Below are positions 1 to 64,000 of a stretch of 64,000 nt of DNA, piece after piece. Position 1 is the first letter of the stretch; every line of letters begins with the position of its first letter. The translations under genes and the position numbers were made by a program. The DNA is from Candidatus Omnitrophota bacterium (GTDB taxonomy: Bacteria; Omnitrophota; Gorgyraeia; Zapsychrales; Fredricksoniimonadaceae). Location: contig CAIOPG010000009.1 of assembly GCA_903860135.1 (NCBI GenBank), positions 37,916-101,915 of the forward strand. Reading direction: 5' to 3'. The notes beneath the pieces are model-generated. The model searched no databases, was not told the origin of the DNA, and worked only from the letters and a program-made list of their open reading frames with translations.

Positions 1-1646
1 ATAAGAAAACAACCCCGTTATTTACGGACACCCTTGAACTGGATCTTGGATCCATTGAGCCCTGTGTTGCCGGCCCCAAACGTCCGCAGGATCGTGTGCG
101 CCTTGCCGCATTGAAAGACAGCTTCGCCGCGGCATTAACAGCTCCCGTCGGCCACAGGGGTTTTGGCGTGACAGCAGCGGCTGGCACGGCAACGGAAAGG
201 ATCGGCCGATCCAAAGACAGTATCACCCACGGCAGTGTGGTCCTGGCGGCGATCACCAGCTGTACGAACACATCCAATCCGTCGGTGCTTATCGGTGCCG
301 GCTTGCTGGCTAAAAAAGCCGTGGCCAAAGGGCTCTCCGTTAAGAAATTTGTGAAGACATCGCTGACACCCGGATCGCAGGTCGTCGATGCATATTTGAG
401 AAAGAGCGGCCTGATGCAAAGCCTCGAAGCACTTGGTTTTCATAATGCCGGTTACGGCTGTGCCACCTGCATCGGTAACAGCGGACCTTTGCCTGAAGCC
501 GTGGCCGCGGCTATCGAAAGAGGGAACCTCGTGGCTGTCAGCGTCACGTCGGGCAACCGTAATTTTGAAGGGCGGATCAATCCGCATGTCAAAGCCAATT
601 ACCTGGCTTCGCCCATGCTGGTGGTGGCTTTGGCGATAGCAGGAACGGTAAAGATAGATCTTTTTAACGAACCCCTGGGCTTTAACGCTAAAGGTAAAGC
701 TGTTTTCCTGAAAGACATCTGGCCGGCACAGCAAGACATTGCCCGGGCTGTGAAGAAATATGTAACCGCCAGCGTATTCAGCGGCAAATACAAGAAGGCC
801 ATCGAGGGCAGTCAGCATTGGAAGAATATCAAAGAATTGAAGACCGAACTTTACCCCTGGGATCACAAAAGTTCCTATATCCAGCAACCGCCATATTTTG
901 AAGCCATGGGCGACGGGCTTAAAGAGGTCAAGGCTATTGCCGGCGCACGGTGCCTTGTCATGGCCGGTGATTCGATCACGACCGACCATATTTCTCCGGC
1001 AGGCAATATTTCACGATCGTCTCCGGCAGGGCAGTACCTTCAGGGGCTGGGTATCGCTCCGGCTGATTTCAACAGTTATGGCGCACGCCGCGGGAATGAC
1101 CGGGTGATGAGCCGCGGGACTTTTGCCAATATCCGGCTGTGCAATAAACTGGCTCCTGGCACCGAAGGCGCATGGACAACCCATTTTCCGACGGGCGACA
1201 AATTGAGCATCTTCGATGCTTCTTGCCGCTACAAGAAAGATGGTGTTCCGCTGATCATCATCGCCGGCAAGGAATACGGCACAGGCTCGAGCCGCGACTG
1301 GGCCGCCAAAGGGCCTGCTCTTTTAGGGATCAATGCGGTCATCGCGGAAAGTTTCGAACGGATCCATCGTTCCAATCTCGCCGGCATGGGCATCCTTCCG
1401 CTCCAGTTCAAATCAGGTGACACGGCCGATACGCTCGGGCTTTCCGGCACCGAAACTTTTGATATTTCGGGCTTAGACAACAACCTTAAACCGCGCCAGG
1501 AACTGACAGTCAAGGCCACAATTTCAAATGGCAACGTCAAGCAATTCAATGTCATTGTCAGGCTCGACACACCGGTCGAGATTGATTATTACCGTCATGG
1601 GGGCATCTTGCAGACGGTCTTACGCCAATTGGCCGCTTCAGCTTAA
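1..1646 (+). CDS. acnA: aconitate hydratase A, C-terminal ~548 codons (5' end upstream of window)
   Basis: Frame is open from base 3. The translation has aconitase-family signatures ([48 protein letters not shown]). Stop TAA at 1644-1646. Confidence 0.85.
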
Positions 1647-1666
1647 ATCGCACAGAGGAGTTATTA

Positions 1667-3075
1667 TGGGTAAAACAATGTATCAGAAAATTTGGGACGC
1701 TCACCTTGTCCACGAGGGGCAGGGAACAGCTTCTTTATTGTATGTCGACCGTCATCTTGTCCATGAAGTGACAAGCCCGCAGGCTTTTGAAGGCTTGCGC
1801 ATGGCCGGGCGCAAGGTGCGCTGTCCGCAAAAGACATTCGCGACCATGGACCACAATGTGCCCACGCGCAGCCGTGACCTTGCGACGACAAAAGAAGTTT
1901 CACGTGTTCAGTTGACGCAGTTGAAAAAGAATTGTGATGAATTCGGGGTCAAATGTTACGACCTCAATGATGACGATCAGGGTGTGGTGCATATCATCGG
2001 GCCGGAGATGGGGCTGACCCAGCCGGGCATGATCATCGTGTGCGGCGATTCTCACACCGCGACACATGGCGCTTTCGGCGCTTTGGCTTTTGGCATTGGT
2101 ACTTCCGAGGTTGAGCATGTCATGGCCACCCAAACCCTTCAGCAAAAACTGTCCAAGACCATGCTGATCAATATCAATGGTGTTTTGGGCAACGGGGTAA
2201 CACCTAAAGATGTTATTTTATATGTGATCGGACTGATCGGTACAGCCGGTGCCACAGGCTACATCATTGAATACGCCGGGAATGTTATCCGTCAGATGAG
2301 CATGGAAGGCCGCATGACCATTTGCAATATGTCCATTGAAGCGGGGGCGCGCGCCGGGATGATCGCGCCCGATGACAAGACCTTCACCTATTTGCAAGGC
2401 CGTGATCATTCTCCCAAAGGGGATCACTGGGTCAAAGCGATCGCCTGGTGGAAAAGCCTGACCAGTGATACCGACGCTGTTTTTGATCATGTGCTCAACA
2501 TCAAGGCTGAAGCCATTGCTCCCCAGGTCACCTGGGGGACAAGCCCCGGCCAGGTCATAGCTGTTGATGCGCTTGTCCCGGATCCGGCGCAATTTAAAGA
2601 TACCGCCGAGAAGACGGCGGCGATAAACGCCCTGCGCTATATGGGGCTTGAGGCGGGCATGAAGATCACGGATATCAAGATAGATGTTGTCTTTATCGGA
2701 TCGTGCACCAACGGCCGCATTGAAGACTTGCGCGCGGCGGCGGCGGTTCTTAAAGGCAGGAAAGTTTCGCCTGGGGTGCAGGCCCTTATTGTTCCCGGTT
2801 CGGGCCGGGTCAAGCGGTATGCCGAGCGTGAAGGGCTGGACAAGATCTTTACCGATGCCGGTTGTGAATGGCGTTATGCCGGCTGTTCCATGTGCCTGGC
2901 CATGAATGATGATTACCTGACACCCGGCCAGCGCAGTGCCTCGACGTCCAACCGTAACTTTGAAGGGCGCCAGGGTCCTGGCGGGCGCACGCACCTGGTA
3001 AGCCCAGAAATGGCTGCCGCTGCCGCGATCACAGGACATATTACGGATATCAGAGAATTCACCCACAGAGGATGA
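1667..3075 (+). CDS. leuC: 3-isopropylmalate dehydratase large subunit
   Basis: ATG at 1667 follows the RBS AGAGGAG (1654-1660). N-terminus [15 protein letters not shown] and the VCGDSHT and [11 protein letters not shown] motifs are typical LeuC. 469 aa. Confidence 0.9.
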
Positions 3076-3689
3076 CCATGGAACCTTTTACGATGTTGAC
3101 CAGTATTGCTGTACCGATTGATCGTTCCAATGTTGATACCGATGCGATCATCCCCAAACAGTTCTTGAAAAAGATCGAACGCACGGGCTTCGGGAAGCAT
3201 TTGTTCCATGAGTGGCGTTACACCGACTATGAAGGAACCAGGGAGAACCCTGATTTTATCCTTAACAAGCCGCCTTTCCGTTCGGCCAAGATCCTTCTGG
3301 CACGCGATAATTTTGGTTGCGGGTCATCGCGTGAACATGCCCCCTGGGCCCTTTATGACTTTGGGTTCCGGTGCATTATTGCGCCTAGCTTTGCGGATAT
3401 TTTTTATAATAACTGCATCAAGAACGGGATCCTTCCCGTTACTTTGAAGAATGAAGAAATGGATGAACTTTTTGCTGTCGCGGCTTTTGGTAAATCCGGC
3501 CTGATCGCCGTGGATCTGGACAAACAGGTTGTCGGCGCCGCCGGGATGAAATTCGCATTTCAGGTAGAGCCGTTCAATAAAGACTGCCTTTTGAAAGGGC
3601 TTGATCAGATCGGCTGGTCACTCCAGTACGCCGAGAAGATCAATGCATTTGAAGCAGGTATCGCAGGATCAAAGCCCTGGCTTCAATAA
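3072..3689 (+). CDS. leuD: 3-isopropylmalate dehydratase small subunit
   Basis: ATGA start/stop overlap with leuC. LeuD-like sequence ([30 protein letters not shown]). 205 aa. Confidence 0.9.
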
Positions 3690-3713
3690 CCAGCATGCGC
3701 AGATGAGGCTTTT

Positions 3714-4784
3714 ATGGCAGGCAATACTTTTGGGAATATCTTTCGTGTTACGACCTTTGGCGAAAGCCATGGGAAGGCTATTGGCTGTGTGATCGACGGG
3801 GTGCCGCCGAACATCATTCTTTCTGAAAAAGATATACAGCCTGATCTTGACCGCCGTCAACCCGGCCAAAGCGCCGTGACAACAGCCCGGCAGGAAAAAG
3901 ACCAGGTTGAAATTCTTTCCGGTGTCCTTGAAGGACGGACAACAGGAACATCCCTGGCGATGATCATCCGCAATAATGATCAGCATTCTGCGGATTATGC
4001 GGCCATCAAGGATGTCTTTCGTCCGGGGCACGCGGATTATACTTATTTCAAGAAATTCGGCATCCGCGACCATCGCGGCGGTGGCAGGTCATCGGGCCGC
4101 GAAACAGCCGCCCGTGTGGCCGCCGGCGCTGTGGCTAGGAAAATTCTGGCGCTGGAAGGTGTCCGTATCCTGGCGTATACCCTTTCCGTCGGTGATGTCC
4201 GTGCGGAAAGCATCAATTATGATGTCATTGAACAGAATATCGTTCGTTCACCGGATATGCGCCAGGCCCAGGCCATGATCGCCAGGATCAACGCGGTGAA
4301 AGAAAGTGGCGATTCTATCGGCGGTATTGTGGAAGGTGTCATCCTGGGTTGTCCCGCCGGCTGGGGGGATCCTGTTTTTGATAAACTTGAGGCCAGGCTT
4401 GCCTACGCCATGCTTTCTATCGGCGCCGTGAAAGGGATCGAGTTCGGGGCAGGGTTTGCTGCGGCCGCGATGACAGGGTCTGAGCACAATGACACGCCGG
4501 TCATTGAAGATACCTATCTTAAGACATCGAACAATCTGGCTGGCGGCATTGTCGGCGGTATCAGTACCGGCGAAGGGATCCGTTTCCGTCTTGCTGTCAA
4601 ACCAACCTCATCGATCGCGCGCCCGCAGATAGCGGCCTACAAGGATCTGGCCCTGCAATCCATCCAGATCCAGGGGCGCCATGATCCATGCCTTTGCCCG
4701 CGCATGGTCCCTGTTGTTGAGGCCATGGCCGCCCTGGTGCTGGTCGACGCTTTGCTAATGCAAAAGACAGTCCTTCCTTCATGA
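3714..4784 (+). CDS. aroC: chorismate synthase
   Basis: N-terminus MAGNTFGNIFRVTTFGESHGKAIGCVIDGVPP and GGGRSSGRETAARVAAGA are chorismate synthase hallmarks. 356 aa. Confidence 0.9.
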   Translation: MAGNTFGNIFRVTTFGESHGKAIGCVIDGVPPNIILSEKDIQPDLDRRQPGQSAVTTARQEKDQVEILSGVLEGRTTGTSLAMIIRNNDQHSADYAAIKDVFRPGHADYTYFKKFGIRDHRGGGRSSGRETAARVAAGAVARKILALEGVRILAYTLSVGDVRAESINYDVIEQNIVRSPDMRQAQAMIARINAVKESGDSIGGIVEGVILGCPAGWGDPVFDKLEARLAYAMLSIGAVKGIEFGAGFAAAAMTGSEHNDTPVIEDTYLKTSNNLAGGIVGGISTGEGIRFRLAVKPTSSIARPQIAAYKDLALQSIQIQGRHDPCLCPRMVPVVEAMAALVLVDALLMQKTVLPS

Positions 4785-5656
4785 AGGCCTTGCGTCCGCG
4801 TGTTATCCTGATCACAGGCTGTTCGAGCGGCTTCGGCTTATTAACGGCCGCGAGGCTTTCTGCGGCGGGGCATCATGTCCATGCGTGCCTGCGCGACTTG
4901 AAGAAACGGGGGCCGCTCGAAGCTGAAACAGTCGCGCGTAAAGGTATGGCCAACCTTTTTATCCATCAGATGGACGTCGCGGATATTGCATCTGTAAAGG
5001 CCGCTGTGGCTGAAATCGTCGCGCACGAAGGTTTTATGGATGTCCTGATAAACAATGCGGGTTTTGGCATCGGAGGTTTTTTTGAAGACCTTTCCGACGC
5101 AGACTGGCGCCAGCAGTTCGACACCAATTTTTTCGGTGTCCTTAATGTCACACGCGCGGTCCTTCCGTTGATGCGTCAACGCCGCTGTGGCCGTATCATC
5201 AATATATCGAGCATGGCCGCATTTTCAGGGTCTCCGGCGTTCAGTGCTTATGTGTCGAGCAAGTGGGCCCTCGAAGGCTTTTCAGAATGTCTTTATATGG
5301 AATTAAAACCTTTCGGCATTGACGTTGTTTTGGTTGAACCCGGTTCTTACCGTACCGGGATATTTGATCAAAATGCCCGTTATGCCCAATATTTTTTTGA
5401 TCAGAAAAGCCCTTATTACCCGATGAGCCAGCGCTTAAAGGCGTTCATCGAGAAATATATCCGCCGCTCCCTCCGTTCACCCGAAGAAGTGGCGGTTGTT
5501 CTTGAAAAGCTTTCCACAAGTCCTCATGTCAGCTTCCGTCATGTCATCGGCCTCGTGTCCCGGTTACGCTGTTGGACTGTGCGGCATATGCCGTTCAAGT
5601 TCTATGCCTGGATGCTCGGTAAAATATTTCTCAGCCGCCCTAAACCGCATGACTGA
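4781..5656 (+). CDS. short-chain dehydrogenase/reductase family oxidoreductase
   Basis: ATGA overlap with aroC. Rossmann motif TGCSSGFG, NNAG, and the catalytic S...YxxSK (YVSSKWA). Confidence 0.8.
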   Translation: MKALRPRVILITGCSSGFGLLTAARLSAAGHHVHACLRDLKKRGPLEAETVARKGMANLFIHQMDVADIASVKAAVAEIVAHEGFMDVLINNAGFGIGGFFEDLSDADWRQQFDTNFFGVLNVTRAVLPLMRQRRCGRIINISSMAAFSGSPAFSAYVSSKWALEGFSECLYMELKPFGIDVVLVEPGSYRTGIFDQNARYAQYFFDQKSPYYPMSQRLKAFIEKYIRRSLRSPEEVAVVLEKLSTSPHVSFRHVIGLVSRLRCWTVRHMPFKFYAWMLGKIFLSRPKPHD

Positions 5657-7838
5657 ACCAGCCTCATTCCTTCACCGCTGTTCGCTGGTCAAAAGGATAC
5701 CTGTCTTTTCCGGGTTGAGCTGGTTCCGTGTGCAGTCCATTGCCAGATCCGGCGAGATCATATTGTACAAGAAAGGGGACATTGTTTCCCGCAAAGGCAA
5801 TGCGCCCGACTTTGTCTATTTCCTTGATTCCGGCCGTTTGCAGTCATACTCGCCAGATGCTTCGGGCGGGAAAGATGATATTGAATTCATTCACCGCGGC
5901 ATGTTCTTCGGGATCATTTCCACCTTGACGGGGCAGGAACATTCCCAGACGTTTGAAGCCATCAATGATTCCATCATTTTCCGCATTCCGTTCACAGCTT
6001 TCCGGCGGTTGCTCAAACAGGCTCCGCGGCTGGGCATCAAATTCAGCAAGATCCTTTCCCAGCGCATCCGCAGCAAGCTCACACGCACGGAACTGGTGAG
6101 CCGCAGTACCATCATTTCAGTTTATGCGCCTATCGCCGGTTCGGGCGGATCTACGTATGCCGTCAATCTGGCGCTGAGCCTTTCCAAGGAAACAGGGCGA
6201 CGGGTGATATGGGTCAGTATCCGTTCCAGGCATTTTCCACCTTACACGGCGGTATCTGATATCAGCGAAGTCCGCCCGGCGTGGACCCGCGATCCTTTGG
6301 ATATCATCGCCCTTGCCGATAATTTTGAACTTATCCCCGGGCATATCATTAAAAGCGATGCCGGCATTGACCTTTTGAACGTGGTTTTTGACCCGAAAGA
6401 CCCTTCCATTGTTGAACATATCAGTGAGTTTATCAGCCGTTTCATTGATGAATACCGTTATGTGGTTCTTGATCTGCCCAGTGATATGGATGCTGTTGTC
6501 ATTAAAACGCTGTCGCAATCTGATCTTGTTCATCTCGTGATGGTGCGTAAACGCGAAGCCCTTGTGGTAGGCCGGGCTGTATTAGACAGGATCGAAGATT
6601 CTTTCAAAGATGGTTTTACCGAAGACCGCGTCAAGGTCATTATCGGCGGCGTGAGTGCCCACCGCAACATTGTCGAAGAAACGGTGCGCAGCCTTCTGGA
6701 TTATAAGGTTACAGGTTTTCTTCCGCATATCCAGCGCAAGGATTTCAGCGGGCAGGTCGATCTCGGGGCTGTTTCTTTCATGGGGCTTGATCCCGTGAGC
6801 CCCTACCGCAAGGTTGTTACCCGTATCGCGCGCGACATCTCGGGCGTATCGATCGGCCTTGTGCTCGGCGGCGGTGCCGCCTTTGGCCTGGCGCATATCG
6901 GCGTGCTCAAGGTCCTTGAAGAAGAAGGGATCCCTGTGGATATTGTAGCCGGGAGTTCGATGGGGGCATTGATCGGCAGTCTCTGGGCATCCGGTTACAA
7001 GGCCGCTGACATTGAAAAGATGGCTTTTGAATTCAGGAAAAGGTCCAATCTGATCAAATTGATCGATCTGGTCATCCCTGTTTCAGGTATTATCAGCGGT
7101 AAAGCCGTGATGTCCTGGCTGCGCGGCAAACTCGGCAAACGCACATTCCGCGATACCAAGATCCCGCTGAAAATTGTTGCCTATGACCTCATGCATCGCC
7201 GGGACCTGATCTTCAGTGAAGGTTCGATCATTGAGGCCATACGTAAAAGCATATCGATCCCCGGTGTTTTTCAACCCGTTATTTCCAAGGATCAGCTGAT
7301 CATCGATGGCGGCGTCATGAACCCGTTGCCAACCGATGTCCTGATCCATGCCGGTGTCAAACGCATCATTGCGGTGAATGTGCTTCAGTCGCCCGAAGAT
7401 GTTATCAAGGGTTACGAAAAAACAAGCCGCGAACTGGAGAAGTCACTGCAAGTGCAATTCATGCATGCCCCCCTGGAATACATCACCATCCACATCAAGT
7501 TATGGCTCAGCCGTAAATTCTTTCCCAATATCTCCGACATCATGGTGCGCACCCTTGAAGCTTCCGAAAGCACCCTGGCCGTCCAGAGTGGTCGGGCCGC
7601 CGATGTCCTGATCCATCCTGATCTGTCAGGCCTCAACTGGTACGACCTTCATCAAGCCGAGCTCCTGATCAACCAAGGCGAAGCCGCCGCCCGCGCCAGC
7701 CTCGATCAATTGAGACGCATCGTGACGCATCCGGGACCAGATAACCGAAAAAATATTAGTGTCAGGTCTCCCGAAAGTCAAAATATTAATATTAGTGTCA
7801 CGAATATTAGTGTCAGGTCTCCCGAAAGTCATATGTAA
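5649..7838 (+). CDS. cyclic-nucleotide-binding domain / degenerate ParA-MinD-like domain / patatin-like phospholipase fusion protein
   Basis: ATG at 5649 is in frame with ORF 5496-7838 and overlaps the SDR stop. The N-terminal region is a cNMP-binding (CAP_ED-like) fold. The middle region resembles a ParA/MinD fold whose Walker A has lost its lysine (VYAPIAGSGGSTYAVNLALSL). The C-terminal patatin domain has GGGAAFGLAHIGV, the GSSMG nucleophile elbow and DGG. Confidence 0.75.
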   Translation: MTEPASFLHRCSLVKRIPVFSGLSWFRVQSIARSGEIILYKKGDIVSRKGNAPDFVYFLDSGRLQSYSPDASGGKDDIEFIHRGMFFGIISTLTGQEHSQTFEAINDSIIFRIPFTAFRRLLKQAPRLGIKFSKILSQRIRSKLTRTELVSRSTIISVYAPIAGSGGSTYAVNLALSLSKETGRRVIWVSIRSRHFPPYTAVSDISEVRPAWTRDPLDIIALADNFELIPGHIIKSDAGIDLLNVVFDPKDPSIVEHISEFISRFIDEYRYVVLDLPSDMDAVVIKTLSQSDLVHLVMVRKREALVVGRAVLDRIEDSFKDGFTEDRVKVIIGGVSAHRNIVEETVRSLLDYKVTGFLPHIQRKDFSGQVDLGAVSFMGLDPVSPYRKVVTRIARDISGVSIGLVLGGGAAFGLAHIGVLKVLEEEGIPVDIVAGSSMGALIGSLWASGYKAADIEKMAFEFRKRSNLIKLIDLVIPVSGIISGKAVMSWLRGKLGKRTFRDTKIPLKIVAYDLMHRRDLIFSEGSIIEAIRKSISIPGVFQPVISKDQLIIDGGVMNPLPTDVLIHAGVKRIIAVNVLQSPEDVIKGYEKTSRELEKSLQVQFMHAPLEYITIHIKLWLSRKFFPNISDIMVRTLEASESTLAVQSGRAADVLIHPDLSGLNWYDLHQAELLINQGEAAARASLDQLRRIVTHPGPDNRKNISVRSPESQNINISVTNISVRSPESHM
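7752..7831. repeat. 29-bp perfect direct repeat (aatattagtgtcaggtctcccgaaagtca) x2 plus a partial copy between
   Basis: Identical 29-mers at 7752-7780 and 7803-7831 and a partial attagtgtca at 7791-7800. They encode the duplicated ISVRSPES tail of the patatin-fusion protein. Confidence 0.9.
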
Positions 7839-8125
7839 CAATAGCTTAAGTCTTAATCCTTGTTGATGATGTGCCGTAATAGACTTCGCGAAATAGGGTG
7901 CGGTATTTTTTTGTTGCGTCGAATTTGTGGGTAATATAAGATACGGCAGGATCAGGCTACCCCAGTCTGATGGAGAGAATAGAGTTAAGTGGTATTGAAT
8001 AGACTGCAAGTAGGTGGGGTTATCTGACCTTAAAGCCGTGTCGCAGAAATCAAATCGGATAACGATGTCTGATTTTAAGAACGCTGCTATCTGTTTGTAA
8101 AGCTTGAGGGGTTTGTTATCAGTAA

Positions 8126-8138
8126 TTATAGGAAGTTT
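8126..8138. repeat. partial (13/19) copy of the att-like 19-mer (attataggaagtt)
   Basis: Matches the 3' 13 bases of the 19-bp repeat found at 9153 and 19234. Confidence 0.5.
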
Positions 8139-8285
8139 ATCGGCAATTTATTGGCAATTCGTCGGCAATAAGGTATAAATGCTTATTTCTGTTTAAATCT
8201 ACCGTGATGATGGTGTTGCATTACCCACTTGTTACATATGTCATAGTGTGTTATATTCTTACTGGATAAGAAAGGAGTATTGATT

Positions 8286-8528
8286 ATGCTACTGACAATA
8301 GATTCTCGTAAAAGGATCCCACTAGGCAAGGTTCTTCTAGACACGGATGTTACTTTGTTTGACGCCAAGGTCGACGATAGCGGAAGGATCATCCTAGAGC
8401 CTATGCGCGCAGTTCCCGAAAGGGAGGCGTGGTTATACCAGAATCCCAAGGCTCTGGATTCCGTGATGATGGGACTCAAGGACTCTACCGAAGGACGGGT
8501 TAAGACTTATATCTCAAAAGAGAAATAG
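8286..8528 (+). CDS. type II antitoxin, AbrB/MazE/SpoVT-like
   Basis: ATG is 8 nt after the RBS AAAGGAG. The SRKRIPLGKV swapped-hairpin-like N-terminus. Lies immediately upstream of the toxin gene with a 2-nt gap. Confidence 0.5.
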   Translation: MLLTIDSRKRIPLGKVLLDTDVTLFDAKVDDSGRIILEPMRAVPEREAWLYQNPKALDSVMMGLKDSTEGRVKTYISKEK

Positions 8529-8530
8529 AT

Positions 8531-8821
8531 ATGTTCAAGGTCTTAACCACGATAACATTCGACGAAGAGTTTGCCGCATTGCGTCAGCAGAGGTCTATGG
8601 TTGCCAGGGTCAAGGCGATTGAAAAAACGCTTAAGTTATTGTCTAACCCAAGGCATCCTGGTCTTCAAACGCATGAGTTTACTTCACTCAAGGGTCCTAA
8701 CGGTGCCAAGGTCTTTGAGGCGTATGCCCAGCAGAATACACCCGCAGCTTACAGAGTGTTTTGGCATTACGGCCCTGGCCGGAACGAGATCACAGTCGTT
8801 GCCTTTACGTCCCATCCGTGA
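8531..8821 (+). CDS. type II toxin, RelE/ParE superfamily-like
   Basis: 96 aa, basic. The C-terminus YRVFWHYGPGRNEITVVAFTSHP fits a RelE/ParE-type fold. Antitoxin-then-toxin gene order. Confidence 0.5.
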   Translation: MFKVLTTITFDEEFAALRQQRSMVARVKAIEKTLKLLSNPRHPGLQTHEFTSLKGPNGAKVFEAYAQQNTPAAYRVFWHYGPGRNEITVVAFTSHP

Positions 8822-8910
8822 AATAGTGACTGTTACAAATCGGTGGGACACGTACGGAATACCCACATTAACACCCCAGCCTTCAAACGCATCAATATCA
8901 TTCAGTTTTT

Positions 8911-9039
8911 GGTCCTGGCGGAGAGAAGGTTTTTGAAGCTTATGCCGAGAACAATACGCCGGTGGCGTATAGAATTTTATTTTATTACGGCCATGTCCGC
9001 AGTGAAATTGATATTCTAATGATCGTTCCGCACCCTTAA
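8911..9039 (+). pseudogene. 3' fragment of a second, diverged RelE/ParE-like toxin gene
   Basis: Translates as GPGGEKVFEAYAENNTPVAYRILFYYGHVRSEIDILMIVPHP*, colinear with the toxin C-terminus (KGPNGAKVFEAYAQQNTPAAYRVFWHYGPGRNEITVVAFTSHP*). There is no start codon or N-terminal part. Confidence 0.55.
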
Positions 9040-9152
9040 TAAAATAGGGGATGGATGAAATTTCAAACGGATACGTATAATTTTGATGGTGAAGCCTCCA
9101 GGCAACCTAATGCGTATTACTCTGATTGCTCCCGCACAGTCGTACTTAACAT

Positions 9153-9171
9153 AACATATATTATAGGAAGT
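9153..9171. repeat. 19-bp direct repeat ACATATATTATAGGAAGTT (left copy, putative attL)
   Basis: Identical 19-mer recurs at 19234-19252, 10,081 bp away. Confidence 0.8.
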
Positions 9172-9185
9172 TCGTAATATAGCGA

Positions 9186-9216
9186 TCTAGCGTAAAAGAA
9201 ACGGTAAAACGCTAGA
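9186..9216. promoter_or_regulatory. 8-bp inverted repeat tctagcgt-N15-acgctaga abutting the rep start codon (candidate operator/hairpin)
   Basis: Perfect inverted repeat ending 1 nt before the ATG at 9218. Confidence 0.3.
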
Positions 9217-9217
9217 C

Positions 9218-9877
9218 ATGCACACGCAAAACGATACAAGACACAAAACAAGCCTCAAAAAAGATTTCATCCCCACTTGGATCGAAGATCTATCCCTCCT
9301 AAAAGAATCAAACGCCTCAACCTTTGCCGTTTATCACGTTTTAAAGTTTTATGCCGTAGAATCCCCCACATTTGAGATCCACAAGATAACCGAAGGCGAC
9401 ATCCACGCTCAAACAGGACTTGAGCATAAAACCATCCGCAGGGCTCTTAACAAGCTTGAAAAGCTTGAAAAGATCATACGGATCGGATATTGCCGATACC
9501 GATTAGTTAATTTCTTTAAGTTTTCCACAACTTCGGGCAAAATGCCCGAACCTACCCAAAACCACTTCGGGCAAAATGCCCGAACCACTTCGGGCAAAAT
9601 GCCCGACAACTTCGGGCAAAATGCCCGCCCACTTCGGACAGAATGCCCGAACCCCTTATATTTTAATAGAAACGTAGACAGAGATTTAAAAGAGAGGTCT
9701 GGTGATAAATCACCAATCGAACAGCAAGAACATAACTGGTTGCGTATGCAATACCCGTTTCGTGATCGTGAAGGGTTAAAACAGCATTTAGTTAATAGAG
9801 GCTATTCAGAGCATGACGCAACGATGTTTATGGAAAGTTTTTATCAAGAATATACAGGAAAGGCTGGTGGCAAATGA
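9218..9877 (+). CDS. replication initiator protein (lambda O-like, iterons inside its own gene)
   Basis: 219 aa. N-terminal winged-helix-like region. The central segment is encoded by the iteron array (TSGKMPEPTQNHFGQNARTTSGKMPDNFGQNARP). Confidence 0.6.
   Translation: MHTQNDTRHKTSLKKDFIPTWIEDLSLLKESNASTFAVYHVLKFYAVESPTFEIHKITEGDIHAQTGLEHKTIRRALNKLEKLEKIIRIGYCRYRLVNFFKFSTTSGKMPEPTQNHFGQNARTTSGKMPDNFGQNARPLRTECPNPLYFNRNVDRDLKERSGDKSPIEQQEHNWLRMQYPFRDREGLKQHLVNRGYSEHDATMFMESFYQEYTGKAGGK
9529..9650. repeat. iteron array: 5 copies of palindromic cTTCGGGCAaaaTGCCCGAa (putative replication origin)
   Basis: Copies start at 9531, 9565, 9588, 9610 and 9632 (the last is degenerate: cttcggacagaatgcccga). 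Spacing is ~22 bp for four of them. Each unit contains the inverted repeat TCGGGCA/TGCCCGA. An AT-rich tract follows at 9655-9700. Confidence 0.75.
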
Positions 9878-10176
9878 CAGGAACACAGGTTTGTATGGAA
9901 TTTGACGGAAAAACGTTTGAAAGGAACATGGACGGCCAAAGGCTACGGACACAGCTTGAGCAAGTCTTTGATCTGATGAAAGACGCCTCTTGGCGAACAT
10001 TGCAAGAGATCGCACTTCTTTCCGGTTGTCCAGAGGCATCAATTTCCGCAAGGCTTCGAGATCTCCGCAAGGCAAAGTTTGGCAAGCACAACGTCAACCG
10101 CCGCAGACGTCCGTTGCATGACATTTTCGGGGTTTGGGAATATCAGCTTTTAACGGCTTATAACGGGCTTTATTGA
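9874..10176 (+). CDS. hypothetical winged-HTH-like DNA-binding protein
   Basis: ATGA overlap with rep. 100 aa, basic. Confidence 0.4.
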   Translation: MTGTQVCMEFDGKTFERNMDGQRLRTQLEQVFDLMKDASWRTLQEIALLSGCPEASISARLRDLRKAKFGKHNVNRRRRPLHDIFGVWEYQLLTAYNGLY

Positions 10177-10188
10177 AAGGGGTTTTTA

Positions 10189-10364
10189 TGTTCGGGATGG
10201 AGATTTTAACGGATAAGAAAAAACAGGCCGAGCTTGGCGAGATCGCGCAACGTGTCCTGGGCACGATCAATGAAACGTATCGGCTGGCGAAGGAAAACAA
10301 CGAGATGCTCAAGGATCTGACGGCTTCGGTCGCATGGGCTAAACCAAAGAAAAAGGAGGCGTGA
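10189..10364 (+). CDS. small hypothetical protein
   Basis: ATG preceded by GAAAGGGG. 58 aa, coiled/charged. Confidence 0.3.
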
Positions 10365-10579
10365 ATATGTTCGGATTGATTTTTATATCGTCGGTGTTGG
10401 TTGTTCTAGTGGTCGCTATCCGTTTATCCTCTACATACGAGGTTAAACACGGGCTCATTAACTTGAGAAAGGACATGCCAGATGAAACACTTTCATTGTC
10501 AGATGTGCGAACAGATGCTGGACGGTCAGCCGAAAATGAGGTTTGCTCTGATCGGGTTTTGTTGGGAGCCGTCGCTTAA
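10361..10579 (+). CDS. small membrane protein (single TM)
   Basis: Hydrophobic N-terminus LIFISSVLVVLVVAI. Overlaps the next ORF, so one of the two probably starts later. Confidence 0.25.
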   Translation: MNMFGLIFISSVLVVLVVAIRLSSTYEVKHGLINLRKDMPDETLSLSDVRTDAGRSAENEVCSDRVLLGAVA

Positions 10580-10859
10580 CAAGGATCCCAGCGAGTTATT
10601 GAATATTTGCGAGGCTTGCCAGCACGCTTTTCTGAAAGCCTACGCGAAAGCAAAGAACGAGTGCCTTGAGGCAGTTTACGAGAAGCAAAAAACGGCTTGG
10701 ATTATGGACAAGATGGAAGGCTTGGAAAAAGCGCGCGGCAGGGTGAGCGTTGGATCTGCAAGGACAGTCAACCGCCTATCCCCCGCACAGGAAGCAATGG
10801 CCGATAATGGGCGCTGGAATTACAGCCACAACGAAGCGCAAAAGGTTTGGAGGTTTTAA
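10482..10859 (+). CDS. zinc-finger (2x CxxC) protein
   Basis: HCQMCEQM ... ICEACQHAF. Start uncertain (alternative ATGs at 10503 and 10536). Confidence 0.4.
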   Translation: MKHFHCQMCEQMLDGQPKMRFALIGFCWEPSLNKDPSELLNICEACQHAFLKAYAKAKNECLEAVYEKQKTAWIMDKMEGLEKARGRVSVGSARTVNRLSPAQEAMADNGRWNYSHNEAQKVWRF

Positions 10860-10861
10860 GA

Positions 10862-11071
10862 ATGCGATATGACAATGTAGAGCGTGAATGTAAGAATTTC
10901 CTTCAAAGAATATCTGGATCCGAAAACGCAAGCGGCGGGATTGTTCCACCTGAACATGCTTTGTCCTTCGCCCACCTTGATAAAGATGAAGCATGTTTGT
11001 TCTATTCCGCAGAGTGCCAAGAAGGAAGATACCTTGTAATAATGCAGCCTAAAATTAAAGGAGGCGCATAA
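10862..11071 (+). CDS. hypothetical protein
   Basis: GGAGG RBS 8 nt upstream of the ATG. 69 aa. Confidence 0.35.
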   Translation: MRYDNVERECKNFLQRISGSENASGGIVPPEHALSFAHLDKDEACLFYSAECQEGRYLVIMQPKIKGGA

Positions 11072-11428
11072 ATGGCAAAGTCAGCAACGAGTTTTGCAAA
11101 GAAGGTTTTTGAAGCGCCGTGTCCTTCATGTCACAGCAAGGATGCAATCGGTAAAACCCGTTGTCCATGTGGCGCACAGCGCAGGGCAAATGGTCAGGTT
11201 TATTTTGACGGCAAAGACATTGAAAAGCCCGTTGCGCCCGTGTCCGAGCCCGTCAAATCACCCGTTAAAACAAAAACGGGCTCTCCGTCGGTGAGCCCAT
11301 TAAAAAAAAGGAGCCCGTCAAATGGTAAGAAAGAGCCCGTCAAAAGCCCGTCAAAAACCCGTGTTGAGCCCGTCACCGAGCCCGTCCGAGCCCGTGAAAG
11401 TAGCCTCTCCACATACTTCTATGACTGA
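11072..11428 (+). CDS. Zn-ribbon protein with lysine/proline/serine-rich (histone H1-like) tail
   Basis: AAGGAGG RBS. CPSCHS...CPCGAQ followed by (E)PVKSP repeats. Confidence 0.45.
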   Translation: MAKSATSFAKKVFEAPCPSCHSKDAIGKTRCPCGAQRRANGQVYFDGKDIEKPVAPVSEPVKSPVKTKTGSPSVSPLKKRSPSNGKKEPVKSPSKTRVEPVTEPVRARESSLSTYFYD

Positions 11429-11915
11429 TCCGGAAAATGTGAGAATGAGCGCACAGGATTCGGGGCTGGATGATCTTGTTGCAAAGCTGGGATCCGGTGC
11501 AAGTGCGCCAGCGGCCGATCCCTCCCCCGCTATGGTTGAGCCGGCAGATCTTGAGATATATAAAAGGCTGGTTAAGCCGGTTTGTTTGGTGGCCGGCTGG
11601 GGCATCGACAAGATCAACCGGCGCTTTCTTAAGTGTGAGTTCACGCCGTTCACGGATGGTCAGGTCGCCATGCTTGAGGATGATCTATCTTTTGTATTAA
11701 AGGACGCGCTGGACAAGATCTTGCCAGACATGGCCAAGAAAAACCCGCGCATGGTGTCGCTTGTGATGATCTTCGGGATGATCTACGCATCCAACACGCG
11801 CCGGATCATAGAGGCGCCGAAGCCGGCAGAGCCAGCCAAAGAAACAAAGCCCGTGCCGAGCGTGCATGAGGTTCACATCAAAACAGCAGAAGGCGTGATC
11901 GGGGGCATTCAATGA
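11421..11915 (+). CDS. hypothetical protein (ATGA-overlapping start; the ORF track extends it upstream to 11322)
   Basis: ATG at 11421 overlaps the stop of the preceding gene in the typical phage fashion. The upstream extension overlaps the previous CDS by 107 nt. Confidence 0.4.
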   Translation: MTDPENVRMSAQDSGLDDLVAKLGSGASAPAADPSPAMVEPADLEIYKRLVKPVCLVAGWGIDKINRRFLKCEFTPFTDGQVAMLEDDLSFVLKDALDKILPDMAKKNPRMVSLVMIFGMIYASNTRRIIEAPKPAEPAKETKPVPSVHEVHIKTAEGVIGGIQ

Positions 11916-12386
11916 GGATAGACAATATCATCAACCTTTGGGATCCGCGCCAGCGCGGGTGCGGCGTGGTGTTCGTTCCGTTTGGGATCTACATTTTCAA
12001 AGGATACATGACGCTTGAGGTGCTTAATTTTCGGATCAACATTTCATTTAAAAGGGATTAACCATGTCACACGCTTGCGCTTCATGCGCCTTTTGGCGCC
12101 GGATTAACCCGTATGATGCCGGCGAATGCCGCAAGAACGCGCCGCAACCTTCACAAGGCGGCTACAAGTTCCCCGTTACGGATCCGCATGTGTATTGCGG
12201 CCAATGGTCAACCGAGTTCAGAAAGGATGCTCCAAATGCCTAAGTGCGATTTCTTCATTATCCCGATGTTTACGTCGATGACACCCGTGCGGCTTCAAGT
12301 GTTCGATTTCGTGGCCTATCGGGTCGGCGGCGTCAGTTATTGGAGCATAACGATCTTAAATTTCGTCTTTGTTGTGGGGGTATAAA

Positions 12387-12632
12387 GTGAAAATTACAAA
12401 ATGGGTCAGCGTTGATGTTGAGGTTGACGTTGACGTATCAAGTGAGGATATACCGGAAATCTTTTCAAAGTCGTGTGAATGCTACCATGATTTCTTGGCG
12501 ATATTGAACAGGTTCTTTTCTGTAATGAAGAACATGCCGGATCACATTATTAAGGACATGACGGAGAAACAGCGTGAAATAACAAAAAACTACCTTATTG
12601 AACAGTCAAAAAGGTTTTCAGATGCACAATGA
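12387..12632 (+). CDS. small acidic hypothetical protein
   Basis: GTG start. 81 aa. Ends inside the ATPase start region. Confidence 0.3.
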   Translation: MKITKWVSVDVEVDVDVSSEDIPEIFSKSCECYHDFLAILNRFFSVMKNMPDHIIKDMTEKQREITKNYLIEQSKRFSDAQ

Positions 12633-13233
12633 AATCATCGTCATTCTAGGCAAGAAAGGATCTGGCAAAACGGTCATGGCGCGGCATATGGTCAGCGACA
12701 AGCGCCGTCTGATCGTCTACGATCCCATGCGGCAGTTTTCGTCATGCGGCGTCGTGCTGGTGCGCTTCGAGGATCTTGTTGCCTACATCAGCCACAACAG
12801 GCGCGGCCACTTCCGCGCGGTTTACCAGCCAGAGATCCCGATTGATGCAACAAACGACATAGTGCGTGCCGAGTTCATCCGCATGTGTGATCTGGTCAAT
12901 CGGCTGGTCAACGTGTATTTCCTTGTCGATGAAATTGATAATTGCCTCCCCCCGCGTGACCGTGAGAACGGCTTTTTCAAGAACATGATCCAGCGCGGCC
13001 GGCACGCGCAAGTCAGCCTTGTTGCAACGACGATCCGCTACACGGACACCCAGCGCAATTTGACCGCCCAGGCAGACACGATCATTTGCTTTCATACGCA
13101 TGAGCCGTCTGACGTTAAGTATTTCCGCAATTACTTCGGGGTCATGGCTGACGATCTCCACCAACTCCCCCCCTATCATTATGTCAAATACGATAAAGGA
13201 CAAGTCAGCCGCCATGAGCCTATCAGATTATAA
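12622..13233 (+). CDS. P-loop ATPase, putative genome-packaging ATPase (FtsK/HerA-A32-like small ATPase of membrane-containing phages)
   Basis: Walker A ILGKKGSGKT and Walker B YFLVDEIDN. ~204 aa, no TM segment. Confidence 0.55.
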   Translation: MHNEIIVILGKKGSGKTVMARHMVSDKRRLIVYDPMRQFSSCGVVLVRFEDLVAYISHNRRGHFRAVYQPEIPIDATNDIVRAEFIRMCDLVNRLVNVYFLVDEIDNCLPPRDRENGFFKNMIQRGRHAQVSLVATTIRYTDTQRNLTAQADTIICFHTHEPSDVKYFRNYFGVMADDLHQLPPYHYVKYDKGQVSRHEPIRL

Positions 13234-13730
13234 AAAAATTGATGTTGAGATTAGCGAACAGCCACTACCAGCGCAATTTGATGATGATCCAAAGATATTC
13301 CAGCAAGTGTATTTCGACGCACTTGGTGTTTTGGTCGGTATGCGCGTAAGGAAAGGAAGAAAGCGTGCCAAAGCCAAAGCGTAAAAACCAAAAAGAGTTC
13401 GCTTTTTGCCTTTGTGGATGCGGTCGGCGTTTCAGAGTTTACCCTTGCCGGCCTCAATTTTTCGCATCATCAACATGCCGCTGGCTTCTGATAAAAAAGA
13501 TACTTGCCGACTATATGCACAAAACGCACGTTTCCACGTTCTCCGTCGAGAAAAACACCGCTTAAAACCGTTTTAAAGCCACGATCTCCACTAGAGACAT
13601 GTCATTACATGGCTCTTTTTTTGTTTTATATGCGAATTCCTTCGTTTGACGAGCCCGTGAGCCTTCCGGCAATCTGAAAAGGTAATGTTCGACCATAACG
13701 GTCAACAACAAAAACCGAAAGGAAAAGCAA

Positions 13731-13841
13731 ATGTTCTCTAAAGAAGCCCTCATCAAGTTCGCGATTTTGGTTGCGGCCGTAGTGGTCGGTAACATCGCCA
13801 CCGGTTATGTTCAGGCGTTTTTGCCTAAGAAAACGGCATAA
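13731..13841 (+). CDS. 36-aa single-TM protein (virion membrane/coat-like)
   Basis: RBS GGAAAAG then ATG. MFSKEALIKFAILVAAVVVGNIATGYVQAFLPKKTA. Below the ORF-track size cutoff, found by eye. Confidence 0.35.
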   Translation: MFSKEALIKFAILVAAVVVGNIATGYVQAFLPKKTA

Positions 13842-13856
13842 GCGAAAGGAACGATC

Positions 13857-14009
13857 ATGCAGAAGTTACTTGTTTCCGTTCTTGTGGTAGTGGTCGCGAT
13901 AATCGCGGCTGGCGTGCTTCTCGATGAAGCCGGTAAAGGCACTCTTGGCGGGTTCGTTCAGAGCTTGGCTAAGAAAACAACCAGCGGCTATGGGTCGCTG
14001 AACGCTTAA
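13857..14009 (+). CDS. 50-aa single-TM protein
   Basis: RBS AAAGGA. MQKLLVSVLVVVVAIIAAGVLL... Confidence 0.35.
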   Translation: MQKLLVSVLVVVVAIIAAGVLLDEAGKGTLGGFVQSLAKKTTSGYGSLNA

Positions 14010-14033
14010 AACATTTAAAAAGGAGTTTTTCAG

Positions 14034-14885
14034 ATGCAGATATTCATGTTTCCCACAACCAGAGGATTAGGCACGATCCCAGGCGTTGCCGCTGGCGCTC
14101 TTTTGACCGCCAAGATCCCCACGAACGGCAAGAAGTACGGCTTCTTCCTTCTTGGTAAGACGGCCGCTGGCGTAGCGCTGACAGCCGCACAGCTGAACGC
14201 TGACATTGGCGACATCGTTGTCCGTGTTAAGGGTGAAGCGAAGATCGAAGCATCCTGCACAGAGTTGCTGATGATCCAGAAGTATTTAGGCGACGCGAAC
14301 GTTGCCGGCAACATCAGCGGGATCGTTCCGATCTTCCTGACGCCGCGCGATCTCGCAACGTATCAAGAACGCCGTGCGCTGGCTTGGGGCACAGCCGACA
14401 TCGACAGCATCACCATTGAGATCAAGATCGTTGGCGTGGCACAGCTCGCCAGCCTTGAGCTCTTTGAGTATGCGTCTGATGAGCAGGAAGTGCTTGGCAC
14501 TCACCTGACGATCCGCCGTTTCCCGCATTCGTTTGCGTCAACGGGCGTGCAGGAGATCTCCGACCTTGTCAGCAACGTGCCTGACATGGCGTATCGCACG
14601 ATCTTCTTGCAGAAGAACACCGCCGACATCACAAATGTCAGCTGTAAGGTCAACAACGCGCTGGTCTACGATCAGGTTCCGGAAGCGTTAAACAACGTAT
14701 TGAACGAGGACGGCAACCGCAAGGCGCAGTCTGGTTATTACGCGATTGACTTCTCCCGCATTCGCGATCTCGCAGGGATGCTCCCGATGAAGGGCATTAC
14801 GGACTTCCGCGTCACCCCGACATGGGCGACCAATGCGCCGGCGAGTTACAACATCATCGGCATCATCTATAAGGGCTTGAAATAA
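14034..14885 (+). CDS. putative major capsid protein (size and position consistent with a double jelly-roll MCP)
   Basis: RBS AAAGGAG. 283 aa, beta-rich composition, no TM segment. The largest soluble protein in the structural block. Confidence 0.45.
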   Translation: MQIFMFPTTRGLGTIPGVAAGALLTAKIPTNGKKYGFFLLGKTAAGVALTAAQLNADIGDIVVRVKGEAKIEASCTELLMIQKYLGDANVAGNISGIVPIFLTPRDLATYQERRALAWGTADIDSITIEIKIVGVAQLASLELFEYASDEQEVLGTHLTIRRFPHSFASTGVQEISDLVSNVPDMAYRTIFLQKNTADITNVSCKVNNALVYDQVPEALNNVLNEDGNRKAQSGYYAIDFSRIRDLAGMLPMKGITDFRVTPTWATNAPASYNIIGIIYKGLK

Positions 14886-14910
14886 GCCTAAATAGAAAGG
14901 GGCGTCTTGT

Positions 14911-15198
14911 ATGGCAAATGAAACGACGACGGCACAACCGTCATCATGGTTAGACACCCTCGGCGGCTGGGTAACATCAGCCGGTAAGATCTTCAACGCT
15001 GGATCCGAGGTTTACGTTGCGGCACAGCAACGGTTGAACGCGATTGAAAGCGTCAACGAGGACACGGTCAAGGCTTCAACGCCCGCCGCGCCCAAAATTG
15101 TGTCAGGTATGCCGAGTTCAATGCCGTCTTGGGTAATGCCAGCGGCAATCGCGGCCGGTGTGCTTGTTCTCATCATCATCGTGAGAAAGTTGAGGTAA
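14911..15198 (+). CDS. C-terminally membrane-anchored protein
   Basis: C-terminal TM segment PAAIAAGVLVLIIIV. Confidence 0.4.
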   Translation: MANETTTAQPSSWLDTLGGWVTSAGKIFNAGSEVYVAAQQRLNAIESVNEDTVKASTPAAPKIVSGMPSSMPSWVMPAAIAAGVLVLIIIVRKLR

Positions 15199-15201
15199 GC
15201 C

Positions 15202-15408
15202 ATGCTTCCAGCCGCAGGCGCCGCAATGATGGGAAGTTCGCCTTCCTTCTCATCTGGTGCTACATCAGGGGCAACAGGAAGATCGGGCGATATTACGAGT
15301 TCGTATATGTCAGGCGACTTCACGGTCGGTGGTGACAAAAACATGATCTGGATATTCGTTGTCGCCGGTGCAGTAGCAATCGCCTTTTTCGCGTTCAAAG
15401 GTAAGTAA
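15202..15408 (+). CDS. C-terminally membrane-anchored protein
   Basis: C-terminal TM segment IWIFVVAGAVAIAFFAF. Confidence 0.4.
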   Translation: MLPAAGAAMMGSSPSFSSGATSGATGRSGDITSSYMSGDFTVGGDKNMIWIFVVAGAVAIAFFAFKGK

Positions 15409-15816
15409 GTGATAGTCACGGCCAGAAAAACGGCCTATGACGATCAAAAGCATCGTGTTCTTTTAGAAAAGATAGATCCAGCCGTCGGCGTGGCATGCCT
15501 TGCCGGCACGGTTCAGAGAGATCTGATAATGCTCTTTGAGGTTCACGCCGACGGCCTTCTCCTTGGGATATTCTTGGCAAGGATTGACCGCCTGATTGAT
15601 GGCGGCCGCGATCTGGTTATATGCCACGCGGCGGCAGTTGATAAGCCATCGATAGCCATGACAAGGATCCTAAATGCGATCTTTGACCAAGTCGCCCGTG
15701 ATTATGGGCTTAACTCGGTACGGATCCACTCGGACAAGAAGGGGCTGGATCGAATAATGGAAAAAAACAATTACGTATTTCAAGAGGCCGTTTATAGAAA
15801 GGTCATAGATGTCTAA
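15409..15816 (+). CDS. hypothetical soluble protein
   Basis: GTG start abutting the previous stop. 135 aa. Confidence 0.35.
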   Translation: MIVTARKTAYDDQKHRVLLEKIDPAVGVACLAGTVQRDLIMLFEVHADGLLLGIFLARIDRLIDGGRDLVICHAAAVDKPSIAMTRILNAIFDQVARDYGLNSVRIHSDKKGLDRIMEKNNYVFQEAVYRKVIDV

Positions 15817-16195
15817 GTCAGGCTCAAGCTCAACAAGTTCATCCACCACACAGAACAACAGCGAAGATAATCGCGTTGTCGGTGAGGGCGGCTCGCTTGT
15901 TCTTGGAAAAGATGCGATCTATAACGTGGCAAACGAGCTATCCCCCAACATGCTTGCCGCGCTCAATTCCTTTGTAGGTTTGGTGCGTGACGCCGGCACG
16001 GTTGTTGTTGATACGGCTGACAAGGCCAATCAATCCGCACAGGCCAGCATTGCGGCCGTCACCAGCGCGATCCAGAACGACAAGACAGGCACAACCACAA
16101 CAGAGCAATCAATCGTCAAATACATCCCGCTTGTTATCGGCGCGGGCATCATCATTTTTGTGTTGATTAAGATGTTTAACGGAAAGAAGGCATAA
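15809..16195 (+). CDS. Ser/Thr-rich protein with C-terminal TM anchor
   Basis: C-terminal TM segment IPLVIGAGIIIFVLI. Confidence 0.4.
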   Translation: MSKSGSSSTSSSTTQNNSEDNRVVGEGGSLVLGKDAIYNVANELSPNMLAALNSFVGLVRDAGTVVVDTADKANQSAQASIAAVTSAIQNDKTGTTTTEQSIVKYIPLVIGAGIIIFVLIKMFNGKKA

Positions 16196-16196
16196 C

Positions 16197-16781
16197 ATGC
16201 AGGGATCATCCTATCAAAGCATTACGCTTGTTTTATTGGCCGGAGAAACGCGCGCGGTGATGGCTTATGGCCGTTATCTCCGCATCTTGGACAATTCAAT
16301 CGCGACGCATCCACAAGTAAAGATCGCTGACAACCCCGAACAGGAGTTACAGGCCGGCGTTGGCATTGAGATCTTCGGAGGTCAGGAGAATTCCTTCTCT
16401 AATGTTCTTGTTCGCAACCCTGCGGCTGGTGTAATGACGCTAAAGATCGCCATTTCCAGCGGCCAGATTGACGACAGCAGATTGACGCTGACAGGCACAA
16501 TTTTGACACAGCCAGCACAGACAGCAACAGGCACGGACGCGGCAGACATAACAACCGGCGCCGCCGCAAAGGTGTTTTCGTCCGCTTCTTGTAAGTCGGT
16601 TTTGATACAGGCAGACTTCACGAACGGCGCAAACGTGTTTTTAGGTTTTGCAAATACTGTCAGCGCAACGCGCAAGGTGATCGCGCTTTCCGCTGGCATG
16701 GCGTTTCAGTTCGATAATTTCAACGGCGATATATGGGCGTATTCCGCCGCCGCGCAAAAAATATCTGTTTCTTCTTGGTAA
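16197..16781 (+). CDS. putative virion structural protein
   Basis: 194 aa, beta-rich, Gly/Ala/Thr-rich. Confidence 0.4.
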   Translation: MQGSSYQSITLVLLAGETRAVMAYGRYLRILDNSIATHPQVKIADNPEQELQAGVGIEIFGGQENSFSNVLVRNPAAGVMTLKIAISSGQIDDSRLTLTGTILTQPAQTATGTDAADITTGAAAKVFSSASCKSVLIQADFTNGANVFLGFANTVSATRKVIALSAGMAFQFDNFNGDIWAYSAAAQKISVSSW

Positions 16782-16795
16782 AGAAAGGCACTTAA

Positions 16796-17791
16796 ATGAT
16801 TGTTACGCCTCCTTTTAATTCAGCTGTATTAAATACCATTTGGGCGAATATCGCACTTCTGGCCTTCCGCGATCAGGTATTTGACAGCGTTGCCGTTCAA
16901 AAGATGGTGGATGGCTTTGTTGACGAGTACGAGGACGAGACTGGAGTTTACCTTGTAAATTCTACTGGTCAAGTTTATGACAGCACAAATGATTTCTATT
17001 CACCGTCGTTCGCGGCCGCCCTTGTCGCCTATAACACCGGAACGGAAGTCAAAGATACAACCAACAATATAGGAAACGGCTTTAATAATACGACCGTACA
17101 GACGGCGGCTAATTCTGAACGTAAACTTATTTCAGGAAGCGGCTCCGGCGCGCTTTATATCGGTAAAGATTGGGGGGTAGGAAATTCTAAAATAATTTCG
17201 GGCTTCAAAATTTATGCGCCATCCAACGAGAAAATATCTCAAACATTAAACACCGTCACGTTAAAACTTCGTGGCTCAAATAACGGGTCGTCCTGGACTG
17301 ATTTAATGACAACGACCGTTTTCGCAGGTAATGCAGGTGACGTTATTGATGTAACCACCGGCATAACGACAACAACAGGTTATCGCTACCATTCTGTTTA
17401 TATTCTTGAAACTGCTGGTTGGGGCTCTGGCGATCACTATTTGCAAGTCGCGGAAGTTCAGTTTTATGAACAGTCCGTGAACAATAATATGTCATTGGTC
17501 AGCAACCCTTTTACTGCCGTAACACAGGCAAACAAGGCGCGTATTGTTGTTTTCCAAGAGGACGTTGACGCAATAACCCTCAATACTGATTTGATAGCCA
17601 GCGTTTCACGCGGTGTTAATTATACGCCAGTAGTTCTTTCAAACATGGGAACGTATGAAACAGGCAAAAATATTCTTGTAGGGCTGGTTGATATTTCAGG
17701 TCAGCCCGCCGGAACAAATATGCGGTATAAACTCGATACCGCCAACAGTAAAAATTTAAAAATTCACGGAACGGGGCTCTTATGGCAATAA
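16796..17791 (+). CDS. putative spike / receptor-binding protein
   Basis: 331 aa with Asn/Thr/Gly-rich beta-sandwich-like C-terminal half. Size similar to the PM2 spike. Confidence 0.4.
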   Translation: MIVTPPFNSAVLNTIWANIALLAFRDQVFDSVAVQKMVDGFVDEYEDETGVYLVNSTGQVYDSTNDFYSPSFAAALVAYNTGTEVKDTTNNIGNGFNNTTVQTAANSERKLISGSGSGALYIGKDWGVGNSKIISGFKIYAPSNEKISQTLNTVTLKLRGSNNGSSWTDLMTTTVFAGNAGDVIDVTTGITTTTGYRYHSVYILETAGWGSGDHYLQVAEVQFYEQSVNNNMSLVSNPFTAVTQANKARIVVFQEDVDAITLNTDLIASVSRGVNYTPVVLSNMGTYETGKNILVGLVDISGQPAGTNMRYKLDTANSKNLKIHGTGLLWQ

Positions 17792-17912
17792 AACGATTAA
17801 CAGTTCAATCTGGTGCGTCAGATGCAAAGATCGACGCGCTGATCGAGAAGCTCAAGACTAAAGGCGTGATCTCCGCCGTTGAAGCTGACGACGCAAAGAA
17901 AGGCAAGAAATA

Positions 17913-18104
17913 ATGTGGTTCCTTCTCCCCCTGATCGGCCTTGGCGGTGCATTCGTTGGCGCTCAAGTGGATAACGCGGTGCAGAGTTCAGCGGCCGCGC
18001 CTCAAGTGATCGACCAGAGCAAAGCGCCTTGGTGGATCCCCTATCTGATCGCCGGCATTGTCGGCCTGATCGCGTGGCAGTTCATCAAAAAGGCGGTCAA
18101 ATGA
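17913..18104 (+). CDS. small 2-TM membrane protein
   Basis: Two hydrophobic helices. Confidence 0.35.
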   Translation: MWFLLPLIGLGGAFVGAQVDNAVQSSAAAPQVIDQSKAPWWIPYLIAGIVGLIAWQFIKKAVK

Positions 18105-18222
18105 TAGATGCCATGCAGTTTGCAGTTGTTCTCACGTTGGGGATCGCTTGCGGCTGGGGCGCTACGCTGTACCTTATCGGGTGCGGCTACTTCCAAGATG
18201 ATTTTGACAAGCTGGGGCGCCC

Positions 18223-18450
18223 ATGATCGCATGGCTCAAAAAGCTCCTTTCAGGTTTTAATTTCGGATCCGGCGCCGTGATCGGCAAATGGATCTTTTAC
18301 CTTTGTGTTTTTGCCGTGTTCATGTTCGGGTGGTCAACCATGACCGGCAAGAAAACAACGACGAGCCAGAAGGCCGAGCAAATGACAAACTACACCTACA
18401 CGCCGCAACAGACATTCGGTTGCATGCGTATTGACGTGAAAGGCAACTGA
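18223..18450 (+). CDS. small membrane protein
   Basis: TM segment WIFYLCVFAVFMFGW. Confidence 0.35.
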   Translation: MIAWLKKLLSGFNFGSGAVIGKWIFYLCVFAVFMFGWSTMTGKKTTTSQKAEQMTNYTYTPQQTFGCMRIDVKGN

Positions 18451-18747
18451 TGAACATTGAAACGGCTTTCCAGCTTCTTAACACGGCTTTAGTGGCTGTT
18501 TGCGCGTTCAGCCTTAACAGCATGGCCGGCGACATCCGCGAGATCCGCGCCGACATCAAGACGCATATTTCTGATCACACGGTTCATTGCAAATATCCAA
18601 CAACGAAAGGTTGCTAACATGGCAGATCTGATCCCCACGAATTTCAAAGTCACCGTTGACATAACCCCAGGCGCTATGATCTTTTTAGGCGCGGCGATCG
18701 TTTTCATCGTCTTTACAGCTAAATAAGATCTCGCCTAACCCCTCACC

Positions 18748-28021: not shown

Positions 28022-29836
28022 TTACACCTTGGGCACAACAAAAGAAAATGTCGTTCCATGCCCCGGGCTTGAGTGGACAGCTACTTCTCCGCCGTGAGCC
28101 GCAACGATATGTTTGACAATAGAAAGCCCCAGTCCCGTCCCGCCCACATCACGTGCCCGTGCCTTGTCCACGCGATAGAAACGCTCGAAAATGCGCGGAA
28201 GATCTTTCTCAGGAATACCAATCCCGGAATCAATGACTTCAAAATGGATGTTCTTATCTCCCGGCAAGGCACGGACAATGATCTGCCCGTCAGCTGGAGT
28301 ATACTTCACGGCATTATCCAACAGGTTCAGAAAAACCTGTGACAGACGCGCCTCATCAGCCAATACCTTGGGTAATGTTGCGGGCAGATCCAACACAATC
28401 GTCAAACGTTTGGCTTCAACTGCCTTTTCAAGTATGGCCACGCACTTGCGGATCACCCCTGCGGCATCGACCGGGATTAATGTCATTTTCATTTTGCCGG
28501 ACTCGATCCTGGCCAGGTCGAGCAGGTCATTGATAAGATTGACCAGCCGATCGCTATTGTTATGGATAATACCCAGAAATTCTTTCATGGCTTGTGGATC
28601 ATCCATGGCGCCACCCAACAGGGTTTCGGTATAGCCCTTGATGCTCGCGACCGGCGTACGCAACTCATGCGACACATTCGCCACAAAATCTTGCCGGACT
28701 TTCTCCAGTCGGCGCAGTTCGCTAATATCATGGAATACCAGCACCGCACCTTCCAGTTTATCGGCAACCCTGACCTGAACCGCATTGACCCTGAAAACTT
28801 TCTCTTCGGGAAGCTCTGCGGTGATCTCGCGGCTGACCAAACGCTCTCCACCCAAAACCAGGCAGTCCACCATGTCCGTCACCGCGCTGTTACGGATAAC
28901 CTCGGCAACCCGGCGTCCGTCAACCTTGCCGGAGATCAGGAAGAACTTTCTCAAAGCCGCATTCATCAGAAGAACAGCGCCTTTTTCGTTTACAACCATC
29001 AGGCCTTCGGACAGGCTCTCGATCACAGCGTCAAGCCGCGCCCTTTCGCGTTCAATGGTTCTCAATTTGTCACGCACCTCATCAGACATATAGGTAAGCG
29101 CGTGTGCTAGGTCACCCAATTCATCACGCGAACGGATGGAGGGATGCCGGGTAAAATCTCCGACAGCCATGGCACGGGCCACAATGGACATCTCACGCAG
29201 GGGCTTTGAAACGATCACAGCCACGATCGATGTAAAGCCGAGACTAAAAATAAAGATAAGAAAAATAGCAACGGCAACAATCTTGACCGATCCCTCCTCA
29301 AGGATCTCAACATCTGTAAGCGGCATCGCCAGGCGAATGACCCCGGCGGTACGTCCCTGGCCAAAAGGCGATGCTACATAAAGTAGATATTTCTTTAATG
29401 TATAACTGTACCGCTTGCTGACACCCCATCCCGTCTTAAGCGCATCCTTGATCTCGATACGCGCGCCATGATTTTCGACAGTTTTCAGCGCCGCGTCGTC
29501 TAAGTCTGAATCTCCCAGCACTTTCCCATCAAGACCAACGATCGTAACTCTAAGGTCAAGTTTACTTCCCATACGGTGAGCCATGACCTGCGCGTCAAAA
29601 AGCCCGGTCTGATCGCTCTGGTGCGTCTCCACAAAATCACGAACCAGCGTAATCTCACGCTTCATGTTCTTCTGAAGATCCCGCTCAAGGTAAGCTGTCA
29701 AATGAGACGAGAGATAAAAATACCCCAGTAAAAGCCCGACCATGACCGCCGAACAAAAGAATACCGTCAGTTTCCAGTGAAGATTAATTTTCATGATCCT
29801 GCCTAAAGCGGTAACCCGCGCCGATAACAGTTTCAA
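28022..29836 (-). CDS. sensor histidine kinase, PhoR-like
   Basis: 2 TM helices with a periplasmic loop, HAMP/PAS, H-box FVANVSHELRTP, and HATPase_c G-boxes. Confidence 0.75.
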   Translation of the reverse strand: MKLLSARVTALGRIMKINLHWKLTVFFCSAVMVGLLLGYFYLSSHLTAYLERDLQKNMKREITLVRDFVETHQSDQTGLFDAQVMAHRMGSKLDLRVTIVGLDGKVLGDSDLDDAALKTVENHGARIEIKDALKTGWGVSKRYSYTLKKYLLYVASPFGQGRTAGVIRLAMPLTDVEILEEGSVKIVAVAIFLIFIFSLGFTSIVAVIVSKPLREMSIVARAMAVGDFTRHPSIRSRDELGDLAHALTYMSDEVRDKLRTIERERARLDAVIESLSEGLMVVNEKGAVLLMNAALRKFFLISGKVDGRRVAEVIRNSAVTDMVDCLVLGGERLVSREITAELPEEKVFRVNAVQVRVADKLEGAVLVFHDISELRRLEKVRQDFVANVSHELRTPVASIKGYTETLLGGAMDDPQAMKEFLGIIHNNSDRLVNLINDLLDLARIESGKMKMTLIPVDAAGVIRKCVAILEKAVEAKRLTIVLDLPATLPKVLADEARLSQVFLNLLDNAVKYTPADGQIIVRALPGDKNIHFEVIDSGIGIPEKDLPRIFERFYRVDKARARDVGGTGLGLSIVKHIVAAHGGEVAVHSSPGHGTTFSFVVPKV

Positions 29837-30473
29837 CCAGATCGCCCACAGCTTTCAGTTTAAGACGCAACCTTCGCACATGTGTGTCGACCGTCCGCGT
29901 GTAAACATCCGCGTCGATGCCCCATACATCATTTAATAGGACTTCACGTGACTGGATACGGCCCGGACGCCCCATCAACAGTGCTAGCAGTTTAAACTCC
30001 ATGGCTGTCAGCACAACTTCCACGCCATCGACCGTGACCCGGTGCCGCCCCTTGTCAAGGATCAACGCCCCGGCTTTAAGGACATCCACATCTTCCACCG
30101 CTATCCGGCGTCGAAGGATCGCTTTCACGCGCAAGACAAGCTCACGCGGGCTAAATGGTTTGACCATGTAATCCTCGGCCCCTAATTCCAACCCCACGAT
30201 CCGATCGACCTCTTCACCTTTGGCTGTCAGCATGATCACCGGCACATCGGTCAGATCGGTATCTTTGCGCATCCGGCGGCAAACCTCCAGACCGTCAACC
30301 CCTGGCAGCATCACATCCAAGATCACCAGATCAAACCCCTTGCGCCCAAGCAGGGCCAAAGCATCCTCACCGGAGGCCGCGGTTTCACAGGAAAAACCCG
30401 CCTTGTCCAGGTTATACTGGATCAGCCGGGCAATATCTTTTTCATCTTCAACGATCAATATTTTTTTAGTCAT
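29784..30473 (-). CDS. OmpR-family response regulator, PhoB-like
   Basis: ATG at 30473 (MTKKILIVEDE). REC domain plus winged-helix (GYRF). Confidence 0.8.
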   Translation of the reverse strand: MTKKILIVEDEKDIARLIQYNLDKAGFSCETAASGEDALALLGRKGFDLVILDVMLPGVDGLEVCRRMRKDTDLTDVPVIMLTAKGEEVDRIVGLELGAEDYMVKPFSPRELVLRVKAILRRRIAVEDVDVLKAGALILDKGRHRVTVDGVEVVLTAMEFKLLALLMGRPGRIQSREVLLNDVWGIDADVYTRTVDTHVRRLRLKLKAVGDLVETVIGAGYRFRQDHEN

Positions 30474-30605
30474 ATATTCTTTAATTTTATATATTAACAG
30501 AAATAGCTTACCCCCGTCAAAAGCATTAACCAAAATTATACCCCTCCGGTATTCTCTTGGGGAAGGTTTTGACTTTTATAGTTGGCTTTGTTATCCTGAG
30601 AACCT

Positions 30606-31541
30606 ATGAAAAAAATAAAAGTTGCTGTCATCGGCGTCGGCCATCTGGGGTCACGCCACCTAAAGACATATCACCAGATGAAAGACCAGGTCGAGATCGT
30701 CGGGATAGCGGATCTTCATAAAGATAACGGGCAAAAACTTGCGCGTGAATACCGCACAACCTTCTTCCCCGATGCCCAGGACCTTATCGGTAAAGTTGAC
30801 GCTGTTAGTATCTGTACGCCTACGACCAGCCACTGCGCCACGGGCCTTTTGTTCCTTAACGCCGGCATCCACGCCCTGATTGAAAAACCCATTGCGATGA
30901 ATATCGCCGAGGCGGATCTCCTCGTCAATGCCGCCAGGGACAATAATGTTAAGCTCCAGGTTGGGCACATCGAGCGTTTCAATAATGCCTTTCAGGCGAT
31001 CAAGGACATCGCCCGCGATGCCCTTTTCATTGAATGCCACCGCCTGAACAATTTTCCTAACCGCTCGCTTGATATCGGTGTTGTGATGGATCTCATGATC
31101 CATGATATTGACATCGTCCAAGGGCTTATCAATACGCCGATCACAGATATTCAGGCCATCGGGATCAATGTGCTGACAGATCTCGATGATATCGCCAATG
31201 TCCGACTGACCTTTGCCAACAAAGCCGTTTGCAACCTGACCGCCAGCCGCGTTTCACCTGAGGTCATGCGCAAGATACGGATATTTATCCCCAACGCGTA
31301 TATTTCCCTCGACTATGTTAAGCAGGAAGCCTTTATCTACCGCAAAGACGGCACCGCGATCACCCGCACCGCCTTGCCTATTGAGAAAGAAGAACCCTTG
31401 CGCCGTGAACTTGCGCATTTCCTTGAATGCATCCGCGACGACAAAAAACCGCTCGTCTCTGGCACTGAAGGCCGTGACGCCTTAAAGACAGCCCTTGATA
31501 TCCAGAACATTATATGGACCCAACACCTCAAACGCTCCTGA
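30606..31541 (+). CDS. Gfo/Idh/MocA-family oxidoreductase
   Basis: Rossmann VAVIGVGHLGSRH. Confidence 0.75.
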   Translation: MKKIKVAVIGVGHLGSRHLKTYHQMKDQVEIVGIADLHKDNGQKLAREYRTTFFPDAQDLIGKVDAVSICTPTTSHCATGLLFLNAGIHALIEKPIAMNIAEADLLVNAARDNNVKLQVGHIERFNNAFQAIKDIARDALFIECHRLNNFPNRSLDIGVVMDLMIHDIDIVQGLINTPITDIQAIGINVLTDLDDIANVRLTFANKAVCNLTASRVSPEVMRKIRIFIPNAYISLDYVKQEAFIYRKDGTAITRTALPIEKEEPLRRELAHFLECIRDDKKPLVSGTEGRDALKTALDIQNIIWTQHLKRS

Positions 31542-32647
31542 TCGTCGCCGGTGAAGAATCCGGTGATATGCGGGCAGCGTCCCTTGTCCGTGAGATCGCG
31601 GCTCTTTGCCCCGGCACACGTTTTGTCGGCATCGGGGGCAATCGCTGCCGTGAAGCAGGCGTGGCTACGTTCACCGACATTACTGAATTAGCCGTCATCG
31701 GTTTTACCGAGGTGATCCGGAACTTCGCCAGGATCAAACGTGTTTTTGACCTGACACTGGAACGCGCCAGGACTGAACGCCCGGTGCTCGCTATCCTGGT
31801 GGATTACCCCGGCTTCAACCTGCGCCTTGCCAGGGAACTTAAAAAACACGGCATTAAAGTCATTTATTATATTAGCCCGCAGGTCTGGGCATGGAAAGAG
31901 TCGCGCGTGGCTATTGTCAAAAGCAATGTCGACCGCATGATGGTATTGTTCCCTTTTGAGAAAGATCTTTACGACCGCCACGGTTATACGGCTGATCTGG
32001 TCGGACACCCTCTGGTCGATGAAGTCCACGCGGATATCACGCGTCATGAATTCCTTAGCCATGCTGGACTTGATCCACACGCACCGGTCATTGCCCTGCT
32101 ACCTGGATCGCGCGCCAAAGAAATATCACGCCACCTGCCGGTGATGCTCGCCGCCGCAAGCCTTATGCGGCAAAAACGTCCCGATATCCAGTTTATCCTG
32201 CTCAAGGCCAAAAATCTGGATCAGGCATGTTTTTCACCGTGGCTTCATCTCGCGCCTGAAAAGCTTAAAATCACTGAAGATTATTACAATGCCCTTGGCA
32301 GTTGCAACAGCGCGGTCGTTTGTTCGGGTACCGCAACACTCGAAACAGCCCTCATGGGAAAACCGATGGTTGTTGTCTACAAGACATCCTGGCTCACCTG
32401 GCATCTTGGAAAGTTTCTTGTCAAGATACCGTACATCGCTCTGGTTAATATCGTGGCTGGAAAGAAAATTGTGGAAGAATTACTGCAAGCAAATGCCTCA
32501 CCGGCACACCTTGCCGCTGAGGCATTAAAAACGCTTTTTCCATCTGATAAACTTCTACAAGAACTCGTCCGCGTTAAACAACTTCTGGGATCTCCCGGAG
32601 CCAGCCGCCGCGCCGCCTTAATCGTACGTGAAGAACTTGACCGTTGA
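31514..32647 (+). CDS. lpxB: lipid-A-disaccharide synthase
   Basis: LLIVAGEESGD N-terminus. GT19 fold. 377 aa. Confidence 0.85.
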   Translation: MDPTPQTLLIVAGEESGDMRAASLVREIAALCPGTRFVGIGGNRCREAGVATFTDITELAVIGFTEVIRNFARIKRVFDLTLERARTERPVLAILVDYPGFNLRLARELKKHGIKVIYYISPQVWAWKESRVAIVKSNVDRMMVLFPFEKDLYDRHGYTADLVGHPLVDEVHADITRHEFLSHAGLDPHAPVIALLPGSRAKEISRHLPVMLAAASLMRQKRPDIQFILLKAKNLDQACFSPWLHLAPEKLKITEDYYNALGSCNSAVVCSGTATLETALMGKPMVVVYKTSWLTWHLGKFLVKIPYIALVNIVAGKKIVEELLQANASPAHLAAEALKTLFPSDKLLQELVRVKQLLGSPGASRRAALIVREELDR

Positions 32648-32659
32648 CGCAACGTCTGA

Positions 32660-33436
32660 TCAACTAATGCTGTCTTTGACCATATCCCAGAAAGTTGCCG
32701 GTGTGAAACGTCCGATATATTTTGTCGCGCCTGCTTCCATGCAGTCATTCTTGGCTTGACTAAGATCCTCGATACCCTGCATACTGCCGATATCTTCAGG
32801 AAGGAATTGAGTAAAAACCATGATCTGTGTGTTGGCAAGACGCGCGAAACAGCGCAAGGCACGGATAACATCACGGCTGGGGACATCCCCCTGGATCAAG
32901 GCATCCACCACCACTACCCGTGGCGTCAAGATCAGGCAGTTGGACATAAATTCAATAGGATCAGAACTGACACCGGCGATACAACCCTGTTCTTGAAAAA
33001 TTCGGGCTATCTGTTTGTTGATTTCCAGATTTGCACCCAAGACCAGCGTTTGTTTATTTTTGCGAACCAGGTCGGCGCACGTAAAAATATAATCAACTTT
33101 ATGGATAAGTTTTACAGAATCAAGTGGTTTAGGGAGAAAATGTTCAACACCCAACGTCTGAAAAGACTCGCGGAAAATGCGACTGTCTGTGATGATGACA
33201 ATAGGGATATGGGCCAGCAGTAGATCCTTCTTGAGTTCCTTATAAAGATCTACACCATCCATGATCGGCATCACAACGTCGGTCACGATTAGATCCACAG
33301 GATCATTCTGAATGATATCCCAGGCTTCCTTACCATTACGTGCGGTGCGCACATCATACCCTTGTTCTTCGAGTTTCTGACGGGCAAGCGCGACAACCGT
33401 GGGTTCATCATCAACAATAAGGATCGTCTTGCGCAT
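32660..33436 (-). CDS. response regulator (REC domain + degenerate second domain, no obvious DNA-binding output)
   Basis: ATG at 33436 with GGAG 8 nt upstream. ILIVDDEP...DLIVTDVVMP. Confidence 0.6.
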   Translation of the reverse strand: MRKTILIVDDEPTVVALARQKLEEQGYDVRTARNGKEAWDIIQNDPVDLIVTDVVMPIMDGVDLYKELKKDLLLAHIPIVIITDSRIFRESFQTLGVEHFLPKPLDSVKLIHKVDYIFTCADLVRKNKQTLVLGANLEINKQIARIFQEQGCIAGVSSDPIEFMSNCLILTPRVVVVDALIQGDVPSRDVIRALRCFARLANTQIMVFTQFLPEDIGSMQGIEDLSQAKNDCMEAGATKYIGRFTPATFWDMVKDSIS

Positions 33437-33476
33437 ATCTATCTCCATTAACTTATATTATTGAGTAAACCGATAC

Positions 33477-34838
33477 TTATTCTATGACAAGATGCAAATT
33501 ACGCACCTTATTTTTATAATTTTCGAAAAACTCCTTGATCCGAGGATCGAGGATAATGTGCTGGCGCAAGATTGGACGTTTGAGCACAATGCCTTCGAGC
33601 GTCGTACACCGCGACAGAGCCACATAGGTCTGACCGTGAGAGAATGTGCCGCGCCCGACGTCAATGACGACCTGTGAAAATGTTTTGCCTTGAGATTTGT
33701 GGATGGTCACCGCCCATGCCAGGCGTAAGGGATACTGCCGAAACGACCCCACACTTTCAGAATCAACACGGGCAAGTTCCTTGTCGTAGATAAAACGGAA
33801 CATCTCCCAGGTGAACGGTAACACATCCACCTCAGATCCGTCGGACAAACGTACCCGCACCGCATCCTCTCCCTCACTGGCCCCGCGCACCACCGCTACA
33901 ACCTGCCCGATGGACCCGTTAACCCAGCGGCCGAAAGGATCATTGTTTAAAAGCATCACCTGGGCACCGGGCTTTAACTGCAAATCTTCGTGCGTCGGAA
34001 GATTCTTTTTTTCAAATTCACCGGCCAGCACACCGCCATACGCGTACGTCTTTCCTGTGGTGGTCGCCAGACGCACCTTATTGATATTATCGGCAAGGTC
34101 ATTGGTCGTTGTCAAATAAACATGAAAATCCCCCTGCGGCGGCTGGAAATCAGAATGACAGCGCGCATTCAACAGAGCCATATCCTCAGCTGTGACCGTA
34201 TTGTCACGAACAGCGTTCAAAAGCCGGATAAAACGATCTTCTGTCTGACGGTAAACTTTGGAAAGCTCGAGAAGTTCAAAGTTACATTCGCCAAAAACCC
34301 TGGCATCAAAGAAATACGGGCTCGGATAATGACCGTCAAAGATCTCGCGTTCCACCCTTGTCACCACGGGTGGCAACTGGTGCAGATCACCAACAAAGAT
34401 CATCTGGATGCCGCCGAACGGTTGCTTCCTCTCGGGACCGTTGTGCCGCAGGAAGACATCAATACAATCCATGAGGTCAGCCCGCACCATGGACACTTCG
34501 TCGATGACCACCGTATCAAGCCCGCGCAGAAGATCCTTCTGTCCCCGGCGCAAACGGATAGATCTCGCTAGGTCTGGCGTGATATCCGGCCTGAAATTAA
34601 AGAACGAATGAATGGTCTGGCCCTTGATATTGACCGCCGCAACTCCGGTGGGCGCAAGCACCACAACATTCTTTTTGGTGCTCGAACGAAAATATTGCAG
34701 TAACGTCGACTTGCCTGTGCCCGCACGCCCGGTAAGGAAAATGTGCTTCGTTGTTTCTTCAAACATATCGAAGGCACGGATGAAATCAGGATTTTTCTCA
34801 ATACGGTTGGAGTCAATATTCATGGCTACATTGTACAC
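33477..34838 (-). CDS. Pif1/RecD-like (SF1B) DNA helicase
   Basis: Walker A GRAGTGKST, VVIDEVSM, and a C-terminal SH3-like region. Confidence 0.7.
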   Translation of the reverse strand: MYNVAMNIDSNRIEKNPDFIRAFDMFEETTKHIFLTGRAGTGKSTLLQYFRSSTKKNVVVLAPTGVAAVNIKGQTIHSFFNFRPDITPDLARSIRLRRGQKDLLRGLDTVVIDEVSMVRADLMDCIDVFLRHNGPERKQPFGGIQMIFVGDLHQLPPVVTRVEREIFDGHYPSPYFFDARVFGECNFELLELSKVYRQTEDRFIRLLNAVRDNTVTAEDMALLNARCHSDFQPPQGDFHVYLTTTNDLADNINKVRLATTTGKTYAYGGVLAGEFEKKNLPTHEDLQLKPGAQVMLLNNDPFGRWVNGSIGQVVAVVRGASEGEDAVRVRLSDGSEVDVLPFTWEMFRFIYDKELARVDSESVGSFRQYPLRLAWAVTIHKSQGKTFSQVVIDVGRGTFSHGQTYVALSRCTTLEGIVLKRPILRQHIILDPRIKEFFENYKNKVRNLHLVIE

Positions 34839-34851
34839 GCCAGAGGGGGCA

Positions 34852-35496
34852 TCACCTAGAGGATTTTTGCAACCGTCGCTGTTCCAGGCGGGTTTTGATC
34901 ATTTTAAGGACAAAAAAGGCTTCACGGGATTGCTCTTCGAGGGCATCGTTGATGTATTTGATCGTGTCCGCGTAATCCGGGAGGTATATCTGCTCAAGGG
35001 CATTGACCCGGCGCACGGTTTTCTTGACTTCGGCGGCGAGCCTGAGCAGGGTGGTTTTAAGTTCGGTCATAGGCCCGAGTAATTTCATAACATGCCGGAA
35101 TGCCGCTACGGCTTCATCGAGCCAAATGCTGGTTTCTGTCAGGCTGTAAGTTGCCATGGGCACTGCGGGTGTGACAGCTATAACCGGTAAATGAACACCG
35201 ATGACATGGCGTTGATGCAGCTCGATCTCAGTGAAAACATTGACCGCCTGTGCTGCGCCGTTGATCCGCACACGCCCCATACGCATCATCGCCGCGTCAA
35301 GCGTTGCATACGCCACCTGTAAAGCGTCATCCACGTCCTTTTCAGCCGCAGAGGCTTTAGCAGCAACCGCCAGCAGTTCCGCGACAAGGATATCGCGTTT
35401 CTGTTCGAGCAAACGGTGACCTTCGTGCGCGAACGACTGGTCACGCCGGACTTTCAACAGGTTGGTCTTGGTGGGCGCCACATGATATCTGGCCAT
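34852..35496 (-). CDS. atpD: V/A-type ATP synthase subunit D
   Basis: 214 aa coiled-coil central stalk protein, last gene of the operon. Confidence 0.8.
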   Translation of the reverse strand: MARYHVAPTKTNLLKVRRDQSFAHEGHRLLEQKRDILVAELLAVAAKASAAEKDVDDALQVAYATLDAAMMRMGRVRINGAAQAVNVFTEIELHQRHVIGVHLPVIAVTPAVPMATYSLTETSIWLDEAVAAFRHVMKLLGPMTELKTTLLRLAAEVKKTVRRVNALEQIYLPDYADTIKYINDALEEQSREAFFVLKMIKTRLEQRRLQKSSR

Positions 35497-35499
35497 GGC

Positions 35500-36897
35500 T
35501 CACTTCCCGTAGAATTTGTTGATCTCCTCAGCCGTGATCCGGTGCAATTCCTCGGGTGGCAAAAGGGACAAGATGGCCCAACCAAGATCAAGGCTTTGAT
35601 CGAGGCTTCTGTCCTCATGACGGCCTTGTGTCAAAAAACGCTGTTCAAAGGCATCGCCAAATTCAAGGTAACGCCGGTCAATCGTTGACAACTCCTCTTC
35701 ACCGATAACAAGGGCCAGCGACCGCACATCTTTCACCCGCGCGTAACAGGCAAAAAGCTGGCTGGCCAGATGCGGGTGATCTTCGCGGGTCATGCCGAGG
35801 CCAATATTGTCTTTCATCAGGCGTGACAACGAAGGTAAACCGGCGATCGGCGGATAGATCCCTTTCCGGCTCAGTTCACGCTCAAGCACGATCTGCCCTT
35901 CGGTGATGTAGCCGGTAAGGTCAGGGACCGGATGCGTGATATCATCATTGGGCATGGTCAGGATCGGTACCTGCGTGATCGAACCTTTCAGACCCCGGAT
36001 GATCCCGGCACGTTCATACAAACTGGCCAGATCGCTGTAAAGATAACCAGGGTAACCTTTCCTGGCCGGGATTTCGCCGCGCAGGGTGGATATTTCGCGC
36101 AACGCTTCGCAGTAATTGCCCATATCCGTCATGATAACTAGAACATGCATCTCTTTCTCAAAAGCCAAAAATTCAGCACAGGCCAGTGCCGCACGCGGGG
36201 TCATGATCCTTTCGATCGACGGGGCATCGGCGAGGCTCAGGAAGGTCACCACTTTCTCAAGAACGCCGCTTTCTTCAAAAGAATCAATAAAGAATTGCGC
36301 GATATCATGTTTGACTCCCATGGCCGCAAAGACAACCGCAAAACCTTCGGTGTCCCCCATGATCCTCGCCTGCCGGGCGATCTGGGCCGCGAGGGCATCA
36401 TGCGGCAGACCGTTACCCGAGAAGATCGGCAATTTCTGGCCACGCACCAGCGTATTCATGACATCGATCGACGAGATGCCTGTCTGGATGAACCGGTTGG
36501 GATAATCGCGGGCCGTAGGATTGATCGGAAGACCGTTCACATCCGCTGTTCTTTCCGGGATTGGCGCCGGCATGTGATCGACCGGTTGCCCGAGCCCATT
36601 AAATACTCTCCCGAGCATCGCCGTTGAAACCTCTAGCGTAAACGCGCGCCCCGTGAACTTGACCCGCGGCACAGCCAGCGAAAATCCGCCAGTCCCGCCA
36701 AAAACCTGCACCACCGCCAGCCCCTTGGCCACCTCAAGGGTAATACCTTGCCTGGTCACGCCCTGCGCATCGACGATTTCAACAAGCTCGTTATAACCGA
36801 CATCATGTATCCCTGCAATGACAAACAGTGGCCCCGTCACATCGTGGATGCCGGTGTAATCGCGGTTGTTGTATAGAGATAATGTCGCCATGATCAC
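35500..36897 (-). CDS. atpB: V/A-type ATP synthase subunit B
   Basis: 465 aa, non-catalytic alpha/beta-family. Confidence 0.9.
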
Positions 36898-38669
36898 ACG
36901 CTCCCTTCGCGCGCAAACGCCTCGACCTCCCGGCGCAACGCGTCAAATTTCTCCAGTTCGGCGTTGCCGATCGCCCATTTCATTTTCAAAACATCAGAAC
37001 GCAGGCGTGACTTCCTGATATGTTCGAGCGTCATCCCTGACTTGATAGCCTCCAGGCATTGTTTATGAAAGCCAAGGATGATCCTGAGCATCCGGGCCTG
37101 TTTTTGTGGGACCGAGAACATATCGATCGCATCGAATGAACTTTGCTGAAGGAACGTGGTCCTAAAGATCAGGCACGTTTCCAGGAGAACTTTCTGATTG
37201 TCCTGCAATACATCAGGCCCTACCAGTTTAACCACTTGCTTGAGACGTTCTTCCTGCTGTAACAGCCCCATGATCTCCTGTTGCATCACCCGCCAGTCCG
37301 GATCAATGTGCGCACACCACCAGTCTCCGATCTCTTCCCTGTACTCCGAATAACTTTCGATCCAGCTGATCGACGGGTAATGCCGGGCATTGGCGAGATC
37401 CTTGTCGAGTGCCCAGAAACATCGGACACAGCGTTTGGTATGCTGGGTCACCGGCTCGGCGAAATCTCCTCCGGGGGGCGATATGGAACCGATGATCGTT
37501 ACCGAACCGTGCTGCCCCGATAATGTCTCAACAGCCCCGGCGCGCTCATAAAATTCAGCCAGCCGTGTCGGCAGGTACGCCGGAAAACCTTCATCCGCCG
37601 GCAATTCCTCCATTCTGCCGGAAAGTTCGCGCAACGCCTCGGCCCAGCGCGATGTGGAATCCGCCATGACCGCCACATGATAGCCCATATCCCTGTAATA
37701 TTCCGCGCAGGTGATCCCGGTATAAATGCTCGCTTCCCTTGCCGCTACCGGCATATTCGAGGTGTTGGCGATCAGGATGGTCCGTTCCATCAATGAACGC
37801 CCACTGCGCGGGTCGATGATCTTGGGAAAACTAAGCAGAACATCCGTCATTTCATTGCCGCGCTCGCCGCAGCCAATGAAAATGATAATATCGGCATCAC
37901 ACCATTTGGCCAGTTGATGCTGAACGATCGTCTTGCCCGTCCCAAAGCCTCCGGGCACCGCCACAGCCCCTCCCTTGACGACCGGGAATAAGGTATCAAT
38001 GACCCTCTGCCCGGTGATCAGAGGCTCGGTAAGCCGATCCCTCGACCGAAACAACCGGCCTTGCCTGACAGGCCAGCGCTGATACAAATAAACTGGCTTT
38101 TCCCTGCCGTTCATGGTGATCACCGCGATAATATCATCGAGTGTGCATTCACTTTCATCGACAATGGATACCACCCGCCCGCACAGGGGATGAGGCACCA
38201 GCACCCGGTGCTCGACCAGTGCCGTTTCAGGCACCGTTCCCATCACGGCACCCGGCGCAACGTTATCACCGGCTTTAACCTGCGGCTTAAAATGCCACCG
38301 CTTTTTCCGGTCAAGCGCCGGTGCATGGATGCCTTTTTGAATGTAAGACCCTGATGCCAGGCGGATCACATCGAGCGGGCGCTGGATCCCGTCGTAGATT
38401 GTACCGATCAGACCGGGTCCCAACTCCACCGCCAACGGCATCCCCGATCCATAAACCGGTAACCCCGGGCGCAGGGAAGTTGTGTCTTCATACACCTGCA
38501 TCGTGATCTTTTTACCCGAAAGACGTACAATCTCTCCGATTAAATGGTCATCTCCGACCTCGACCATCTCGAGCATCTGCGCCTCCGCCACGCTTGCGGC
38601 CTCCACCAGAGGCCCTGCTACCCTGGAAATATATCCGATGATATTAAGCATAGGTTCCAAAGACCTCAT
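36894..38669 (-). CDS. atpA: V/A-type ATP synthase catalytic subunit A
   Basis: 591 aa. P-loop GGFGTGKT. Confidence 0.9.
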
Positions 38670-39303
38670 TCAGGATTTCGGCTCGGATCGCGGCATACGC
38701 CCTCGATAAGCGACCCTCGAACGTATTATTACAAGCGATGCGCCTGTCCTTTGACCTTAGAATGACACCGATATCTTTTGCCGCGGCATCAGGTTCAAGT
38801 ATCAGGGTTATACTTTTATGATGTTTTTCTTTCAGTGCACGCTCGATGTTACCCAGAAAGTCAGAATTCATTATTTCCACATCGCACACAGACGCCACGA
38901 CAATGACCACATCCGTGTCGAGGGTTAATGCCCCCTCAACGATCAATTCTTTCAAATGATCCCCGTAGGCTGGTGAAACGCGAAACCCCGCTGTTAGCCC
39001 TCTGATCCTCGACAGGATCTCTTGCAGAACTTTCTCCTGCGCCTCAAGCCTGATCTTACGTCGTTCCTGGCTGATCGTTGCCAAAATTGTCTTTGCCTTT
39101 GCGGCACCTTCTTTTGCCGCCGCATCAAGTGCCTTGTCACGCATGACGACCAGGTTCGCCGTCTGCTGTTCGAGCAGATGCGCCGCGTCCTTTCTGGCCT
39201 GCGCACCAATTTCGTTGGCTTCACGACGAGCATCTTCGCTGATGCGGGTGCGTAACGCCTCAGCGGAATCTCTTGGCACCATACGATCAGTTTTGCCGGT
39301 CAT
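38644..39303 (-). CDS. atpE: V/A-type ATP synthase subunit E
   Basis: ~219 aa. Charged coiled-coil N-terminus and globular C-terminus. Confidence 0.7.
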   Translation of the reverse strand: MTGKTDRMVPRDSAEALRTRISEDARREANEIGAQARKDAAHLLEQQTANLVVMRDKALDAAAKEGAAKAKTILATISQERRKIRLEAQEKVLQEILSRIRGLTAGFRVSPAYGDHLKELIVEGALTLDTDVVIVVASVCDVEIMNSDFLGNIERALKEKHHKSITLILEPDAAAKDIGVILRSKDRRIACNNTFEGRLSRAYAAIRAEILNEVFGTYA

Positions 39304-39605
39304 ACCTGTACCCCCACGGCCTGACGCACGATCTGTGCCAGGTTTCTTCTTCCCGGCAGAGCACCGTCACGGGTCGGGATCTCCAGTATCAAGGGCACAT
39401 GAGCCGTACACTGAAACTTGTCGATATCATCGCGGATCATCGCGGCCAGCGGTTCACTCACAAGAACAACGCCGACATCGAGCATACGCGTCGCGTCATG
39501 AAAAGCTTCGCGGGCTTCATGCGCTGTGTGCGCCACAACCCCGGTCACACCCGCCAGACGCAACCCTGTGATCATATCCGGATCGCCAATACAGAAATAC
39601 TGCAT
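39300..39605 (-). CDS. atpF: V/A-type ATP synthase subunit F
   Basis: 101 aa. IGDPDMITGLRLAGV. Confidence 0.75.
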   Translation of the reverse strand: MQYFCIGDPDMITGLRLAGVTGVVAHTAHEAREAFHDATRMLDVGVVLVSEPLAAMIRDDIDKFQCTAHVPLILEIPTRDGALPGRRNLAQIVRQAVGVQV

Positions 39606-39624
39606 ACCTGTCTCCTGCCCGTGG

Positions 39625-39843
39625 TTAAACCTTACCCAGGATCATGATCGCGATGATCAGTCCATAAATCGCAATGCCTTCGGCCAGCCCGACAAAGATC
39701 AAGGCCTTACCAGTCACTTCCGGTTTCTCCCCCATAGCCCCGACAGCGGCTGACCCGACATACGCCACCGCGATCCCTGCCGATACCGACCCCAGCCCCA
39801 CCGCCAACGCCGACGACAAATATGCCCAACTGTGTGTATCCAT
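39625..39843 (-). CDS. atpK: V/A-type ATP synthase proteolipid subunit K (c), 2-TM form
   Basis: 72 aa, two hydrophobic helices. Conserved Glu in helix 2 (GLAEGIAIYGL). Confidence 0.8.
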   Translation of the reverse strand: MDTHSWAYLSSALAVGLGSVSAGIAVAYVGSAAVGAMGEKPEVTGKALIFVGLAEGIAIYGLIIAIMILGKV

Positions 39844-39857
39844 GGAACGCCTCCTTT

Positions 39858-41636
39858 TTAAATAAAACGCCCATATCCCAAAGGCCGATATACCTTTCCT
39901 CCGCCGATAAAGAATTTTGAAAAGAACTCGTAATACTCCAGCCGTACCCCCTGGATCGCGGCCATAAGCCCCTCAAACAATAAAATAAAAATATTTCCAA
40001 TGACCATGATCAGGATCATCCCTGCCCTTCCCCCCGCCGCATGCCCGGCCATATCCGCAAGGCTGAAAACGGCCAGGAACAACCCCGCATGGGCCAGTGC
40101 AAACGCCGACAAGCGGATATACGATAAGGTATTGGCTAGATAGCTTATGCCGAGCTCCAGGAGCTCAACACCGCTCTCAAGCAAAGATCCACGCGTTCCA
40201 AATAGCTTTTTTAAAATATCTCCTGACCGAAACGCATTAATGATGTTGATCACAACGCCCAGGCTTATTAACCCCGCGCCAAAAATGATCGCCACCTTAA
40301 AGAATGTCGCCACGTTTTCCATCGGCCGCAACCACAGCGCCGGGATCACGCCCTCCATGCCAAAAACAACACCATACAGAAGCCCGAATATGGTCGCTGA
40401 CACACCGGCATAGGCCGCAAGAGCTCCGGCGCGGGCAACGGCAGTCTGGCGATGATGCCCAAGCAGTACCCCGGCCAACACAAGCAATAGCCCCTGCCCG
40501 ACATCACCGGACATGGCACCAAACATCACACAAAAACTCACCGCCACAAATACGGTCGGGTCAACAGTGCCGTATTCCGGCGTGTCATAATTTGTCACGA
40601 TCATTTCAAAAGGTTTAAGCCAAGGCGGATTGTCCAGAAGGACGGGCACTTGCTCGTTATTATCAGCTACGGCTGTCATATCCCGGGGGTGCTCGATATG
40701 CACACAACAACAGCCCTTGAGCATATCCTTGAAGGCGGTAGCCGTCGCCGCACAGATTTGCTCCGGCAGCCATCCGCAGACCAGGCAGGTTCGTGCCGTA
40801 CGCTGAAAATAGCCTTGCGCTTCCGCCATCAATCTGGCCACGATGATCTGCTGATAAAGCCTGCGAATCACTGGTAAAAGTCGTGTGGCATGGCGTGCTT
40901 GAGCCACATCCAGGCGTTCGATTTCTTTGTTGGTCTTGAGGATATTCAAACGCATATCTTCGCACAGATATTCAGGGTCGCCCTTGGGGATACTATCGGG
41001 TGCGATCGGAATCAGTTTTGCCTGAGCCAGTGCTGTCTGGACAGCCGCGTCATCTTGTTTCAAAGCCAGAACGAGGACTAACGCAGTGCCATCCTCGGCG
41101 ATGAAAGGGCAGCTCGCGTGCAGGATCGTAGCCAGGCTTTGTTCCACAATGATGCGCTGACCTTCATCCGCCTTGGTCAGCACGGATGTCAGAAAAGTAT
41201 GCCTGCCACAGGCGGCGCGGCCAACAGCTCCCGTACCAAACCTGTTCATGTGTTGCTGTAATAATTCTTTTTCTTTTAATTGCCCCAGCAGAGAGTCTTT
41301 TTTTTTGAAATACAATGCCCGTCGTGCTTCGATGACCGTTAGCTTACGCCCGAGTACCTCAACATCTATGCTGGAGACATCAGGAATATTGTTTTTCAGC
41401 ACCGCACACGGTTTTTTTCCTGCCGGTAGTAAGGCCGCAAGCCTTCGCTTAATTTCCTGATAGCGACCGACCAGCTCCTCGGTCTGCGTTGATCCAAGGC
41501 ACTTACCCCAGGGTTCCATGTCACCTATGCGCACCAGATGCAAACTGTCGCGCATGAGGAAGAAATCGGTAACCCGGTCCATATCCTGAACTAGGATGAC
41601 GGCACAAAAGAATCGCATGGGGGCTGAGGTCAGCAT
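39858..41636 (-). CDS. atpI: V/A-type ATP synthase subunit I (a)
   Basis: 592 aa. Soluble N-terminal half plus a C-terminal polytopic membrane half. Confidence 0.8.
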   Translation of the reverse strand: MLTSAPMRFFCAVILVQDMDRVTDFFLMRDSLHLVRIGDMEPWGKCLGSTQTEELVGRYQEIKRRLAALLPAGKKPCAVLKNNIPDVSSIDVEVLGRKLTVIEARRALYFKKKDSLLGQLKEKELLQQHMNRFGTGAVGRAACGRHTFLTSVLTKADEGQRIIVEQSLATILHASCPFIAEDGTALVLVLALKQDDAAVQTALAQAKLIPIAPDSIPKGDPEYLCEDMRLNILKTNKEIERLDVAQARHATRLLPVIRRLYQQIIVARLMAEAQGYFQRTARTCLVCGWLPEQICAATATAFKDMLKGCCCVHIEHPRDMTAVADNNEQVPVLLDNPPWLKPFEMIVTNYDTPEYGTVDPTVFVAVSFCVMFGAMSGDVGQGLLLVLAGVLLGHHRQTAVARAGALAAYAGVSATIFGLLYGVVFGMEGVIPALWLRPMENVATFFKVAIIFGAGLISLGVVINIINAFRSGDILKKLFGTRGSLLESGVELLELGISYLANTLSYIRLSAFALAHAGLFLAVFSLADMAGHAAGGRAGMILIMVIGNIFILLFEGLMAAIQGVRLEYYEFFSKFFIGGGKVYRPLGYGRFI

Positions 41637-42688
41637 ACCCAGGCTCCTTTGATCTGGCCCGACGACAACCCATGGTCTTTACCATAAAAGATCGACGCCA
41701 GTTTGCGTGTCTCGGCACGCTTGAGGATCAGATACGCCAGGATTGTCCCGATCGTAAAAGGAAAGCCGCGCATCACCCGCAGGGCTTCGCTGAAGAGAGC
41801 CTGGTATAGGACGCTTTCGAGTAAAGACAAGCCGGCATGATCGATCGCTTTGGCAAATAACACCCCGAGCTCCTGATACGGCCTGACCGCCAGGACCTTG
41901 AGCGTATCGGCAAAACCTTCTTTGACAAAAGCCAGGCGCAACGTTCGTTCATTGAGCCTGTACCCGCGCGGCAACAAGGTCATGGTCAAATCCCCCGACG
42001 GGAAGTCATAATACCGGCGCAGCCTCAACAGGGCGCCGATATTTTCCATATCAACTTCGATCCCGATGAGGCGGGTCGCTGCCATGCGGTCAGCATAAGG
42101 TAACTGGTCGATCTCAGCCCACAAACGGTTGAAATAATCACGGTCAATAGCGGCTTCCAAATAAAATAATGATCCGGTCTTGAGGTATTGCGCCGCTGCT
42201 GCCCGAAGCACATGACGGTAGGGCGTTGCTGAAAAGGCGACGGCCAGTTCATCAAGATCATGGGCAGAAAGGATATGCTCGATACTGATAGGATGGGTAA
42301 AGACTTCAGAAAAGATATGCTGACGGCCGCTGGTTTTGCCTTGAGTCGCCCAGTAACGGAGCAAAACCTTGACCTCGTTCAATTCATAGCGTTCACGCAG
42401 TAAAGTAACAACTTTGCCCGGATGCCCCTTCTCGCGCCAGGCTTTGATGATCTTGTCATGCGTGTGGACATCATCGAGGACGAACGCGCGTTCAAGTGCT
42501 TCAATATCCTTGTTCTGAATGATGTTGTCGCGGATAAAAGAGGAATAGGGTGTTGCCTGCAGGATGGTAATGACGTGCGCCACATCACGCGCCGCCAAGA
42601 GTAATCCCCATTGCCGGGGACGCAGGAATTGACCCGACATTGCCCGAATACGGGCATTGATAAACGCGTAGGTCGATAGATCGCGCAT
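41630..42688 (-). CDS. atpC: V/A-type ATP synthase subunit C (d)
   Basis: 352 aa, helical. Confidence 0.7.
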   Translation of the reverse strand: MRDLSTYAFINARIRAMSGQFLRPRQWGLLLAARDVAHVITILQATPYSSFIRDNIIQNKDIEALERAFVLDDVHTHDKIIKAWREKGHPGKVVTLLRERYELNEVKVLLRYWATQGKTSGRQHIFSEVFTHPISIEHILSAHDLDELAVAFSATPYRHVLRAAAAQYLKTGSLFYLEAAIDRDYFNRLWAEIDQLPYADRMAATRLIGIEVDMENIGALLRLRRYYDFPSGDLTMTLLPRGYRLNERTLRLAFVKEGFADTLKVLAVRPYQELGVLFAKAIDHAGLSLLESVLYQALFSEALRVMRGFPFTIGTILAYLILKRAETRKLASIFYGKDHGLSSGQIKGAWVC

Positions 42689-42738
42689 GGATCACCTGCC
42701 AGTTTGACCTGGTCACTGCCATGGACGTTGTAAACCGT

Positions 42739-43050
42739 TCAACGCCCCAGTATCTTCCCAAAGAACTTTTCAGACACACCGTCGAGAGAATCTGTCGTCG
42801 CCGCCACCATCGCTCCGGCTTCACCCATGGCATCCTCGACAGCAGAATACTTGCTGTTTAAGGCATCTGCTTGCGCGTGCAGGATCATCATTTCACATTC
42901 TTTGATCCAGGCTTTCTGCTGAGCTTCTTTCAACCGCGCAGCCTCAGCGTTCGCTTCGGCAACCACAAGCAAAGCCGACGCTCGCGCTTCCTCGATCATC
43001 TGCGCCGCAGACGCCTCAGCCTCGAGTATCCCGGATATGATATTTTCCAT
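42739..43050 (-). CDS. V/A-type ATP synthase peripheral-stalk subunit G/H
   Basis: 103 aa, Ala/Glu-rich coiled coil. First ATPase gene. Confidence 0.5.
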   Translation of the reverse strand: MENIISGILEAEASAAQMIEEARASALLVVAEANAEAARLKEAQQKAWIKECEMMILHAQADALNSKYSAVEDAMGEAGAMVAATTDSLDGVSEKFFGKILGR

Positions 43051-43065
43051 AAGCCCTCGATAAAC

Positions 43066-43434
43066 TTAAGGATTTTCTTTATAATCAGGAATATTGAAAC
43101 GGCAAAAACGCAATAACTTGCTATATGTTTCAGTAGAAGAAGGATCATCCTTCACGAAGCGAACACCCGCCTCAAAACAGGTATCCTGACAAGCCGCCCT
43201 CGCCCAAGTTACCTTACCTACCAAATCCAGACATCCTTCAGAAGGGATGTCCATCGACATGAAAATCTTCTCACCTACTTTGAAATGCGTACGTCCAATG
43301 ATGTGACACCCATGGTGATGGATATCAAGGATCTCCGCCTGTTGGAAAGGCACAAACGCACTATCCTTATCGCGGCACTTCATCGCAAAAAGGACAGGTA
43401 TTCGTTCACAGTGTCTTTTGTCTTGGGCAGCCAT
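43066..43434 (-). CDS. PilZ-domain protein (putative c-di-GMP receptor)
   Basis: RHCER (RxxxR), then 25 aa later DIHHHG (DxSxxG variant with His). 122 aa. AAAGGGGG RBS. Confidence 0.6.
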   Translation of the reverse strand: MAAQDKRHCERIPVLFAMKCRDKDSAFVPFQQAEILDIHHHGCHIIGRTHFKVGEKIFMSMDIPSEGCLDLVGKVTWARAACQDTCFEAGVRFVKDDPSSTETYSKLLRFCRFNIPDYKENP

Positions 43435-43517
43435 AGCTATCCCCCTTTAAAATAATTATAACCCAGAGAAACAAGTCAAACAAGAGAAAATAGCCCCATA
43501 AAAAGCAATTGTTTTAT

Positions 43518-46500
43518 TCATCTCCAATACATCATAAACCACGGCATTCGATAATAAGGCATAAAAATACGGGGAAAGAAATAAAAAGTCCCTTGCGCAA
43601 TAATTTTCCCATTATTAACAACACTGCGCATGCTCCAGATGGTAACATTTCTGCCAGAAGAAATCATACCGTAAAGATACAATCTATCAAAAGAAATCAG
43701 CGTAATATCCATTTTAGCATCGAGCATCCCCTTCAACGTAATACTACCAAAATCCGATACGATCAAAATCCCGCCAGTAATGCTACGGACAAGTCCTGTC
43801 ACCGTTGTGCCGAGATCGCTGAATAGATTCACATCACCTTTAGCAATTAACTGCCCGGATATTTGAATAGCACCCGTAGTAAAATCAACTGAACCAGCGA
43901 TATGCACATCCCCAGTCAATTGCACCATATAACCTGTCGAAATATTTAAGTTCCCCTCACCCGTAATACCAGCCAACCCGCCATCATATGCTAATGGATT
44001 AACCGTAATGGTACCATTAGCGGTCAATGCTATATTTGCTCCGCTGGTCATTGACTGCAAACGACCAACGATAATATTACTATTTTGAGAAACAATCGTT
44101 ACTCCATTACCGGTTGTTTGCAGGGCAATAATGTTAATCGTGCCCGTCGCCGTAATATTAACACTCCCGCTCACATAACAAAACAAATCAATATCGCCTG
44201 TAACATTAAGAAAAAAGTTGTTGCCTGTATTCTTGTAAACAGCACCCACATTCAGTTCAAGGTTCAATCCAGGGGTTGTTTTGCTACCGATTTCTCCTTT
44301 AGCATAGAGGATCGCCTGTGAAGCCACAATATCAACAGCTGTATCATACGCCGCAATTTCGCGGACATTGCCGGTCATGGCACTGATACTCACCTGCCCA
44401 TACTTAGGCCCTGCCGCTACATAATCGATTAAAACATCTCCTGCCGTCGATGCCAGCGCCACATTATTCCCTTTGGCGTCAAGAGAAGCAATCACAGATT
44501 TGGTTGTAATCGTTCCTCCAGCCAGGATCCGGATAGCCCCATTCTTGTTGATAACATTAAACAACAATACCGCGTCTTTCTCACTAATTTCAAATATTCC
44601 AGACGCAATCGATGCGGTTAATTGCGCGATATCCGTGCACAGATAACTTCCTATACCGACTGTTAACGTCAATGTATTGGCAGTCAGTGGTGAATTGCCA
44701 TTCATATAAACTTTATTACTGGCAACCAGGATAATATCCCCTTTTACTGTACCAGTACTCACCATCCCTGATATAAGAATATTCCCTGAGGAAGAAATAT
44801 TGATCGTACCTTGGGGGGCATTGATGGATGTCAACTCTATATCGGCAGACTGACCGGCAATACTAACCTTATTAAAGGCAATCGTTCCGCCTGTCCCACA
44901 AACGGCTTGCAGTACTTTGACCGCCATCTCCAGATGACGTGCAGGATCAATGCCGGCGATAGACACACCGGCATTGATGAATGTCTTCCCGGCAACAATA
45001 TCAGCATCTGGATCTGTTGCAAGAATTTCATAGACTGATCCAGCGGCACTTAAGGTAATAACCCCCGTATCAGAACCTGCATCAATATATCCGATTTGAA
45101 TATCCTTCCCTGCAGATAATATGATCTTCCCGCCTTTGGCAACCAAATGATAAGCCGTAATAGAACCAGTGGCAGTGACATTCACAATACCGAGAACATC
45201 AGCATTCAGATACACATCGCCATCACTGATAAGATTCAGATCACGGGCAATGATTTGTAAACTCTTGACATTGAATTCTAAATTAAGCAACGGATTCGTT
45301 AAACTACCTACAAGCAATGCTTTAAAATCTGTACGCTGGGCAACAACATCCACCCCTGTCTTTAAATCAACAAGGCTGTCGGTCGGCAACTCATAAATGG
45401 CACCGATCGCTGCATACACAGATACTTTCCCATAATTTATCCCTGCCGCCAGATAATCAATCTGCACATCACCCATGCTGACAAAGATCGTAATATCATT
45501 ACCGGTTGTATCCATTTCGCTGATAACTGAGCCGACCACAACCTGTCTTGCAGCCATGATATTAATCGAGCCATTATGATTGATCACAGAATCAAGCAGG
45601 ATTGAATCAGTTTCAGAAATATTAATGCATCCGTTTGATGTCTGCGCCGTAAGGATAGTTATTCTTGTATTCAATGACATACCGGATACAGCACCTGCAT
45701 TCAAATGGGCAGTGTCAATATATGTCCCAGGTGTACTTGTCAATTGATCCGCGAAAAGGGTGATATCGCCTGCCGCCATAATGTTATTAAGGCTTAATGC
45801 GCCTGTATTCGTCACATTGATCGGTCCGTCACTGGACTTAGCGGACAATATTGCCAGTCGTGTGGATATGTTACCAATACCCTTCCCGGCCAGCAATTGA
45901 GCCTCAAAGGCTTGAAGGTTCACACCGGCAGTGAGCCCGGAAATCCATGACCCGGCGGTCAGTTTGACCAATCCGCTTCCAGCATCAAGTTGAACGATCA
46001 AAATATCCTTCGGCGTTAACAGGGAAACTGATTTATCTATGGTTTGTAAACGAGTGACCGTAATAACATCGCTGGCATTAACGATCAGGGCACATTCAAG
46101 AGGGGTAGTAAAGTTAATGTCAAAACCACCGGGAACATCAATCTCAAGCGTATCAGCAACGTCTAACTCCATGTCAAGTGTGAGCGTACCGCCAGACCTG
46201 AGAATGAGCTTGTTGGCCTCTATATCGACAGTGCTATCGCCCGGAAGGTTCTCTTGGATATCACCTTTGGCATCGAGTGTTATGGTTCCGGTTGAATGAA
46301 GATAATCAATAAACAGGTTGCCCTGTGTTCTTACCGTAACACCACCTTCATGGCTCATCAACCGTTGCAACAATAATGAATCGTTGCCAGAATTATAAAC
46401 ATTGATACCCTTCTGCGCTGTCACATCGAGCGCGGCAAGGTTCAATGTTGTATCCGTTGCGCCATTCACCGCTCCGCCGGCTGTTAGGAATAACACACCA

Positions 46501-49500
46501 TGGTTAGACAGTGTAATGTCCCCCAGCGATATGTCATCGGTTTCATGGATCGTCACATTGCCTTCGCCGGTCAACATCAAAAGTCCGACGGCTGTATTCA
46601 GTTCAACCATGCCGTTAGCCTGGCATTGTTGGGCATCAACGATATCTAATGATGCAGCCGCAATGAAGATATCGCCATTCATGGCCTGAATCTTTGCCTG
46701 TATGCCGACCTGATTACCGGCGATGATACGGATCGTTCCCTGCAATGCGTCGAGCGCATACTCCGGAGGCGTCACAATAACTGATTTATTGATAACGACA
46801 TAGTTCAGGACCGTTTCATCCTGGGTAACTGCGGTAGTCTTCCAGGCCGTTTTTTCAACCGTCGTGATCTTTTGGTGAATTTCTGTCACCGGCTGGATCA
46901 CCGGAGCATCCTGATAAATAAGATTCACTTGGCTTACCACCTGATAATTCAAATGCCGGCGAGGGTCAAGGATGGTATGGTTGTTGTATATTGTATCAAG
47001 CATGTAGTGGTATCTGGATTCAAAATCGTCGACAAGGATATAGGGAGGCGTTGGCGGTGCATAGTTTCTGGTATTTAAGTCTGCCATGACATTGGTAACA
47101 GGATAAGTGGCCGAAACATCGCCATAAAGGGTATTTATCCATTGCAAGTTTTGTACCCACTGATTATTAAGCCAACCGGTTGCTGAATTCCCGTCAATAT
47201 TAGCAATATCCTGAATATGGCCTTGATACTGCCAATGACTGCCTGTGACAACCTGATCCCATACGACCGATTGTTGAGCATTTTCCCAACGCACAAGGTC
47301 GTAGGTACTGTAACGTGGTTGTGCTGATCCATAATGCGCATAAATCGGAGAATACCGTTGAATCCACCACCTTTGCTGGAACCAGGATGATTCTCTGGCA
47401 TAAACATAATAATATGAACCAGCCGAATCAACCCACGCCTGTCCTACACTATAGTGGTTATCCAAAATAAAATACCAACCTGTCGCCTGCACACCCCAAT
47501 TATCACGGTAACTGCCCAATGAGTCTCCAAAATCACCGACGTACACATCAAGAATATCTGTTTTTTGCTGCGCATTCACGGGGATCGTATCTGTCATGCG
47601 GCTGTCAAACGAATAGGTAAAACGGGAAGATGTGGTATTATTCGCTGAATTAATTAAAGATAATTCACGAACCCCTCCCCAAAACGCAATATCATCCAAA
47701 GCGGAAACTTTACGCAACTCACCGGATATCATTTGATAATAGTACGGCGCTTCAATATAAAATGTTATCTGTTGGCGGATGGCGAACATGATATCGCCGT
47801 TTTCCTGCTGAAAAACAAGATCATTGATTTGATCCTGGTTAAAATCATACGCGACTGTTAGCAGTTTAACCTTGTTCCCGTGACTTATAACCTTACGTTC
47901 ATCAACCTTCCCCGCCCCATCGCCATACCAGACCTCCACATCCCCGTTAGCAAGGCTGACAATAATATCTTTGAAACTGTCGCGATCAAAATCCTGTGCC
48001 GTCAATGCACCGCCAAGCCAGTTACTGTCTGTTCTTATATCACTCCAGAACTCTTGCCAATTGACAGCCCCAAAGGCATCCTTTTGGCCAAGCCATACGA
48101 TAACGCTCTCGTCGGTATGCATTTGACTATCATTAGGGCTATACCAACGGGTTGAGGACTGCGTCACGATGTCCATGATCCCGTCATTATTCATGTCAAT
48201 CACCACAAAGGAAGAAACTTGATAACACAGTTGAAGGCGATCACTCCATTGACCATTCCCTTGATTAAAATATATAGCCAGATATGTTGGCCCTATCTGC
48301 AACAAAGGTGCGATGAAATCCAACAACCCATCACCGTTAAGATCCGTCAACGTTATTTTGTTCCCACCATAATATGAACACGGAAAGTCAGGGCCGCTAC
48401 GGGCAGTAAACCCGCCTTTACCATTACCTTCATAAATTACAGGATTTAAGATAATTTCATTCCCATCAGCGTCAAGACCCGGTAACGGGCAATAAGCCAC
48501 GTCCAGGTTCCCGTCATGATTAACATCGGCAACCTGAACATCCTGACCTGGCCGCGCGTCCAGAATAATGGGGTCAATAAATATACCGTTACCGGTATTG
48601 AACAATAATTGCATACCTTGATTCTTGGTGACAAGTGCCAGATCCATCTTCCCGTCATTATTAAGATCTCCTGCCTGCACGGCAACCGGCGGGCTGTCAA
48701 TCACGTATCCTATCACCCCATTCCATGCGCCAGTTACTGCATTGTACTTGAGGATTTCAAGAGTGGAAACATAGGCACCTTCTCTGGCGATTATCAATTC
48801 AGCGACGCCATCACCATCCATATCCGCCATACAAAATACCTTAAAAGATAACCCTTGAGCATCAATAACGGCTGTCTGGCTAAAATCAACGGCATTGCTT
48901 CTGGTGGACAGTGCGGCCTGAAAGGATGCCGTGCTGTAATTGGCGGACTTGGTCCAGACCGGGTCTTCCGCATAAGAATAGGAATTCTGCCCACTGGCAT
49001 CATTGATGATAATATTCCGTTGCCCGGAATTCTTTACATACTCCAGCATATACCACTGCACCCATTCGGGTCCGGGCTGTTGAACGCCTTGCTGGAACAA
49101 GCCGCTATTGTAATAATCATATGCCGGTCCGTCGGTCACCGCTGTGCGGCTATCAGCGAACCAACCAATCGTCAGCTCTTGTCCAACGGACAATGTGGAC
49201 GGGACCCAATCATTCTTCCATGTGAACCCATCACGTATAATGGCCGTATTAACGGTGCCGTCCGCCTTCAGAATGACAGCGTTCCGATCCAAACCATCTT
49301 TCCAGCCCGGCCACCACCAGCCGATCTGATGCAATTGTACCTTAGCGGTCAGCCAGGTGTTACCGACATCGACATATTCCAATGGATCTGCCGGCAGGGC
49401 AATGGCTTTCTGAATGTCCTGTTTGGCACCTTTGAGTATCTTTAACCAAAAGTCAGGCCGCTTATCCACAGGAAGGCTCGTATAAGCCGTCCCTAGAAAA

Positions 49501-52500
49501 TCCTTGCAATGAATATATTCATAATCATTTAGGCCATTCCATTCTGGCACATATTCCATGATATGCAGGTTAATATTGTTCCGTTTGACTGACAGATAAT
49601 CACTGCGGAGAATATATACATAGCCTTGTTCCGCATAGGGCGATACCATCGATGGCGCAATGGTTCCGTTGGCAATCAAGCTGCGCAGCGCGTCGGAATC
49701 GCTAACCAATACCAGATCTTTGCCGTTAAGCGTCGTATGGACTTCTCCACTGCCTGACGCATAGGTGACAAGGTAAAGCTGACGCAAAGCGGTAGTATCG
49801 GGGTTATAGGCAACAGCAAACGTGCCATCCGGCGATGCGTTCACCGTGATCGTGGAAGAATCTCCGGCGCCGGTCTGATATTCTTTCCCGGTTTTAACAT
49901 CATACCAACCAATCTGATCCACATTGACATTGAGCGTGTAATACCAGTTCCCCTTTAGTACGGGCGTCCAATCAGTTTCTTTCATGTATGTCGTTAGAAA
50001 ATATTCAATAACCTGCTCCTGAATAGTCCCCGACGGCTCACGGATAATGCCTACCTGATATGAAACTTTCGTTTCTTCGGGTCTGACATAGCTGATTTCA
50101 CGCAACATACTCCCACCGGTAGCATTAGCAGAAACGATGGTTACATTATGAGCAGCCTTCAGGGTAATGGCGTCAACACGCGCACTTGCTGAAATAACCT
50201 TGATTTGACCGGCATCTGATATGGTGATGTTACCCAACACCGATCCAGCCGAATCTTTCTTCCCTGTAAAGAATCCATTAACGTCGCGCTCACCGGCAAT
50301 ACACGAGACCGCTTGTCCAGCCTTAACAACCCCGGTGATCTGCAGATACTGCAAGGCCAAGGCATCAATGCTGCCTGTCGCCACAAGGGTACCGCCAACA
50401 GATAAATTCCTGGCTTCAATCCAAATGCTGTTTCCTGCGCTAATGATCGCGGGCAAGGCGTCGGTGTCAATGGCCGCGCTTAATGAAATGTCGCCGTTAA
50501 ATCCATGGATATCAACGCGCGAAACCCAAGGATCAAGTGCTGTAATAGAGGCACCCTGCGTTACTATTAATCCGCCGATACCTTCCATCAGGATACGTTG
50601 ATGCGCCATCACCCTGGCATCAAAACTTTTCCCCTGATTATCGACAGATCCAACCACATAAACCAAGCTGTTGGTGGTAATGGTCACGGCACCGGCACCG
50701 TTGATCTCCTGCTGTCCCCCGGAGTGAGCACCCACCCAACCTTCGACGGCAATAATACCGGTACTTTCAAGATCTATGTTCCCGTTGACAGAAAGCGTAT
50801 CCACCATTGCCCCGCGTTTAATCTGCAAGTCTGGTATAACGCCACTTGCGCCCATGACGTTTGTCTTCAACCCACTGCCCAGCGTAACCCTTTGCCCCGC
50901 CAAAATCAGTCCCCCCACCTGAAGACCACCGGCGGATTGCACTTGAATAACAGCATTTGAACCCAATGCAGTCATAGATCCTGATAATAATGTATCACCG
51001 GCGGTGGTCTTGATGTCAATGGCATTGAGTATGTTCCCGCTCCAATTTGCCGTCAGAAGACTTCCTGCATCCAGATAAAAAGATCCGGCCACAATGGCAA
51101 TGTTGTCCATGGCCGTTATAGAACCGGGCACGGTCGCGGATACTCCGTTAACGTAACCTTTCCCGCCGATCAACACCGAAGCATGTGCTGTAATCTCAAC
51201 CTTAGCGCAATTCAGTTGCCCAGCCAGCTGAATATTCATCCCTGAATCGAGGATAAGCGTAATGGGTGTATTGCCTGCACTGGCCTGAAGTATGGTCGCT
51301 GGACTCAGGTATAATAGCGCGGTATTCAGGGCATCGGTTGCTTGGGCTGCCCGAAGAATGATTTGATGAGACGCTTCGAATATGGCACCGAACTGAACCA
51401 TTAAATCCGATTGATCGTTATAAATCACATTGGCCACACGCCCTGTGGTAAAGTTCCATCCGGCACTCATCATGATATTACCGTGTGCCGTCGTCACTTT
51501 CCCTGTCACTAAAATATCTTGCCCTGCGGTTAATGTGATATTGCCATCCGTCGCGATAAAACCAGTTAATGACGCATTCAGATCAGCCTTCAGCTCTATG
51601 CCTTCAGACAGGATGGTTGCACCGATCACACCTTCCAGGTTTAAGGCACGGCCTGATAATACGACATTGCCAGCCACATCAATGCGGCCATAATCCTTGC
51701 CAAGCCATATAACACCGTTAGTGGTATGCACCGTTAATGTAGATCCGGAATATGACATATTAATGGGATTATCTATAATTATGTCCCCGTTGCCCATGAT
51801 CGTAATATTCCCTGTGGCAACAGAAAGCACGGCCGTCTTGGTGATACCAACACTTTGGGTTTGACCAACGGATAAATGACCAGATACCATCATAATGGCG
51901 TTATTGGCTGTTATGCTTCCACTGATTGTTAGCACACTGCCTCCGTTTATACCTACCGATGAACCATCGCCAGAGGCCGACAACAACCCTTTCATCATGA
52001 AATTACTGCCTGCATCGAGGATAAAATCAATGGAACCATTGCGTGTCCGAATTACCGCCGGGACATCAACAGTTATTTCACGACCAGCTCCCCCACCTGT
52101 GAAAACAAGTCCTGCGAATGAATCAATGCTTCCCCCGATGTAAAAAGCAGCATCCCCTGAAAGTAATACCCTCCCGCCCAAAGCCGCGGCGCTGATCATG
52201 GCTACAGGTTCAATGGCGTCAACCGTTCCTGTTGACAGACCTAATAATATAGCGTTCATGCCACCGGTAATACGGAAACGCTGGCCTTCGCTGGTGAAAA
52301 CAATCTTCCCGTCATGCAATATGACTTGAATGGAAACTGGCGTTGGGCTGTCAGACCCAAGACCTGCGGTTTTTAAGGCGGCATTGATCGCATACTGAAC
52401 ATCGGCTATAAGGCCTGCCACACTGCGGTTATCCTCCGTGATCGTTTTAGAAATATTGACCAGGACCTGCCGGAAAACATTTTTTTCTGTTTCAACGGAC

Positions 52501-55500
52501 AAGGTGAATTGGACACTGTCCGGTAAAACCCCACCGGTATGCTGTGGCCAGTTCGCAGTTTCAATGGCTAAAGAATAAGGTGTGGCAAATAATTCGAGGA
52601 TACCCTGCCCTGCCCTGATATCAATGGTACCATTATCTGCGAACGTTTTAATTTGTGCCGAACCATAAACCGATACGCCATTGCCCGCCGTAATGAGAAT
52701 TGATTTGCCGGCAAATAAGAACAATCCAACCCGCACTTGACCCAATACAGTAATAGAAATTGAGCTTTGCGTATCAAAAACTGTCAGCGTTCGACCAACG
52801 ACTGTTTGATGAACCAGTACATCGTTCATAACGCCACCTGCCACCACGCCACCCAGGATACGCGCGTGAAAGCCAGCTGTAATGTTGATGCGGCTATTGA
52901 CGGTTACGGTTGACAGGATAGACGCCCCATCGATATCCACGCTAAAACCGGACGTTGATCTGCCGTTCAATAAAATAGCATCATCGGCACTAAGGATACC
53001 GCCACTGTAAAGGCCGTCCCAGAATCCGCCGATGAGAATATGTGCGTCGGCGGTAATGGATATTATGCCACCGGCTGCCCGCGCGTCGCAATTACCCAAG
53101 ATAACAGCGTCTTGCATCGCGTACACCGTCATCATGCGTGCGGTTATCCCGCTGGAGCTCGTAAAGACAACGCTCGCTGAACTTGATGCATCATCGCCAC
53201 CGGTAATGTCCACCGCCCCTTGGGCTTCAACAGTGCCGTCAAGGAACATTTGTTCATTAGCCTTGATCGAAATGATGGCGCCATCACCGACCGCCGTCAT
53301 AACACCAAGGATACGCACCTGATTCTCACCGACGATATTGATGGAAACCAGCTGATCAGCTTGATGCATACTGGTGATCCGGCCAACCTTTGTAACGATG
53401 ACACTGGCATGGGCGCGTTGAGCCGTTAGATGATCGGTGGTAATTCCAAAAAATTCGCTGTTACTAACACCCGTAATACTGAAAGACACGGGATTATCCA
53501 TCACTAGCCGTCCACCTATAATCCATACTTTCATTTCCACAAGACCTGCGTTGATCAGTGCCTGTTGAATGGCCGCAGCCGATCCCCAAATGGTCGACAT
53601 GGTCCTCAGATTAATCATCTGCTTTTGGATCAGTCCGTTACTGTTGATAATCGTCCGTTCAAGGACAACGGCTATCGGGTCTTGGGTAAGCAGTAGATCA
53701 CCGGTGGCAACAAATCGGAAGTGTTCATCGGCTGCAACAGCCGGGATCAACAGATTGTTGGTACCCTGGCATATTTCCGTATGACCAATGGCCGTCAGTG
53801 TAAATGAAATTTGGCTTAAGAGTTGAACCGTGTTATTAGCACCAAAGACAACGGCAAACTGAAAAGGTTGTAATACTGCCGTGTTGTGGATCACCGTATA
53901 CATATTGGAAGCTTGCGTAGCCTGGGTGACACCGGTGATCGTAAAATCTGACACAACGGCGTGGGTTCCTTCGAGTGTAGCGCGGGTTATTCCCAAGAAA
54001 ATCTTGTCTGATGAAGGCAAAAGGGTTAAATCGACATTTGACCAGGGCACAGCCGTGTTGGCAGTCAATTCATCAAAACCGTCGAAACCAAGACAATCCG
54101 CATTTTTTAATGGCTGGATTGAAAATGAGCTGGTCGAACTCAAGAATAATTTGGCACCGAAAAGGCCGACATTAATGCCTGATGGAAGCTGGGACTGCAT
54201 CTGTGCCAGCAGATCCCAAAGGCTGGTACCGGAATTAACGGTGACGATAACCGATGTGTCTGCCGCGGTGACCTGGAATTGAACAGTATCCGGCAGTATC
54301 CCGTCGGCATAAAGAATATCCCAGGCACCAGTAACCGTGTAAAAAGATGTTGTGTTTGTATAGCCATCGTTGAGGCCCAATAGGCCGGTATTGCGTATGC
54401 CGATCAATGAAAAGAAATACTTGCTGCCCAAGACGATGCTATTGCCCTCCACCCGCGCCACCATATCCCCGTTGACGATCCCGTTGTCAAGGGTCGTCAG
54501 CCCAGCCGTGATGCAAGCATCCTGAATATCCGCCGCGAGATCCCAGCGGGTAACGTTATCGGCCGTTGCTGATGCTAATACAACCACGGGCACATGGCTT
54601 GTCATTGTTCCTTTAGAAATATTCACAACCAGGCTGATATCCGCCGTGAGTTGCCCGTTGGCCGGTATTAATCCCATCGCAGAAACCCATTGCCAACCGT
54701 TTAATGGAAGCGCCGCGTTTGAATCGGTCAACCCCAGCGTCGCAGACCCACCCAGACCGGTAATACTGAAATCATGGCCTGACGTGAACTGAAGTTTATT
54801 GTCTACCGTCAGTGTTACCGTAATGCTGTCCATGACCTGGCCATCTGCAGCGACAATAGTGAACCCCGCCTCGCGCAGTGCCCATTGAACATCTTGTGCC
54901 AAATCCTCGCGTGTTTGATTGGCCCGATCAGGATGCACACGTACAAGGTGCGGGACGCCACCCGTAAATACTTCAAGGACTGCTTCTGATACCAGGATAT
55001 TTGAAGTTAAGGCATCGGTAGCCGTAACGATATAAACAGACGATACACCGCCATTTATTACGACCTTTCCCTCTGACTGGATCTCTCCATCAACATACAC
55101 CTGCCGAGATGATTTAATCGATATCCCTGAACCCGCTCCACTCACGAAAATATTTCCCAATAGACGTATATCGTTATCCCCTCTGACCACAAGGGTATCG
55201 TTCGGAGCGAGCGTGCGTAATGTTCCGGACATCAGCAGGCTGACGCCGGAATTATCTATCCCGCAATCAAGCTGCATATGACCGCTGGTCGTCACCGTAC
55301 CGGTGATATCCATCCTCCAGGCTGAAAATAACGATGCGCTGGAATTGGTTCCTGTCTGCAGCCATACCCCGATAGCCATATCTTGACTGTAACCAGCGGC
55401 GATATCCCCCTTGATCGCCACCGAATGCTCGGCGGAAACTAAAAGCTGACTGTTATTCAAAGTTGTTTGGATCAAGGCACCAAGTTCAAGCGAGAAATCT

Positions 55501-58500
55501 GCCAGTGCCGTGCAGGTAATTACGGCATTGTCAGCGTCTGCAACAACGATCCCCGCCAGTCGCATGGCTTTGCCGGCATGGAGTGTAATAACTGCCGAAG
55601 GATGGATAACCTCGAGGGTACCGGTGAGTTTAAGCGTAAGATTATTACCAGCCGTTAAGGCTATCCCGCGCGTCGCTGTCACCGCACAACGGTTAACCCC
55701 ATTGGCAATAGTGATATCGTGCCCTGCCATCATGGTGACCGTAGAAGCCTGACCGTTGGTCGAAATAATGCCGTCCGACTGAATATCTTCAGTGGCTGTA
55801 AAGTTAATCAAACCATTACCCGAAATAATGCTTCCCGCTGTTGTTAAGGTCAATCCGTCGCCTGTATCCCTTCCGTTGACAATTAGGGCGATATCTTTAT
55901 CGGCCCTTATGGCACCGCTGACCAGGAGCGTGTTATCTGCCGCAACCATGATAGACGTGGCAACGCCATCACCGATCAAGTTCCCGGCCAATATCACATC
56001 GATAGCTTTGATGTTAATGTCCTGCGCCGATCCAAGAGAATAAACGGTGCCGGTCAGCGTAAACCGTTCCACCGACCCATGATCATTGAACGTCAGTACA
56101 TTTGCCGTGGCTACAAGCCCGGTCACGGAAACATTCCTGGTACCATTCAACACAACCCAGGCGCCATTGCCCCGTTGCGTTTTAATAAAACCACCGCCGA
56201 GGAGTTCGTTGATGCCACCGAATATTTTTCCACTGACAGTCAACGATTTGTCCGCCTGAATAAAGATAGAAGGCCCGTTGTTATCCCATGATCCCGGTAC
56301 AGAAATAATTCCGGTTTCCTGGACAACATCTTCCTCTCCGTAAATTCTAACCCAGTTATTATCCGCAGTAGCGTCAGACCGGATGACTCCCGCCATAAGG
56401 GCATTATTTAAAGACCTGATGTCAATGCTGGCATTGTCTTGCAACACCACAATCTCGGCTTTATCACCTAGACGCAGACTGGTTATCTGTGTATCTTTAT
56501 GTAGATTATTACCGGCGGTAATCATCACGTTCCCTTGAACACGCATAAAGCCCCAAATCTGCAGCGTATTGGTTGCGAGGATACTGACCTCTCCGGCAAA
56601 AATACCAGCGGATACGGAAGTATGAATATCTGTAAATTTGATTTCAATATCATCGGCGATCAACGTGCAATGACCACCGATATTATTTGGTGGATCATCA
56701 TAGACGTTAACTATTCCCCAGACCGTCAACGTATCAGCATGATATTGCACATTATCATTAACGGTTAAACGGCCAAGGATCATGACATTCTTGGACACAG
56801 CATCTGCATTGTTAACGCCGAACTGCAACAAAGTAAAGCCATCCTTGATTGCCGCAAGGTCTCGGGTGGATAAATCCAGCGAAGGCCGCAGGTCTACCGT
56901 AGCTGACTGTATATACCCAGGATCGTCTTCATTATGCCCGAGGGCATCTTCGGCTGCGGTACCAAATGTATATTGCCAGGGATCAGACTTTGCCCGAATA
57001 ACCAAAGTCCCCGTACCGATGATGCTATTGATGCCAGACTTAAAATCCATATCGTCGGCTGTCAATGCGATCTCTGCCAGATATCCGTGGGCTACGATTT
57101 TACCTGTTGCAAGCGTTAACAAGCTAGCCTGGTTATTCAAGGTAATAGAAATATTGCCATGCCCCGCATCAATCGCTTTATCCCATGGCTGATGACCAAC
57201 CGCATTAATCAATCGAGTGGACCACCCGGGAATGGCAGCGTAAGCGCGGAGAGTAAACCCGTCATTTTCAATTGAAAAAGTGGAAGAGGCTTGCAAGGTC
57301 AATCCATCAGATTCCACAATAACAATATTACCGCTCCCTGAAACAGAAGTAGTAACAGAAAGTTTGGCGACGGTCGTCGTGATCGGCGCAGCAACGCTAC
57401 CAACGGTATCGCGTGCAAACAAGACGAGATGGCCGGCAGAAACCTTGATCGGTGCTCCCATGGATGTGATCGAACCTAATGGTGCCATCAAGCGTATCCA
57501 GCCAGAGCCATTCCCATCTCCGGCGGCATTAGATCCGGTGACTGAAGCCAAAAGATCGATGTTAACGTTGCTATTTACTGCTGTCTGGTTAAAAAGGGCA
57601 TACAATAACTGCCGGTATTTCTCGTTCGCCGCACTAAGGATAAGGCCTGACGCATCAGTCAGACCAGACACGAAAGGTTGCAACCATAAGGGTGCTGTCA
57701 TGTCCTCGCTCGAGCTATTAAAAATAATGACGCCCTGACTCCTGAGATATTCTAACAGTCCGGATAGATCCGTCGCGATGACGCCGGCATTTAATAATGA
57801 TTGACGGGTAACATATCCGTTTCCAAACGATGCCAACTCGATGTAGCCGTTATCGACAGCCTCGAGCGAGACTCCCCGGGTATTAATAGAACCCAGCGCA
57901 TGCAACAGAATATGTCCTGCTCTCACCGGGCCTTGAAGCACAGCATTATTGATAACAGTCGCGATCACCCGTAATCCTACAGAATCAAGGTCAATCAGAC
58001 CACCCGGCCCTGTGCCGGCTATCGCCACTGTTCCACCGACATTAATAATCGTATCCCCATCAACGGCGACATTACCATGCCGTGAGGCAAACCGTGTGCC
58101 AAAACCGATCATGGTTTCCCGTTCAATGCCCGATGTTTGACTGCCATCGCTGGCAACAACACCAAAGTCGACCCGCGAATCGCCGCTGAGGATAGCATAA
58201 GGTTCCAAGACCAGAGGGATTTGCTGACGGGTTGTCAAATCCATGGTAAATTTCTGCTCAATAACAATTTCATCGAAAGCGCCCCCATTATCAACAATGG
58301 CAAGAGTTTTCTTTATATCCGTAGGATTTACAGGTGCCATGACAATCCAGTAGGTGTCATTACCCCCGGCATCTATAATCGTCATGGGGTTTTCCGGCAA
58401 CGATGATACCGTCACATTATCATTGCCCGAACCCAGATTTAACTGCGGGACTACCGTGCGCAACGCATTGATACTTGAACTATCGGAGGTTACCGCAACA

Positions 58501-61500
58501 CTCGTCGCGCCGATAATGGCATCAAGAGGCTTGTTCATGCCGGAGAAATCCAGGAATGTTTGCCCGAATGTGTCACTGAAAGTATCATTTCCAAAATCAT
58601 CGTTAAAGATATAACGGTCATGACCTTCGCCGCCCCGGAGTGTATCGTCACCGGATCCGCCATTCAATACATCATTCCCCGCGCCACCGGTCAAAATGTC
58701 ATTGCCGTCGCCGCCATCAAGAATGCCGCCGACGTTACCACCTGTTAACCGATCGTTCCCACTCCCTCCAATTAAAGACACATCCTTTAACGCACGCGAG
58801 GCATTTAGGATATCATTGCCATTGCCGCCATCGAGAACCCCGCCGGCAACACCGCACGTTAATCGATCATGGCCATCATCACCAAAGAATGTTACAGGGA
58901 TATCCAGCAAACCGGAGGCATCAAGGGTGTCATTGCCGTTGCCACCATGCGCCACCACTGATGTTACACCTTCGTAGGTTTGAGTCCATTCCCGATAAGT
59001 AACTGTGACCGTTGATCCTGAACCGGTCAACGTAAATGTTTCGTTGCCATCGTCTTTATCAATGTACTGGCGTTGATACGCCAGTGAACCGGAATGCACA
59101 TGCATCACGCCTGAAGAAACATCCGCAAGATAGGGGGCCACTACCGGCGCACGGTAACTCCCCGACCAAAGAACCTGGTTGCATAAAGGATAATTCAGCA
59201 ATCGTTCCCAATGGAACGGAACATAGATATCCACGAAGGCATTGGCAAAAAATGACAGGGTGGCATCCATATTAACAAGATTAAAGAAGCCGTCGCCATT
59301 ATACCCAAACATCGTCGCAACTTCAGAACCATGAATGCGTCCGTCGTTATTCAGATCCTGGAAGTCAATGCCGACATTAAGATTAAGGCCGCCACCCAAA
59401 CCGCCGCGCACAATCAGGAATCCTACGGCTGCTTCAAGACCCACTGAAGCGGTGAACGTTAGTTCGTACTTGTCTTTCCCGTTGATATCAAAATCGTTGA
59501 GATAAAAACCGTCCATCGCATCCAGATAGTTGCCACTATCAATGGCTTTGCGAATGCCTGAGGTATCATAACCAAATGACAGGTCTGCCATGGCTGAGAA
59601 GCCACCAAAAATGGAAATTGATAACTGAATTGGGCCCAGCGGAATCATGGCAAGTTGTTGACGGAAATTCATACTGAATTGTAAAAGTGGCAAGGTACTG
59701 GTGAACAAGACGGCATTACCGCCCGTAAACACGGCCATCCAGTTGTCCAGTTTAAACAATGGGCTGATATCAAACAATTTTCGATCATCCAACGGAGACG
59801 CATTGCCATCGGCGTTGCCCGCGCCCTTCAGTGCCGTCATCACCTCTTCGAGCTGGCCGCTATTAGATGCCGGATTGGAAGCCTGACAAAAGGCAGTTCC
59901 AAGCCCGCCGAGGTCGCCCAACAGAATAACGCCATCATGCGCGATGGATTGCGAAACAGCGACGATCCTATCCACCATATTAAGCAGGTAGCGGGCATCG
60001 TTCACAAAACTCCAGTCGATCGTCTTGTTCTGGGTGCTCGCCACAAGGCTGATCAAACCCATCATATTGGGGGCATATCCCCTGCTTTGGAGCAAGGGGC
60101 CAAGCCCTGGGATCGTTTGACTAATCGTATCGATCACGCTCTTGATGGGCCCAAGGGTGTTCTGGATTTTGCTGGCAATGGGTAGCAAAACATTACCGAA
60201 CAGGCTGTCCATCTTGATCCCGAGATTATTTAAACCAGTCACCAACTGTGTGGTGCCCCCCTGCAAGGACCATCCCCAATCCAGGTTAAAGTCACCTGCA
60301 AGGCTGGGGAGCCATCCACCATTAGCCACACTTAGTTCCAACCTCAGGTTGATATCTGCCTCGACGCCGAAATCGATCTTGAATATTTTGTCCAGGGGGC
60401 GAGAAAAGACGTTATCGAGCGTTAATCGATCAGCAGATCCTCCGTCAATGTTCAAGGATAAGGAACCAAAAAGACCACTGGTGGTAAAGGGGCTGTCGGG
60501 ATTATTATTCCCCTCATCGGTGGCTGTCAGATTAAAAAACAATAATTTCCCGTTTGCCTTGAAAGGAGCACCCCCGATGCCGGTCAACACCGCACCAACA
60601 TTTACTTTTAATTCAGGATTGGTGGGATCGCTATTCGTCGAAAGATAAAAACCGTTGGCCAGGCTCAATCCAAAACCAAAATCAAATGACCATTCTCCGA
60701 CAAGCCCGAATCCGCCATCGAGAGAAAAACCGAAACCTGGCAAATCAAGGTTCAGGGGGATCTGCACCGAAGAATCAATCAATGTCCCGCCAAGGATCAA
60801 ATCAAACTGAATAGCATCCGCACCGCTGGGAACACGTTCGCCCACATGCCATAGCTGGTTTGTACCGTCTTTATTCATCCACCGTACCTGAATATCGGCG
60901 ATGGTAATCAGGTTATTGCCATCGGAATCAGTGAGCAGGACGTGTTGTGGCGTTGTCAGCAGGTCAAAAAGACTTTGACGGATCAATTCCACTGTTTTCC
61001 CGGTCCCATCCAATTTGTTGCGCAGATCTGTCAGAAACCCATTACGAAAATCACGTAAGAAATGGACTGTATCCCCCAGACTGGAACCAAGGAACGGAAT
61101 ATTTTGTGCCAGTGCCGAACCAAAAACATCCTGCATGGCACCCAAGGCCATATCCAGACCGCTGATCACATTAGAAGGATCATCAATGAGCAGTTCCAAG
61201 GGATTCCCCCCAAAACCAGCTCCGGAGAGCAATTCATTGATCCTTTCACTGAAATTAGGTAACGTGCCGGTATTAACAAAATGGAAACCTGTTTGGTCAA
61301 AATAGCCCTGGCAAGCCACCAATCCAAAATCCAGCCGGCTACCAAAAATATCCACGGTTACAGGCAATGAGGTGGAGAAACCAAATTGAAGATTACTATC
61401 TAAAACATTCAGATTGATCAGATTGTTCGTATTAGAGGTGAGTGTTATGGTGAGCGAGGCAGGAATAGCATTGGCAAGAACGCCATCGGCGTTGAATACC

Positions 61501-64000
61501 GCAGAACCTCCGGTGATGCCTGCAGCGAACGGCCCCAGATGTAACGCCAAATTAAGATTTTGTGCCCACAATCCAGCGGTTACACTCAAACGGCAACCCT
61601 GCCCGGTAACAGGATCATAGGCAAGAAAAACAACCGGCGGAGAAATTCCGGACAGATCAAACTGCATCTGCATCAACCAATGGATACCCACATCGACTTG
61701 CACAAAACCACCCGAACTATCCGTCAACTGGATAGTGCCCAGATCAAGGCTGAATGTGGTGCGGCTATTAAATACAGCCTGCCAATTGATCGTCATGTCC
61801 AGTTTGCCATTATGGATAACAAGAGCAAAAGCATCATCGCTTAGACCGAGCGCTTGTTGCACAGCATTTTCGACATCCTGAATGCAATCGACTCCGGATT
61901 TCTGCAAGGTTTGCAGTTTTGTCTCAAAGTCGCTGATAAATGATAACACTTCCGATAATGAACGATTCACCACAGGCAATGGCTGTGTGTAAAACGATTG
62001 GCCTTGTAACTCATTATCAATCCAGCTGATAGCATCTGAAATCGCGCCTAAAATATTATCAAAACTCAGGGCTCCTGGATTCATGCTGAATTGCGGCAAG
62101 GTAATGGCATCCGCAGGGATATGACTAAAATCAGTGATATCCACCAGCAAGGCATTATGTCCCTGGATAACCGACAGCCCCGGAACCCCTTCAACCCAAA
62201 CACTGCGCAGGGCAAGATGCAAAGATGCCGTAAAAACCGGCTCTTGTACAGCTGTTAATACGTCCGACAGAGAATAAAATTCATGATCTCCGCTGGGTGT
62301 CGCGACAGTAAGTCCAGCTGAAAAGTTGACCATGGAATTTGTTCCCGGCCCGCCGGCAGTGCAGCGGATGAATCCGGCCTTGGCGACAACAAAAATATCT
62401 GTCACATCAAAAGCCACGGTCCCATTTAATGTAAGTCGGCTAAAAGTCACGCTCATATCGTCTTCGGCTGACACCGGATCATTCCCATCAATATCCAAGC
62501 GGACGACTACGCCCCCGGCAATCGTGATCGCGGCATTGAACCGGGCATCCGTTATTAAAGAAATGAGCCCCTGGAGAGCGTCAATATTAAGATCCAATGG
62601 TTTATTTTGCAGATCCGTCGGCAAAAGATTTATATTGAATGCCAGCGGCAACGTAAATTGTGCGGTTAAAGGATCATAAGCGAGCTGGCTTCCGGCAGGG
62701 AGTAACCCGGAACGATTAACTGCGGAAATAAAATCATTCAAGGTTTTAATCGGTTCACATCCAGCAGCATATACGGTATAGGACAGGCTGGTTTTTTGCT
62801 TATCACCCAGTGTTAACAGTTCCGGTAGCGGTGCTATGGCGAGGGTGCGATAGTCGATGCGGCTCAAAATCAATAATGGCGACAATCCCGTCAGATACAG
62901 CACACGGTTTTGCCATGATTCAGTGCTGTCAAAGATGACAAAACCTTTCAAGATAGCTGTAATAATGCTCGACGGAATAGCAGGATTAACTGCGGCCAGC
63001 GATAAAATGGTGTTTTCAGTTACACTTGGAAGGAATTCAAAATCCGTAATTTTCTTATCATCGAGCGATTGCGCAGTAAAGATTGATTCCAATGCTATGC
63101 GGTATGCTGATATGTCACCAAGCTCTGTCTTTAAAATACCGGTGTTTCCCGGTGCCGTGAACGCCCATTGAGTCACGCCGTTGACGACGGTTGATATTAA
63201 ACCGCCGCCGGTTCCCTGCCCGACAACAACCCCATCAAACGGGATACGTGCGTTCACTTCATCGCGGATAGCCGCAGCAAAATCCAGGACATCGCTCACC
63301 GGGCGATTGATCACGGGGATCATAACATCCCTAATAGCAGGATTTTGAGCCAGCGGTGCCAGCATATCGGCAAGTTTTGTAATCAATTCCCTCACATCCA
63401 TCATGCTTAATTGACGGAATGGATTGAGTTGATCCATATCGGTAGGGATGATTGTTGGCGAGAAAGCAAAAGGTACATTGCCCGTGCCCCCGCTTAAAGA
63501 GAGGGAAATCGTCAGTGTCGGGATATGCAATGGATCAACGGTAAATAGGGGAACTCCTGAAAAATGAACATAGAGGGGTAAGGTCATTGTTAAGTGGTTT
63601 GTTAACGGATGCCCCAGAGCATCTGTTGGAGAAAAGGTCAATGTCTCACCAGATGAAGGGGACAGTGAAGATGTCGCCGAAAACGTGAATGTACCGCCAA
63701 TGGCCATATCCACCGTTCCCTTCTGTCCGCCGGCATCTCCAATACTGATGTCCAGAGGCCCCAACATGGCAGTAAGGATTAAATCATTGGCCTGTGCCCC
63801 GGCTGTAAACGCGCAATGATTAAAATTAAAATCGAATGTACCGTCACTGCCATTGGCTCCGGGAGTGTACGTCAGGGCCAATTCAATATCCAGTGCTACG
63901 GCAAGGTCAAGGGTCGCAGAACCAGTCAGCTGTATGCCTTCCTGCGAAGAAAGTTCTGCCGGCAACACCAGCGGTGTTGATTGATGATAGGAAGGTTTAG
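43518..64000 (-). CDS. giant multi-module surface/adhesin-like protein, >6,827 codons, 5' end beyond window edge
   Basis: Single uninterrupted frame on the minus strand from the window edge to the stop at 43518-43520. It contains an RTX GGxGxD block, FG-GAP repeats, beta-helix-like periodic repeats and internal diverged tandem repeats. Confidence 0.85.
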   Translation of the reverse strand, partial: KPSYHQSTPLVLPAELSSQEGIQLTGSATLDLAVALDIELALTYTPGANGSDGTFDFNFNHCAFTAGAQANDLILTAMLGPLDISIGDAGGQKGTVDMAIGGTFTFSATSSLSPSSGETLTFSPTDALGHPLTNHLTMTLPLYVHFSGVPLFTVDPLHIPTLTISLSLSGGTGNVPFAFSPTIIPTDMDQLNPFRQLSMMDVRELITKLADMLAPLAQNPAIRDVMIPVINRPVSDVLDFAAAIRDEVNARIPFDGVVVGQGTGGGLISTVVNGVTQWAFTAPGNTGILKTELGDISAYRIALESIFTAQSLDDKKITDFEFLPSVTENTILSLAAVNPAIPSSIITAILKGFVIFDSTESWQNRVLYLTGLSPLLILSRIDYRTLAIAPLPELLTLGDKQKTSLSYTVYAAGCEPIKTLNDFISAVNRSGLLPAGSQLAYDPLTAQFTLPLAFNINLLPTDLQNKPLDLNIDALQGLISLITDARFNAAITIAGGVVVRLDIDGNDPVSAEDDMSVTFSRLTLNGTVAFDVTDIFVVAKAGFIRCTAGGPGTNSMVNFSAGLTVATPSGDHEFYSLSDVLTAVQEPVFTASLHLALRSVWVEGVPGLSVIQGHNALLVDITDFSHIPADAITLPQFSMNPGALSFDNILGAISDAISWIDNELQGQSFYTQPLPVVNRSLSEVLSFISDFETKLQTLQKSGVDCIQDVENAVQQALGLSDDAFALVIHNGKLDMTINWQAVFNSRTTFSLDLGTIQLTDSSGGFVQVDVGIHWLMQMQFDLSGISPPVVFLAYDPVTGQGCRLSVTAGLWAQNLNLALHLGPFAAGITGGSAVFNADGVLANAIPASLTITLTSNTNNLINLNVLDSNLQFGFSTSLPVTVDIFGSRLDFGLVACQGYFDQTGFHFVNTGTLPNFSERINELLSGAGFGGNPLELLIDDPSNVISGLDMALGAMQDVFGSALAQNIPFLGSSLGDTVHFLRDFRNGFLTDLRNKLDGTGKTVELIRQSLFDLLTTPQHVLLTDSDGNNLITIADIQVRWMNKDGTNQLWHVGERVPSGADAIQFDLILGGTLIDSSVQIPLNLDLPGFGFSLDGGFGLVGEWSFDFGFGLSLANGFYLSTNSDPTNPELKVNVGAVLTGIGGAPFKANGKLLFFNLTATDEGNNNPDSPFTTSGLFGSLSLNIDGGSADRLTLDNVFSRPLDKIFKIDFGVEADINLRLELSVANGGWLPSLAGDFNLDWGWSLQGGTTQLVTGLNNLGIKMDSLFGNVLLPIASKIQNTLGPIKSVIDTISQTIPGLGPLLQSRGYAPNMMGLISLVASTQNKTIDWSFVNDARYLLNMVDRIVAVSQSIAHDGVILLGDLGGLGTAFCQASNPASNSGQLEEVMTALKGAGNADGNASPLDDRKLFDISPLFKLDNWMAVFTGGNAVLFTSTLPLLQFSMNFRQQLAMIPLGPIQLSISIFGGFSAMADLSFGYDTSGIRKAIDSGNYLDAMDGFYLNDFDINGKDKYELTFTASVGLEAAVGFLIVRGGLGGGLNLNVGIDFQDLNNDGRIHGSEVATMFGYNGDGFFNLVNMDATLSFFANAFVDIYVPFHWERLLNYPLCNQVLWSGSYRAPVVAPYLADVSSGVMHVHSGSLAYQRQYIDKDDGNETFTLTGSGSTVTVTYREWTQTYEGVTSVVAHGGNGNDTLDASGLLDIPVTFFGDDGHDRLTCGVAGGVLDGGNGNDILNASRALKDVSLIGGSGNDRLTGGNVGGILDGGDGNDILTGGAGNDVLNGGSGDDTLRGGEGHDRYIFNDDFGNDTFSDTFGQTFLDFSGMNKPLDAIIGATSVAVTSDSSSINALRTVVPQLNLGSGNDNVTVSSLPENPMTIIDAGGNDTYWIVMAPVNPTDIKKTLAIVDNGGAFDEIVIEQKFTMDLTTRQQIPLVLEPYAILSGDSRVDFGVVASDGSQTSGIERETMIGFGTRFASRHGNVAVDGDTIINVGGTVAIAGTGPGGLIDLDSVGLRVIATVINNAVLQGPVRAGHILLHALGSINTRGVSLEAVDNGYIELASFGNGYVTRQSLLNAGVIATDLSGLLEYLRSQGVIIFNSSSEDMTAPLWLQPFVSGLTDASGLILSAANEKYRQLLYALFNQTAVNSNVNIDLLASVTGSNAAGDGNGSGWIRLMAPLGSITSMGAPIKVSAGHLVLFARDTVGSVAAPITTTVAKLSVTTSVSGSGNIVIVESDGLTLQASSTFSIENDGFTLRAYAAIPGWSTRLINAVGHQPWDKAIDAGHGNISITLNNQASLLTLATGKIVAHGYLAEIALTADDMDFKSGINSIIGTGTLVIRAKSDPWQYTFGTAAEDALGHNEDDPGYIQSATVDLRPSLDLSTRDLAAIKDGFTLLQFGVNNADAVSKNVMILGRLTVNDNVQYHADTLTVWGIVNVYDDPPNNIGGHCTLIADDIEIKFTDIHTSVSAGIFAGEVSILATNTLQIWGFMRVQGNVMITAGNNLHKDTQITSLRLGDKAEIVVLQDNASIDIRSLNNALMAGVIRSDATADNNWVRIYGEEDVVQETGIISVPGSWDNNGPSIFIQADKSLTVSGKIFGGINELLGGGFIKTQRGNGAWVVLNGTRNVSVTGLVATANVLTFNDHGSVERFTLTGTVYSLGSAQDINIKAIDVILAGNLIGDGVATSIMVAADNTLLVSGAIRADKDIALIVNGRDTGDGLTLTTAGSIISGNGLINFTATEDIQSDGIISTNGQASTVTMMAGHDITIANGVNRCAVTATRGIALTAGNNLTLKLTGTLEVIHPSAVITLHAGKAMRLAGIVVADADNAVITCTALADFSLELGALIQTTLNNSQLLVSAEHSVAIKGDIAAGYSQDMAIGVWLQTGTNSSASLFSAWRMDITGTVTTSGHMQLDCGIDNSGVSLLMSGTLRTLAPNDTLVVRGDNDIRLLGNIFVSGAGSGISIKSSRQVYVDGEIQSEGKVVINGGVSSVYIVTATDALTSNILVSEAVLEVFTGGVPHLVRVHPDRANQTREDLAQDVQWALREAGFTIVAADGQVMDSITVTLTVDNKLQFTSGHDFSITGLGGSATLGLTDSNAALPLNGWQWVSAMGLIPANGQLTADISLVVNISKGTMTSHVPVVVLASATADNVTRWDLAADIQDACITAGLTTLDNGIVNGDMVARVEGNSIVLGSKYFFSLIGIRNTGLLGLNDGYTNTTSFYTVTGAWDILYADGILPDTVQFQVTAADTSVIVTVNSGTSLWDLLAQMQSQLPSGINVGLFGAKLFLSSTSSFSIQPLKNADCLGFDGFDELTANTAVPWSNVDLTLLPSSDKIFLGITRATLEGTHAVVSDFTITGVTQATQASNMYTVIHNTAVLQPFQFAVVFGANNTVQLLSQISFTLTAIGHTEICQGTNNLLIPAVAADEHFRFVATGDLLLTQDPIAVVLERTIINSNGLIQKQMINLRTMSTIWGSAAAIQQALINAGLVEMKVWIIGGRLVMDNPVSFSITGVSNSEFFGITTDHLTAQRAHASVIVTKVGRITSMHQADQLVSINIVGENQVRILGVMTAVGDGAIISIKANEQMFLDGTVEAQGAVDITGGDDASSSASVVFTSSSGITARMMTVYAMQDAVILGNCDARAAGGIISITADAHILIGGFWDGLYSGGILSADDAILLNGRSTSGFSVDIDGASILSTVTVNSRINITAGFHARILGGVVAGGVMNDVLVHQTVVGRTLTVFDTQSSISITVLGQVRVGLFLFAGKSILITAGNGVSVYGSAQIKTFADNGTIDIRAGQGILELFATPYSLAIETANWPQHTGGVLPDSVQFTLSVETEKNVFRQVLVNISKTITEDNRSVAGLIADVQYAINAALKTAGLGSDSPTPVSIQVILHDGKIVFTSEGQRFRITGGMNAILLGLSTGTVDAIEPVAMISAAALGGRVLLSGDAAFYIGGSIDSFAGLVFTGGGAGREITVDVPAVIRTRNGSIDFILDAGSNFMMKGLLSASGDGSSVGINGGSVLTISGSITANNAIMMVSGHLSVGQTQSVGITKTAVLSVATGNITIMGNGDIIIDNPINMSYSGSTLTVHTTNGVIWLGKDYGRIDVAGNVVLSGRALNLEGVIGATILSEGIELKADLNASLTGFIATDGNITLTAGQDILVTGKVTTAHGNIMMSAGWNFTTGRVANVIYNDQSDLMVQFGAIFEASHQIILRAAQATDALNTALLYLSPATILQASAGNTPITLILDSGMNIQLAGQLNCAKVEITAHASVLIGGKGYVNGVSATVPGSITAMDNIAIVAGSFYLDAGSLLTANWSGNILNAIDIKTTAGDTLLSGSMTALGSNAVIQVQSAGGLQVGGLILAGQRVTLGSGLKTNVMGASGVIPDLQIKRGAMVDTLSVNGNIDLESTGIIAVEGWVGAHSGGQQEINGAGAVTITTNSLVYVVGSVDNQGKSFDARVMAHQRILMEGIGGLIVTQGASITALDPWVSRVDIHGFNGDISLSAAIDTDALPAIISAGNSIWIEARNLSVGGTLVATGSIDALALQYLQITGVVKAGQAVSCIAGERDVNGFFTGKKDSAGSVLGNITISDAGQIKVISASARVDAITLKAAHNVTIVSANATGGSMLREISYVRPEETKVSYQVGIIREPSGTIQEQVIEYFLTTYMKETDWTPVLKGNWYYTLNVNVDQIGWYDVKTGKEYQTGAGDSSTITVNASPDGTFAVAYNPDTTALRQLYLVTYASGSGEVHTTLNGKDLVLVSDSDALRSLIANGTIAPSMVSPYAEQGYVYILRSDYLSVKRNNINLHIMEYVPEWNGLNDYEYIHCKDFLGTAYTSLPVDKRPDFWLKILKGAKQDIQKAIALPADPLEYVDVGNTWLTAKVQLHQIGWWWPGWKDGLDRNAVILKADGTVNTAIIRDGFTWKNDWVPSTLSVGQELTIGWFADSRTAVTDGPAYDYYNSGLFQQGVQQPGPEWVQWYMLEYVKNSGQRNIIINDASGQNSYSYAEDPVWTKSANYSTASFQAALSTRSNAVDFSQTAVIDAQGLSFKVFCMADMDGDGVAELIIAREGAYVSTLEILKYNAVTGAWNGVIGYVIDSPPVAVQAGDLNNDGKMDLALVTKNQGMQLLFNTGNGIFIDPIILDARPGQDVQVADVNHDGNLDVAYCPLPGLDADGNEIILNPVIYEGNGKGGFTARSGPDFPCSYYGGNKITLTDLNGDGLLDFIAPLLQIGPTYLAIYFNQGNGQWSDRLQLCYQVSSFVVIDMNNDGIMDIVTQSSTRWYSPNDSQMHTDESVIVWLGQKDAFGAVNWQEFWSDIRTDSNWLGGALTAQDFDRDSFKDIIVSLANGDVEVWYGDGAGKVDERKVISHGNKVKLLTVAYDFNQDQINDLVFQQENGDIMFAIRQQITFYIEAPYYYQMISGELRKVSALDDIAFWGGVRELSLINSANNTTSSRFTYSFDSRMTDTIPVNAQQKTDILDVYVGDFGDSLGSYRDNWGVQATGWYFILDNHYSVGQAWVDSAGSYYYVYARESSWFQQRWWIQRYSPIYAHYGSAQPRYSTYDLVRWENAQQSVVWDQVVTGSHWQYQGHIQDIANIDGNSATGWLNNQWVQNLQWINTLYGDVSATYPVTNVMADLNTRNYAPPTPPYILVDDFESRYHYMLDTIYNNHTILDPRRHLNYQVVSQVNLIYQDAPVIQPVTEIHQKITTVEKTAWKTTAVTQDETVLNYVVINKSVIVTPPEYALDALQGTIRIIAGNQVGIQAKIQAMNGDIFIAAASLDIVDAQQCQANGMVELNTAVGLLMLTGEGNVTIHETDDISLGDITLSNHGVLFLTAGGAVNGATDTTLNLAALDVTAQKGINVYNSGNDSLLLQRLMSHEGGVTVRTQGNLFIDYLHSTGTITLDAKGDIQENLPGDSTVDIEANKLILRSGGTLTLDMELDVADTLEIDVPGGFDINFTTPLECALIVNASDVITVTRLQTIDKSVSLLTPKDILIVQLDAGSGLVKLTAGSWISGLTAGVNLQAFEAQLLAGKGIGNISTRLAILSAKSSDGPINVTNTGALSLNNIMAAGDITLFADQLTSTPGTYIDTAHLNAGAVSGMSLNTRITILTAQTSNGCINISETDSILLDSVINHNGSINIMAARQVVVGSVISEMDTTGNDITIFVSMGDVQIDYLAAGINYGKVSVYAAIGAIYELPTDSLVDLKTGVDVVAQRTDFKALLVGSLTNPLLNLEFNVKSLQIIARDLNLISDGDVYLNADVLGIVNVTATGSITAYHLVAKGGKIILSAGKDIQIGYIDAGSDTGVITLSAAGSVYEILATDPDADIVAGKTFINAGVSIAGIDPARHLEMAVKVLQAVCGTGGTIAFNKVSIAGQSADIELTSINAPQGTINISSSGNILISGMVSTGTVKGDIILVASNKVYMNGNSPLTANTLTLTVGIGSYLCTDIAQLTASIASGIFEISEKDAVLLFNVINKNGAIRILAGGTITTKSVIASLDAKGNNVALASTAGDVLIDYVAAGPKYGQVSISAMTGNVREIAAYDTAVDIVASQAILYAKGEIGSKTTPGLNLELNVGAVYKNTGNNFFLNVTGDIDLFCYVSGSVNITATGTINIIALQTTGNGVTIVSQNSNIIVGRLQSMTSGANIALTANGTITVNPLAYDGGLAGITGEGNLNISTGYMVQLTGDVHIAGSVDFTTGAIQISGQLIAKGDVNLFSDLGTTVTGLVRSITGGILIVSDFGSITLKGMLDAKMDITLISFDRLYLYGMISSGRNVTIWSMRSVVNNGKIIAQGTFYFFPRIFMPYYRMPWFMMYWR
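43600..46500 (-). repeat. C-terminal beta-helix-like region with >=3 diverged ~100-aa tandem units carrying D(V/I)xIDYxAAG...G(K/Q)VS(V/I) motif
   Basis: DVQIDYLAAGINYGKVSVYA, DVLIDYVAAGPKYGQVSISA, DIQIGYIDAGSDTGVITLSA. Coordinates approximate. Confidence 0.5.
47780..48840 (-). repeat. FG-GAP/VCBS-type repeats (>=7) predicted to form a beta-propeller inside giant gene
   Basis: DMDGDGVAELI, DLNNDGKMDLAL, DVNHDGNLDVAY, DLNGDGLLDFIA, DMNNDGIMDIV, DFDRDSFKDIIV, DFNQDQINDLVF at ~50-60 aa spacing. Confidence 0.7.
52100..54960 (-). repeat. five or more copies of an unnamed ~60-90-aa module (consensus WDLxADVQxALxxAGL ... DGKxxFTSxxxFxITG ... LGL) interleaved with beta-helix segments
   Basis: Copies identified by eye in the translation, e.g. 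TREDLAQDVQWALREAGF...KLQFTSGHDFSITG and VAGLIADVQYAINAALKTAGL...KIVFTSEGQRFRITG. Coordinates approximate. Confidence 0.5.
58570..58905 (-). repeat. RTX-type calcium-binding nonapeptide repeats (GGxGxDxx) inside giant gene
   Basis: GGNGNDIL, GGSGNDRL, GGDGNDIL, GGAGNDVL, GGSGDDTL, GGEGHDRY in tandem. Confidence 0.8.

Follow-up and report, generated by a model that had tools for sequence, protein, structure and literature searches.

Our analysis of a 64,000-nt stretch of DNA from a Candidatus Omnitrophota bacterium (GCA_903860135.1 CAIOPG010000009.1:37916-101915; hereafter the window) pointed, with a probability of roughly 55%, to an NTE-like ligand-regulated phospholipase that would open lipid catabolism and in which a CpaE/TadZ-like pseudo-ATPase would serve as the coupling or dimerisation module. 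Its 729-aa sequence combines a cNMP-binding-fold (CNB) sensor, a degenerate ParA/MinD-like domain and a patatin lipase in one chain. An earlier note, made from the DNA alone, had already proposed this three-module fusion; its domain calls were all right, as judged by Pfam (CNB, AAA_31, Patatin) and the ParA/MinD fold of the middle domain, and the motifs that it quoted (GSGGST, GGG, GSSMG and DGG) were all present. We see in the protein neither a new kind of system nor any sign of new catalytic chemistry. Its most likely role is to channel membrane lipids into the breakdown of fatty acids, not to serve as a suicide weapon.

Gene and domain organisation

Translation placed the lipase ORF between an ATG at 5649 and a stop codon at 7836-7838. 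Among 52 aligned homologues, at least 90% kept M1. The ATG overlaps the stop of an upstream SDR gene by 8 nt (ATGACTGA), and the two genes are probably co-transcribed; SDR was the immediate upstream neighbour at 14 related loci, most of which repeated the 8-nt overlap. The features discussed below, in coordinates of the window, are as follows.

4781..5656, + strand, SDR-family oxidoreductase gene upstream of the lipase gene (generic SDR by NCBIfam)
5649..7838, stop included, + strand, whole gene for the CNB/ParA-like/patatin protein, 729 aa (ORF, translation)
5667..6083, + strand, cNMP-binding-fold sensor, residues 7-145, with a long C-helix at 126-145 (Pfam, Foldseek, secondary structure of the model)
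5898..5951, + strand, non-canonical phosphate-binding cassette GMFFGIISTLTGQEHSQT, residues 84-101 (residue-by-residue alignments, column counts)
6078..6101, + strand, flexible linker from the sensor to the ParA-like domain, residues 144-151 (pLDDT <50 in the full-length model)
6102..6842, + strand, degenerate ParA/MinD-fold (CpaE/TadZ-like) domain, residues 152-398
6123..6158, + strand, degenerate P-loop YAPIAGSGGSTY, residues 159-170 (register set against canonical KGGVGK[ST] relatives)
6204..6227, + strand, strand 2 VIWVSIRS, residues 186-193, with S190 in place of the switch-I (Walker A') Asp (alignment to PF-32 and Soj)
6459..6479, + strand, retained Walker B strand YVVLDLP, residues 271-277, including D275 (D275, L276 and P277 invariant in 115 sequences)
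6846..7727, + strand, C-terminal RssA/YchK-type patatin-like phospholipase module, residues 400-693 (Pfam, NCBIfam, Foldseek)
6867..6875, + strand, oxyanion-hole glycines G407-G408-G409 (invariant or nearly so)
6951..6965, + strand, nucleophile elbow G435-S-S437-M-G439 (S437 in 115/115)
7305..7313, + strand, catalytic Asp motif D553-G-G (115/115)
7728..7835, + strand, lineage-specific, disordered C-terminal tail of 36 aa (absent from homologues; pLDDT 25-29)

The tail carries a 51-bp tandem duplication, with exact 29-mer copies at 7752-7780 and 7803-7831, where none would be expected by chance. Hydrophobicity analysis of the protein revealed neither a signal peptide nor a transmembrane segment, the most hydrophobic stretch being the buried first strand of the patatin core. 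An identical 729-aa protein was present on six public contigs. Column counts below refer either to a close-relative set of 115 full-length proteins with 45-82% identity or to a wider family of 169 three-domain proteins.

A predicted catalytically intact patatin lipase

The lipase assignment was carried by a Pfam Patatin match (PF01734) at residues 404-566 with an E value of 1.7e-32 and 113.6 bits against a cut-off of 27.7, covering the entire profile (1-191 of 191). The NCBIfam RssA model NF007623 aligned nearly end to end (4-298 of 301) at 136 bits, under its equivalog cut-off of 272. Foldseek matched the module to PlpD (5fya) with an E value of 1.5e-18, a TM score of 0.83 and 30-32% identity, and patatin 1oxw and CapE were also among the matches. 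The Ser-Asp dyad and oxyanion hole were complete, and on these motifs the lipase is predicted to be catalytically intact. The module joins the preceding ParA-like domain almost without a linker.

A conserved sensor pocket with a non-canonical cassette

The sensor was recognized by Pfam cNMP_binding (PF00027) at residues 40-124 (E 2.6e-15; 56.6 bits, exceeding the cut-off of 27.5), and Foldseek confirmed the fold with its beta-barrel and phosphate-binding cassette by matching the CNB domain of MloK1 at a TM score of 0.85, as well as HCN2/HCN, CRP, DNR and the plant GORK CNB-homology domains; the Pycsar CNB-TIR effector 8jsk was another match of the sensor. Alignment to the CNB domains of PKG and a Toxoplasma protein placed Ile89 at the site of the Glu that contacts the ribose 2'-OH and His98 at the site of the phosphate-contacting Arg. 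Both substitutions were general among the close relatives, with His98 in 115/115 and Ile or Val at position 89 in 113/115. In the wider family the His occupied the Arg position in 165/169 proteins and the phosphate-binding Arg was missing from all 169; the cassette Glu, within a canonical FGE motif, was retained only among divergent members. The pocket-lining residues R83, G84, F87, G88, T94, G95, H98 and S99 were nearly invariant. Because both cNMP-contacting residues are replaced, with His at the Arg position almost throughout the family, canonical cAMP/cGMP gating is doubtful: the pocket is strongly conserved yet appears no longer to be built for binding these ligands. The description of the protein as cyclic-nucleotide-gated in the earlier note is thus not supported, and its expectation of a phosphate-binding cassette held for the structure of the cassette but not for its cNMP contacts.

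The domain could instead lack a small-molecule ligand altogether and act as an autoinhibitory or protein-contact module, as CNB-homology domains do in KCNH and plant K+ channels, a reading that the universal loss of the Arg and the GORK matches would fit. We consider it unlikely, given that the near-invariant pocket residues fit a retained binding site and that a canonical FGE motif persists in divergent members. Our preferred reading therefore keeps a ligand-responsive sensor, probably one that has moved away from cyclic nucleotides.

A degenerate ParA/MinD-like middle domain

Residues 152-398 have the ParA/MinD fold. AAA_31 (PF13614) matched residues 154-298 with an E value of 2.9e-5 and 24.5 bits, just below the cut-off of 27, and the protein from the window also fell under the curated cut-offs for CbiA and ParA. 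Among other family members, 28/54 matched AAA_31 at E <= 0.001, the best of them at 4.5e-17. In the aligned register of the P-loop motif G164-S-G-G-S-T169, which contains no Lys, G167 occupies the position of the Walker A Lys, I162 that of the signature Lys and S168 that of the Ser/Thr of GK[ST]; the deviant Walker A motif KGGxxGK[ST] is absent, since neither the signature Lys nor the Walker Lys is present. Position 167 varied among the 115 close relatives (Ser in 77, Gly in 29, Asn in 6 and Lys in 1), and S168 was found in 115/115.

Across the wider family, the switch-I Asp and the Walker Lys/Arg were both absent from 120/169 members, whereas 13/169 kept the Walker Lys together with the Asp and 7 more had Arg with the Asp. 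Because some divergent members retain the Walker Lys, the dead P-loop is derived. Since both lysines and the switch-I Asp were lost in this clade, the middle domain presumably cannot act as a normal ATPase, and the non-hydrolysing role that the earlier note had deduced from the missing P-loop Lys is a sensible inference, strengthened by the additional loss of the signature Lys and the Asp. The nearest non-fused relatives were ~400-aa REC plus MinD-like proteins of the CpaE/TadZ/Ssd type, and the best solved relative, 3ea0 (a Chlorobium 'ParA family ATPase'), has KGGDGGS and likewise no Walker Lys. These relationships suggest a descent of the middle domain from CpaE/TadZ-like ATPases. Loss of the Walker Lys was associated with loss of the cassette Glu (Fisher p 2e-6), an association confounded by shared ancestry.

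Nucleotide binding could nevertheless persist, as G164, G166, S168, T169 and Walker B D275 remained invariant despite the lost lysines, and this would change the mechanism: the domain would bind ATP/ADP without hydrolysis and act on the lipase as a nucleotide-dependent dimerisation or energy-state switch, in line with what has been proposed for TadZ. TadZ is reported to bind ATP via an atypical Walker A motif for dimerisation (PMC13170226, citing Xu 2012), and both the absence of the Walker Lys from 3ea0 and the members retaining Lys or Arg with the Asp are consistent with such a switch. On the other hand, the losses of the Walker Lys, signature Lys and switch-I Asp together remove the main phosphate and Mg/water contacts, and the conserved Gly, Ser and Thr residues could be purely structural, keeping the loop geometry. 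We regard the nucleotide switch as rather improbable and favor a coupling or dimerisation scaffold.

The CpaE/TadZ-type ancestry also raises another function for the domain, since the job of these relatives is localisation (PMC13170226). A localisation tag would dock the lipase to an envelope machine or the cell pole, possibly to attack host or prey lipids, and the host-dependent traits ascribed to Omnitrophota (PMC10066038) would agree with such a target. We find this quite unlikely: no tad or secretion genes adjoin the lipase gene at the surveyed loci, the ParA-like domain is internal and carries no C-terminal amphipathic helix, and the protein has no export signal. A scaffold role within a soluble enzyme accordingly stays our preferred reading of the domain.

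Family distribution and gene neighbourhoods

The architecture is not a one-off. Hundreds of ~695-aa orthologues, spanning 95% of the window protein, were found in Omnitrophota MAGs, and the 67 species-level genome loci were nearly all from this phylum; divergent homologues also occurred outside it, one of them named Verrucomicrobiae. Databases list members as 'NTE family protein' or 'RssA/BcsQ', and PF13614 is already assigned to many of them. A literature search returned no description of a CNB-ParA-patatin fusion and nothing relevant on patatin in Omnitrophota; the main Omnitrophota paper mentions neither patatin nor lipase. The statement in the earlier note that the architecture is not described thus survives for the triple fusion in the literature, but not for the databases, where the proteins are abundant, nor for the sensor-plus-patatin pairing, which is the known design of NTE/PNPLA6/PNPLA7.

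Gene neighbourhoods linked the family to lipid breakdown. A FadE-like acyl-CoA dehydrogenase gene lay immediately upstream on the same strand at 28/63 non-redundant loci, with gaps of -4 to +187 nt and one of -80, and fadB and thiolase genes lay further upstream. Much of this adjacency may reflect inherited synteny instead of independent evidence. Four divergent homologues kept the lipid-catabolism link in rearranged neighbourhoods. The L075 locus, whose protein cluster includes the Verrucomicrobiae-named member, comprised the lipase, acyl-CoA synthetase, a hydrolase, thiolase and FadB. The L076 locus combined glycerol kinase, GDPD and the lipase with 3-hydroxyacyl-CoA dehydrogenase, enoyl-CoA hydratase, ETF beta/alpha and acyl-CoA synthetase. 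At L077, glycerol kinase and the lipase were accompanied by thiolase, 3-hydroxyacyl-CoA dehydrogenase, enoyl-CoA hydratase and acyl-CoA synthetase, and at L079 the lipase stood with thiolase, 3-hydroxyacyl-CoA dehydrogenase, enoyl-CoA hydratase, acyl-CoA dehydrogenase and acyl-CoA synthetase. Lipid genes were absent around 2/6 divergent members.

In the clade of the window, SDR replaces the FadE-like gene and the neighbours are leuCD, aroC and SDR. No Fad, hem or cupin neighbours were recovered when the window was searched by tblastn; an insertion has displaced the cupin gene and further downstream neighbours, and the window contained no tRNA gene as a possible integration target. Because there is no beta-oxidation gene near the lipase in the window, the catabolic link is drawn from the other clades.

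These neighbourhoods also bear on a defence role, in which a cyclic nucleotide produced upon infection or stress would bind the CNB domain and set the lipase against the membrane of its own cell, in the way of the CBASS effectors CapV/CapE or those of Pycsar. The patatin fold does resemble the CapE and CapV structures (Foldseek E ~1e-12 to 1e-11), the sensor matched the Pycsar effector, and PADLOC returned weak phospholipase and TIR matches. However, the two residues that would contact a cNMP, Glu and Arg, have been substituted, and no cyclase or CD-NTase gene was found at 13 Pfam-annotated loci or among the conserved neighbour clusters. The gene keeps a constant chromosomal synteny beside housekeeping and lipid-catabolic genes in the surveyed Omnitrophota loci, unlike genes in defence islands, and defence models scored low: CBASS lipase reached 16.4 bits where the cut-off is 200, DS2 antiphage lipase 23 where it is 400, and no PADLOC match exceeded 24 bits. 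From the neighbourhood surveys and the PADLOC and NCBIfam (CBASS, DS2) results taken together, we rejected the defence effector as the main reading and consider it very unlikely; the second-messenger-triggered membrane effector suggested in the earlier note goes with it.

Proposed function

We propose that the protein works in the cytoplasm as a soluble acyl hydrolase of the patatin type whose activity is regulated, a (lyso)phospholipase of the RssA/NTE kind, which would strip fatty acids off glycerophospholipids, its probable substrates. The released fatty acids would pass via acyl-CoA synthetase into beta-oxidation, and the glycerophosphodiester and glycerol would be taken up by GDPD and glycerol kinase. 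The CNB-fold sensor would set lipase activity, upward or downward, in response to its putative ligand, and the signal may travel from the sensor through the flexible hinge to the ParA/MinD-fold domain that is rigidly fused to the lipase. This middle domain would most likely be a dimerisation or coupling scaffold that places two lipase domains.

More tentatively, the ParA/MinD fold may have been turned into an allosteric transmission or dimerisation module that, together with a new 'His-type' CNB domain reading a non-cNMP metabolite, forms the gatekeeper of phospholipid scavenging in ultra-small host-dependent Omnitrophota and, in view of the one named homologue, perhaps Verrucomicrobiota. If so, the members that keep the Walker Lys would document a stepwise decay from an ATP-dependent switch to a pseudo-ATPase; the series from Walker Lys to fully degenerate P-loop would show a ParA/MinD ATPase decaying into a pseudo-enzyme within a fusion. 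The protein probably also marks where lipid catabolism begins in Omnitrophota, which have not been cultured and about whose nutrition and host dependence little is understood.

Comparison with known systems

RssA/YchK and PlpD share the Ser-Asp dyad and oxyanion glycines with residues 400-693, which align end to end with RssA. Neither has the two regulatory domains at its N terminus, and PlpD is secreted, as the passenger of an autotransporter. CpaE/TadZ proteins resemble the middle domain but carry a REC domain at the N terminus where the window protein has a CNB fold; in addition, the window protein has a fused C-terminal lipase and no tad locus nearby, and its degeneration has gone further than in CpaE/TadZ and 3ea0, with the signature Lys, Walker Lys and switch-I Asp all lost.

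The likeness to CBASS CapV/CapE and Pycsar, which comprise nucleotide-activated defence lipases and CNB-effector fusions, consists in a patatin lipase under nucleotide-type control. These systems show that bacterial patatins can be activated by oligomerisation, as in the filament structures 9ion and 9kej (PMC12480259). In CapV, however, the signal is bound by the lipase part and a CD-NTase lies alongside, whereas the window protein is encoded by a conserved chromosomal gene without a cyclase.

Mycobacterium tuberculosis Rv2565 likewise joins a bacterial CNB domain to a lipid esterase; its catalytic domain is patatin/NTE-like, and as a two-domain protein it is not known to have a ParA/MinD insert. 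The CNB domain of Rv2565 has been listed (PMC4886424), and the esterase has been given a role in phosphatidylcholine metabolism (PMC10865251).

The closest parallel is offered by NTE/PNPLA6/Swiss-cheese, PNPLA7 and yeast Nte1, which, like the window protein, place CNB-fold sensing N-terminal to patatin in one chain, with a likely common chemistry of phospholipid deacylation to glycerophosphodiester and fatty acids. The Toxoplasma multi-CNB protein 9ya0 matched the family profile in three stretches (E 3.9e-32). NTE/SWS and PNPLA7, both of them (lyso)phospholipases that combine CNB with patatin, offer a precedent for sensor control of such a lipase, and mutation of the CNB sites abolishes SWS function (PMC12710771, PMC5704489). 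For SWS, control of the lipase by its CNB part is documented (PMC12710771); PNPLA7 is a lysoPC hydrolase (PMC5704489), and what the CNB domains do in NTE/PNPLA6 is described as still unsettled (PMC12710771). Proteins of the NTE kind have three CNB domains and an N-terminal membrane anchor, whereas the window protein has one CNB domain, no anchor, a whole ParA/MinD-fold domain between sensor and lipase, a cassette His in place of Arg, and a patatin module nearest to bacterial RssA and PlpD. As a soluble one-sensor, one-lipase bacterial protein with a clear operon context, it offers a far simpler system for the sensor control of a patatin lipase, which gains relevance from NTE/PNPLA6 being a human disease gene.

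Gene and domain layout

The lipase gene lies on the forward strand, overlaps the gene upstream of it and encodes a protein of 729 aa, in which Pfam recognised three domains.

4781-5656, +, upstream gene of the SDR oxidoreductase family; its stop codon overlaps the lipase ATG by 8 nt (ATGACTGA)
5649 (ATG) to 7836-7838 (stop), +, lipase ORF, from ORF calling and translation
residues 40-124, cNMP_binding, E 2.6e-15
residues 154-298, AAA_31 (ParA/MinD-type model), E 2.9e-5, at 24.5 bits slightly below the cut-off of 27
residues 404-566, Patatin, E 1.7e-32

Of 52 aligned homologues, at least 90% kept the first Met, so the gene coordinates proposed in the earlier note were right. Residues 400-693 matched the RssA/YchK patatin model end to end (NCBIfam, 136 bits; the equivalog cut-off is 272). 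An AlphaFold model of the whole protein, with 52 homologues as input (mean pLDDT 81, pTM 0.69), gave three classes of Foldseek match in the PDB, one for each domain: the cNMP-binding domains of MloK1, HCN2, CRP and DNR at the N-terminus, the Chlorobium 'ParA family ATPase' 3ea0 (E 1e-11) in the middle, and PlpD (TM 0.83) at the C-terminus. Residues 146-398 modelled separately reached pLDDT 89, and a middle-domain profile using sequence only recovered 3ea0, PF-32, Soj and ParA (E 3.5e-9 to 4e-6). These structural and profile matches therefore bear out the ParA/MinD topology that had been proposed for the middle domain, and we hold the domain identities with high confidence. The model showed a low-confidence hinge at the junction of the sensor and the middle domain (residues 144-151) and only ~3 residues between the last helix of the middle domain and the first patatin strand; the middle domain is a degenerate CpaE/TadZ-like fold rigidly fused to the lipase.

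A degenerate P-loop next to an intact lipase

Alignment with canonical relatives reading KGGVGK[ST] set the register of the P-loop, V158-Y-A-P-I162-A-G-S-G-G167-S168-T169, placing Ile (I162) at the signature Lys and Gly (G167) at the Walker A Lys, with S168 and T169 corresponding to the [ST]T that follows this Lys. S190 aligned with the switch-I Asp of ParA-type proteins. Three catalytic elements are thus missing, which supports the earlier description of the domain as probably non-hydrolysing. Among 115 full-length close relatives, the residue counts at position 167 were 77 Ser, 29 Gly, 6 Asn and 1 Lys, and G166, S168 and the Walker B D275-L-P were invariant. Retention of nucleotide binding by the middle domain is a live possibility, to which the still invariant P-loop Gly/Ser/Thr and Walker B Asp point. 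The patatin motifs G407GG, G435-S-S437-M-G and D553GG were likewise invariant in these relatives, which argues that the lipase, with its intact Ser-Asp dyad, should be active.

The identical protein occurred on six public contigs, and the best named relative among the matches listed, at 82% identity, came from a Candidatus Omnitrophota MAG. All 120 matches listed were 45-100% identical and nearly all were full-length (~695 aa), under the names 'patatin-like phospholipase family protein', 'NTE family protein', 'RssA/BcsQ' and 'RssA/Mrp'. A scan of species-representative genomes found 67 loci with the middle-domain pattern, nearly all in Omnitrophota MAGs. When the middle domain served as the profile in an exhaustive search, 224 cluster representatives matched at E <= 1e-10; the top-ranked ones were 640-715 aa and carried the domain in the same place, both cNMP_binding and Patatin were present on 51 of 54 long representatives, and one three-domain cluster contained a member named Verrucomicrobiae. 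Ranked next after the fusions were ~400-aa REC plus MinD-like proteins, the CpaE/TadZ/Ssd layout. Of 169 three-domain proteins, 120 had neither a Walker Lys/Arg nor the switch-I Asp, 13 kept Lys and Asp, and 7 had Arg and Asp. Since all non-fused relatives carried GK[ST] or near variants and some fusion members retained Lys and Asp, the dead P-loop is a derived state inside an older fusion family. It does not define the three-domain architecture.

A non-canonical sensor pocket

In canonical cNMP receptors, the Glu and Arg of the phosphate-binding cassette contact the ribose and the phosphate. Residue-level alignment with PKG and Toxoplasma CNB domains placed I89 at this Glu, H98 at the Arg and S99 at the Ser/Thr. 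H98 was invariant among the close family, and His occupied this position in 165 of the 169 three-domain proteins; the Glu was retained only in divergent members, whose consensus was FGE...PHS. The surrounding R83, G84, F87, G88, T94 and G95 were nearly invariant. Judged from these residues, the pocket is under selection, yet is no standard cAMP/cGMP site of the kind implied by the cyclic-nucleotide gating proposed before. A CNB-homology domain that binds no ligand is a less likely alternative.

Gene neighbourhoods and a probable link to lipid catabolism

ORFs were called in 74 loci and their neighbours clustered; 63 non-redundant loci had sufficient upstream sequence. The same-strand gene directly upstream encoded a 618-aa FadE-like acyl-CoA dehydrogenase in 28 of the 63, usually overlapping by 4 nt or separated by <190 nt, an SDR in 14 (the clade of the window, mostly with the 8-nt overlap too) and a methyltransferase in 8. 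Farther upstream, ~21 loci carried fadB and thiolase genes, and hemCD, hemB, hemL and a cupin gene lay downstream in related loci. Four of six divergent homologues with Pfam-annotated neighbours resided within lipid-catabolic operons of differing gene order, and no lipid genes were found near the other two.

L075: lipase, acyl-CoA synthetase, hydrolase, thiolase, FadB
L076: glycerol kinase, GDPD, lipase, 3-hydroxyacyl-CoA dehydrogenase, enoyl-CoA hydratase, ETF beta/alpha, acyl-CoA synthetase
L077: glycerol kinase, lipase, thiolase, 3-hydroxyacyl-CoA dehydrogenase, enoyl-CoA hydratase, acyl-CoA synthetase
L079: lipase, thiolase, 3-hydroxyacyl-CoA dehydrogenase, enoyl-CoA hydratase, acyl-CoA dehydrogenase, acyl-CoA synthetase

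The homologues in L076 and L077 retain the Walker A Lys; an FGGY glycerol kinase gene lies upstream of the lipase gene (noted at L076 5672-7894 and L077 6526-8004), directly in L077 and with the glycerophosphodiester phosphodiesterase gene in between in L076, and beta-oxidation genes follow in both. Taken together, the two gene sets sketch an entire operon for phospholipid breakdown. The connection with fatty-acid and glycerol utilisation persists through rearrangement and is the strongest functional clue available.

The earlier note had suggested a second-messenger-triggered membrane effector. We disfavour a defence or suicide role, against which stand the non-canonical cassette, the conserved synteny, scores well below the family cut-offs, and the absence of nucleotide cyclase and CD-NTase families from every annotated neighbourhood. 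The lipase protein contained no export signal or membrane segment.

In the related locus L003, a giant ORF (10852-18082, running off the fetched locus) lies two genes downstream of the lipase orthologue and encodes 3247 aa full of WD40/beta-propeller repeats. Omnitrophota are reported to have very long proteins, of which this is one.

C-terminal tail and flanking foreign DNA

The last 36 residues of the lipase (7728-7835) were absent in homologues, disordered and contained a 51-bp tandem duplication. A 29-nt sequence (AATATTAGTGTCAGGTCTCCCGAAAGTCA), present in two exact copies at a 51-nt interval (window 7752-7831), codes for the repeated NISVRSPES and has no other copy in the window or related loci. 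Compared with L008, the closest genome locus, the window carried an insertion of ~11.4 kb directly downstream of the lipase gene (7840-19300) with phage-like genes inside. In L008, a MutY-like gene (by sequence reading) directly follows the lipase gene.

8280-8528, antitoxin-like ORF, in the insertion
8531-8821, small unmatched ORF adjoining it
9218-9877, replication-initiator-like ORF, in the insertion
12598-13233, terminase large subunit fragment, in the insertion
14034-14885, major-head-like gene, in the insertion
19303-20430, -, homologue of the L008 MutY-like gene

A 19-bp direct repeat without mismatch (ACATATATTATAGGAAGTT; 9154-9172 and 19234-19252) may mark the paired att sites of a small element, either phage-like or a satellite. 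Within the replication-initiator-like ORF, five direct repeats of ~29 nt (9528-9657, core CTTCGGGCAAAATGCCCGA, spacing 22-34 nt) look like iterons. The sequence 3′ of the lipase gene differed among public contigs with the identical 729-aa protein: one stopped 189 nt past the lipase stop, and another carried a Y1_Tnp transposase gene (IS200/IS605-type or REP-associated) ~210 nt downstream and no window-type insert. A further foreign segment may span 22000-28000, where GC was 0.38-0.43 compared to ~0.5 elsewhere, with two long ORFs on the reverse strand (24771-26357 and 26354-27994).

Proposed working and known relatives

By the precedent of NTE/Nte1 and PNPLA7, the lipase would deacylate glycerophospholipids, and the resulting fatty acids and glycerophosphodiesters would feed the neighbouring pathway. 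The sensor would govern this activity via the hinge, and the pseudo-ATPase domain would serve dimerisation or coupling. We assign this whole package a probability of about 0.55; a catabolic role as such is rather probable, and the scaffold mechanism is tentative. The latter is proposed by analogy, because the atypical Walker A of TadZ is reported to serve dimerisation (PMC13170226), and activation of CapV and CapE, whose structures were among the Foldseek matches, is driven by oligomerisation (PMC12480259). A role of the middle domain in localisation is a less likely alternative.

Annotation pipelines have already flagged the individual pieces; our literature search found no description of such a triple fusion, of its His-type cassette or of the operon context. 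The catalytic domain of Rv2565 is presumably patatin/NTE-like. This protein, with a CNB domain (PMC4886424) and an esterase function (PMC10865251), is a bacterial case of the sensor-plus-patatin pairing, the same design that the lipase protein shares with NTE/PNPLA6/PNPLA7. The patatin part of the lipase protein resembles RssA and PlpD, and its middle part resembles CpaE, TadZ and 3ea0.

Follow-up and report, generated by a model that had tools for sequence, protein, structure and literature searches.

The stretch of DNA analysed here (the window, 64,000 nucleotides) contains a small tailless prophage of 10.08 kb, the first gene of which encodes a putative replication initiator, Rep (Table 1). 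The P2_N and P2_C domains, both of which score above the curated cut-offs, the phrog_2666 packaging ATPase and the spacing of the att repeats, which are 10,080 bp apart, indicate that this is a PM2-like (Vinavirales) element. The att repeats include a perfect 19-bp direct repeat (9154-9172 / 19234-19252). An alternative left end at a partial repeat (8119-8137) was replaced by 9144-9171 on the basis of this perfect 19-bp pair and a family-wide alignment of the junctions.

A distance of 46 bp separates the dif-like site at the left junction from the start codon of Rep, which lies downstream of it, and both the GC skew and the gene orientation switch at this site. Its arms are presumably those of a dif site, judging from their likeness to the E. 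coli and B. subtilis sequences. An 11+6+11 site (AGTTAACATAA GATATA TTATAGGAAGT) was identified at the left junction of the related prophages L009, L010, L011, L012, L014, L016 and L020, which also have a full site at one junction and a half-site at the other, and a single copy of the dif-like site is present in the circular-looking contigs L013, L001 and L022. No integrase was found in the prophage, which on these features classifies as a putative IMEX-like element integrated at dif by the host Xer recombinases. In the circular-looking contigs, the HTH_17 gene at the right end of the prophage immediately precedes the att site and Rep; it occupies the equivalent position in L009, L010 and L022, and its end is visible in L001.

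Scans against Pfam and PHROG recognised no other replication protein in the element: no helicase, primase or loader gene, and no HUH or Rep_trans endonuclease among the scanned ORFs. The ORFs downstream of Rep that were scanned for a P-like loader (9874-10176, 10482-10859 and 11322-11915) had no Pfam match, and the sole PHROG match among them, of unknown function, was obtained for ORF 9874-10176; a novel loader might be encoded by one of these ORFs. The matches in a scan for consensus promoters and terminators were at the level expected by chance.

Rep had no Pfam match at E <= 0.01. Its matches to PHROG families are weak, with phrog_270 ("replication initiation protein") at E = 7e-4 and, for the N-terminal part, the O-like families phrog_678 and phrog_345 at E = 0.014 and E = 0.034, and in BFVD its fold was matched by replication initiators and replisome organizers of phages, the best of them at E = 2.7e-5. 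In the AlphaFold2 model, an N-terminal winged-helix domain (helices 22-30, 33-48, 59-66 and 70-82; strands 86-90 and 93-96) and a C-terminal three-helix domain are separated by a linker that is predicted to be disordered (residues 106-162). The N-terminal domain matches the winged helix-turn-helix (wHTH) folds of dimeric regulators in PDB (CRP/FNR, IclR, MarR, TubR), none of them at E < 0.001. The C-terminal domain, which was modelled alone, matched no fold in PDB, and its sequence gave no meaningful match either. Some members of the family have conserved this domain, the others have different C-terminal modules in its place, and we presume that it is a host-factor recruitment module. Rep is predicted to be a wHTH protein without a catalytic domain.

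The profile search recovered a family of 24 proteins, none of which has a Pfam domain. In a set of 5.8 billion proteins the family amounts to roughly two dozen clusters, and a search of this set with a single sequence as the query returned one non-self homologue. Sub-threshold matches to HTH_36 were observed in 10 of 27 family members and to Phage_rep_O (PF04492) in 5 of 27, the best of the latter having an E-value of 0.037. A profile of the full family found no solved relative, and the broad family alignment was too divergent for the building of patterns. No match was obtained by tblastn of Rep against 50,697 phage records or by blastn of positions 9500-9720 against phages and plasmids, and the searches for related loci returned nothing with two close Reps in viral contigs, nor with the window Rep in genome contigs.

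Table 1. Coordinates of the features discussed in the text, given as positions in the window.
Feature	Position	Strand	Description
Dif-like 28-bp site	9144..9171	+	ACTTAACATAA-CATATA-TTATAGGAAGT; left prophage junction
Initiator (Rep) gene	9218..9877	+	219 aa; first gene of the prophage; contains the putative origin
N-terminal winged-helix domain, coding region	9275..9517	+	Residues ~20-100; AlphaFold2 pLDDT 85-97
DnaA-box-like 9-mer	9521..9529	+	TTTTCCACA; fits TTWTNCACA; 2 nt upstream of iteron 1
Iteron 1	9532..9550	+	Exact TTCGGGCAAAATGCCCGAA
Iteron 2	9566..9584	+	Exact TTCGGGCAAAATGCCCGAA
Iteron 3	9589..9607	+	TTCGGGCAAAATGCCCGAC; ends GAC
Iteron 4	9611..9629	+	TTCGGGCAAAATGCCCGCC; ends GCC
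Iteron 5	9633..9651	+	TTCGGACAGAATGCCCGAA; two mismatches
AT-rich tract, presumed DNA unwinding element	9656..9695	+	77.5% AT
16-bp palindrome	9700..9715	+	TGGTGATAAATCACCA; just past the AT-rich tract; read from sequence
C-terminal three-helix domain, coding region	9722..9841	+	Residues ~169-208; pLDDT about 90
Packaging ATPase of PM2-like element	12598..13233	+	phrog_2666, E = 8e-25; P-loop Pfam matches
ORF with P2_C and P2_N domains	14034..14885	+	Pfam P2_C 8.8e-15, P2_N 3.5e-13; both above curated cut-offs
Small HTH_17 (excisionase/MerR-type) gene	18997..19188	+	Right end; Pfam HTH_17 2e-12
Right prophage junction	19224..19251	+	Central region and TTATAGGAAGT arm retained; other arm phage-derived (junction alignment)

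The iteron array and its translation

An earlier note on this DNA had placed five palindromic iterons inside the initiator gene at 9529-9650, and we recovered five copies at 9532-9651, in codons 105-145 of the 219 codons of ORF 9218-9877. The consensus unit, TTCGGGCAAAATGCCCGAA, is 19 bp long and is itself an inverted repeat, as had been noted, with 8-bp arms that flank an AAA centre (written as arm-centre-arm, TTCGGGCA-AAA-TGCCCGAA). The last copy, which had been described as degenerate, deviates at two positions. Both the starts and the centres of the units are spaced by 34, 23, 22 and 22 bp, and the previously reported spacing of about 22 bp thus holds for the last three intervals but not for the first. 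When up to three mismatches were allowed, the pattern had seven matches, all in 9532-9651, of which two are the palindromic minus-strand reading. The expectation was 0.03, and none of 100 shuffles reached seven matches; chance does not explain the iterons. A second repeat array was not found in the prophage.

The AT-rich tract that had been reported to follow the array ties with the non-coding positions 18918-18957 for the most AT-rich 40-nt segment of the 10.08-kb prophage (99.98th percentile), and the tract is also 72% AT in the relative L001, despite an amino-acid identity of only 43% there. The palindrome past the tract also comes up as a minus-strand stem, and its core, GGTGATAAATCACC, is identical in L001. 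Searches against Rfam returned noise-level matches only.

The DnaA-box-like 9-mer is present in identical form and at an equal offset in L001 (486-494), and a perfect TTATCCACA occurs at that offset in L022 (6212-6220), though its Rep is only 27% identical. The 9-mer is absent at this offset from L009-L016, which constitute the larger subfamily. Because it overlaps a conserved coding sequence (F/L-S-T), it should be given moderate weight as evidence. In L009 and L010, matches to the DnaA box some 450 nt ahead of the iterons were discarded, as they lie in host DNA to the left of the dif-like junction.

The array had been described as in-frame within the rep gene, but the iterons are not in frame with each other: they start at codon positions 2, 0, 2, 0 and 1 and are read in three reading frames. 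The repeated peptide that had been noted, TSGKMPxxFGQNAR, does occur twice in Rep, but only because 23 + 22 = 45 bp corresponds to 15 codons, but the fifth unit is in the third frame and gives PLRTECP. In a comparison with a 60%-identical homologue, nucleotide conservation was 0.77 in the repeat stretch, as compared to 0.64-0.67 elsewhere. The codon differences in this stretch were 7 synonymous and 15 non-synonymous, as compared to about 1:1 in the N-terminal domain, and the outer-arm nucleotides were fixed while non-synonymous changes outnumbered synonymous ones. Selection on the repeats appears to act at the level of the DNA rather than the peptide.

Corresponding arrays in related elements

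We compared the window to ten relatives that share its Rep N-terminal domain (20-60% identity), for a total of eleven elements. All ten are PM2-like elements in which Rep comes first in the gene order. Nine of them (L001, L009-L012, L014-L016 and L022) contain five dyad-symmetric, A-centred units in the same codons as the window, with array start codons 97-107 and spacings of 34/35, 22/23, 22/23 and 22/23 bp, while the tenth, L013, has only three units. The iterons were thus recovered in the elements with the same Rep N-terminal domain, and their location, which had been considered unusual for a corticovirus-like element, is the rule across a clade of such elements.

The sequence of the unit varies between elements, with both arms changing jointly and the dyad symmetry being kept. 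In a set of 48 units from the window and nine relatives (L022 was inspected by eye and is outside the set), the central A is present in all 48, and the positions at distances 3, 4, 5, 7 and 8 from the centre are complementary in at least 42 of the 48. Between elements, two to three types of Watson-Crick pairs were observed at distances 3, 4, 6 and 7. The arms are complementary at 6.3 of 7 positions within their own element, as compared to 3.6 of 7 positions after arms had been swapped between elements. Pairing is mostly lacking at distances 1-2, the coding strand invariably has A at the centre, and nearly all copies in L014, L015 and L016 have an uncompensated A/G mismatch at distance 6 (TTTAG...CGAAA). 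The spacing and the symmetry, but not the peptide, are retained in the relatives.

Among the eleven elements compared, the iterons seem to change with the N-terminal domain, an association that is confounded by shared ancestry. HRRAIR in the helix and an iteron core of GAGCCC-AAA-GGCTC are common to L010 and L013, as are HLR and TTTAGCNTAAAAGGCGAAA to L015 and L016. In L021, which has the same C-terminal domain and a different N-terminal domain, the palindrome array is absent; short AACGCC tandem 12-mers are present, and the AT-rich stretch CCCCTATATA is kept. The specificity code is not simple, since the iteron core of L022 is nearly identical to that of the window at a Rep identity of 27%. 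In the larger subfamily, where the DnaA box is missing, the iterons are followed by ACAGAT(A) repeats.

Two pattern scans yielded other loci. Two adjacent TTCGGG-N7-CCCG units were found in viral contigs at two unrelated loci, L007, the 350-aa ORF of which had no PHROG or Pfam match, and L008. The combination of a DnaA box and TCGGG-N7-CCCGA was found at 35 loci in metagenomes, none with an iteron array; most of these represent one conserved marine protein of ~808 aa with a coincidental match, and the scan is uninformative on the Rep family.

A candidate replication origin and its alternatives

The five repeats are very likely the replication origin of the phage, lambda-like in being placed inside the initiator gene, and we consider it probable that the array represents the iteron part of a theta-type origin within the gene for its own initiator. 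Origins of the iteron type are recognised by at least three direct repeats of ~17-22 bp in helical phase, an adjoining AT-rich unwinding region and a cis-encoded wHTH initiator. The array has such repeats, positions 9656-9695 provide the AT-rich region, and the wHTH initiator is seen in the AlphaFold2 prediction only.

What was established here is the anatomy of the array, together with its conservation, the way in which the arms co-vary and the fold predicted for Rep; from these we infer how Rep binding, the bending and melting of the DNA, recruitment of the helicase and the replication mode may be connected. Rep dimers would bind to each of the dyad-symmetric 19-bp units via the N-terminal winged helix. 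The last four sites are about two helical turns apart and every site has an A-tract in its centre, because of which the bound dimers would line up along approximately the same face of the helix, with the DNA being bent or wrapped as in the lambda O-some. The resulting strain would open the AT-rich tract at 9656-9695, and the C-terminal helical domain would recruit the host helicase, probably aided by host DnaA at the TTTTCCACA box, upon which the circle of ~10 kb would be replicated. As none of the genes was recognised as encoding a helicase, primase or loader and the C-terminal domain had no match, the recruitment step is a guess. The disordered linker, translated in three frames, would tolerate whatever the function of the DNA demands.

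The repeats might instead be control sites to which Rep binds, acting in autorepression, as a transcriptional roadblock, in titration/handcuffing or in incompatibility, with the origin located elsewhere, for example at the equally AT-rich positions 18918-18957. Plasmid iterons also govern copy number, and the array is situated within the transcribed rep gene. Yet the array lies between the DnaA-box-like 9-mer and the top AT-rich segment, which is the canonical origin triad, there is no second array in the prophage, and the fixed five-site geometry is kept across 20-30% identity. Control and initiation are also mutually compatible roles, and we consider an origin elsewhere to be improbable. Still less probable is that the palindromes serve as hairpins or cruciforms in single-stranded DNA or mRNA, such as a single-strand origin, a rolling-circle priming signal or a translational pause, rather than as protein sites in duplex DNA. 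An 8-bp stem is possible in each unit, folding of the single strand is much more favourable than that of shuffled sequences (z = -6.2), the arms co-vary and PM2 itself replicates by rolling circle (PMC1950889). These points are countered by the uncompensated mismatch at distance 6, by the mostly unpaired distances 1-2, by the invariant A at the centre on the coding strand, and by the spacing of about two helical turns, which is the feature that is conserved; moreover, none of the scanned ORFs was recognised as an HUH or Rep_trans endonuclease, and Rfam gave no match above noise.

Integration at a dif-like site implies that partition is not needed, and the element encodes no partner of the ParA, ParM or TubZ type, its sole NTPase being the capsid-packaging ATPase that is common to PM2-like elements. 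A centromere-like or packaging site for a wHTH protein, comparable to TubR/tubC partition, is for these reasons about as improbable as the hairpins, even though TubR, a wHTH centromere binder, is found among the weak PDB fold matches (ranks 16 and 42) and centromeres also consist of arrays of short repeats; the best viral fold matches are replication initiators. The least credible reading is that the repeat is a peptide motif in the linker of the protein, with the symmetry of the DNA being incidental. TSGKMP..FGQNAR is indeed present twice, but the five units are read in three frames in a region that is predicted to be disordered, the relatives hold the spacing and symmetry without the peptide, and the excess of non-synonymous changes coexists with fixed outer-arm nucleotides.

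With the array read as a replication origin, a function would be assigned to an unannotated protein family that has no Pfam domain, and a likely origin would be identified for a clade of PM2-like prophages, which occurs in MAGs with the labels Omnitrophota and Planctomycetales. The lambda solution, an origin in the linker of the initiator gene, would also be used by tailless viruses of the double jelly-roll type. With their common geometry and differing sequences, the eleven arrays represent a small natural collection of data on joint changes in a winged helix and its palindromic site, with the site also being translated. This is a new instance of a well-known design and not a new kind of system; for the specialist, it is a tidy extension rather than a surprise. 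A broader proposition, which we advance tentatively and regard as rather doubtful, is that rep is a complete one-gene replicon module with a fixed 34/23/22/22 scaffold, in which the site and its reading head have co-diversified into at least a dozen specificities, combined with at least three to four C-terminal recruitment modules, and with the ACAGAT(A) repeats as a new unwinding or loading element in the subfamily without a DnaA box. If true, this would provide a natural set of orthogonal Rep/origin pairs for the Omnitrophota and Planctomycetota, which to our knowledge are phyla without genetic tools.

Comparison with known initiators and origins

Iteron-type theta plasmids, such as pSC101, P1, F, RK2 and R6K, rely on the host helicase, and they resemble the element in their direct repeats in helical phase, cis-encoded wHTH Rep and adjacent AT-rich unwinding element; they also have an adjacent DnaA box, for which the DnaA-box-like 9-mer is a candidate counterpart in the element. 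Plasmid iterons are normally located outside the rep gene and are usually not dyad-symmetric because they are bound by monomeric Rep, whereas the units of the element are palindromic and the array is translated. In the Bacillus phage SPP1, oriL lies inside gene 38. Its product, G38P, is similarly a two-domain initiator with its own binding repeats within the gene, and BFVD matches of Rep are named "replisome organizer"; phages of this type differ in that they encode their own helicase and loader, and a sequence relation to Rep was not found.

In the Vinavirales, replication modules are often swapped and include plasmid-type RepA and "DnaD-like winged HTH" initiators (PMC1950889, PMC9502842), and PM2 has the rolling-circle endonuclease P12 (PMC1950889). 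In these viruses as well as in the element, the replication gene takes the first position in the early rightward block. The Rep family has no Pfam model, and no rolling-circle endonuclease was recognised among the scanned ORFs. No earlier description of iterons in Vinavirales was found in the searchable literature.

In sequence, the relation of Rep to known initiators is weak. Rep had no match to PF04492 even at E <= 1 and no similarity to lambda O in BLASTP, while hhalign gave a probability of 21% over 38 HTH columns; by sequence, Rep would not be placed in the Phage_rep_O/O family. The element has five sites with a fixed long first interval (34-35 bp), as compared to four sites in lambda, a DnaA-box-like 9-mer abuts its iteron 1, and no gene for a P-like loader was recognised. 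The C-terminal domain of Rep spans only about 50 aa and is unrelated to that of lambda O, and the array is carried by a tailless element of the double jelly-roll type instead of by a tailed phage.

The design nevertheless parallels that of oriλ in gene O, and the comparison supports the lambda O-style origin proposed in the earlier note. In oriλ, four 18-bp dyad-symmetric, A-centred iterons with a spacing of 20-24 bp are followed, midway through gene O, by an AT-rich stretch (PMC7466680); the lambdoid Stx phages have six iterons, and lambdoid iterons add linker residues (PMC7466680, PMC6022878). In lambda as in the element, where the origin is putative, its position within the initiator gene is central, with the N-terminal DNA-binding part encoded on one side and the C-terminal part on the other; the lambda iterons are at codons ~117-145 of 299. 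In both proteins the HTH region is located about 13 residues ahead of the first iteron. The lambda unit, TCCCTC-AAAAC-GAGGGA, and the unit of the window are both inverted repeats with an A-rich centre.

The iteron array and its surroundings in the Rep gene

The first gene of the PM2-like (corticovirus-like) prophage is the ORF at 9218-9877, which encodes the putative 219-aa initiator Rep and hosts the iteron array. The five palindromic repeats and the AT-rich tract in the initiator ORF, described in the earlier note, were confirmed by a pattern scan and an AT profile. Iterons 1 and 2 are exact copies of TTCGGGCAAAATGCCCGAA, the changes in iterons 3 and 4 are confined to the final one or two bases, and iteron 5 has two internal changes, with every iteron forming an inverted repeat in which AAA is flanked by 8-bp arms. 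At 3 mismatches, the pattern was confined to the array in the 64 kb, with an expectation of 0.03, and none of 100 shuffles reached the observed match count. The iteron centres are 34, 23, 22 and 22 bp apart; the suggested spacing of about 22 bp thus holds for the last three intervals, but not for the first. Nor do the units lie in one reading frame, as had been proposed, since their first bases fall at codon positions 2, 0, 2, 0 and 1. The encoded peptide repeat TSGKMP..FGQNAR is a by-product of two intervals that add up to 45 bp (23 + 22).

Features of the window element and iteron units of related elements (L001-L022, contigs fetched for comparison)
Feature	Position	Remarks
Dif-like 28-bp site	9144-9171	left prophage junction; 11+6+11; ACTTAACATAA-CATATA-TTATAGGAAGT
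Right prophage junction	19224-19251	retains central region and one arm only
Perfect 19-bp direct repeat	9154-9172 and 19234-19252	copies 10,080 bp apart; delimits the element
DnaA-box-like 9-mer	9521-9529	TTTTCCACA; 2 nt upstream of iteron 1; fits relaxed consensus TTWTNCACA
Iteron 1	9532-9550	19 bp
Iteron 2	9566-9584	19 bp
Iteron 3	9589-9607	19 bp
Iteron 4	9611-9629	19 bp
Iteron 5	9633-9651	19 bp
AT-rich tract	9656-9695	just after the array; 77.5% AT; joint most AT-rich 40-nt window in the prophage
16-bp palindrome	9700-9715	TGGTGATAAATCACCA; directly 3' of the AT-rich tract
Packaging ATPase	12598-13233	
Major capsid protein	14034-14885	P2_N and P2_C above Pfam cut-offs
Iteron unit, L001		TTCGGGAGAAACTCCCGAA
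Iteron unit, L009		AGGACAATAATTGTCCT
Iteron unit, L010		AGAGCCCTAAAGGCTCT
Iteron unit, L011		TTGCGGGAAAACCCCGCAA
Iteron unit, L012		TTTCGCATAAAATGCGAAA
Iteron unit, L013		TTGCGCCCAAAGGGCGCAA
Iteron unit, L014		TTTAGGGGAAACCCCGAAA
Iteron unit, L015 and L016		TTTAGCCTAAAAGGCGAAA and close variant
Iteron unit, L022		CTCGGGCAAAATGCCCGAC

A DnaA box, iterons and an AT-rich region form the usual triad of theta origins of the iteron type. The DnaA-box-like 9-mer is identical in sequence and offset in L001, and a perfect TTATCCACA is located at the identical offset to iteron 1 in L022, while no such 9-mer is present at the matching offset in the L009-L016 subfamily. The order of array, AT-rich tract and palindrome is the same in the window and L001, and the 14-bp core of the palindrome is unchanged although the proteins are 60% identical. 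In lambda, a palindrome is likewise located to the right of the AT-rich region. Members of the L009-L016 subfamily contain three to five ACAGAT(A) repeats directly 3' of the array, with invariant Thr-Asp codons; in the window and L001, this position is taken by a plain AT-rich tract that includes a single degenerate copy (GTAGACAGAGAT, 9673-9684). As judged from the sequences, the ACAGAT(A) repeats may provide the origin with a second element at the DNA level. The ACAGAT(A) zone covers the 40-60 nt past the last iteron (e.g., ~567-610 in L015 and ~3832-3875 in L010), and is also listed for L022.

Repeats were also seen in two other viral contigs. The unrelated 38-kb contig L007 (IMGVR_UViG_3300035696_000129) has four perfect 21-bp repeats, GACGTTTCGGGAAAATCCCCC, at 785-864 inside a 350-aa ORF without Pfam or PHROG matches, in which they encode the peptide VSGKSPD four times; this may be a further gene-internal origin. 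In the 20.5-kb contig L008 (IMGVR_UViG_3300025324_000038), the palindrome TTCGGGCATAGTGCCCGA occurs three times, with one copy reading CATTG, in an apparently non-coding region (3540-3640), and its outer arms are the same as those of the window iterons.

Conservation of the array and selection on the DNA

Relatives of Rep are rare: a word-indexed protein search identified one relative, HMMER, run exhaustively on 1.84 billion representatives, gave 14 matches, including one spurious repeat protein (P0015), and a profile search for the family gave 24 matches. No Pfam domain was found in these family members. The DNA was compared for eleven relatives, all of which are the first gene of an element that carries a PM2-type capsid gene, either adjoining host genes or on a contig of ~9-12 kb with a circularly permuted look (L013, L022). 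The MAG labels of the related elements are Omnitrophota and Planctomycetales, plus one Gastranaerophilales. Ten of the relatives have the window-type N-terminal domain, with 20-60% identity to the window Rep. Absence of the iterons from related elements with the same Rep, which by the earlier note would speak against the origin, was not seen: the array is present in all ten at matching codons (97-107 onward), spaced by 34/35, 22/23, 22/23 and 22/23 bp, with only three units in L013.

Symmetry statistics were obtained for 48 units from the window and nine relatives, with L022 read separately by eye. A central A was found in all 48 units, and the positions at distances 3, 4, 5, 7 and 8 from the unit centre are complementary in 42-47 of them. 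Two or three Watson-Crick pair types occur across elements at distances 3, 4, 6 and 7, and the arms match at 6.3 of 7 positions within an element, as compared to 3.6 of 7 if arms are exchanged among elements. Geometry and symmetry are thus conserved while both arms change jointly, as expected of sites under co-evolution with a protein that binds as a dimer.

AlphaFold2, run on a 27-sequence alignment, predicted a winged helix for Rep residues ~20-100 (pLDDT 85-97), disorder for residues 106-162 (pLDDT below 50), exactly those for which the iterons and the AT-rich tract code, and a confident three-helix domain for residues 169-208. Comparisons to PDB folds gave generic dimeric wHTH regulators, none of which were significant, and those to predicted viral structures gave phage "replication initiator", "replisome organizer" and HTH proteins (best E 2.7e-5). 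In a codon-by-codon comparison with the gene for the closest relative, P0002 (L001, 60% identity), nucleotide conservation was 0.77 in the repeat stretch, as compared to 0.64-0.67 in the remaining gene. The repeat stretch has 7 synonymous and 15 non-synonymous codon differences, and the N-terminal domain 27 and 29, respectively. Based on the three reading frames, the predicted disorder and the codon comparison, selection at the iterons is on the DNA rather than on the peptide.

The sequence comparisons make it likely, in our view, that Rep binds the array as the core of the origin. A role of the repeats as a peptide feature is excluded, since the units are read in three frames. The reading of the iterons as hairpins or cruciforms is weakened, since almost every copy in L014-L016 retains an A/G at distance 6 that is not compensated, and since the conserved property is a spacing of about two helical turns. 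The element has no recognised rolling-circle endonuclease, and an Rfam search yielded noise only. Were the array a centromere, a partner NTPase would be missing. A purely regulatory array may also be considered, and regulation may coexist with a role in initiation.

As far as the sequences tell, the array follows the N-terminal domain, with links of a qualitative kind, in part confounded by shared ancestry. L010 and L013 have in common HRRAIR, where the predicted recognition helix begins, and the core GAGCCC-AAA-GGCTC, and L015 and L016 have in common HLR at the predicted helix start and TTTAGCNT...AGGCGAAA. A natural domain swap is provided by L021 (P0013, 99-743), where the window-type C-terminal domain is located behind a different N-terminal domain; the CCCCTATATA AT-rich stretch of the window Rep gene is retained, and in place of the palindromes, of which there are none, are three short AACGCC tandem 12-mers at 431-463. 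The specificity code is not simple, since L022 has nearly the core of the window with a Rep of only 27% identity. The C-terminal part is modular, with at least three other types, one of them Cys-rich, behind the same N-terminal domain and array. In about half of the family, a Cys-rich, zinc-finger-like module (CxxC ... C ... C) replaces the three-helix domain of the window, and other C-termini end in an extended helical tail or are of the GITEAEAD type (alignment A3 entries P0007, P0016, P0018, P0019, P0021-P0023, P0028-P0030). Recruitment modules could thus be interchangeable behind one DNA-binding head.

Prophage integration at a dif-like site

All recognised prophage genes are on the plus strand, and no integrase, helicase, primase or polymerase was recognised among them. 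Seven further elements of the family, whose host flanks are unrelated, have the same 11+6+11 site as their left junction, and dif-like sites are also listed for window positions 8109-8136 and for L009-L014, L016 and L020-L022. Circular-looking contigs have a single dif-like copy between an HTH_17 gene and Rep. The arms of the window site presumably resemble dif of E. coli and B. subtilis, and both the GC skew and the direction of the genes change over at this junction. Since these elements have no integrase gene and share dif-like junctions, they probably integrate by the host Xer recombinases at the chromosome terminus. A few tailless prophages of Vibrio are reported to use Xer in this way (PMC11630473).

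A partial att/dif arm copy (8119-8137, 79% match) and the complete dif-like site flank an islet of ~1 kb (8109-9171). Its two small neighbouring ORFs (8280-8528 and 8531-8821) have a toxin-antitoxin-like look and no Pfam match, and the islet may be the remnant of another dif-integrated element. The same prophage was found in a second assembly (L004) at 99.8% identity, again with mutY in the right flank, while the DNA to the left of 7748 differs. The divergence region (7748-7831) contains 29-bp direct repeats, AATATTAGTGTCAGGTCTCCCGAAAGTCA, at 7752-7780 and 7803-7831, and a third copy, of 13 bp, at 7788; the difference could be due to a rearrangement by the terminus or to an assembly artefact. 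Elsewhere in the window, positions 43518-63968 on the minus strand are a single ORF of 6,816 aa.

Comparison with lambda and other replication modules

An origin within the initiator gene is textbook knowledge for lambdoid phages. PM2-like replication modules are often exchanged, and include rolling-circle Reps, plasmid-type RepA and "DnaD-like winged HTH" initiators (PMC1950889, PMC9502842). Our literature search found no paper linking iterons with Vinavirales, and no match to the window Rep/array DNA was found in phage and plasmid sequence collections. PF04492 gave no match in the window Rep and sub-threshold matches in 5 of 27 Rep relatives. BLASTP against lambda O was negative, hhalign gave a probability of 21%, and O-like PHROG matches had E = 0.014-0.034. 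Unlike in lambda, no P-like loader gene was recognised after the window Rep. In the annotated oriλ (J02459), the starts of the four 18-bp iterons, ATCCCTCAAAACGAGGGA and variants, are 20, 24 and 23 bp apart. These iterons are inverted repeats with an A-rich centre and are followed by an AT-rich stretch, all in the middle of gene O (PMC7466680, PMC6022878). The layout in the window is the same, including an HTH ~13 residues before the first iteron. We conclude that Rep and its array, yet not assignable to the O family, would work like lambda O and its origin.

What the first reader, a model, noticed from the sequence alone, without database searches (positions are those of the whole stretch)
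43066..43518. PilZ receptor gene 83 nt downstream of the giant adhesin-like gene
This is a c-di-GMP effector placed next to a giant RTX-containing surface protein. It is conceptually parallel to c-di-GMP control of LapA-type adhesins, although by a different (PilZ) receptor. A TTGACT/TATAAT-like promoter pair and an AAAGGGGG RBS lie in the gap.
Basis: inference. Interest (0 to 1): 0.5.

Follow-up and report, generated by a model that had tools for sequence, protein, structure and literature searches.

The report
PilZ gene heading a V-type ATPase operon
The small gene is a real PilZ-type (cyclic-di-GMP receptor-like) protein in an uncultured Omnitrophota bacterium, but it travels with the rotary A/V-type ATPase operon that starts 15 bases after it, and a pilZ gene right after a giant gene is a pattern already published for this phylum.

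Summary
Window 43066..43434 (-) encodes a 122-aa PilZ-domain protein 83 nt after the stop of a giant gene (10,202-10,223 aa in full). TTGACT, TATAAT and AAAGGGGG are in the gap.

This PilZ was found in three genomes:
- PilZ, the ATPase operon and the TATAAT-containing upstream stretch are kept in all three.
- The giant gene is upstream in the two close genomes only.
- The 73%-identical ortholog follows a 128-aa gene and MFS/RND efflux genes instead.

The link to the ATPase is also narrow. Four related ATPase operons (35-54% identical C subunit) have no PilZ. Five more distant PilZ relatives sit in unrelated contexts.

West-Roberts et al. 2023 (bioRxiv) already report small pilZ genes immediately downstream of most Omnitrophota giant genes. 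No LapA/LapD/LapG-type feature was found.

The protein keeps RxxxR, but the second c-di-GMP motif reads DIHHHG (Ser to His), so binding is unproven.

Best reading: a stand-alone PilZ adaptor co-transcribed as leader of the ATPase operon. Its target is unknown. Modest interest.

The parts
43066..43434 (-). Stand-alone PilZ-domain gene, 122 aa. RxxxR is at R7-R11, and the variant second motif D37-I-H-H-H-G42-C43 follows. A C-terminal helix spans residues 98-113.
   Evidence: Pfam PilZ above the gathering score. AF2 pLDDT 86.3, with PilZ structures as top Foldseek hits. Family alignment. dN/dS 0.12.
43435..43517 (-). 83-nt intergenic region upstream of the PilZ gene. It holds a conserved CTATTTTCT (43493..43485), TTGACT (43479..43474), TATAAT (43460..43455) and the RBS AAAGGGGG (43448..43441).
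   Evidence: Sequence read directly. The scanner reports TTGACT-16-AATTAT at 9 of 12 matches and no terminator-like site. Three-genome alignment keeps CTATTTTCT, GTTATAAT and the RBS. The 91% nucleotide identity with L011 begins at 43493. No stable hairpin: z = +0.89.
43518..64000 (-). 3' two thirds (6,816 codons) of a giant gene. The full product is 10,202-10,223 aa. Contains an RTX nonapeptide cluster and FG-GAP repeats. Upstream neighbour of the PilZ gene.
   Evidence: ORF list and the open frame at the window end. Full length from L004 and L005. Pfam hits. Motif and hydropathy scan.
42739..43050 (-). 103-aa helical protein, the H/G-like peripheral-stalk subunit of the A/V-ATPase. Its start is 15 nt after the PilZ stop, with a GAGGG RBS in between.
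   Evidence: Weak hits to AhaH / V-type subunit H / V-ATPase_G_2, all below their cut-offs. Homologous to the first gene of related ATPase operons: 61%, 36% and 27% identity.
41630..42688 (-). A/V-ATPase subunit C (AC39/d).
   Evidence: PF01992, E=1.5e-55.
39858..41636 (-). A/V-ATPase subunit I (a).
   Evidence: PF01496, E=3.4e-21.
39625..39843 (-). A/V-ATPase proteolipid subunit K (c), 72 aa.
   Evidence: NCBIfam V-type subunit K, E=8e-17, below the family cut-off. PF00137 on the identical gene in L004.
39300..39605 (-). A/V-ATPase subunit F.
   Evidence: PF01990, E=1.1e-21.
38644..39303 (-). A/V-ATPase subunit E.
   Evidence: PF01991, E=1.7e-24.
36894..38669 (-). A/V-ATPase catalytic subunit A.
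   Evidence: PF00006, PF16886, PF22919 and PF02874.
35500..36897 (-). A/V-ATPase subunit B.
   Evidence: PF00006 and PF22919.
34852..35496 (-). A/V-ATPase subunit D (central stalk), the last ATPase gene.
   Evidence: PF01813, E=5.5e-53.

Best explanation
**Shown**
- The ORF is a genuine single-domain PilZ protein. It belongs to a rare subfamily whose named members are all annotated as Omnitrophota (RxxxR plus D-I-H-H-x-G-C).
- In this lineage the conserved unit is [upstream stretch with TATAAT] - pilZ - H - C - I - K - F - E - A - B - D.
- The PilZ gene has been added to the head of an A/V-type rotary ATPase operon that starts with the H-like gene in related genomes.
- PilZ evolves at the same rate as the ATPase subunits.

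**Inferred**
- pilZ and the ATPase genes are co-transcribed from the promoter-like element in the 83-nt gap.
- The protein acts as a small adaptor of the MapZ/HapZ/YcgR kind. It would sense c-di-GMP, or another ligand given the Ser-to-His change and the conserved Cys/His residues.
- Its most likely partner is the co-expressed rotary ATPase, where it could modulate assembly or turnover.
- The giant gene upstream is a juxtaposition specific to the two closest genomes. It fits the published tendency of Omnitrophota giant genes to be followed by a pilZ gene, but it is not needed for this PilZ gene to be kept.
For: - **Spacing.** PilZ stop to H-like start is 15 nt in the window and in L011, and 55 nt in L001. 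The gap from the giant gene to PilZ is 83 nt here and 151 nt in L011.
- **Synteny.** All three genomes with this PilZ (100%, 91% and 73% identity) keep pilZ, the 103-aa gene, AC39 and subunit I.
  - tblastn shows that synteny with L001 begins exactly at PilZ.
  - The 91% nucleotide identity with L011 begins at 43493, inside the gap. The giant C terminus just upstream is only 56% identical in protein and 69-74% in DNA.
- **Upstream signals.** GTTATAAT, CTATTTTCT and the RBS are conserved upstream of PilZ even where the upstream gene differs.
- **ATPase operon.** All nine canonical subunits are present without PilZ. The H-like gene is homologous to the first gene of related operons.
- **Selection.** dN/dS is 0.12 for PilZ and 0.13-0.21 for AC39. 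dN against L001 is 0.154 and 0.142 respectively.
- **Fold and motifs.**
Against: - **Narrow distribution.** The PilZ-ATPase link covers only three closely related MAG-level genomes, which amount to one or two independent observations.
  - Four related operons (AC39 35-54% identical) with the same gene order have no PilZ within the 6 kb examined on each side. An HMM search of the three whose DNA was available confirmed this.
  - Five more distant members of the PilZ subfamily (25-42% identity) lie in unrelated contexts.
- **No expression data.** Co-transcription is inferred from spacing only.
- **Read-through is possible.** No terminator was found between the giant gene and PilZ, so transcription from the giant gene cannot be excluded.
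- **Published alternative.** A preprint reports pilZ immediately downstream of most Omnitrophota giant genes, which favours a functional tie to the giant gene.
- **No precedent.** No PilZ/V-ATPase connection was found in the literature library.
- **Ligand unproven.** The Ser of DxSxxG is replaced by His, so c-di-GMP binding is not established.
Confidence: 0.5

Rival explanations
1. The PilZ protein is functionally tied to the giant protein, as the first reader proposed and as West-Roberts et al. suggest for the phylum. It would be a c-di-GMP receptor that controls secretion, deployment or anchoring of the giant surface protein. On this reading the ATPase operon downstream is incidental.
For: - pilZ is immediately downstream of the giant gene on the same strand, with no terminator-like structure between them.
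- The same adjacency holds in a second genome, L011, where the giant gene has diverged to 56% identity yet kept its position.
- A preprint states that the majority of Omnitrophota giant genes are immediately followed by one or more small pilZ homologs.
Against: - The 73% ortholog keeps the ATPase operon but has no giant gene upstream.
- Conservation drops sharply at the giant/PilZ boundary: 56% against 91% amino-acid identity between the same two genomes.
- None of five more distant subfamily members follows an ORF longer than 5,000 aa.
- No GGDEF domain was found in the visible 6,816 aa.
- The published pattern continues with carbohydrate transporters, not an ATPase.
- No LapD, LapG or type I secretion genes were seen.
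Confidence: 0.25
2. The location is incidental with respect to both neighbours. The protein is a free-standing PilZ adaptor whose target is encoded elsewhere, as with MapZ-CheR1 or HapZ-SagS in Pseudomonas (from my own knowledge). It happens to share a transcript with the ATPase genes in one small clade.
For: - Members of the same subfamily at 25-42% identity sit next to bactofilin, ZnuABC, PMT_2 glycosyltransferases, panB with a tRNA synthetase, and a HEAT-repeat protein. The subfamily therefore has no fixed partner.
- Related ATPase operons work without it.
Against: - The 15-nt coupling is kept across dS of about 1.2.
- The conserved upstream element serves PilZ and the operon together.
- PilZ evolves at the same rate as the ATPase subunits.
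Confidence: 0.2
3. This point concerns the ligand and is independent of the target. The protein has the PilZ fold but does not sense c-di-GMP. The conserved His/Cys residues (H39, H40, C20, C43, C111) would bind a metal or sense redox state, or the protein acts purely as a protein-protein adaptor like the Xanthomonas/Pseudomonas PilZ that binds FimX and PilB (from my own knowledge).
For: - The Ser of DxSxxG is replaced by His in most members, and C20, C43 and C111 are widely conserved.
- The closest PDB sequences by profile are the type IV fimbriae assembly PilZ proteins, at a weak E of 0.015-0.06. By my own recollection these do not bind c-di-GMP.
Against: - RxxxR is invariant in all 17 sequences, and the D and G of the second motif are kept.
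- Two distant members retain the canonical DISxHG in the same columns.
- The best structural matches are c-di-GMP-bound PilZ domains.
Confidence: 0.25

Closest known systems
Stand-alone single-domain PilZ adaptor proteins (e.g. MapZ/PA4608, HapZ/PA2799, PA0012, Alg44 and BcsA PilZ domains, PlzD/VCA0042, YcgR C-terminal domain)
   Same: - About 120 aa with a six-stranded beta-barrel and a C-terminal helix.
- N-terminal RxxxR.
- Pfam PF07238 match above the gathering score.
- Foldseek probability 1.0 to these structures, TM-score 0.6-0.7.
   Different: - The second motif is D-I-H-H-x-G-C instead of (D/N)xSxxG.
- It has conserved Cys residues.
- The subfamily is very small: 24 cluster representatives at E<=1e-3 among 1.84 billion.
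- Every member that carries a source name is annotated as Omnitrophota/Omnitrophica.
- Ligand and partner are untested.
Giant gene followed by pilZ in Omnitrophota (West-Roberts et al. [quoted passage not shown] 7C)
   Same: Same phylum. A small pilZ homolog lies immediately downstream of a very long ORF on the same strand.
   Different: - The paper deals with proteins over 30,000 aa that have many transmembrane regions, SecA-like domains and often GGDEF domains, followed by carbohydrate transporters.
- Here the protein is about 10,200 aa. Its visible part has RTX and FG-GAP repeats and no GGDEF.
- The next genes here are an A/V-ATPase operon.
- The PilZ ortholog persists without the giant gene in another genome.
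LapA/LapD/LapG c-di-GMP-controlled RTX adhesin system (Pseudomonas fluorescens type; from my own knowledge)
   Same: A very large repeat-rich protein containing RTX repeats lies next to a gene for a putative c-di-GMP receptor.
   Different: - No LapD-type GGDEF-EAL receptor, no LapG protease and no type I secretion genes among the neighbours scanned.
- RTX repeats are mid-protein rather than C-terminal.
- The resemblance is conceptual only.
c-di-GMP control of rotary machines: direct binding to FliI/HrcN export ATPases (Trampari et al. 2015, PMC4591828), and the PilZ brakes YcgR/MotI on the flagellar motor (PDB 5y6f, 5vx6)
   Same: A PilZ-type or c-di-GMP input associated with a rotary ATPase or motor. 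FliI and HrcN are relatives of the F1/V1 catalytic subunits (from my own knowledge).
   Different: - The only evidence here is gene linkage to an A/V-type ion-pumping ATPase.
- No case of a PilZ acting on an A/V- or F-type ATPase was found in the library.

Membership tests
PilZ domain (Pfam PF07238), fold level | Significant match to the PilZ profile and a PilZ beta-barrel fold | tested here: met
   - 32.7 bits against a gathering score of 22.5.
- 13 of 16 subfamily members match PF07238.
- AF2 pLDDT 86.3, with the top 35 Foldseek PDB hits all PilZ domains.
Canonical c-di-GMP-binding PilZ receptors | N-terminal RxxxR motif | tested here: met
   R7-H-C-E-R11. Both Arg residues are invariant in 17 sequences.
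Canonical c-di-GMP-binding PilZ receptors | (D/N)xSxxG motif | tested here: not met
   - The motif reads D37-I-H39-H-H-G42.
- D and G are kept, but Ser is replaced by His (Asn in two members).
- Only two distant members keep DISxHG.
- The protein is therefore not filed as a proven c-di-GMP receptor.
Canonical c-di-GMP-binding PilZ receptors | Measured c-di-GMP binding | not testable with these tools
   Needs purified protein (ITC, DRaCALA).
LapA/LapD/LapG-type adhesin control | LapD-like GGDEF-EAL receptor and LapG (BTLCP) protease encoded nearby | tested here: not met
   No such domains were found in the ORFs scanned from 19 kb to 43 kb or in the other window ORFs scanned. The region upstream of the giant gene lies outside the window.
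LapA/LapD/LapG-type adhesin control | Adhesin with C-terminal RTX repeats and a type I secretion signal | tested here: not met
   GGxGxD repeats occur only at window-part residues 1675-1785 of 6,816. None occur in the last 200 aa, which look like beta-helix repeats with an aromatic tail.
Omnitrophota giant-gene neighbourhood (West-Roberts et al. 2023) | Small pilZ immediately downstream of the giant gene | tested here: met
   83-nt gap on the same strand in the window and in L004-L006. 151 nt in L011.
Omnitrophota giant-gene neighbourhood (West-Roberts et al. 2023) | Giant protein over 30,000 aa with many transmembrane regions and SecA/GGDEF domains | tested here: not met
   - The protein is 10,202-10,223 aa.
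- The visible 6,816 aa have RTX and FG-GAP only, and the hydropathy scan gave only 4 isolated positions above threshold.
- The N-terminal ~3,400 aa were not seen.
Omnitrophota giant-gene neighbourhood (West-Roberts et al. 2023) | Solute-binding-protein transporters and glycosyl hydrolases further downstream; type II secretion-like locus upstream | tested here: inconclusive
   Downstream there is an A/V-ATPase operon, a PIF1 helicase and response regulators, not transporters. The upstream side is outside the window.
A/V-type ATPase operon | Full set of subunits A, B, C(d), D, E, F, H/G, I(a), K(c) in one cluster | tested here: met
   The H/G assignment rests on weak profile hits plus homology to the first gene of related operons.
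A/V-type ATPase operon | PilZ as a conserved member of the operon | tested here: inconclusive
   Present in 3 of 3 genomes of the close clade (AC39 at least 76% identical). Absent from 4 of 4 related operons at 35-54% identity.

The most novel reading that the evidence does not exclude
In this Omnitrophota lineage a PilZ protein has been recruited as a tenth, regulatory gene of an A/V-type rotary ATPase operon. It would act as a second-messenger-dependent (or redox/metal-dependent) brake or assembly factor on the ion-pumping ATPase. This would be analogous to YcgR/MotI on the flagellar motor and to direct c-di-GMP binding by FliI/HrcN. It could couple the energy state to deployment of the neighbouring giant surface protein during host attachment.
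Probability: 0.15. Interest if true: 0.7.

Novelty: new member of a known kind. Interest (0 to 1): 0.3.

Why it matters
If the PilZ protein really acts on the A/V-type ATPase, it would be the first case I could find of a PilZ-type input into an ion-translocating rotary ATPase. No precedent turned up in the literature searches here. It would also give a lead on how ultra-small, host-dependent Omnitrophota regulate their energy budget.

As it stands, the evidence is gene linkage in three closely related metagenome genomes. The giant-gene-then-pilZ adjacency that motivated the finding has already been described in a preprint.

The practical value is a correction. This pilZ should not be read as a LapA-like adhesin switch. 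Its conserved partner in this clade is the ATPase operon.

Tried and rejected
1. **Genome-contig scan** with a two-sequence AC39 alignment returned only the contig already held, because the peptide patterns were too specific.
With six sequences it returned only the known SESG01016335 contig.
3. **Profile search of the 5.8-billion protein set** with the 17-sequence alignment returned only 6 proteins. Contexts could therefore be read for five distant members only.
4. **PDB sequence searches** gave no significant hit for the two-sequence profile or for the N-terminal half. The 16-sequence profile gave weak hits to the type IV fimbriae assembly PilZ proteins. Residue-level mapping of the binding site onto a solved c-di-GMP complex was therefore not obtained.
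5. **Rfam** returned nothing for the window or for the gap, so no c-di-GMP riboswitch or leader RNA was found.
6. **Terminator search and folding** of the 83-nt gap found nothing stable in the window. L011 has a GC hairpin (GCAGGC-loop-GCCUGC) without a clear U-tract.
7. **LapA-like system** was rejected; see the membership tests.
8. **PilZ as a substitute for a missing ATPase subunit** was rejected, because all nine subunits are present.
9. **Overlapping plus-strand ORFs** (43285..43455 and 42871..43116) were disregarded. The minus-strand frame is the one conserved under purifying selection.
Full report
**1. The observation**

Window 43066..43434 on the minus strand is an ATG-initiated ORF of 122 codons.
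- It matches Pfam PilZ (PF07238) over residues 5-110, with E=9.5e-8 and 32.7 bits against a gathering score of 22.5.
- It has a weaker match to the PilZ-type paralog family TIGR02266.
- The next ORF upstream on the same strand is a giant gene occupying 43518 to the window end. The frame is still open at base 64000.
- On longer contigs of the same organism the giant product is 10,202-10,223 aa.

In the gap, read on the minus strand:
- TTGACT lies at 43479..43474.
- TATAAT lies at 43460..43455.
- AAAGGGGG lies at 43448..43441, six nt before the ATG.

TTGACT and TATAAT are only 13 nt apart. The consensus scanner paired TTGACT with AATTAT at 16 nt (9 of 12 matches). It found no more promoter-like sites than shuffles give: 4 against 2.2 +/- 1.8.

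The 6,816 aa of the giant protein visible here carry one RTX cluster and FG-GAP repeats.
- The seven GGxGxD nonapeptides lie at window-part residues 1675-1785, in the middle of the protein.
- The last 200 residues have none.

**2.

Fifteen nucleotides after the PilZ stop codon, on the same strand, begins a complete A/V-type ATPase operon:

| Subunit | Coordinates (-) | Note |
|---|---|---|
| H/G-like | 42739..43050 | 103-aa helical protein |
| C (AC39) | 41630..42688 | |
| I | 39858..41636 | |
| K | 39625..39843 | |
| F | 39300..39605 | |
| E | 38644..39303 | |
| A | 36894..38669 | |
| B | 35500..36897 | |
| D | 34852..35496 | |

The 103-aa protein has only weak profile hits. It is nevertheless homologous to the first gene of related Omnitrophota ATPase operons, at 61%, 36% and 27% identity. 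All nine canonical subunits are therefore present without PilZ, which makes PilZ an accessory gene.

**3. Which neighbour does PilZ travel with?**

The word-indexed protein search found only the identical protein and one ortholog at 73% identity, annotated as Candidatus Omnitrophota. Contexts are as follows.

| Genome | PilZ identity | Upstream of PilZ | Downstream of PilZ |
|---|---|---|---|
| Window, L004-L006 (same organism) | 100% | giant gene, 83 nt | ATPase operon, 15 nt |
| L011 (2.3-kb contig) | 91% | C terminus of a giant-protein relative, 151 nt | 103-aa gene (15 nt), AC39 |
| L001/L002 (two MAGs) | 73% | 128-aa hypothetical, MFS, RND-MFP, OEP, MarR | 103-aa gene, AC39, subunit I |

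- None of the L001 upstream proteins has a counterpart anywhere in the window. Synteny begins exactly at PilZ.
- Between the window and L011, DNA identity is 91% from 43493 (inside the gap) through the ATPase genes.
- The giant C terminus just upstream is only 56% identical in protein and 69-74% in DNA, depending on the alignment.
- The three upstream regions share CTATTTTCT, GTTATAAT and the RBS.
- dN/dS is 0.12 for PilZ and 0.13-0.21 for AC39, with nearly equal dN against L001 (0.154 and 0.142).

The conserved block is therefore the upstream element, pilZ and the ATPase operon. The giant gene is the variable neighbour.

**4. How far does the ATPase link reach?**

Not far.
- Operons whose C subunit is 52%, 54%, 41% and 35% identical have the same order (H-C-I-K-F-E-A-B). 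They are preceded by a glycosyltransferase, a secretin, a DUF456 protein, or P-II/Amt genes, with no PilZ.
- An HMM built from the subfamily finds no PilZ in the three of those loci whose DNA was available, and no second copy in the window.

From the PilZ side, an exhaustive HMMER search of 1.84 billion cluster representatives found only 24 relatives at E<=1e-3 and 7 at E<=1e-10. Those that carry a source name are annotated as Omnitrophota/Omnitrophica. Five of them could be placed in context.

| Member | Identity | Neighbours |
|---|---|---|
| P0033 | 42% | thioesterase and bactofilin |
| P0035 | 31% | lipase and PMT_2 glycosyltransferase |
| P0040 | 26-30% | 917-aa protein and ZnuABC |
| P0055 | 26-28% | panB and a tRNA synthetase |
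| P0043 | 25-27% | second pilZ and a 2,232-aa HEAT protein |

None is next to an ATPase or follows an ORF longer than 5,000 aa. The PilZ-ATPase arrangement is thus a recent acquisition specific to this clade.

**5. The protein itself**

In the 17-sequence alignment, R7 and R11 (RxxxR), G42 and W77 are invariant, and D37 is nearly so.
- The second c-di-GMP motif, canonically (D/N)xSxxG, reads D-I-H-H-x-G-C in most members.
- Two distant members keep DISxHG in the same columns.
- C20, C43 and C111 are widely conserved.
- C82 and C86 are both kept in the three closest sequences; C82 is also kept in P0033.

The AlphaFold2 model (pLDDT 86.3, pTM 0.78) is a six-stranded barrel with a C-terminal helix. 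Its best PDB matches are PilZ domains, most of them crystallised with c-di-GMP: VCA0042, BcsA, PP4397, YcgR, MrkH, MotI, Alg44 and MapZ. By sequence profile the nearest solved proteins are the type IV fimbriae assembly PilZ proteins, but only weakly (E about 0.015).

PilZ fold membership is therefore secure. c-di-GMP binding is plausible because RxxxR is intact, but it is unproven because of the Ser-to-His change.

**6. Literature**

- West-Roberts et al. [quoted passage not shown] They suggest an interaction with GGDEF domains in the giant proteins, and they describe carbohydrate transporters further downstream.
- Seymour et al. 2023 (PMC10066038) document that giant ORFs are common in Omnitrophota.
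- The adjacency that motivated this finding is therefore already on record for the phylum. The published cases are much larger, membrane-spanning proteins.
- Searches for PilZ together with V-type ATPase or ATP synthase found no paper linking them.
- c-di-GMP binding to rotary export ATPases related to F1/V1 is known (Trampari et al. 2015, PMC4591828).

**7. Mechanism**

Shown:
- A PilZ gene under purifying selection.
- A 15-nt coupling to the ATPase operon.
- An upstream element shared by the three genomes.
- No terminator-like structure on either side.
- No Rfam RNA in the gap.

Inferred:
- pilZ is the leader gene of a ten-gene transcript.
- Its product is a small adaptor whose most likely partner is the co-expressed rotary ATPase.

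Rivals:
- A functional tie to the giant protein, which the published pattern supports but the L001 genome and the conservation break argue against.
- An unlinked target.
- A ligand other than c-di-GMP.

The data do not discriminate these decisively.

**8. Verdict**

- The LapA analogy is not supported.
- The object is a new member of a known kind: a stand-alone PilZ protein of a small, apparently Omnitrophota-restricted subfamily with a variant second motif. Its gene context in this clade, at the head of an A/V-ATPase operon, appears to be unreported.
- Interest is modest (0.3).

Noticed in passing
window 14034..14885 (+), within about 8571..17791: A 283-aa ORF matches both halves of the PM2-type viral coat protein P2: Pfam P2_N at E=3.5e-13 and P2_C at E=8.8e-15. 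It sits among many small unannotated plus-strand ORFs. This may be an integrated corticovirus-like (double jelly-roll) prophage in an Omnitrophota genome.
   Followed up: no
window 39625..39843 (-): The proteolipid (K/c) subunit of this ATPase is only 72 aa, a single hairpin. The same gene is 109-122 aa in the related operons L008, L009 and L012. Subunit I is also shorter here: 592 aa against 632-656 aa.
   Followed up: no
window 43518..43751 (-) against L011 2..208: The C terminus of the giant protein is only 56% identical between two genomes whose adjacent PilZ and ATPase genes are 91-92% identical. An aromatic tail containing 'PRIF' is kept. The giant gene evolves much faster than its neighbours.
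   Followed up: partly
window 33477..34838 (-) and 32660..33448 (-): A PIF1-family helicase starts 13 nt after ATPase subunit D. A 262-aa protein follows 28 nt later, with a receiver domain and an unannotated ~140-aa C-terminal half. Both may belong to the same transcript as the ATPase. The same order is seen in L004 and L005.
   Followed up: no
window 5496..7838 (+): A 780-aa protein combines a cyclic-nucleotide-binding domain with a patatin-like phospholipase domain.
   Followed up: no
window 24771..27994 (-): A 546-aa ORF with no Pfam family lies directly upstream of a PMT_2-type glycosyltransferase. A PMT_2 gene also follows the PilZ relative P0035 in L017 and L018. This may be coincidence.
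   Followed up: no
L011 240..260: A perfect 6-bp GC hairpin (GCAGGC-GUCAA-GCCUGC) lies in the 151-nt gap between the giant-gene relative and pilZ. It is absent from the window's shorter gap. It could be a terminator remnant.
   Followed up: partly

What the first reader, a model, noticed from the sequence alone, without database searches (positions are those of the whole stretch)
43518..64000. Giant gene: >20.4 kb single ORF (>6,827 aa, N-terminus beyond the window) encoding a mosaic surface protein
It occupies one third of the window with no internal stops.

Module order, N to C:
- ~1,700 aa unknown region;
- RTX Ca2+-binding block (58570-58905);
- beta-helix segments interleaved with at least 5 copies of an unnamed module (52100-54960);
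- aromatic-rich globular region;
- FG-GAP propeller (47780-48840);
- W/Y/Q-rich segment (46800-47780);
- ~1,250 aa beta-helix with diverged ~100-aa tandem units;
- an aromatic C-terminal tail ...FYFFPRIFMPYYRMPWFMMYWR.

The RTX block is internal rather than C-terminal, so canonical T1SS targeting is not evident and the secretion route is unknown. Genes of this size are rare and have been implicated in attachment or predation in some uncultivated lineages.
Basis: seen in the sequence. Interest (0 to 1): 0.85.

Follow-up and report, generated by a model that had tools for sequence, protein, structure and literature searches.

The report
Giant Omnitrophota surface-fibre gene
This is the last two thirds of a real gene of about 10,200 codons from an uncultivated Omnitrophota bacterium, most likely encoding a very long cell-surface attachment fibre; giant genes followed by a small pilZ gene are already documented in this phylum, so it is a well-characterised new example, not a new kind of thing.

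Summary
A stop-free frame of 6,826 codons runs on the minus strand from 63998 to 43518, with chance probability about 1e-150. It contains no DNA tandem repeats, and three independent assemblies are 100% identical over the fetched overlap. Gene calls on two long contigs give 10,202 and 10,223 aa, so about 3,400 N-terminal residues lie outside the window.

The host is Omnitrophota (chorismate synthase 86% identical to an Omnitrophota MAG). As published for most Omnitrophota giant genes, a small pilZ gene follows immediately.

The "unknown" N-terminal 1,650 aa is not orphan. Exhaustive HMMER finds 256 relatives. Several of 3-7 kAA, and one of about 12 kAA, are collinear with this protein over thousands of residues. 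They come from cyanobacteria, Planctomycetota, Alphaproteobacteria and Magnetococcales. Complete relatives start with the NCBIfam LEPR-XLL motif.

The conserved core is modelled (pLDDT 76.5) as diverged ~330-aa repeats of helix bundles plus long antiparallel sheets, and no solved structure matches it. The RTX block, five copies of an unnamed module and a seven-bladed FG-GAP propeller are confirmed; the propeller is shown to be an insertion. No C-terminal sorting or T1SS signature is present.

Best reading: a calcium-stiffened adhesion fibre. Verdict: new member of a known kind, moderate interest.

The parts
43518..63998 (-). Giant ORF: 6,826 codons plus TGA stop (43518-43520). This is the C-terminal two thirds of a gene called as 10,202 or 10,223 aa on independent contigs.
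59049..63998 (-). aa 1-1650: the family-defining conserved region. It consists of diverged ~330-aa repeats, each a bundle of long alpha-helices plus a sheet of 13-19-residue antiparallel strands. aa 640-1660 (59019-62081) were modelled.
   Evidence: 256 HMMER relatives. Collinear relatives. AF2 model pLDDT 76.5. Repeat units homologous by HHalign, 95.9% probability. No Pfam or PDB sequence match. No global structural match.
58482..59036 (-). aa 1655-1839: RTX Ca2+-binding beta-roll. Seven GGxGxDxUx nonapeptides at aa 1685-1788 (58635-58946).
   Evidence: Pfam PF00353 4.8e-9. PDB CyaA 1.6e-23 and serralysins. NCBIfam RTX models below cutoff. Motif count.
55050..58481 (-). aa 1840-2983: G/T/S/N-rich region after the RTX block, putative beta-solenoid. 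Conserved in relatives to about aa 2540-3000.
   Evidence: Collinearity. Only weak ~23-residue periodicity, z = 2.7.
54711..55049 (-). Unnamed ~100-aa module, copy 1 (aa 2984-3096)
   Evidence: Leave-one-out HMM 34.7 bits against shuffle maximum 8.1
54354..54698 (-). Unnamed module, copy 2 (aa 3101-3215)
   Evidence: Leave-one-out 41.8 bits. A copy in relative P0071 aligns here.
54063..54326 (-). Unnamed module, copy 3 (aa 3225-3312)
   Evidence: Leave-one-out 21.6 bits against shuffle maximum 9.0
53424..53723 (-). Unnamed module, copy 4 (aa 3426-3525)
   Evidence: Leave-one-out 22.8 bits
52218..52553 (-). Unnamed module, copy 5 (aa 3816-3927)
   Evidence: Leave-one-out 35.6 bits. The module also occurs in relatives L084 (2 copies), L091 (3 copies), P0071 and P0162.
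50139..53411 (-). aa 3530-3810 and 3930-4620: putative beta-solenoid stalk segments on either side of module copy 5.
   Evidence: Collinear with relatives P0060, P0071, P0076 and P0078. Short regular strands at pLDDT 50-80 in the low-confidence model of aa 4307-4570. Weak periodicity.
48939..50111 (-). aa 4630-5020: conserved aromatic-rich domain (invariant DQIGWYD and HQIGWWW.GWK.GL). It matches no domain library and serves as the host domain for the propeller insertion.
   Evidence: About 40% identity to P0002 and P0003. Eight related metagenome loci, four of them with ORFs over 7,000 aa. Structure model unusable, pLDDT 43.
47784..48929 (-). aa 5024-5405: seven-bladed FG-GAP (integrin-alpha-like) Ca2+-binding propeller, inserted between two segments that are only 7 aa apart in relative P0002.
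   Evidence: Pfam FG-GAP_3 5.8e-22. Seven D.[DN].[DN][GSQ]..[DE] loops. Both insertion flanks significant, 0 of 500 shuffles each.
46749..47753 (-). aa 5416-5750: W/Y/Q-rich segment (W 4.1%, Y 8.8%) with no detectable relatives. It begins with the shared EAPYYY motif.
43599..46751 (-). aa 5750-6800: C-terminal beta-solenoid with ~20-residue coils and diverged internal repeats.
   Evidence: Lag-20 hydrophobic periodicity z = 4.0. Self-BLAST repeats. Repeat units shared with L086-L091, P0076 and P0078.
43521..43598 (-). aa 6801-6826: aromatic C-terminal tail ...AQGTFYFFPRIFMPYYRMPWFMMYWR. No relatives and no known sorting-signal model.
43066..43434 (-). pilZ, 122 aa, 83 nt downstream of the giant gene, with its own RBS and a promoter-like site. 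RxxxR is present; the second c-di-GMP motif is degenerate (DIHHHG).
   Evidence: Pfam PilZ 9.5e-8. Motifs. Spacer. Published pilZ-after-giant-gene pattern.

Best explanation
The ORF is the C-terminal two thirds of a genuine gene of about 10,200 codons in a freshwater Omnitrophota bacterium. It encodes an exported, non-enzymatic (in the visible part), calcium-binding fibre that the cell uses to attach to another cell or surface.

Anatomy, N to C within the window:
1. A rod of diverged ~330-aa repeats, each a helix bundle plus a long antiparallel sheet.
2. An RTX beta-roll.
3. Solenoid-like stalk segments interrupted by five small ~100-aa modules.
4. A probable ligand-binding region: a conserved aromatic-rich domain from which a seven-bladed FG-GAP propeller buds, followed by a W/Y-rich segment.
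5. A 1,050-aa solenoid with 20-residue coils, ending in a short aromatic tail.

The protein belongs to a cross-phylum family of multi-thousand-residue proteins whose complete members start with the LEPR-XLL motif (NCBIfam NF012209). Export therefore probably depends on the unseen N-terminus and not on a C-terminal T1SS signal. The adjacent pilZ gene suggests that c-di-GMP is coupled to display or use of the fibre.

Shown: the gene is real; its size; the taxon; the domain map; family membership by collinearity; the propeller insertion; absence of known C-terminal sorting domains.

Inferred: extracellular location, adhesion function, export route, c-di-GMP control.
For: - Real gene.
- Omnitrophota: AroC 86% and 84% identical to Omnitrophota MAGs, other phyla 62% or less.
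- pilZ immediately downstream matches the published signature of Omnitrophota giant genes.
- Family: 256 relatives, 51 at E <= 1e-30. Collinearity over giant aa 2-4302 (P0060), 522-4759 (P0071) and into the C-terminal solenoid (P0076, P0078).
- Relatives are named from Egbenema, Rubripirellula, Methylocystaceae ('LEPR-XLL domain-containing protein') and Magnetococcales.
- 8 of 8 tested N-termini hit NF012209 at 26.9-34.5 bits, cutoff 17.
- Extracellular-type content: RTX, seven Ca-loop FG-GAP blades, G/T/S/D/N-rich and Cys-poor composition (0.4% Cys), no convincing TM segment in 6,826 aa.
- The propeller is inserted into a domain that is continuous in a relative. This is the arrangement described for ligand-binding domains of fibrillar RTX adhesins.
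- Core model pLDDT 76.5 with repeated helix/long-strand units, matching the description of an antiparallel beta structure with exterior helices in Omnitrophota giants.
Against: - The N-terminal ~3,400 aa and the upstream genes are outside the window. Signal, anchor and secretion system are untested here.
- There is no expression or localisation data.
- Most Omnitrophota giants carry many TM helices, SecA-like or enzyme domains. None is seen in the visible part, so this protein is atypical for the phylum's described types.
- The PilZ second motif is degenerate, and pilZ may have its own promoter.
- The aromatic domain could not be modelled, so 'ligand-binding' rests on composition and topology only.
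- Solenoid assignments other than the C-terminal one are weak.
- Some relatives carry an endonuclease domain N-terminally, so the unseen part might add enzymatic functions.
Confidence: 0.55

Rival explanations
1. It is a type I-secreted RTX adhesin or toxin of the LapA, MpIBP or MARTX kind. In that case it would be exported C-terminus first through an ABC/MFP/TolC system encoded elsewhere, and the aromatic tail would serve as an unconventional T1SS signal.
For: A genuine RTX beta-roll is present. T1SS signals have no strong sequence consensus (my own knowledge), so absence of a match is weak evidence. The budding ligand-binding-domain topology resembles RTX adhesins. c-di-GMP control is typical of Lap-type adhesins (abstracts).
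Against: The beta-roll lies more than 5,000 aa from the C-terminus, whereas the published minimum definition requires a C-terminal beta-roll plus T1SS signal and Ig-like extenders. No BIg domain is detected. There are no T1SS genes in the 43 kb downstream or next to relative P0084. The C-terminal 200 aa has no relatives. Complete relatives end in unrelated, non-aromatic tails.
Confidence: 0.12
2. It is a contact-dependent delivery or puncturing device and not a passive adhesin. In this view the repeated helix-bundle and long-sheet units assemble into the hollow tubule proposed for Omnitrophota giants. That tubule would form a conduit or lytic structure towards the host or prey cell, and the propeller and aromatic region would only do the targeting.
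For: The core model consists of large meander sheets whose only structural neighbours are barrels and large lipid- or substrate-enclosing sheets. West-Roberts et al. describe ~1,500-aa hollow antiparallel-beta tubules with exterior helices in Omnitrophota giants. Omnitrophota are inferred to be episymbionts or predators. Some relatives carry a nuclease domain.
Against: pTM is only 0.50 and I could not inspect the 3-D geometry, so a hollow tube is not shown. There is no toxin, peptidase or hydrolase domain in the visible 6,826 aa. The family also occurs in free-living cyanobacteria, planctomycetes and methanotroph relatives, which argues against a predation-specific device.
Confidence: 0.15
3. 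It is a structural envelope or matrix component (S-layer-like sheath, holdfast or biofilm scaffold) with no specific ligand.
For: The family is widely distributed in free-living, surface-associated bacteria. The protein has repetitive rod-like architecture and Ca2+-binding domains.
Against: A single-copy 10-kAA protein is an expensive building block for a lattice. The inserted propeller and aromatic domains, swapped between relatives, look like specificity determinants under diversification and not lattice contacts.
Confidence: 0.1
4. It is an assembly artefact, a pseudogene or a fusion of several genes.
For: Related loci L087-L089 and L093 show frame breaks inside homologous giant genes. Independent DNA was fetched only for 33066-53434.
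Against: 6,826 codons without a stop have a chance probability of about 1e-150. There are no tandem repeats. Three assemblers give identical sequence and two give full-length calls of about 10,200 aa. Homologs are collinear across the whole length.
Confidence: 0.02

Closest known systems
Omnitrophota giant genes (West-Roberts et al. 2023, bioRxiv 10.1101/2023.11.21.568195; Nielsen & Lui 2026, bioRxiv 10.64898/2026.06.07.730766)
   Same: Same phylum. The product exceeds 10 kAA. A small pilZ gene follows immediately. The protein is largely invisible to Pfam. It contains a long region of antiparallel beta sheets with interspersed helices. DNA-level tandem repeats have dissolved while protein repeats persist. 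An adhesion role is inferred.
   Different: It is neither an 'Archaeovorin' (no glycosyltransferase, methyltransferase, NUDIX, SecA_DEAD or GGDEF domain, no TM arrays in the visible part) nor a 'Dockerin-type' protein (no dockerin or TSP3). It is far below their giant threshold of more than 30,000 aa. What lies downstream is a V/A-ATPase operon, not solute-binding proteins and glycoside hydrolases. FG-GAP and RTX are not mentioned in either paper.
LEPR-XLL domain-containing giant proteins (NCBIfam NF012209 'LEPR-8K'), e.g. NVK17780.1 from a Methylocystaceae MAG, 7,008 aa
   Same: 30-36% identity. Collinear order: helix/sheet core, then RTX, then solenoid and, in some members, unnamed-module regions, then C-terminal solenoid repeats.
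   Different: The defining N-terminal motif cannot be checked here because the N-terminus is outside the window. This protein is longer and carries an extra propeller and W/Y-rich region. The family is named but functionally uncharacterised; only two papers in the library mention the term.
Fibrillar RTX adhesins (LapA, MpIBP, FrhA, Aeromonas RTX adhesin)
   Same: Megadalton Ca2+-binding fibre. A candidate ligand-binding domain buds from a split host domain. A c-di-GMP-related gene lies next door. Modules are mixed and matched between relatives.
   Different: The beta-roll is internal, not C-terminal. There are no Ig-like extenders and no adjacent T1SS. The stalks are solenoid or sheet repeats instead.
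Chlorobium chlorochromatii CaD3 giant parallel beta-helix / haemagglutinin-like proteins (36,805 and ~25,000 aa) of an episymbiont
   Same: Giant, solenoid-rich, RTX-type or adhesin-like proteins in a bacterium that lives attached to another cell.
   Different: No sequence relationship was tested or found here. The domain sets differ (M36 peptidase, fibronectin-like repeats).

Membership tests
Omnitrophota giant genes (West-Roberts 2023) | Encoded in an Omnitrophota genome | tested here: met
   AroC is 86% and 84% identical to Omnitrophota MAGs and 76-78% to other hits labelled Omnitrophota or Planctomycetales; other phyla are at 62% or less
Omnitrophota giant genes (West-Roberts 2023) | Immediately followed by one or more small pilZ genes | tested here: met
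   A 122-aa PilZ gene lies 83 nt downstream. Only one copy: the next ORF is V-ATPase-G-like, not PilZ.
Omnitrophota giant genes (West-Roberts 2023) | Preceded by a T2SS/T4P-like secretion locus | not testable with these tools
   The upstream region lies about 10 kb or more beyond the window edge and could not be fetched
Omnitrophota giant genes (West-Roberts 2023) | Numerous TM helices; SecA_DEAD domain; N-terminal C39 or S8 peptidase | tested here: not met
   None found in the visible 6,826 aa. The unseen N-terminal 3,400 aa could still hold them.
Omnitrophota giant genes (West-Roberts 2023) | Archaeovorin enzyme set, or Dockerin/TSP3 repeats | tested here: not met
   Pfam and NCBIfam find only RTX and FG-GAP
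Omnitrophota giant genes (West-Roberts 2023) | Long antiparallel-beta structure with regularly spaced exterior helices | tested here: inconclusive
   The secondary-structure pattern and repeat homology fit. I could not inspect 3-D geometry or compare with their models.
LEPR-XLL (NF012209) giant proteins | N-terminal LEPRxLLSAD motif | not testable with these tools
   The N-terminus is outside the window. 8 of 8 tested complete relatives have the motif.
LEPR-XLL (NF012209) giant proteins | Homology and collinearity with named members | tested here: met
   P0078 = NVK17780.1 aligns with giant aa 55-4280 and 6086-6287. P0080, P0084 and P0092 behave likewise.
Fibrillar RTX adhesins | C-terminal beta-roll followed by a T1SS signal | tested here: not met
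   RTX lies at aa 1685-1788 of 6,826. A solenoid runs to within 26 aa of the end.
Fibrillar RTX adhesins | Tandem Ig-like (BIg) extender array | tested here: not met
   No BIg or cadherin-type Pfam hit
Fibrillar RTX adhesins | N-terminal retention module; adjacent T1SS and LapG/LapD genes | tested here: inconclusive
   No such genes in the 43 kb downstream. The upstream region and the N-terminus are not visible.
Autotransporters / two-partner secretion (FHA-like) | C-terminal 12-stranded beta-barrel (T5aSS) or N-terminal TPS domain (T5bSS) | tested here: not met
   No barrel model hit, and there is no room for one after the solenoid. The TPS domain is not testable because the N-terminus is unseen.
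T9SS cargo / PEP-CTERM / LPXTG and similar C-terminal sorting signals | Recognisable C-terminal sorting domain | tested here: not met
   NCBIfam and Pfam find none in the C-terminal half. The last 200 aa have no relatives.
FG-GAP / integrin-alpha-type propeller | Seven FG-GAP blades with Ca2+-binding loops | tested here: met
   Pfam FG-GAP_3 5.8e-22. Seven loop motifs, spaced 47-68 aa apart, found only in aa 5059-5393.

The most novel reading that the evidence does not exclude
The ~330-aa helix-bundle plus long-sheet repeats, which have no solved structural counterpart, may build a hollow conduit. Together with the uncharacterised LEPR-XLL leader, they would define a previously unrecognised export-and-contact apparatus for proteins of more than 5 kAA, shared by at least five phyla. 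Omnitrophota would have recruited it, adding a budded propeller and aromatic targeting head and a PilZ partner, for episymbiotic or predatory contact.
Probability: 0.12. Interest if true: 0.75.

Novelty: new member of a known kind. Interest (0 to 1): 0.35.

Why it matters
It adds a well-dissected example to the catalogue of Omnitrophota giant genes. More usefully, it links one of them to a cross-phylum family of LEPR-XLL giant proteins found in cyanobacteria, planctomycetes, alphaproteobacteria and Magnetococcales. None of the papers read here mentions that link.

It also delimits three conserved domain types that have no database name:
- the ~330-aa helix/sheet repeat;
- the ~100-aa module;
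- the ~390-aa aromatic-rich domain.

These could be turned into domain-family models. It further shows a propeller 'budding' from a split domain, a topology used in RTX adhesins to locate ligand-binding domains. That gives a concrete target for binding experiments, namely the propeller plus the aromatic region. The secretion route of proteins this long remains an open question.

Tried and rejected
1. Word-index homolog search with aa 1-1700 found only one weak hit. This wrongly suggested an orphan region; exhaustive HMMER corrected it.
2. Neither protein database returned the full-length protein, so the N-terminus could not be recovered. A genome-collection scan with aa 1-700 found nothing. 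Walking upstream by exact-protein look-up is blocked by the giant gene itself.
3. The structure model of aa 4307-5060 from a 3-sequence alignment had pLDDT 43 and was discarded for fold inference.
5. A profile of the core against PDB sequences gave only noise: HPr, E about 0.05.
6. The 103-aa ORF is not a second PilZ. It is probably V/A-ATPase subunit G.
7. The sixth module copy at aa 3318-3424 is not significant.
8. Hydrophobic periodicity does not significantly support solenoids outside the C-terminal region.
9. The C-terminal tail as a conserved sorting signal: no relatives were found.
10. Sample origin: the label 'BUCK21' suggests the Buck et al. 2021 stratified-lake dataset, but I could not verify the accession link.
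11. The first large alignment call failed for technical reasons.
Full report
OBSERVATION. On the minus strand, a single frame is open from the right edge of the window (63998) down to a TGA stop at 43518-43520. It spans 6,826 codons. The next-longest open frame in the window has 799 codons. With the window's base composition a stop is expected every ~20 codons, so the chance of 6,826 stop-free codons is about 1e-150. The translation has the composition of a real extracellular repeat protein: G 10.5%, T 8.2%, S 7.8%, D 7.0%, N 6.2%, C 0.4%.

Tandem Repeats Finder reports nothing in 43000-64000. Self-BLAST finds only a few very diverged internal repeats. An exact look-up of the neighbouring 122-aa gene finds the same locus in two ENA assemblies (contigs of 257.8 and 272.6 kb) and one Logan assembly. 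All three are 100% identical to the window across the fetched overlap, 33066-53434. On the two long contigs the gene is called at 10,202 and 10,223 aa. The window therefore holds the C-terminal two thirds, and about 3,400 aa are missing. I could not fetch independent DNA for 53435-64000 or for the N-terminus.

ORGANISM AND NEIGHBOURHOOD. The window has no rRNA, tRNA or Rfam hit. Chorismate synthase (3714-4784) is 86% and 84% identical to two Omnitrophota MAGs and 76-78% to further hits labelled Omnitrophota or Planctomycetales; other phyla are at 62% or less. LpxB (31514-32647) indicates a diderm envelope.

Downstream of the giant gene on the same strand lie three features:
- an 83-nt spacer with a promoter-like site, a strong RBS and no terminator;
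- a 122-aa PilZ-domain gene (Pfam 9.5e-8);
- a 103-aa Ala/Glu-rich ORF whose best, sub-threshold match is V-ATPase subunit G, followed by a complete V/A-type ATPase operon, a PIF1 helicase and two-component regulators.

There are no T1SS, T5SS or T9SS genes anywhere in the 43 kb downstream. The PilZ protein keeps RxxxR (RHCER), but its second c-di-GMP motif is degenerate (DIHHHG).

WHAT IS ALREADY KNOWN. West-Roberts et al. (bioRxiv 10.1101/2023.11.21.568195) showed that giant genes are most common in Omnitrophota. [quoted passage not shown] They describe two types, the enzyme-rich, TM-rich 'Archaeovorins' and 'Dockerin-type' proteins. They also predict ~1,500-aa antiparallel-beta tubules with regularly spaced exterior helices. 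Nielsen & Lui (bioRxiv 10.64898/2026.06.07.730766) count 5,761 Omnitrophota proteins of 10 kAA or more. Of their clusters, 80% are singletons at 30% identity, and 137 of 916 catalogued proteins have no domain hit. In the catalogue, 94% have TM helices or a signal peptide, and DNA tandem repeats have mostly dissolved. So the size, the phylum and the pilZ neighbour of this gene reproduce a documented pattern. Neither paper mentions FG-GAP or RTX domains.

DOMAIN MAP (aa numbering within the window). Pfam and NCBIfam recognise only two things. One is the RTX block: seven nonapeptides at aa 1685-1788, with PDB sequence hits to CyaA at 1.6e-23 and to serralysins. The other is the FG-GAP region, where seven Ca-loop motifs occur only in aa 5059-5393, which fits a seven-bladed propeller.

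Five copies (aa 2984-3096, 3101-3215, 3225-3312, 3426-3525, 3816-3927) each score 21.6-41.8 bits against an HMM built from the other four. The maximum for 200 shuffles is 11.8 or less. A sixth candidate is not significant.

No 19-residue window reaches a convincing TM hydrophobicity. The maximum Kyte-Doolittle mean is 1.67, in segments that contain Pro, Asp or Glu. A dedicated TM predictor was not available.

A ~20-residue hydrophobic period supports a solenoid in aa 5750-6800 (z = 4.0). The other 'beta-helix' segments show only weak ~23-residue signals.

THE N-TERMINAL REGION IS THE FAMILY CORE. The word-index search suggested an orphan, with one weak hit. The exhaustive HMMER search of 1.84 billion representatives with aa 1-1200 found 256 relatives: 119 at E <= 1e-10 and 51 at E <= 1e-30. 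Many of them are 3,000-7,008 aa long.

BLAST mapping shows long collinear alignments:
- P0060 (6,021 aa) aligns with giant aa 2-4302.
- P0071 aligns with aa 522-4759.
- P0076 and P0078 align through the RTX block and the stalks and again in the C-terminal solenoid.

P0102 together with an adjacent 8,421-aa ORF forms one interrupted relative of about 11.9 kAA. Source names place relatives in Egbenema (cyanobacteria), Rubripirellula (Planctomycetota), Methylocystaceae and Magnetococcales. One of them is annotated by NCBI as 'LEPR-XLL domain-containing protein'. Thirteen relatives with complete N-termini carry LE[PEQ]R[IL][LM]LS[AG]D 15-55 residues from the start. All eight that I tested hit NCBIfam NF012209 at 26.9-34.5 bits, against a cutoff of 17. 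These leaders are basic and lack a hydrophobic signal-peptide core; this is read directly from the sequences. The motif is almost absent from the literature.

The unnamed module and the C-terminal solenoid repeats also recur in relatives. So the 'mosaic' is a conserved body plan with variable inserts.

STRUCTURE OF THE CORE. With a 32-sequence alignment, AlphaFold2 models aa 640-1660 at mean pLDDT 76.5, with 752 of 1,021 residues at 70 or above and pTM 0.50. The model alternates bundles of long helices with sheets of 13-19-residue antiparallel strands, for example H302-327 with H332-357, H625-654 and H691-713. Profile-profile comparison shows that the ~330-aa units are homologous: unit 1 against unit 2 gives 95.9% probability and E = 5.5e-9, and unit 2 against unit 3 is weaker.

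THE PROBABLE BINDING REGION. The aromatic-rich domain (aa ~4630-5020) is about 40% identical to two fragments, P0002 and P0003. It has invariant DQIGWYD and HQIGWWW.GWK.GL motifs. Back-translated patterns found eight further loci in TARA and JGI metagenomes. In four of them the ORF is open across the entire 21-22 kb fetched, which means more than 7,000 aa.

After this domain, P0002 and P0003 carry a ~95-aa tandem repeat array instead of a propeller. The end of P0002 matches this protein on both sides of the propeller:
- 'YAYLEDPIWAGSGNYET' matches aa 5007-5023;
- 'AAGQDISLYVEVPYYY' matches aa 5406-5421.

For each match, none of 500 shuffles reached the observed score. The two segments are 7 aa apart in P0002 and 382 aa apart here. 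The seven-bladed propeller is therefore an insertion into a host domain. This is the 'ligand-binding domain budding from a split domain' topology used to locate binding domains in RTX adhesins (bioRxiv 10.1101/2025.09.30.679566). The structure model of the aromatic domain was too poor to use, at pLDDT 43. The W/Y/Q-rich segment (aa 5416-5750) and the last 200 aa, including the aromatic tail, have no detectable relatives.

SECRETION AND ANCHORING. [quoted passage not shown] The solenoid runs to within 26 residues of the end. Complete relatives end in unrelated tails. A relative on a 104-kb contig has no adjacent T1SS.

By homology, the most likely determinant is an N-terminal LEPR-XLL-type leader. 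By phylum precedent, an upstream T2SS/T4P-like locus may be involved. What has changed is that the question has narrowed to the N-terminus and the upstream region.

MECHANISM (committed, confidence 0.55). The protein is an exported, Ca2+-stiffened fibre. Its N-terminal part is a rod of helix/sheet repeats. An RTX roll and solenoid stalks with small modules extend it. A head made of the aromatic domain, the budded propeller and the W/Y-rich segment binds a partner surface, probably glycans. A further solenoid and the aromatic tail end the chain. In an Omnitrophota cell this would mediate attachment to a host or prey cell or to a particle. The PilZ neighbour would couple this to c-di-GMP.

The steps shown are gene integrity, the domain map, family membership, the propeller insertion and the absence of known C-terminal signals. 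The steps inferred are location, ligand, export route and regulation.

The rivals are a T1SS RTX adhesin (0.12), a contact-dependent conduit or lytic device (0.15), a structural matrix protein (0.10) and an artefact (0.02).

VERDICT. The gene is real and well assembled. It is a new member of a known kind: an Omnitrophota giant gene with a pilZ neighbour. It fits neither described Omnitrophota type. Instead it belongs to a cross-phylum family of LEPR-XLL giants that contains three conserved, unnamed domain types. Interest is moderate (0.35). The main open points are the unseen N-terminus and upstream locus, and the three-dimensional form of the core repeats.

Noticed in passing
window 8500-18000 (+ strand), e.g. 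14034-14885, 12598-13233, 9218-9877: A run of small same-strand ORFs with lower GC (0.43 at 8-10 kb). It includes a PM2-type double-jelly-roll major capsid protein (Pfam P2_N + P2_C, 8.8e-15), a packaging-ATPase/terminase-like protein (PHROG 2666, 8e-25) and a weak replication-initiator hit. It is probably a small tailless PM2-like (corticovirus-like) prophage in an Omnitrophota genome.
   Followed up: partly
window 5496-7838 (+): A 780-aa protein that combines a cyclic-nucleotide-binding domain, an AAA_31 (ParA/MinD-like) region and a patatin-like phospholipase domain. It is a possible cNMP-regulated lipase.
   Followed up: no
window 42739-43050 (-): A 103-aa Ala/Glu-rich coiled-coil ORF between pilZ and the V/A-ATPase genes. 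Its best, sub-threshold hit is V-ATPase_G_2 (E = 0.01). It is probably the peripheral-stalk subunit of the operon and not a partner of the giant gene.
   Followed up: yes
window 33477-42688 (-): A complete V/A-type ATPase operon (subunits C/d, I, c, F, E, A, B, D) lies directly downstream of pilZ and is followed by a PIF1-family helicase. This differs from the solute-binding-protein and glycoside-hydrolase context reported downstream of most Omnitrophota giant genes.
   Followed up: partly
L093 712-21286; also L087, L088 and L089: Homologous giant genes in other metagenomes are interrupted by single frame breaks or stops. For example, a 3,524-aa ORF with an Endonuclease_NS domain is followed after 80 nt by an 8,421-aa ORF that continues the same alignment. 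These breaks could be sequencing errors, pseudogenisation or programmed events.
   Followed up: partly
P0002 aa ~700-1180 and P0003 aa ~600-1060: Relatives carry a tandem array of ~95-aa repeats (consensus ...EEHR..W[SK]AEA.W.Y..G..LG....G..F.SE.EA.AAL P..G...) where this protein has the FG-GAP propeller. The repeat has no Pfam match.
   Followed up: no
window 24771-27994 (-): A low-GC stretch (0.38-0.43). It holds a PMT_2-type glycosyltransferase-like membrane protein (528 aa) and an adjacent 546-aa protein with no family hit. It may be an acquired envelope-glycosylation island.
   Followed up: no
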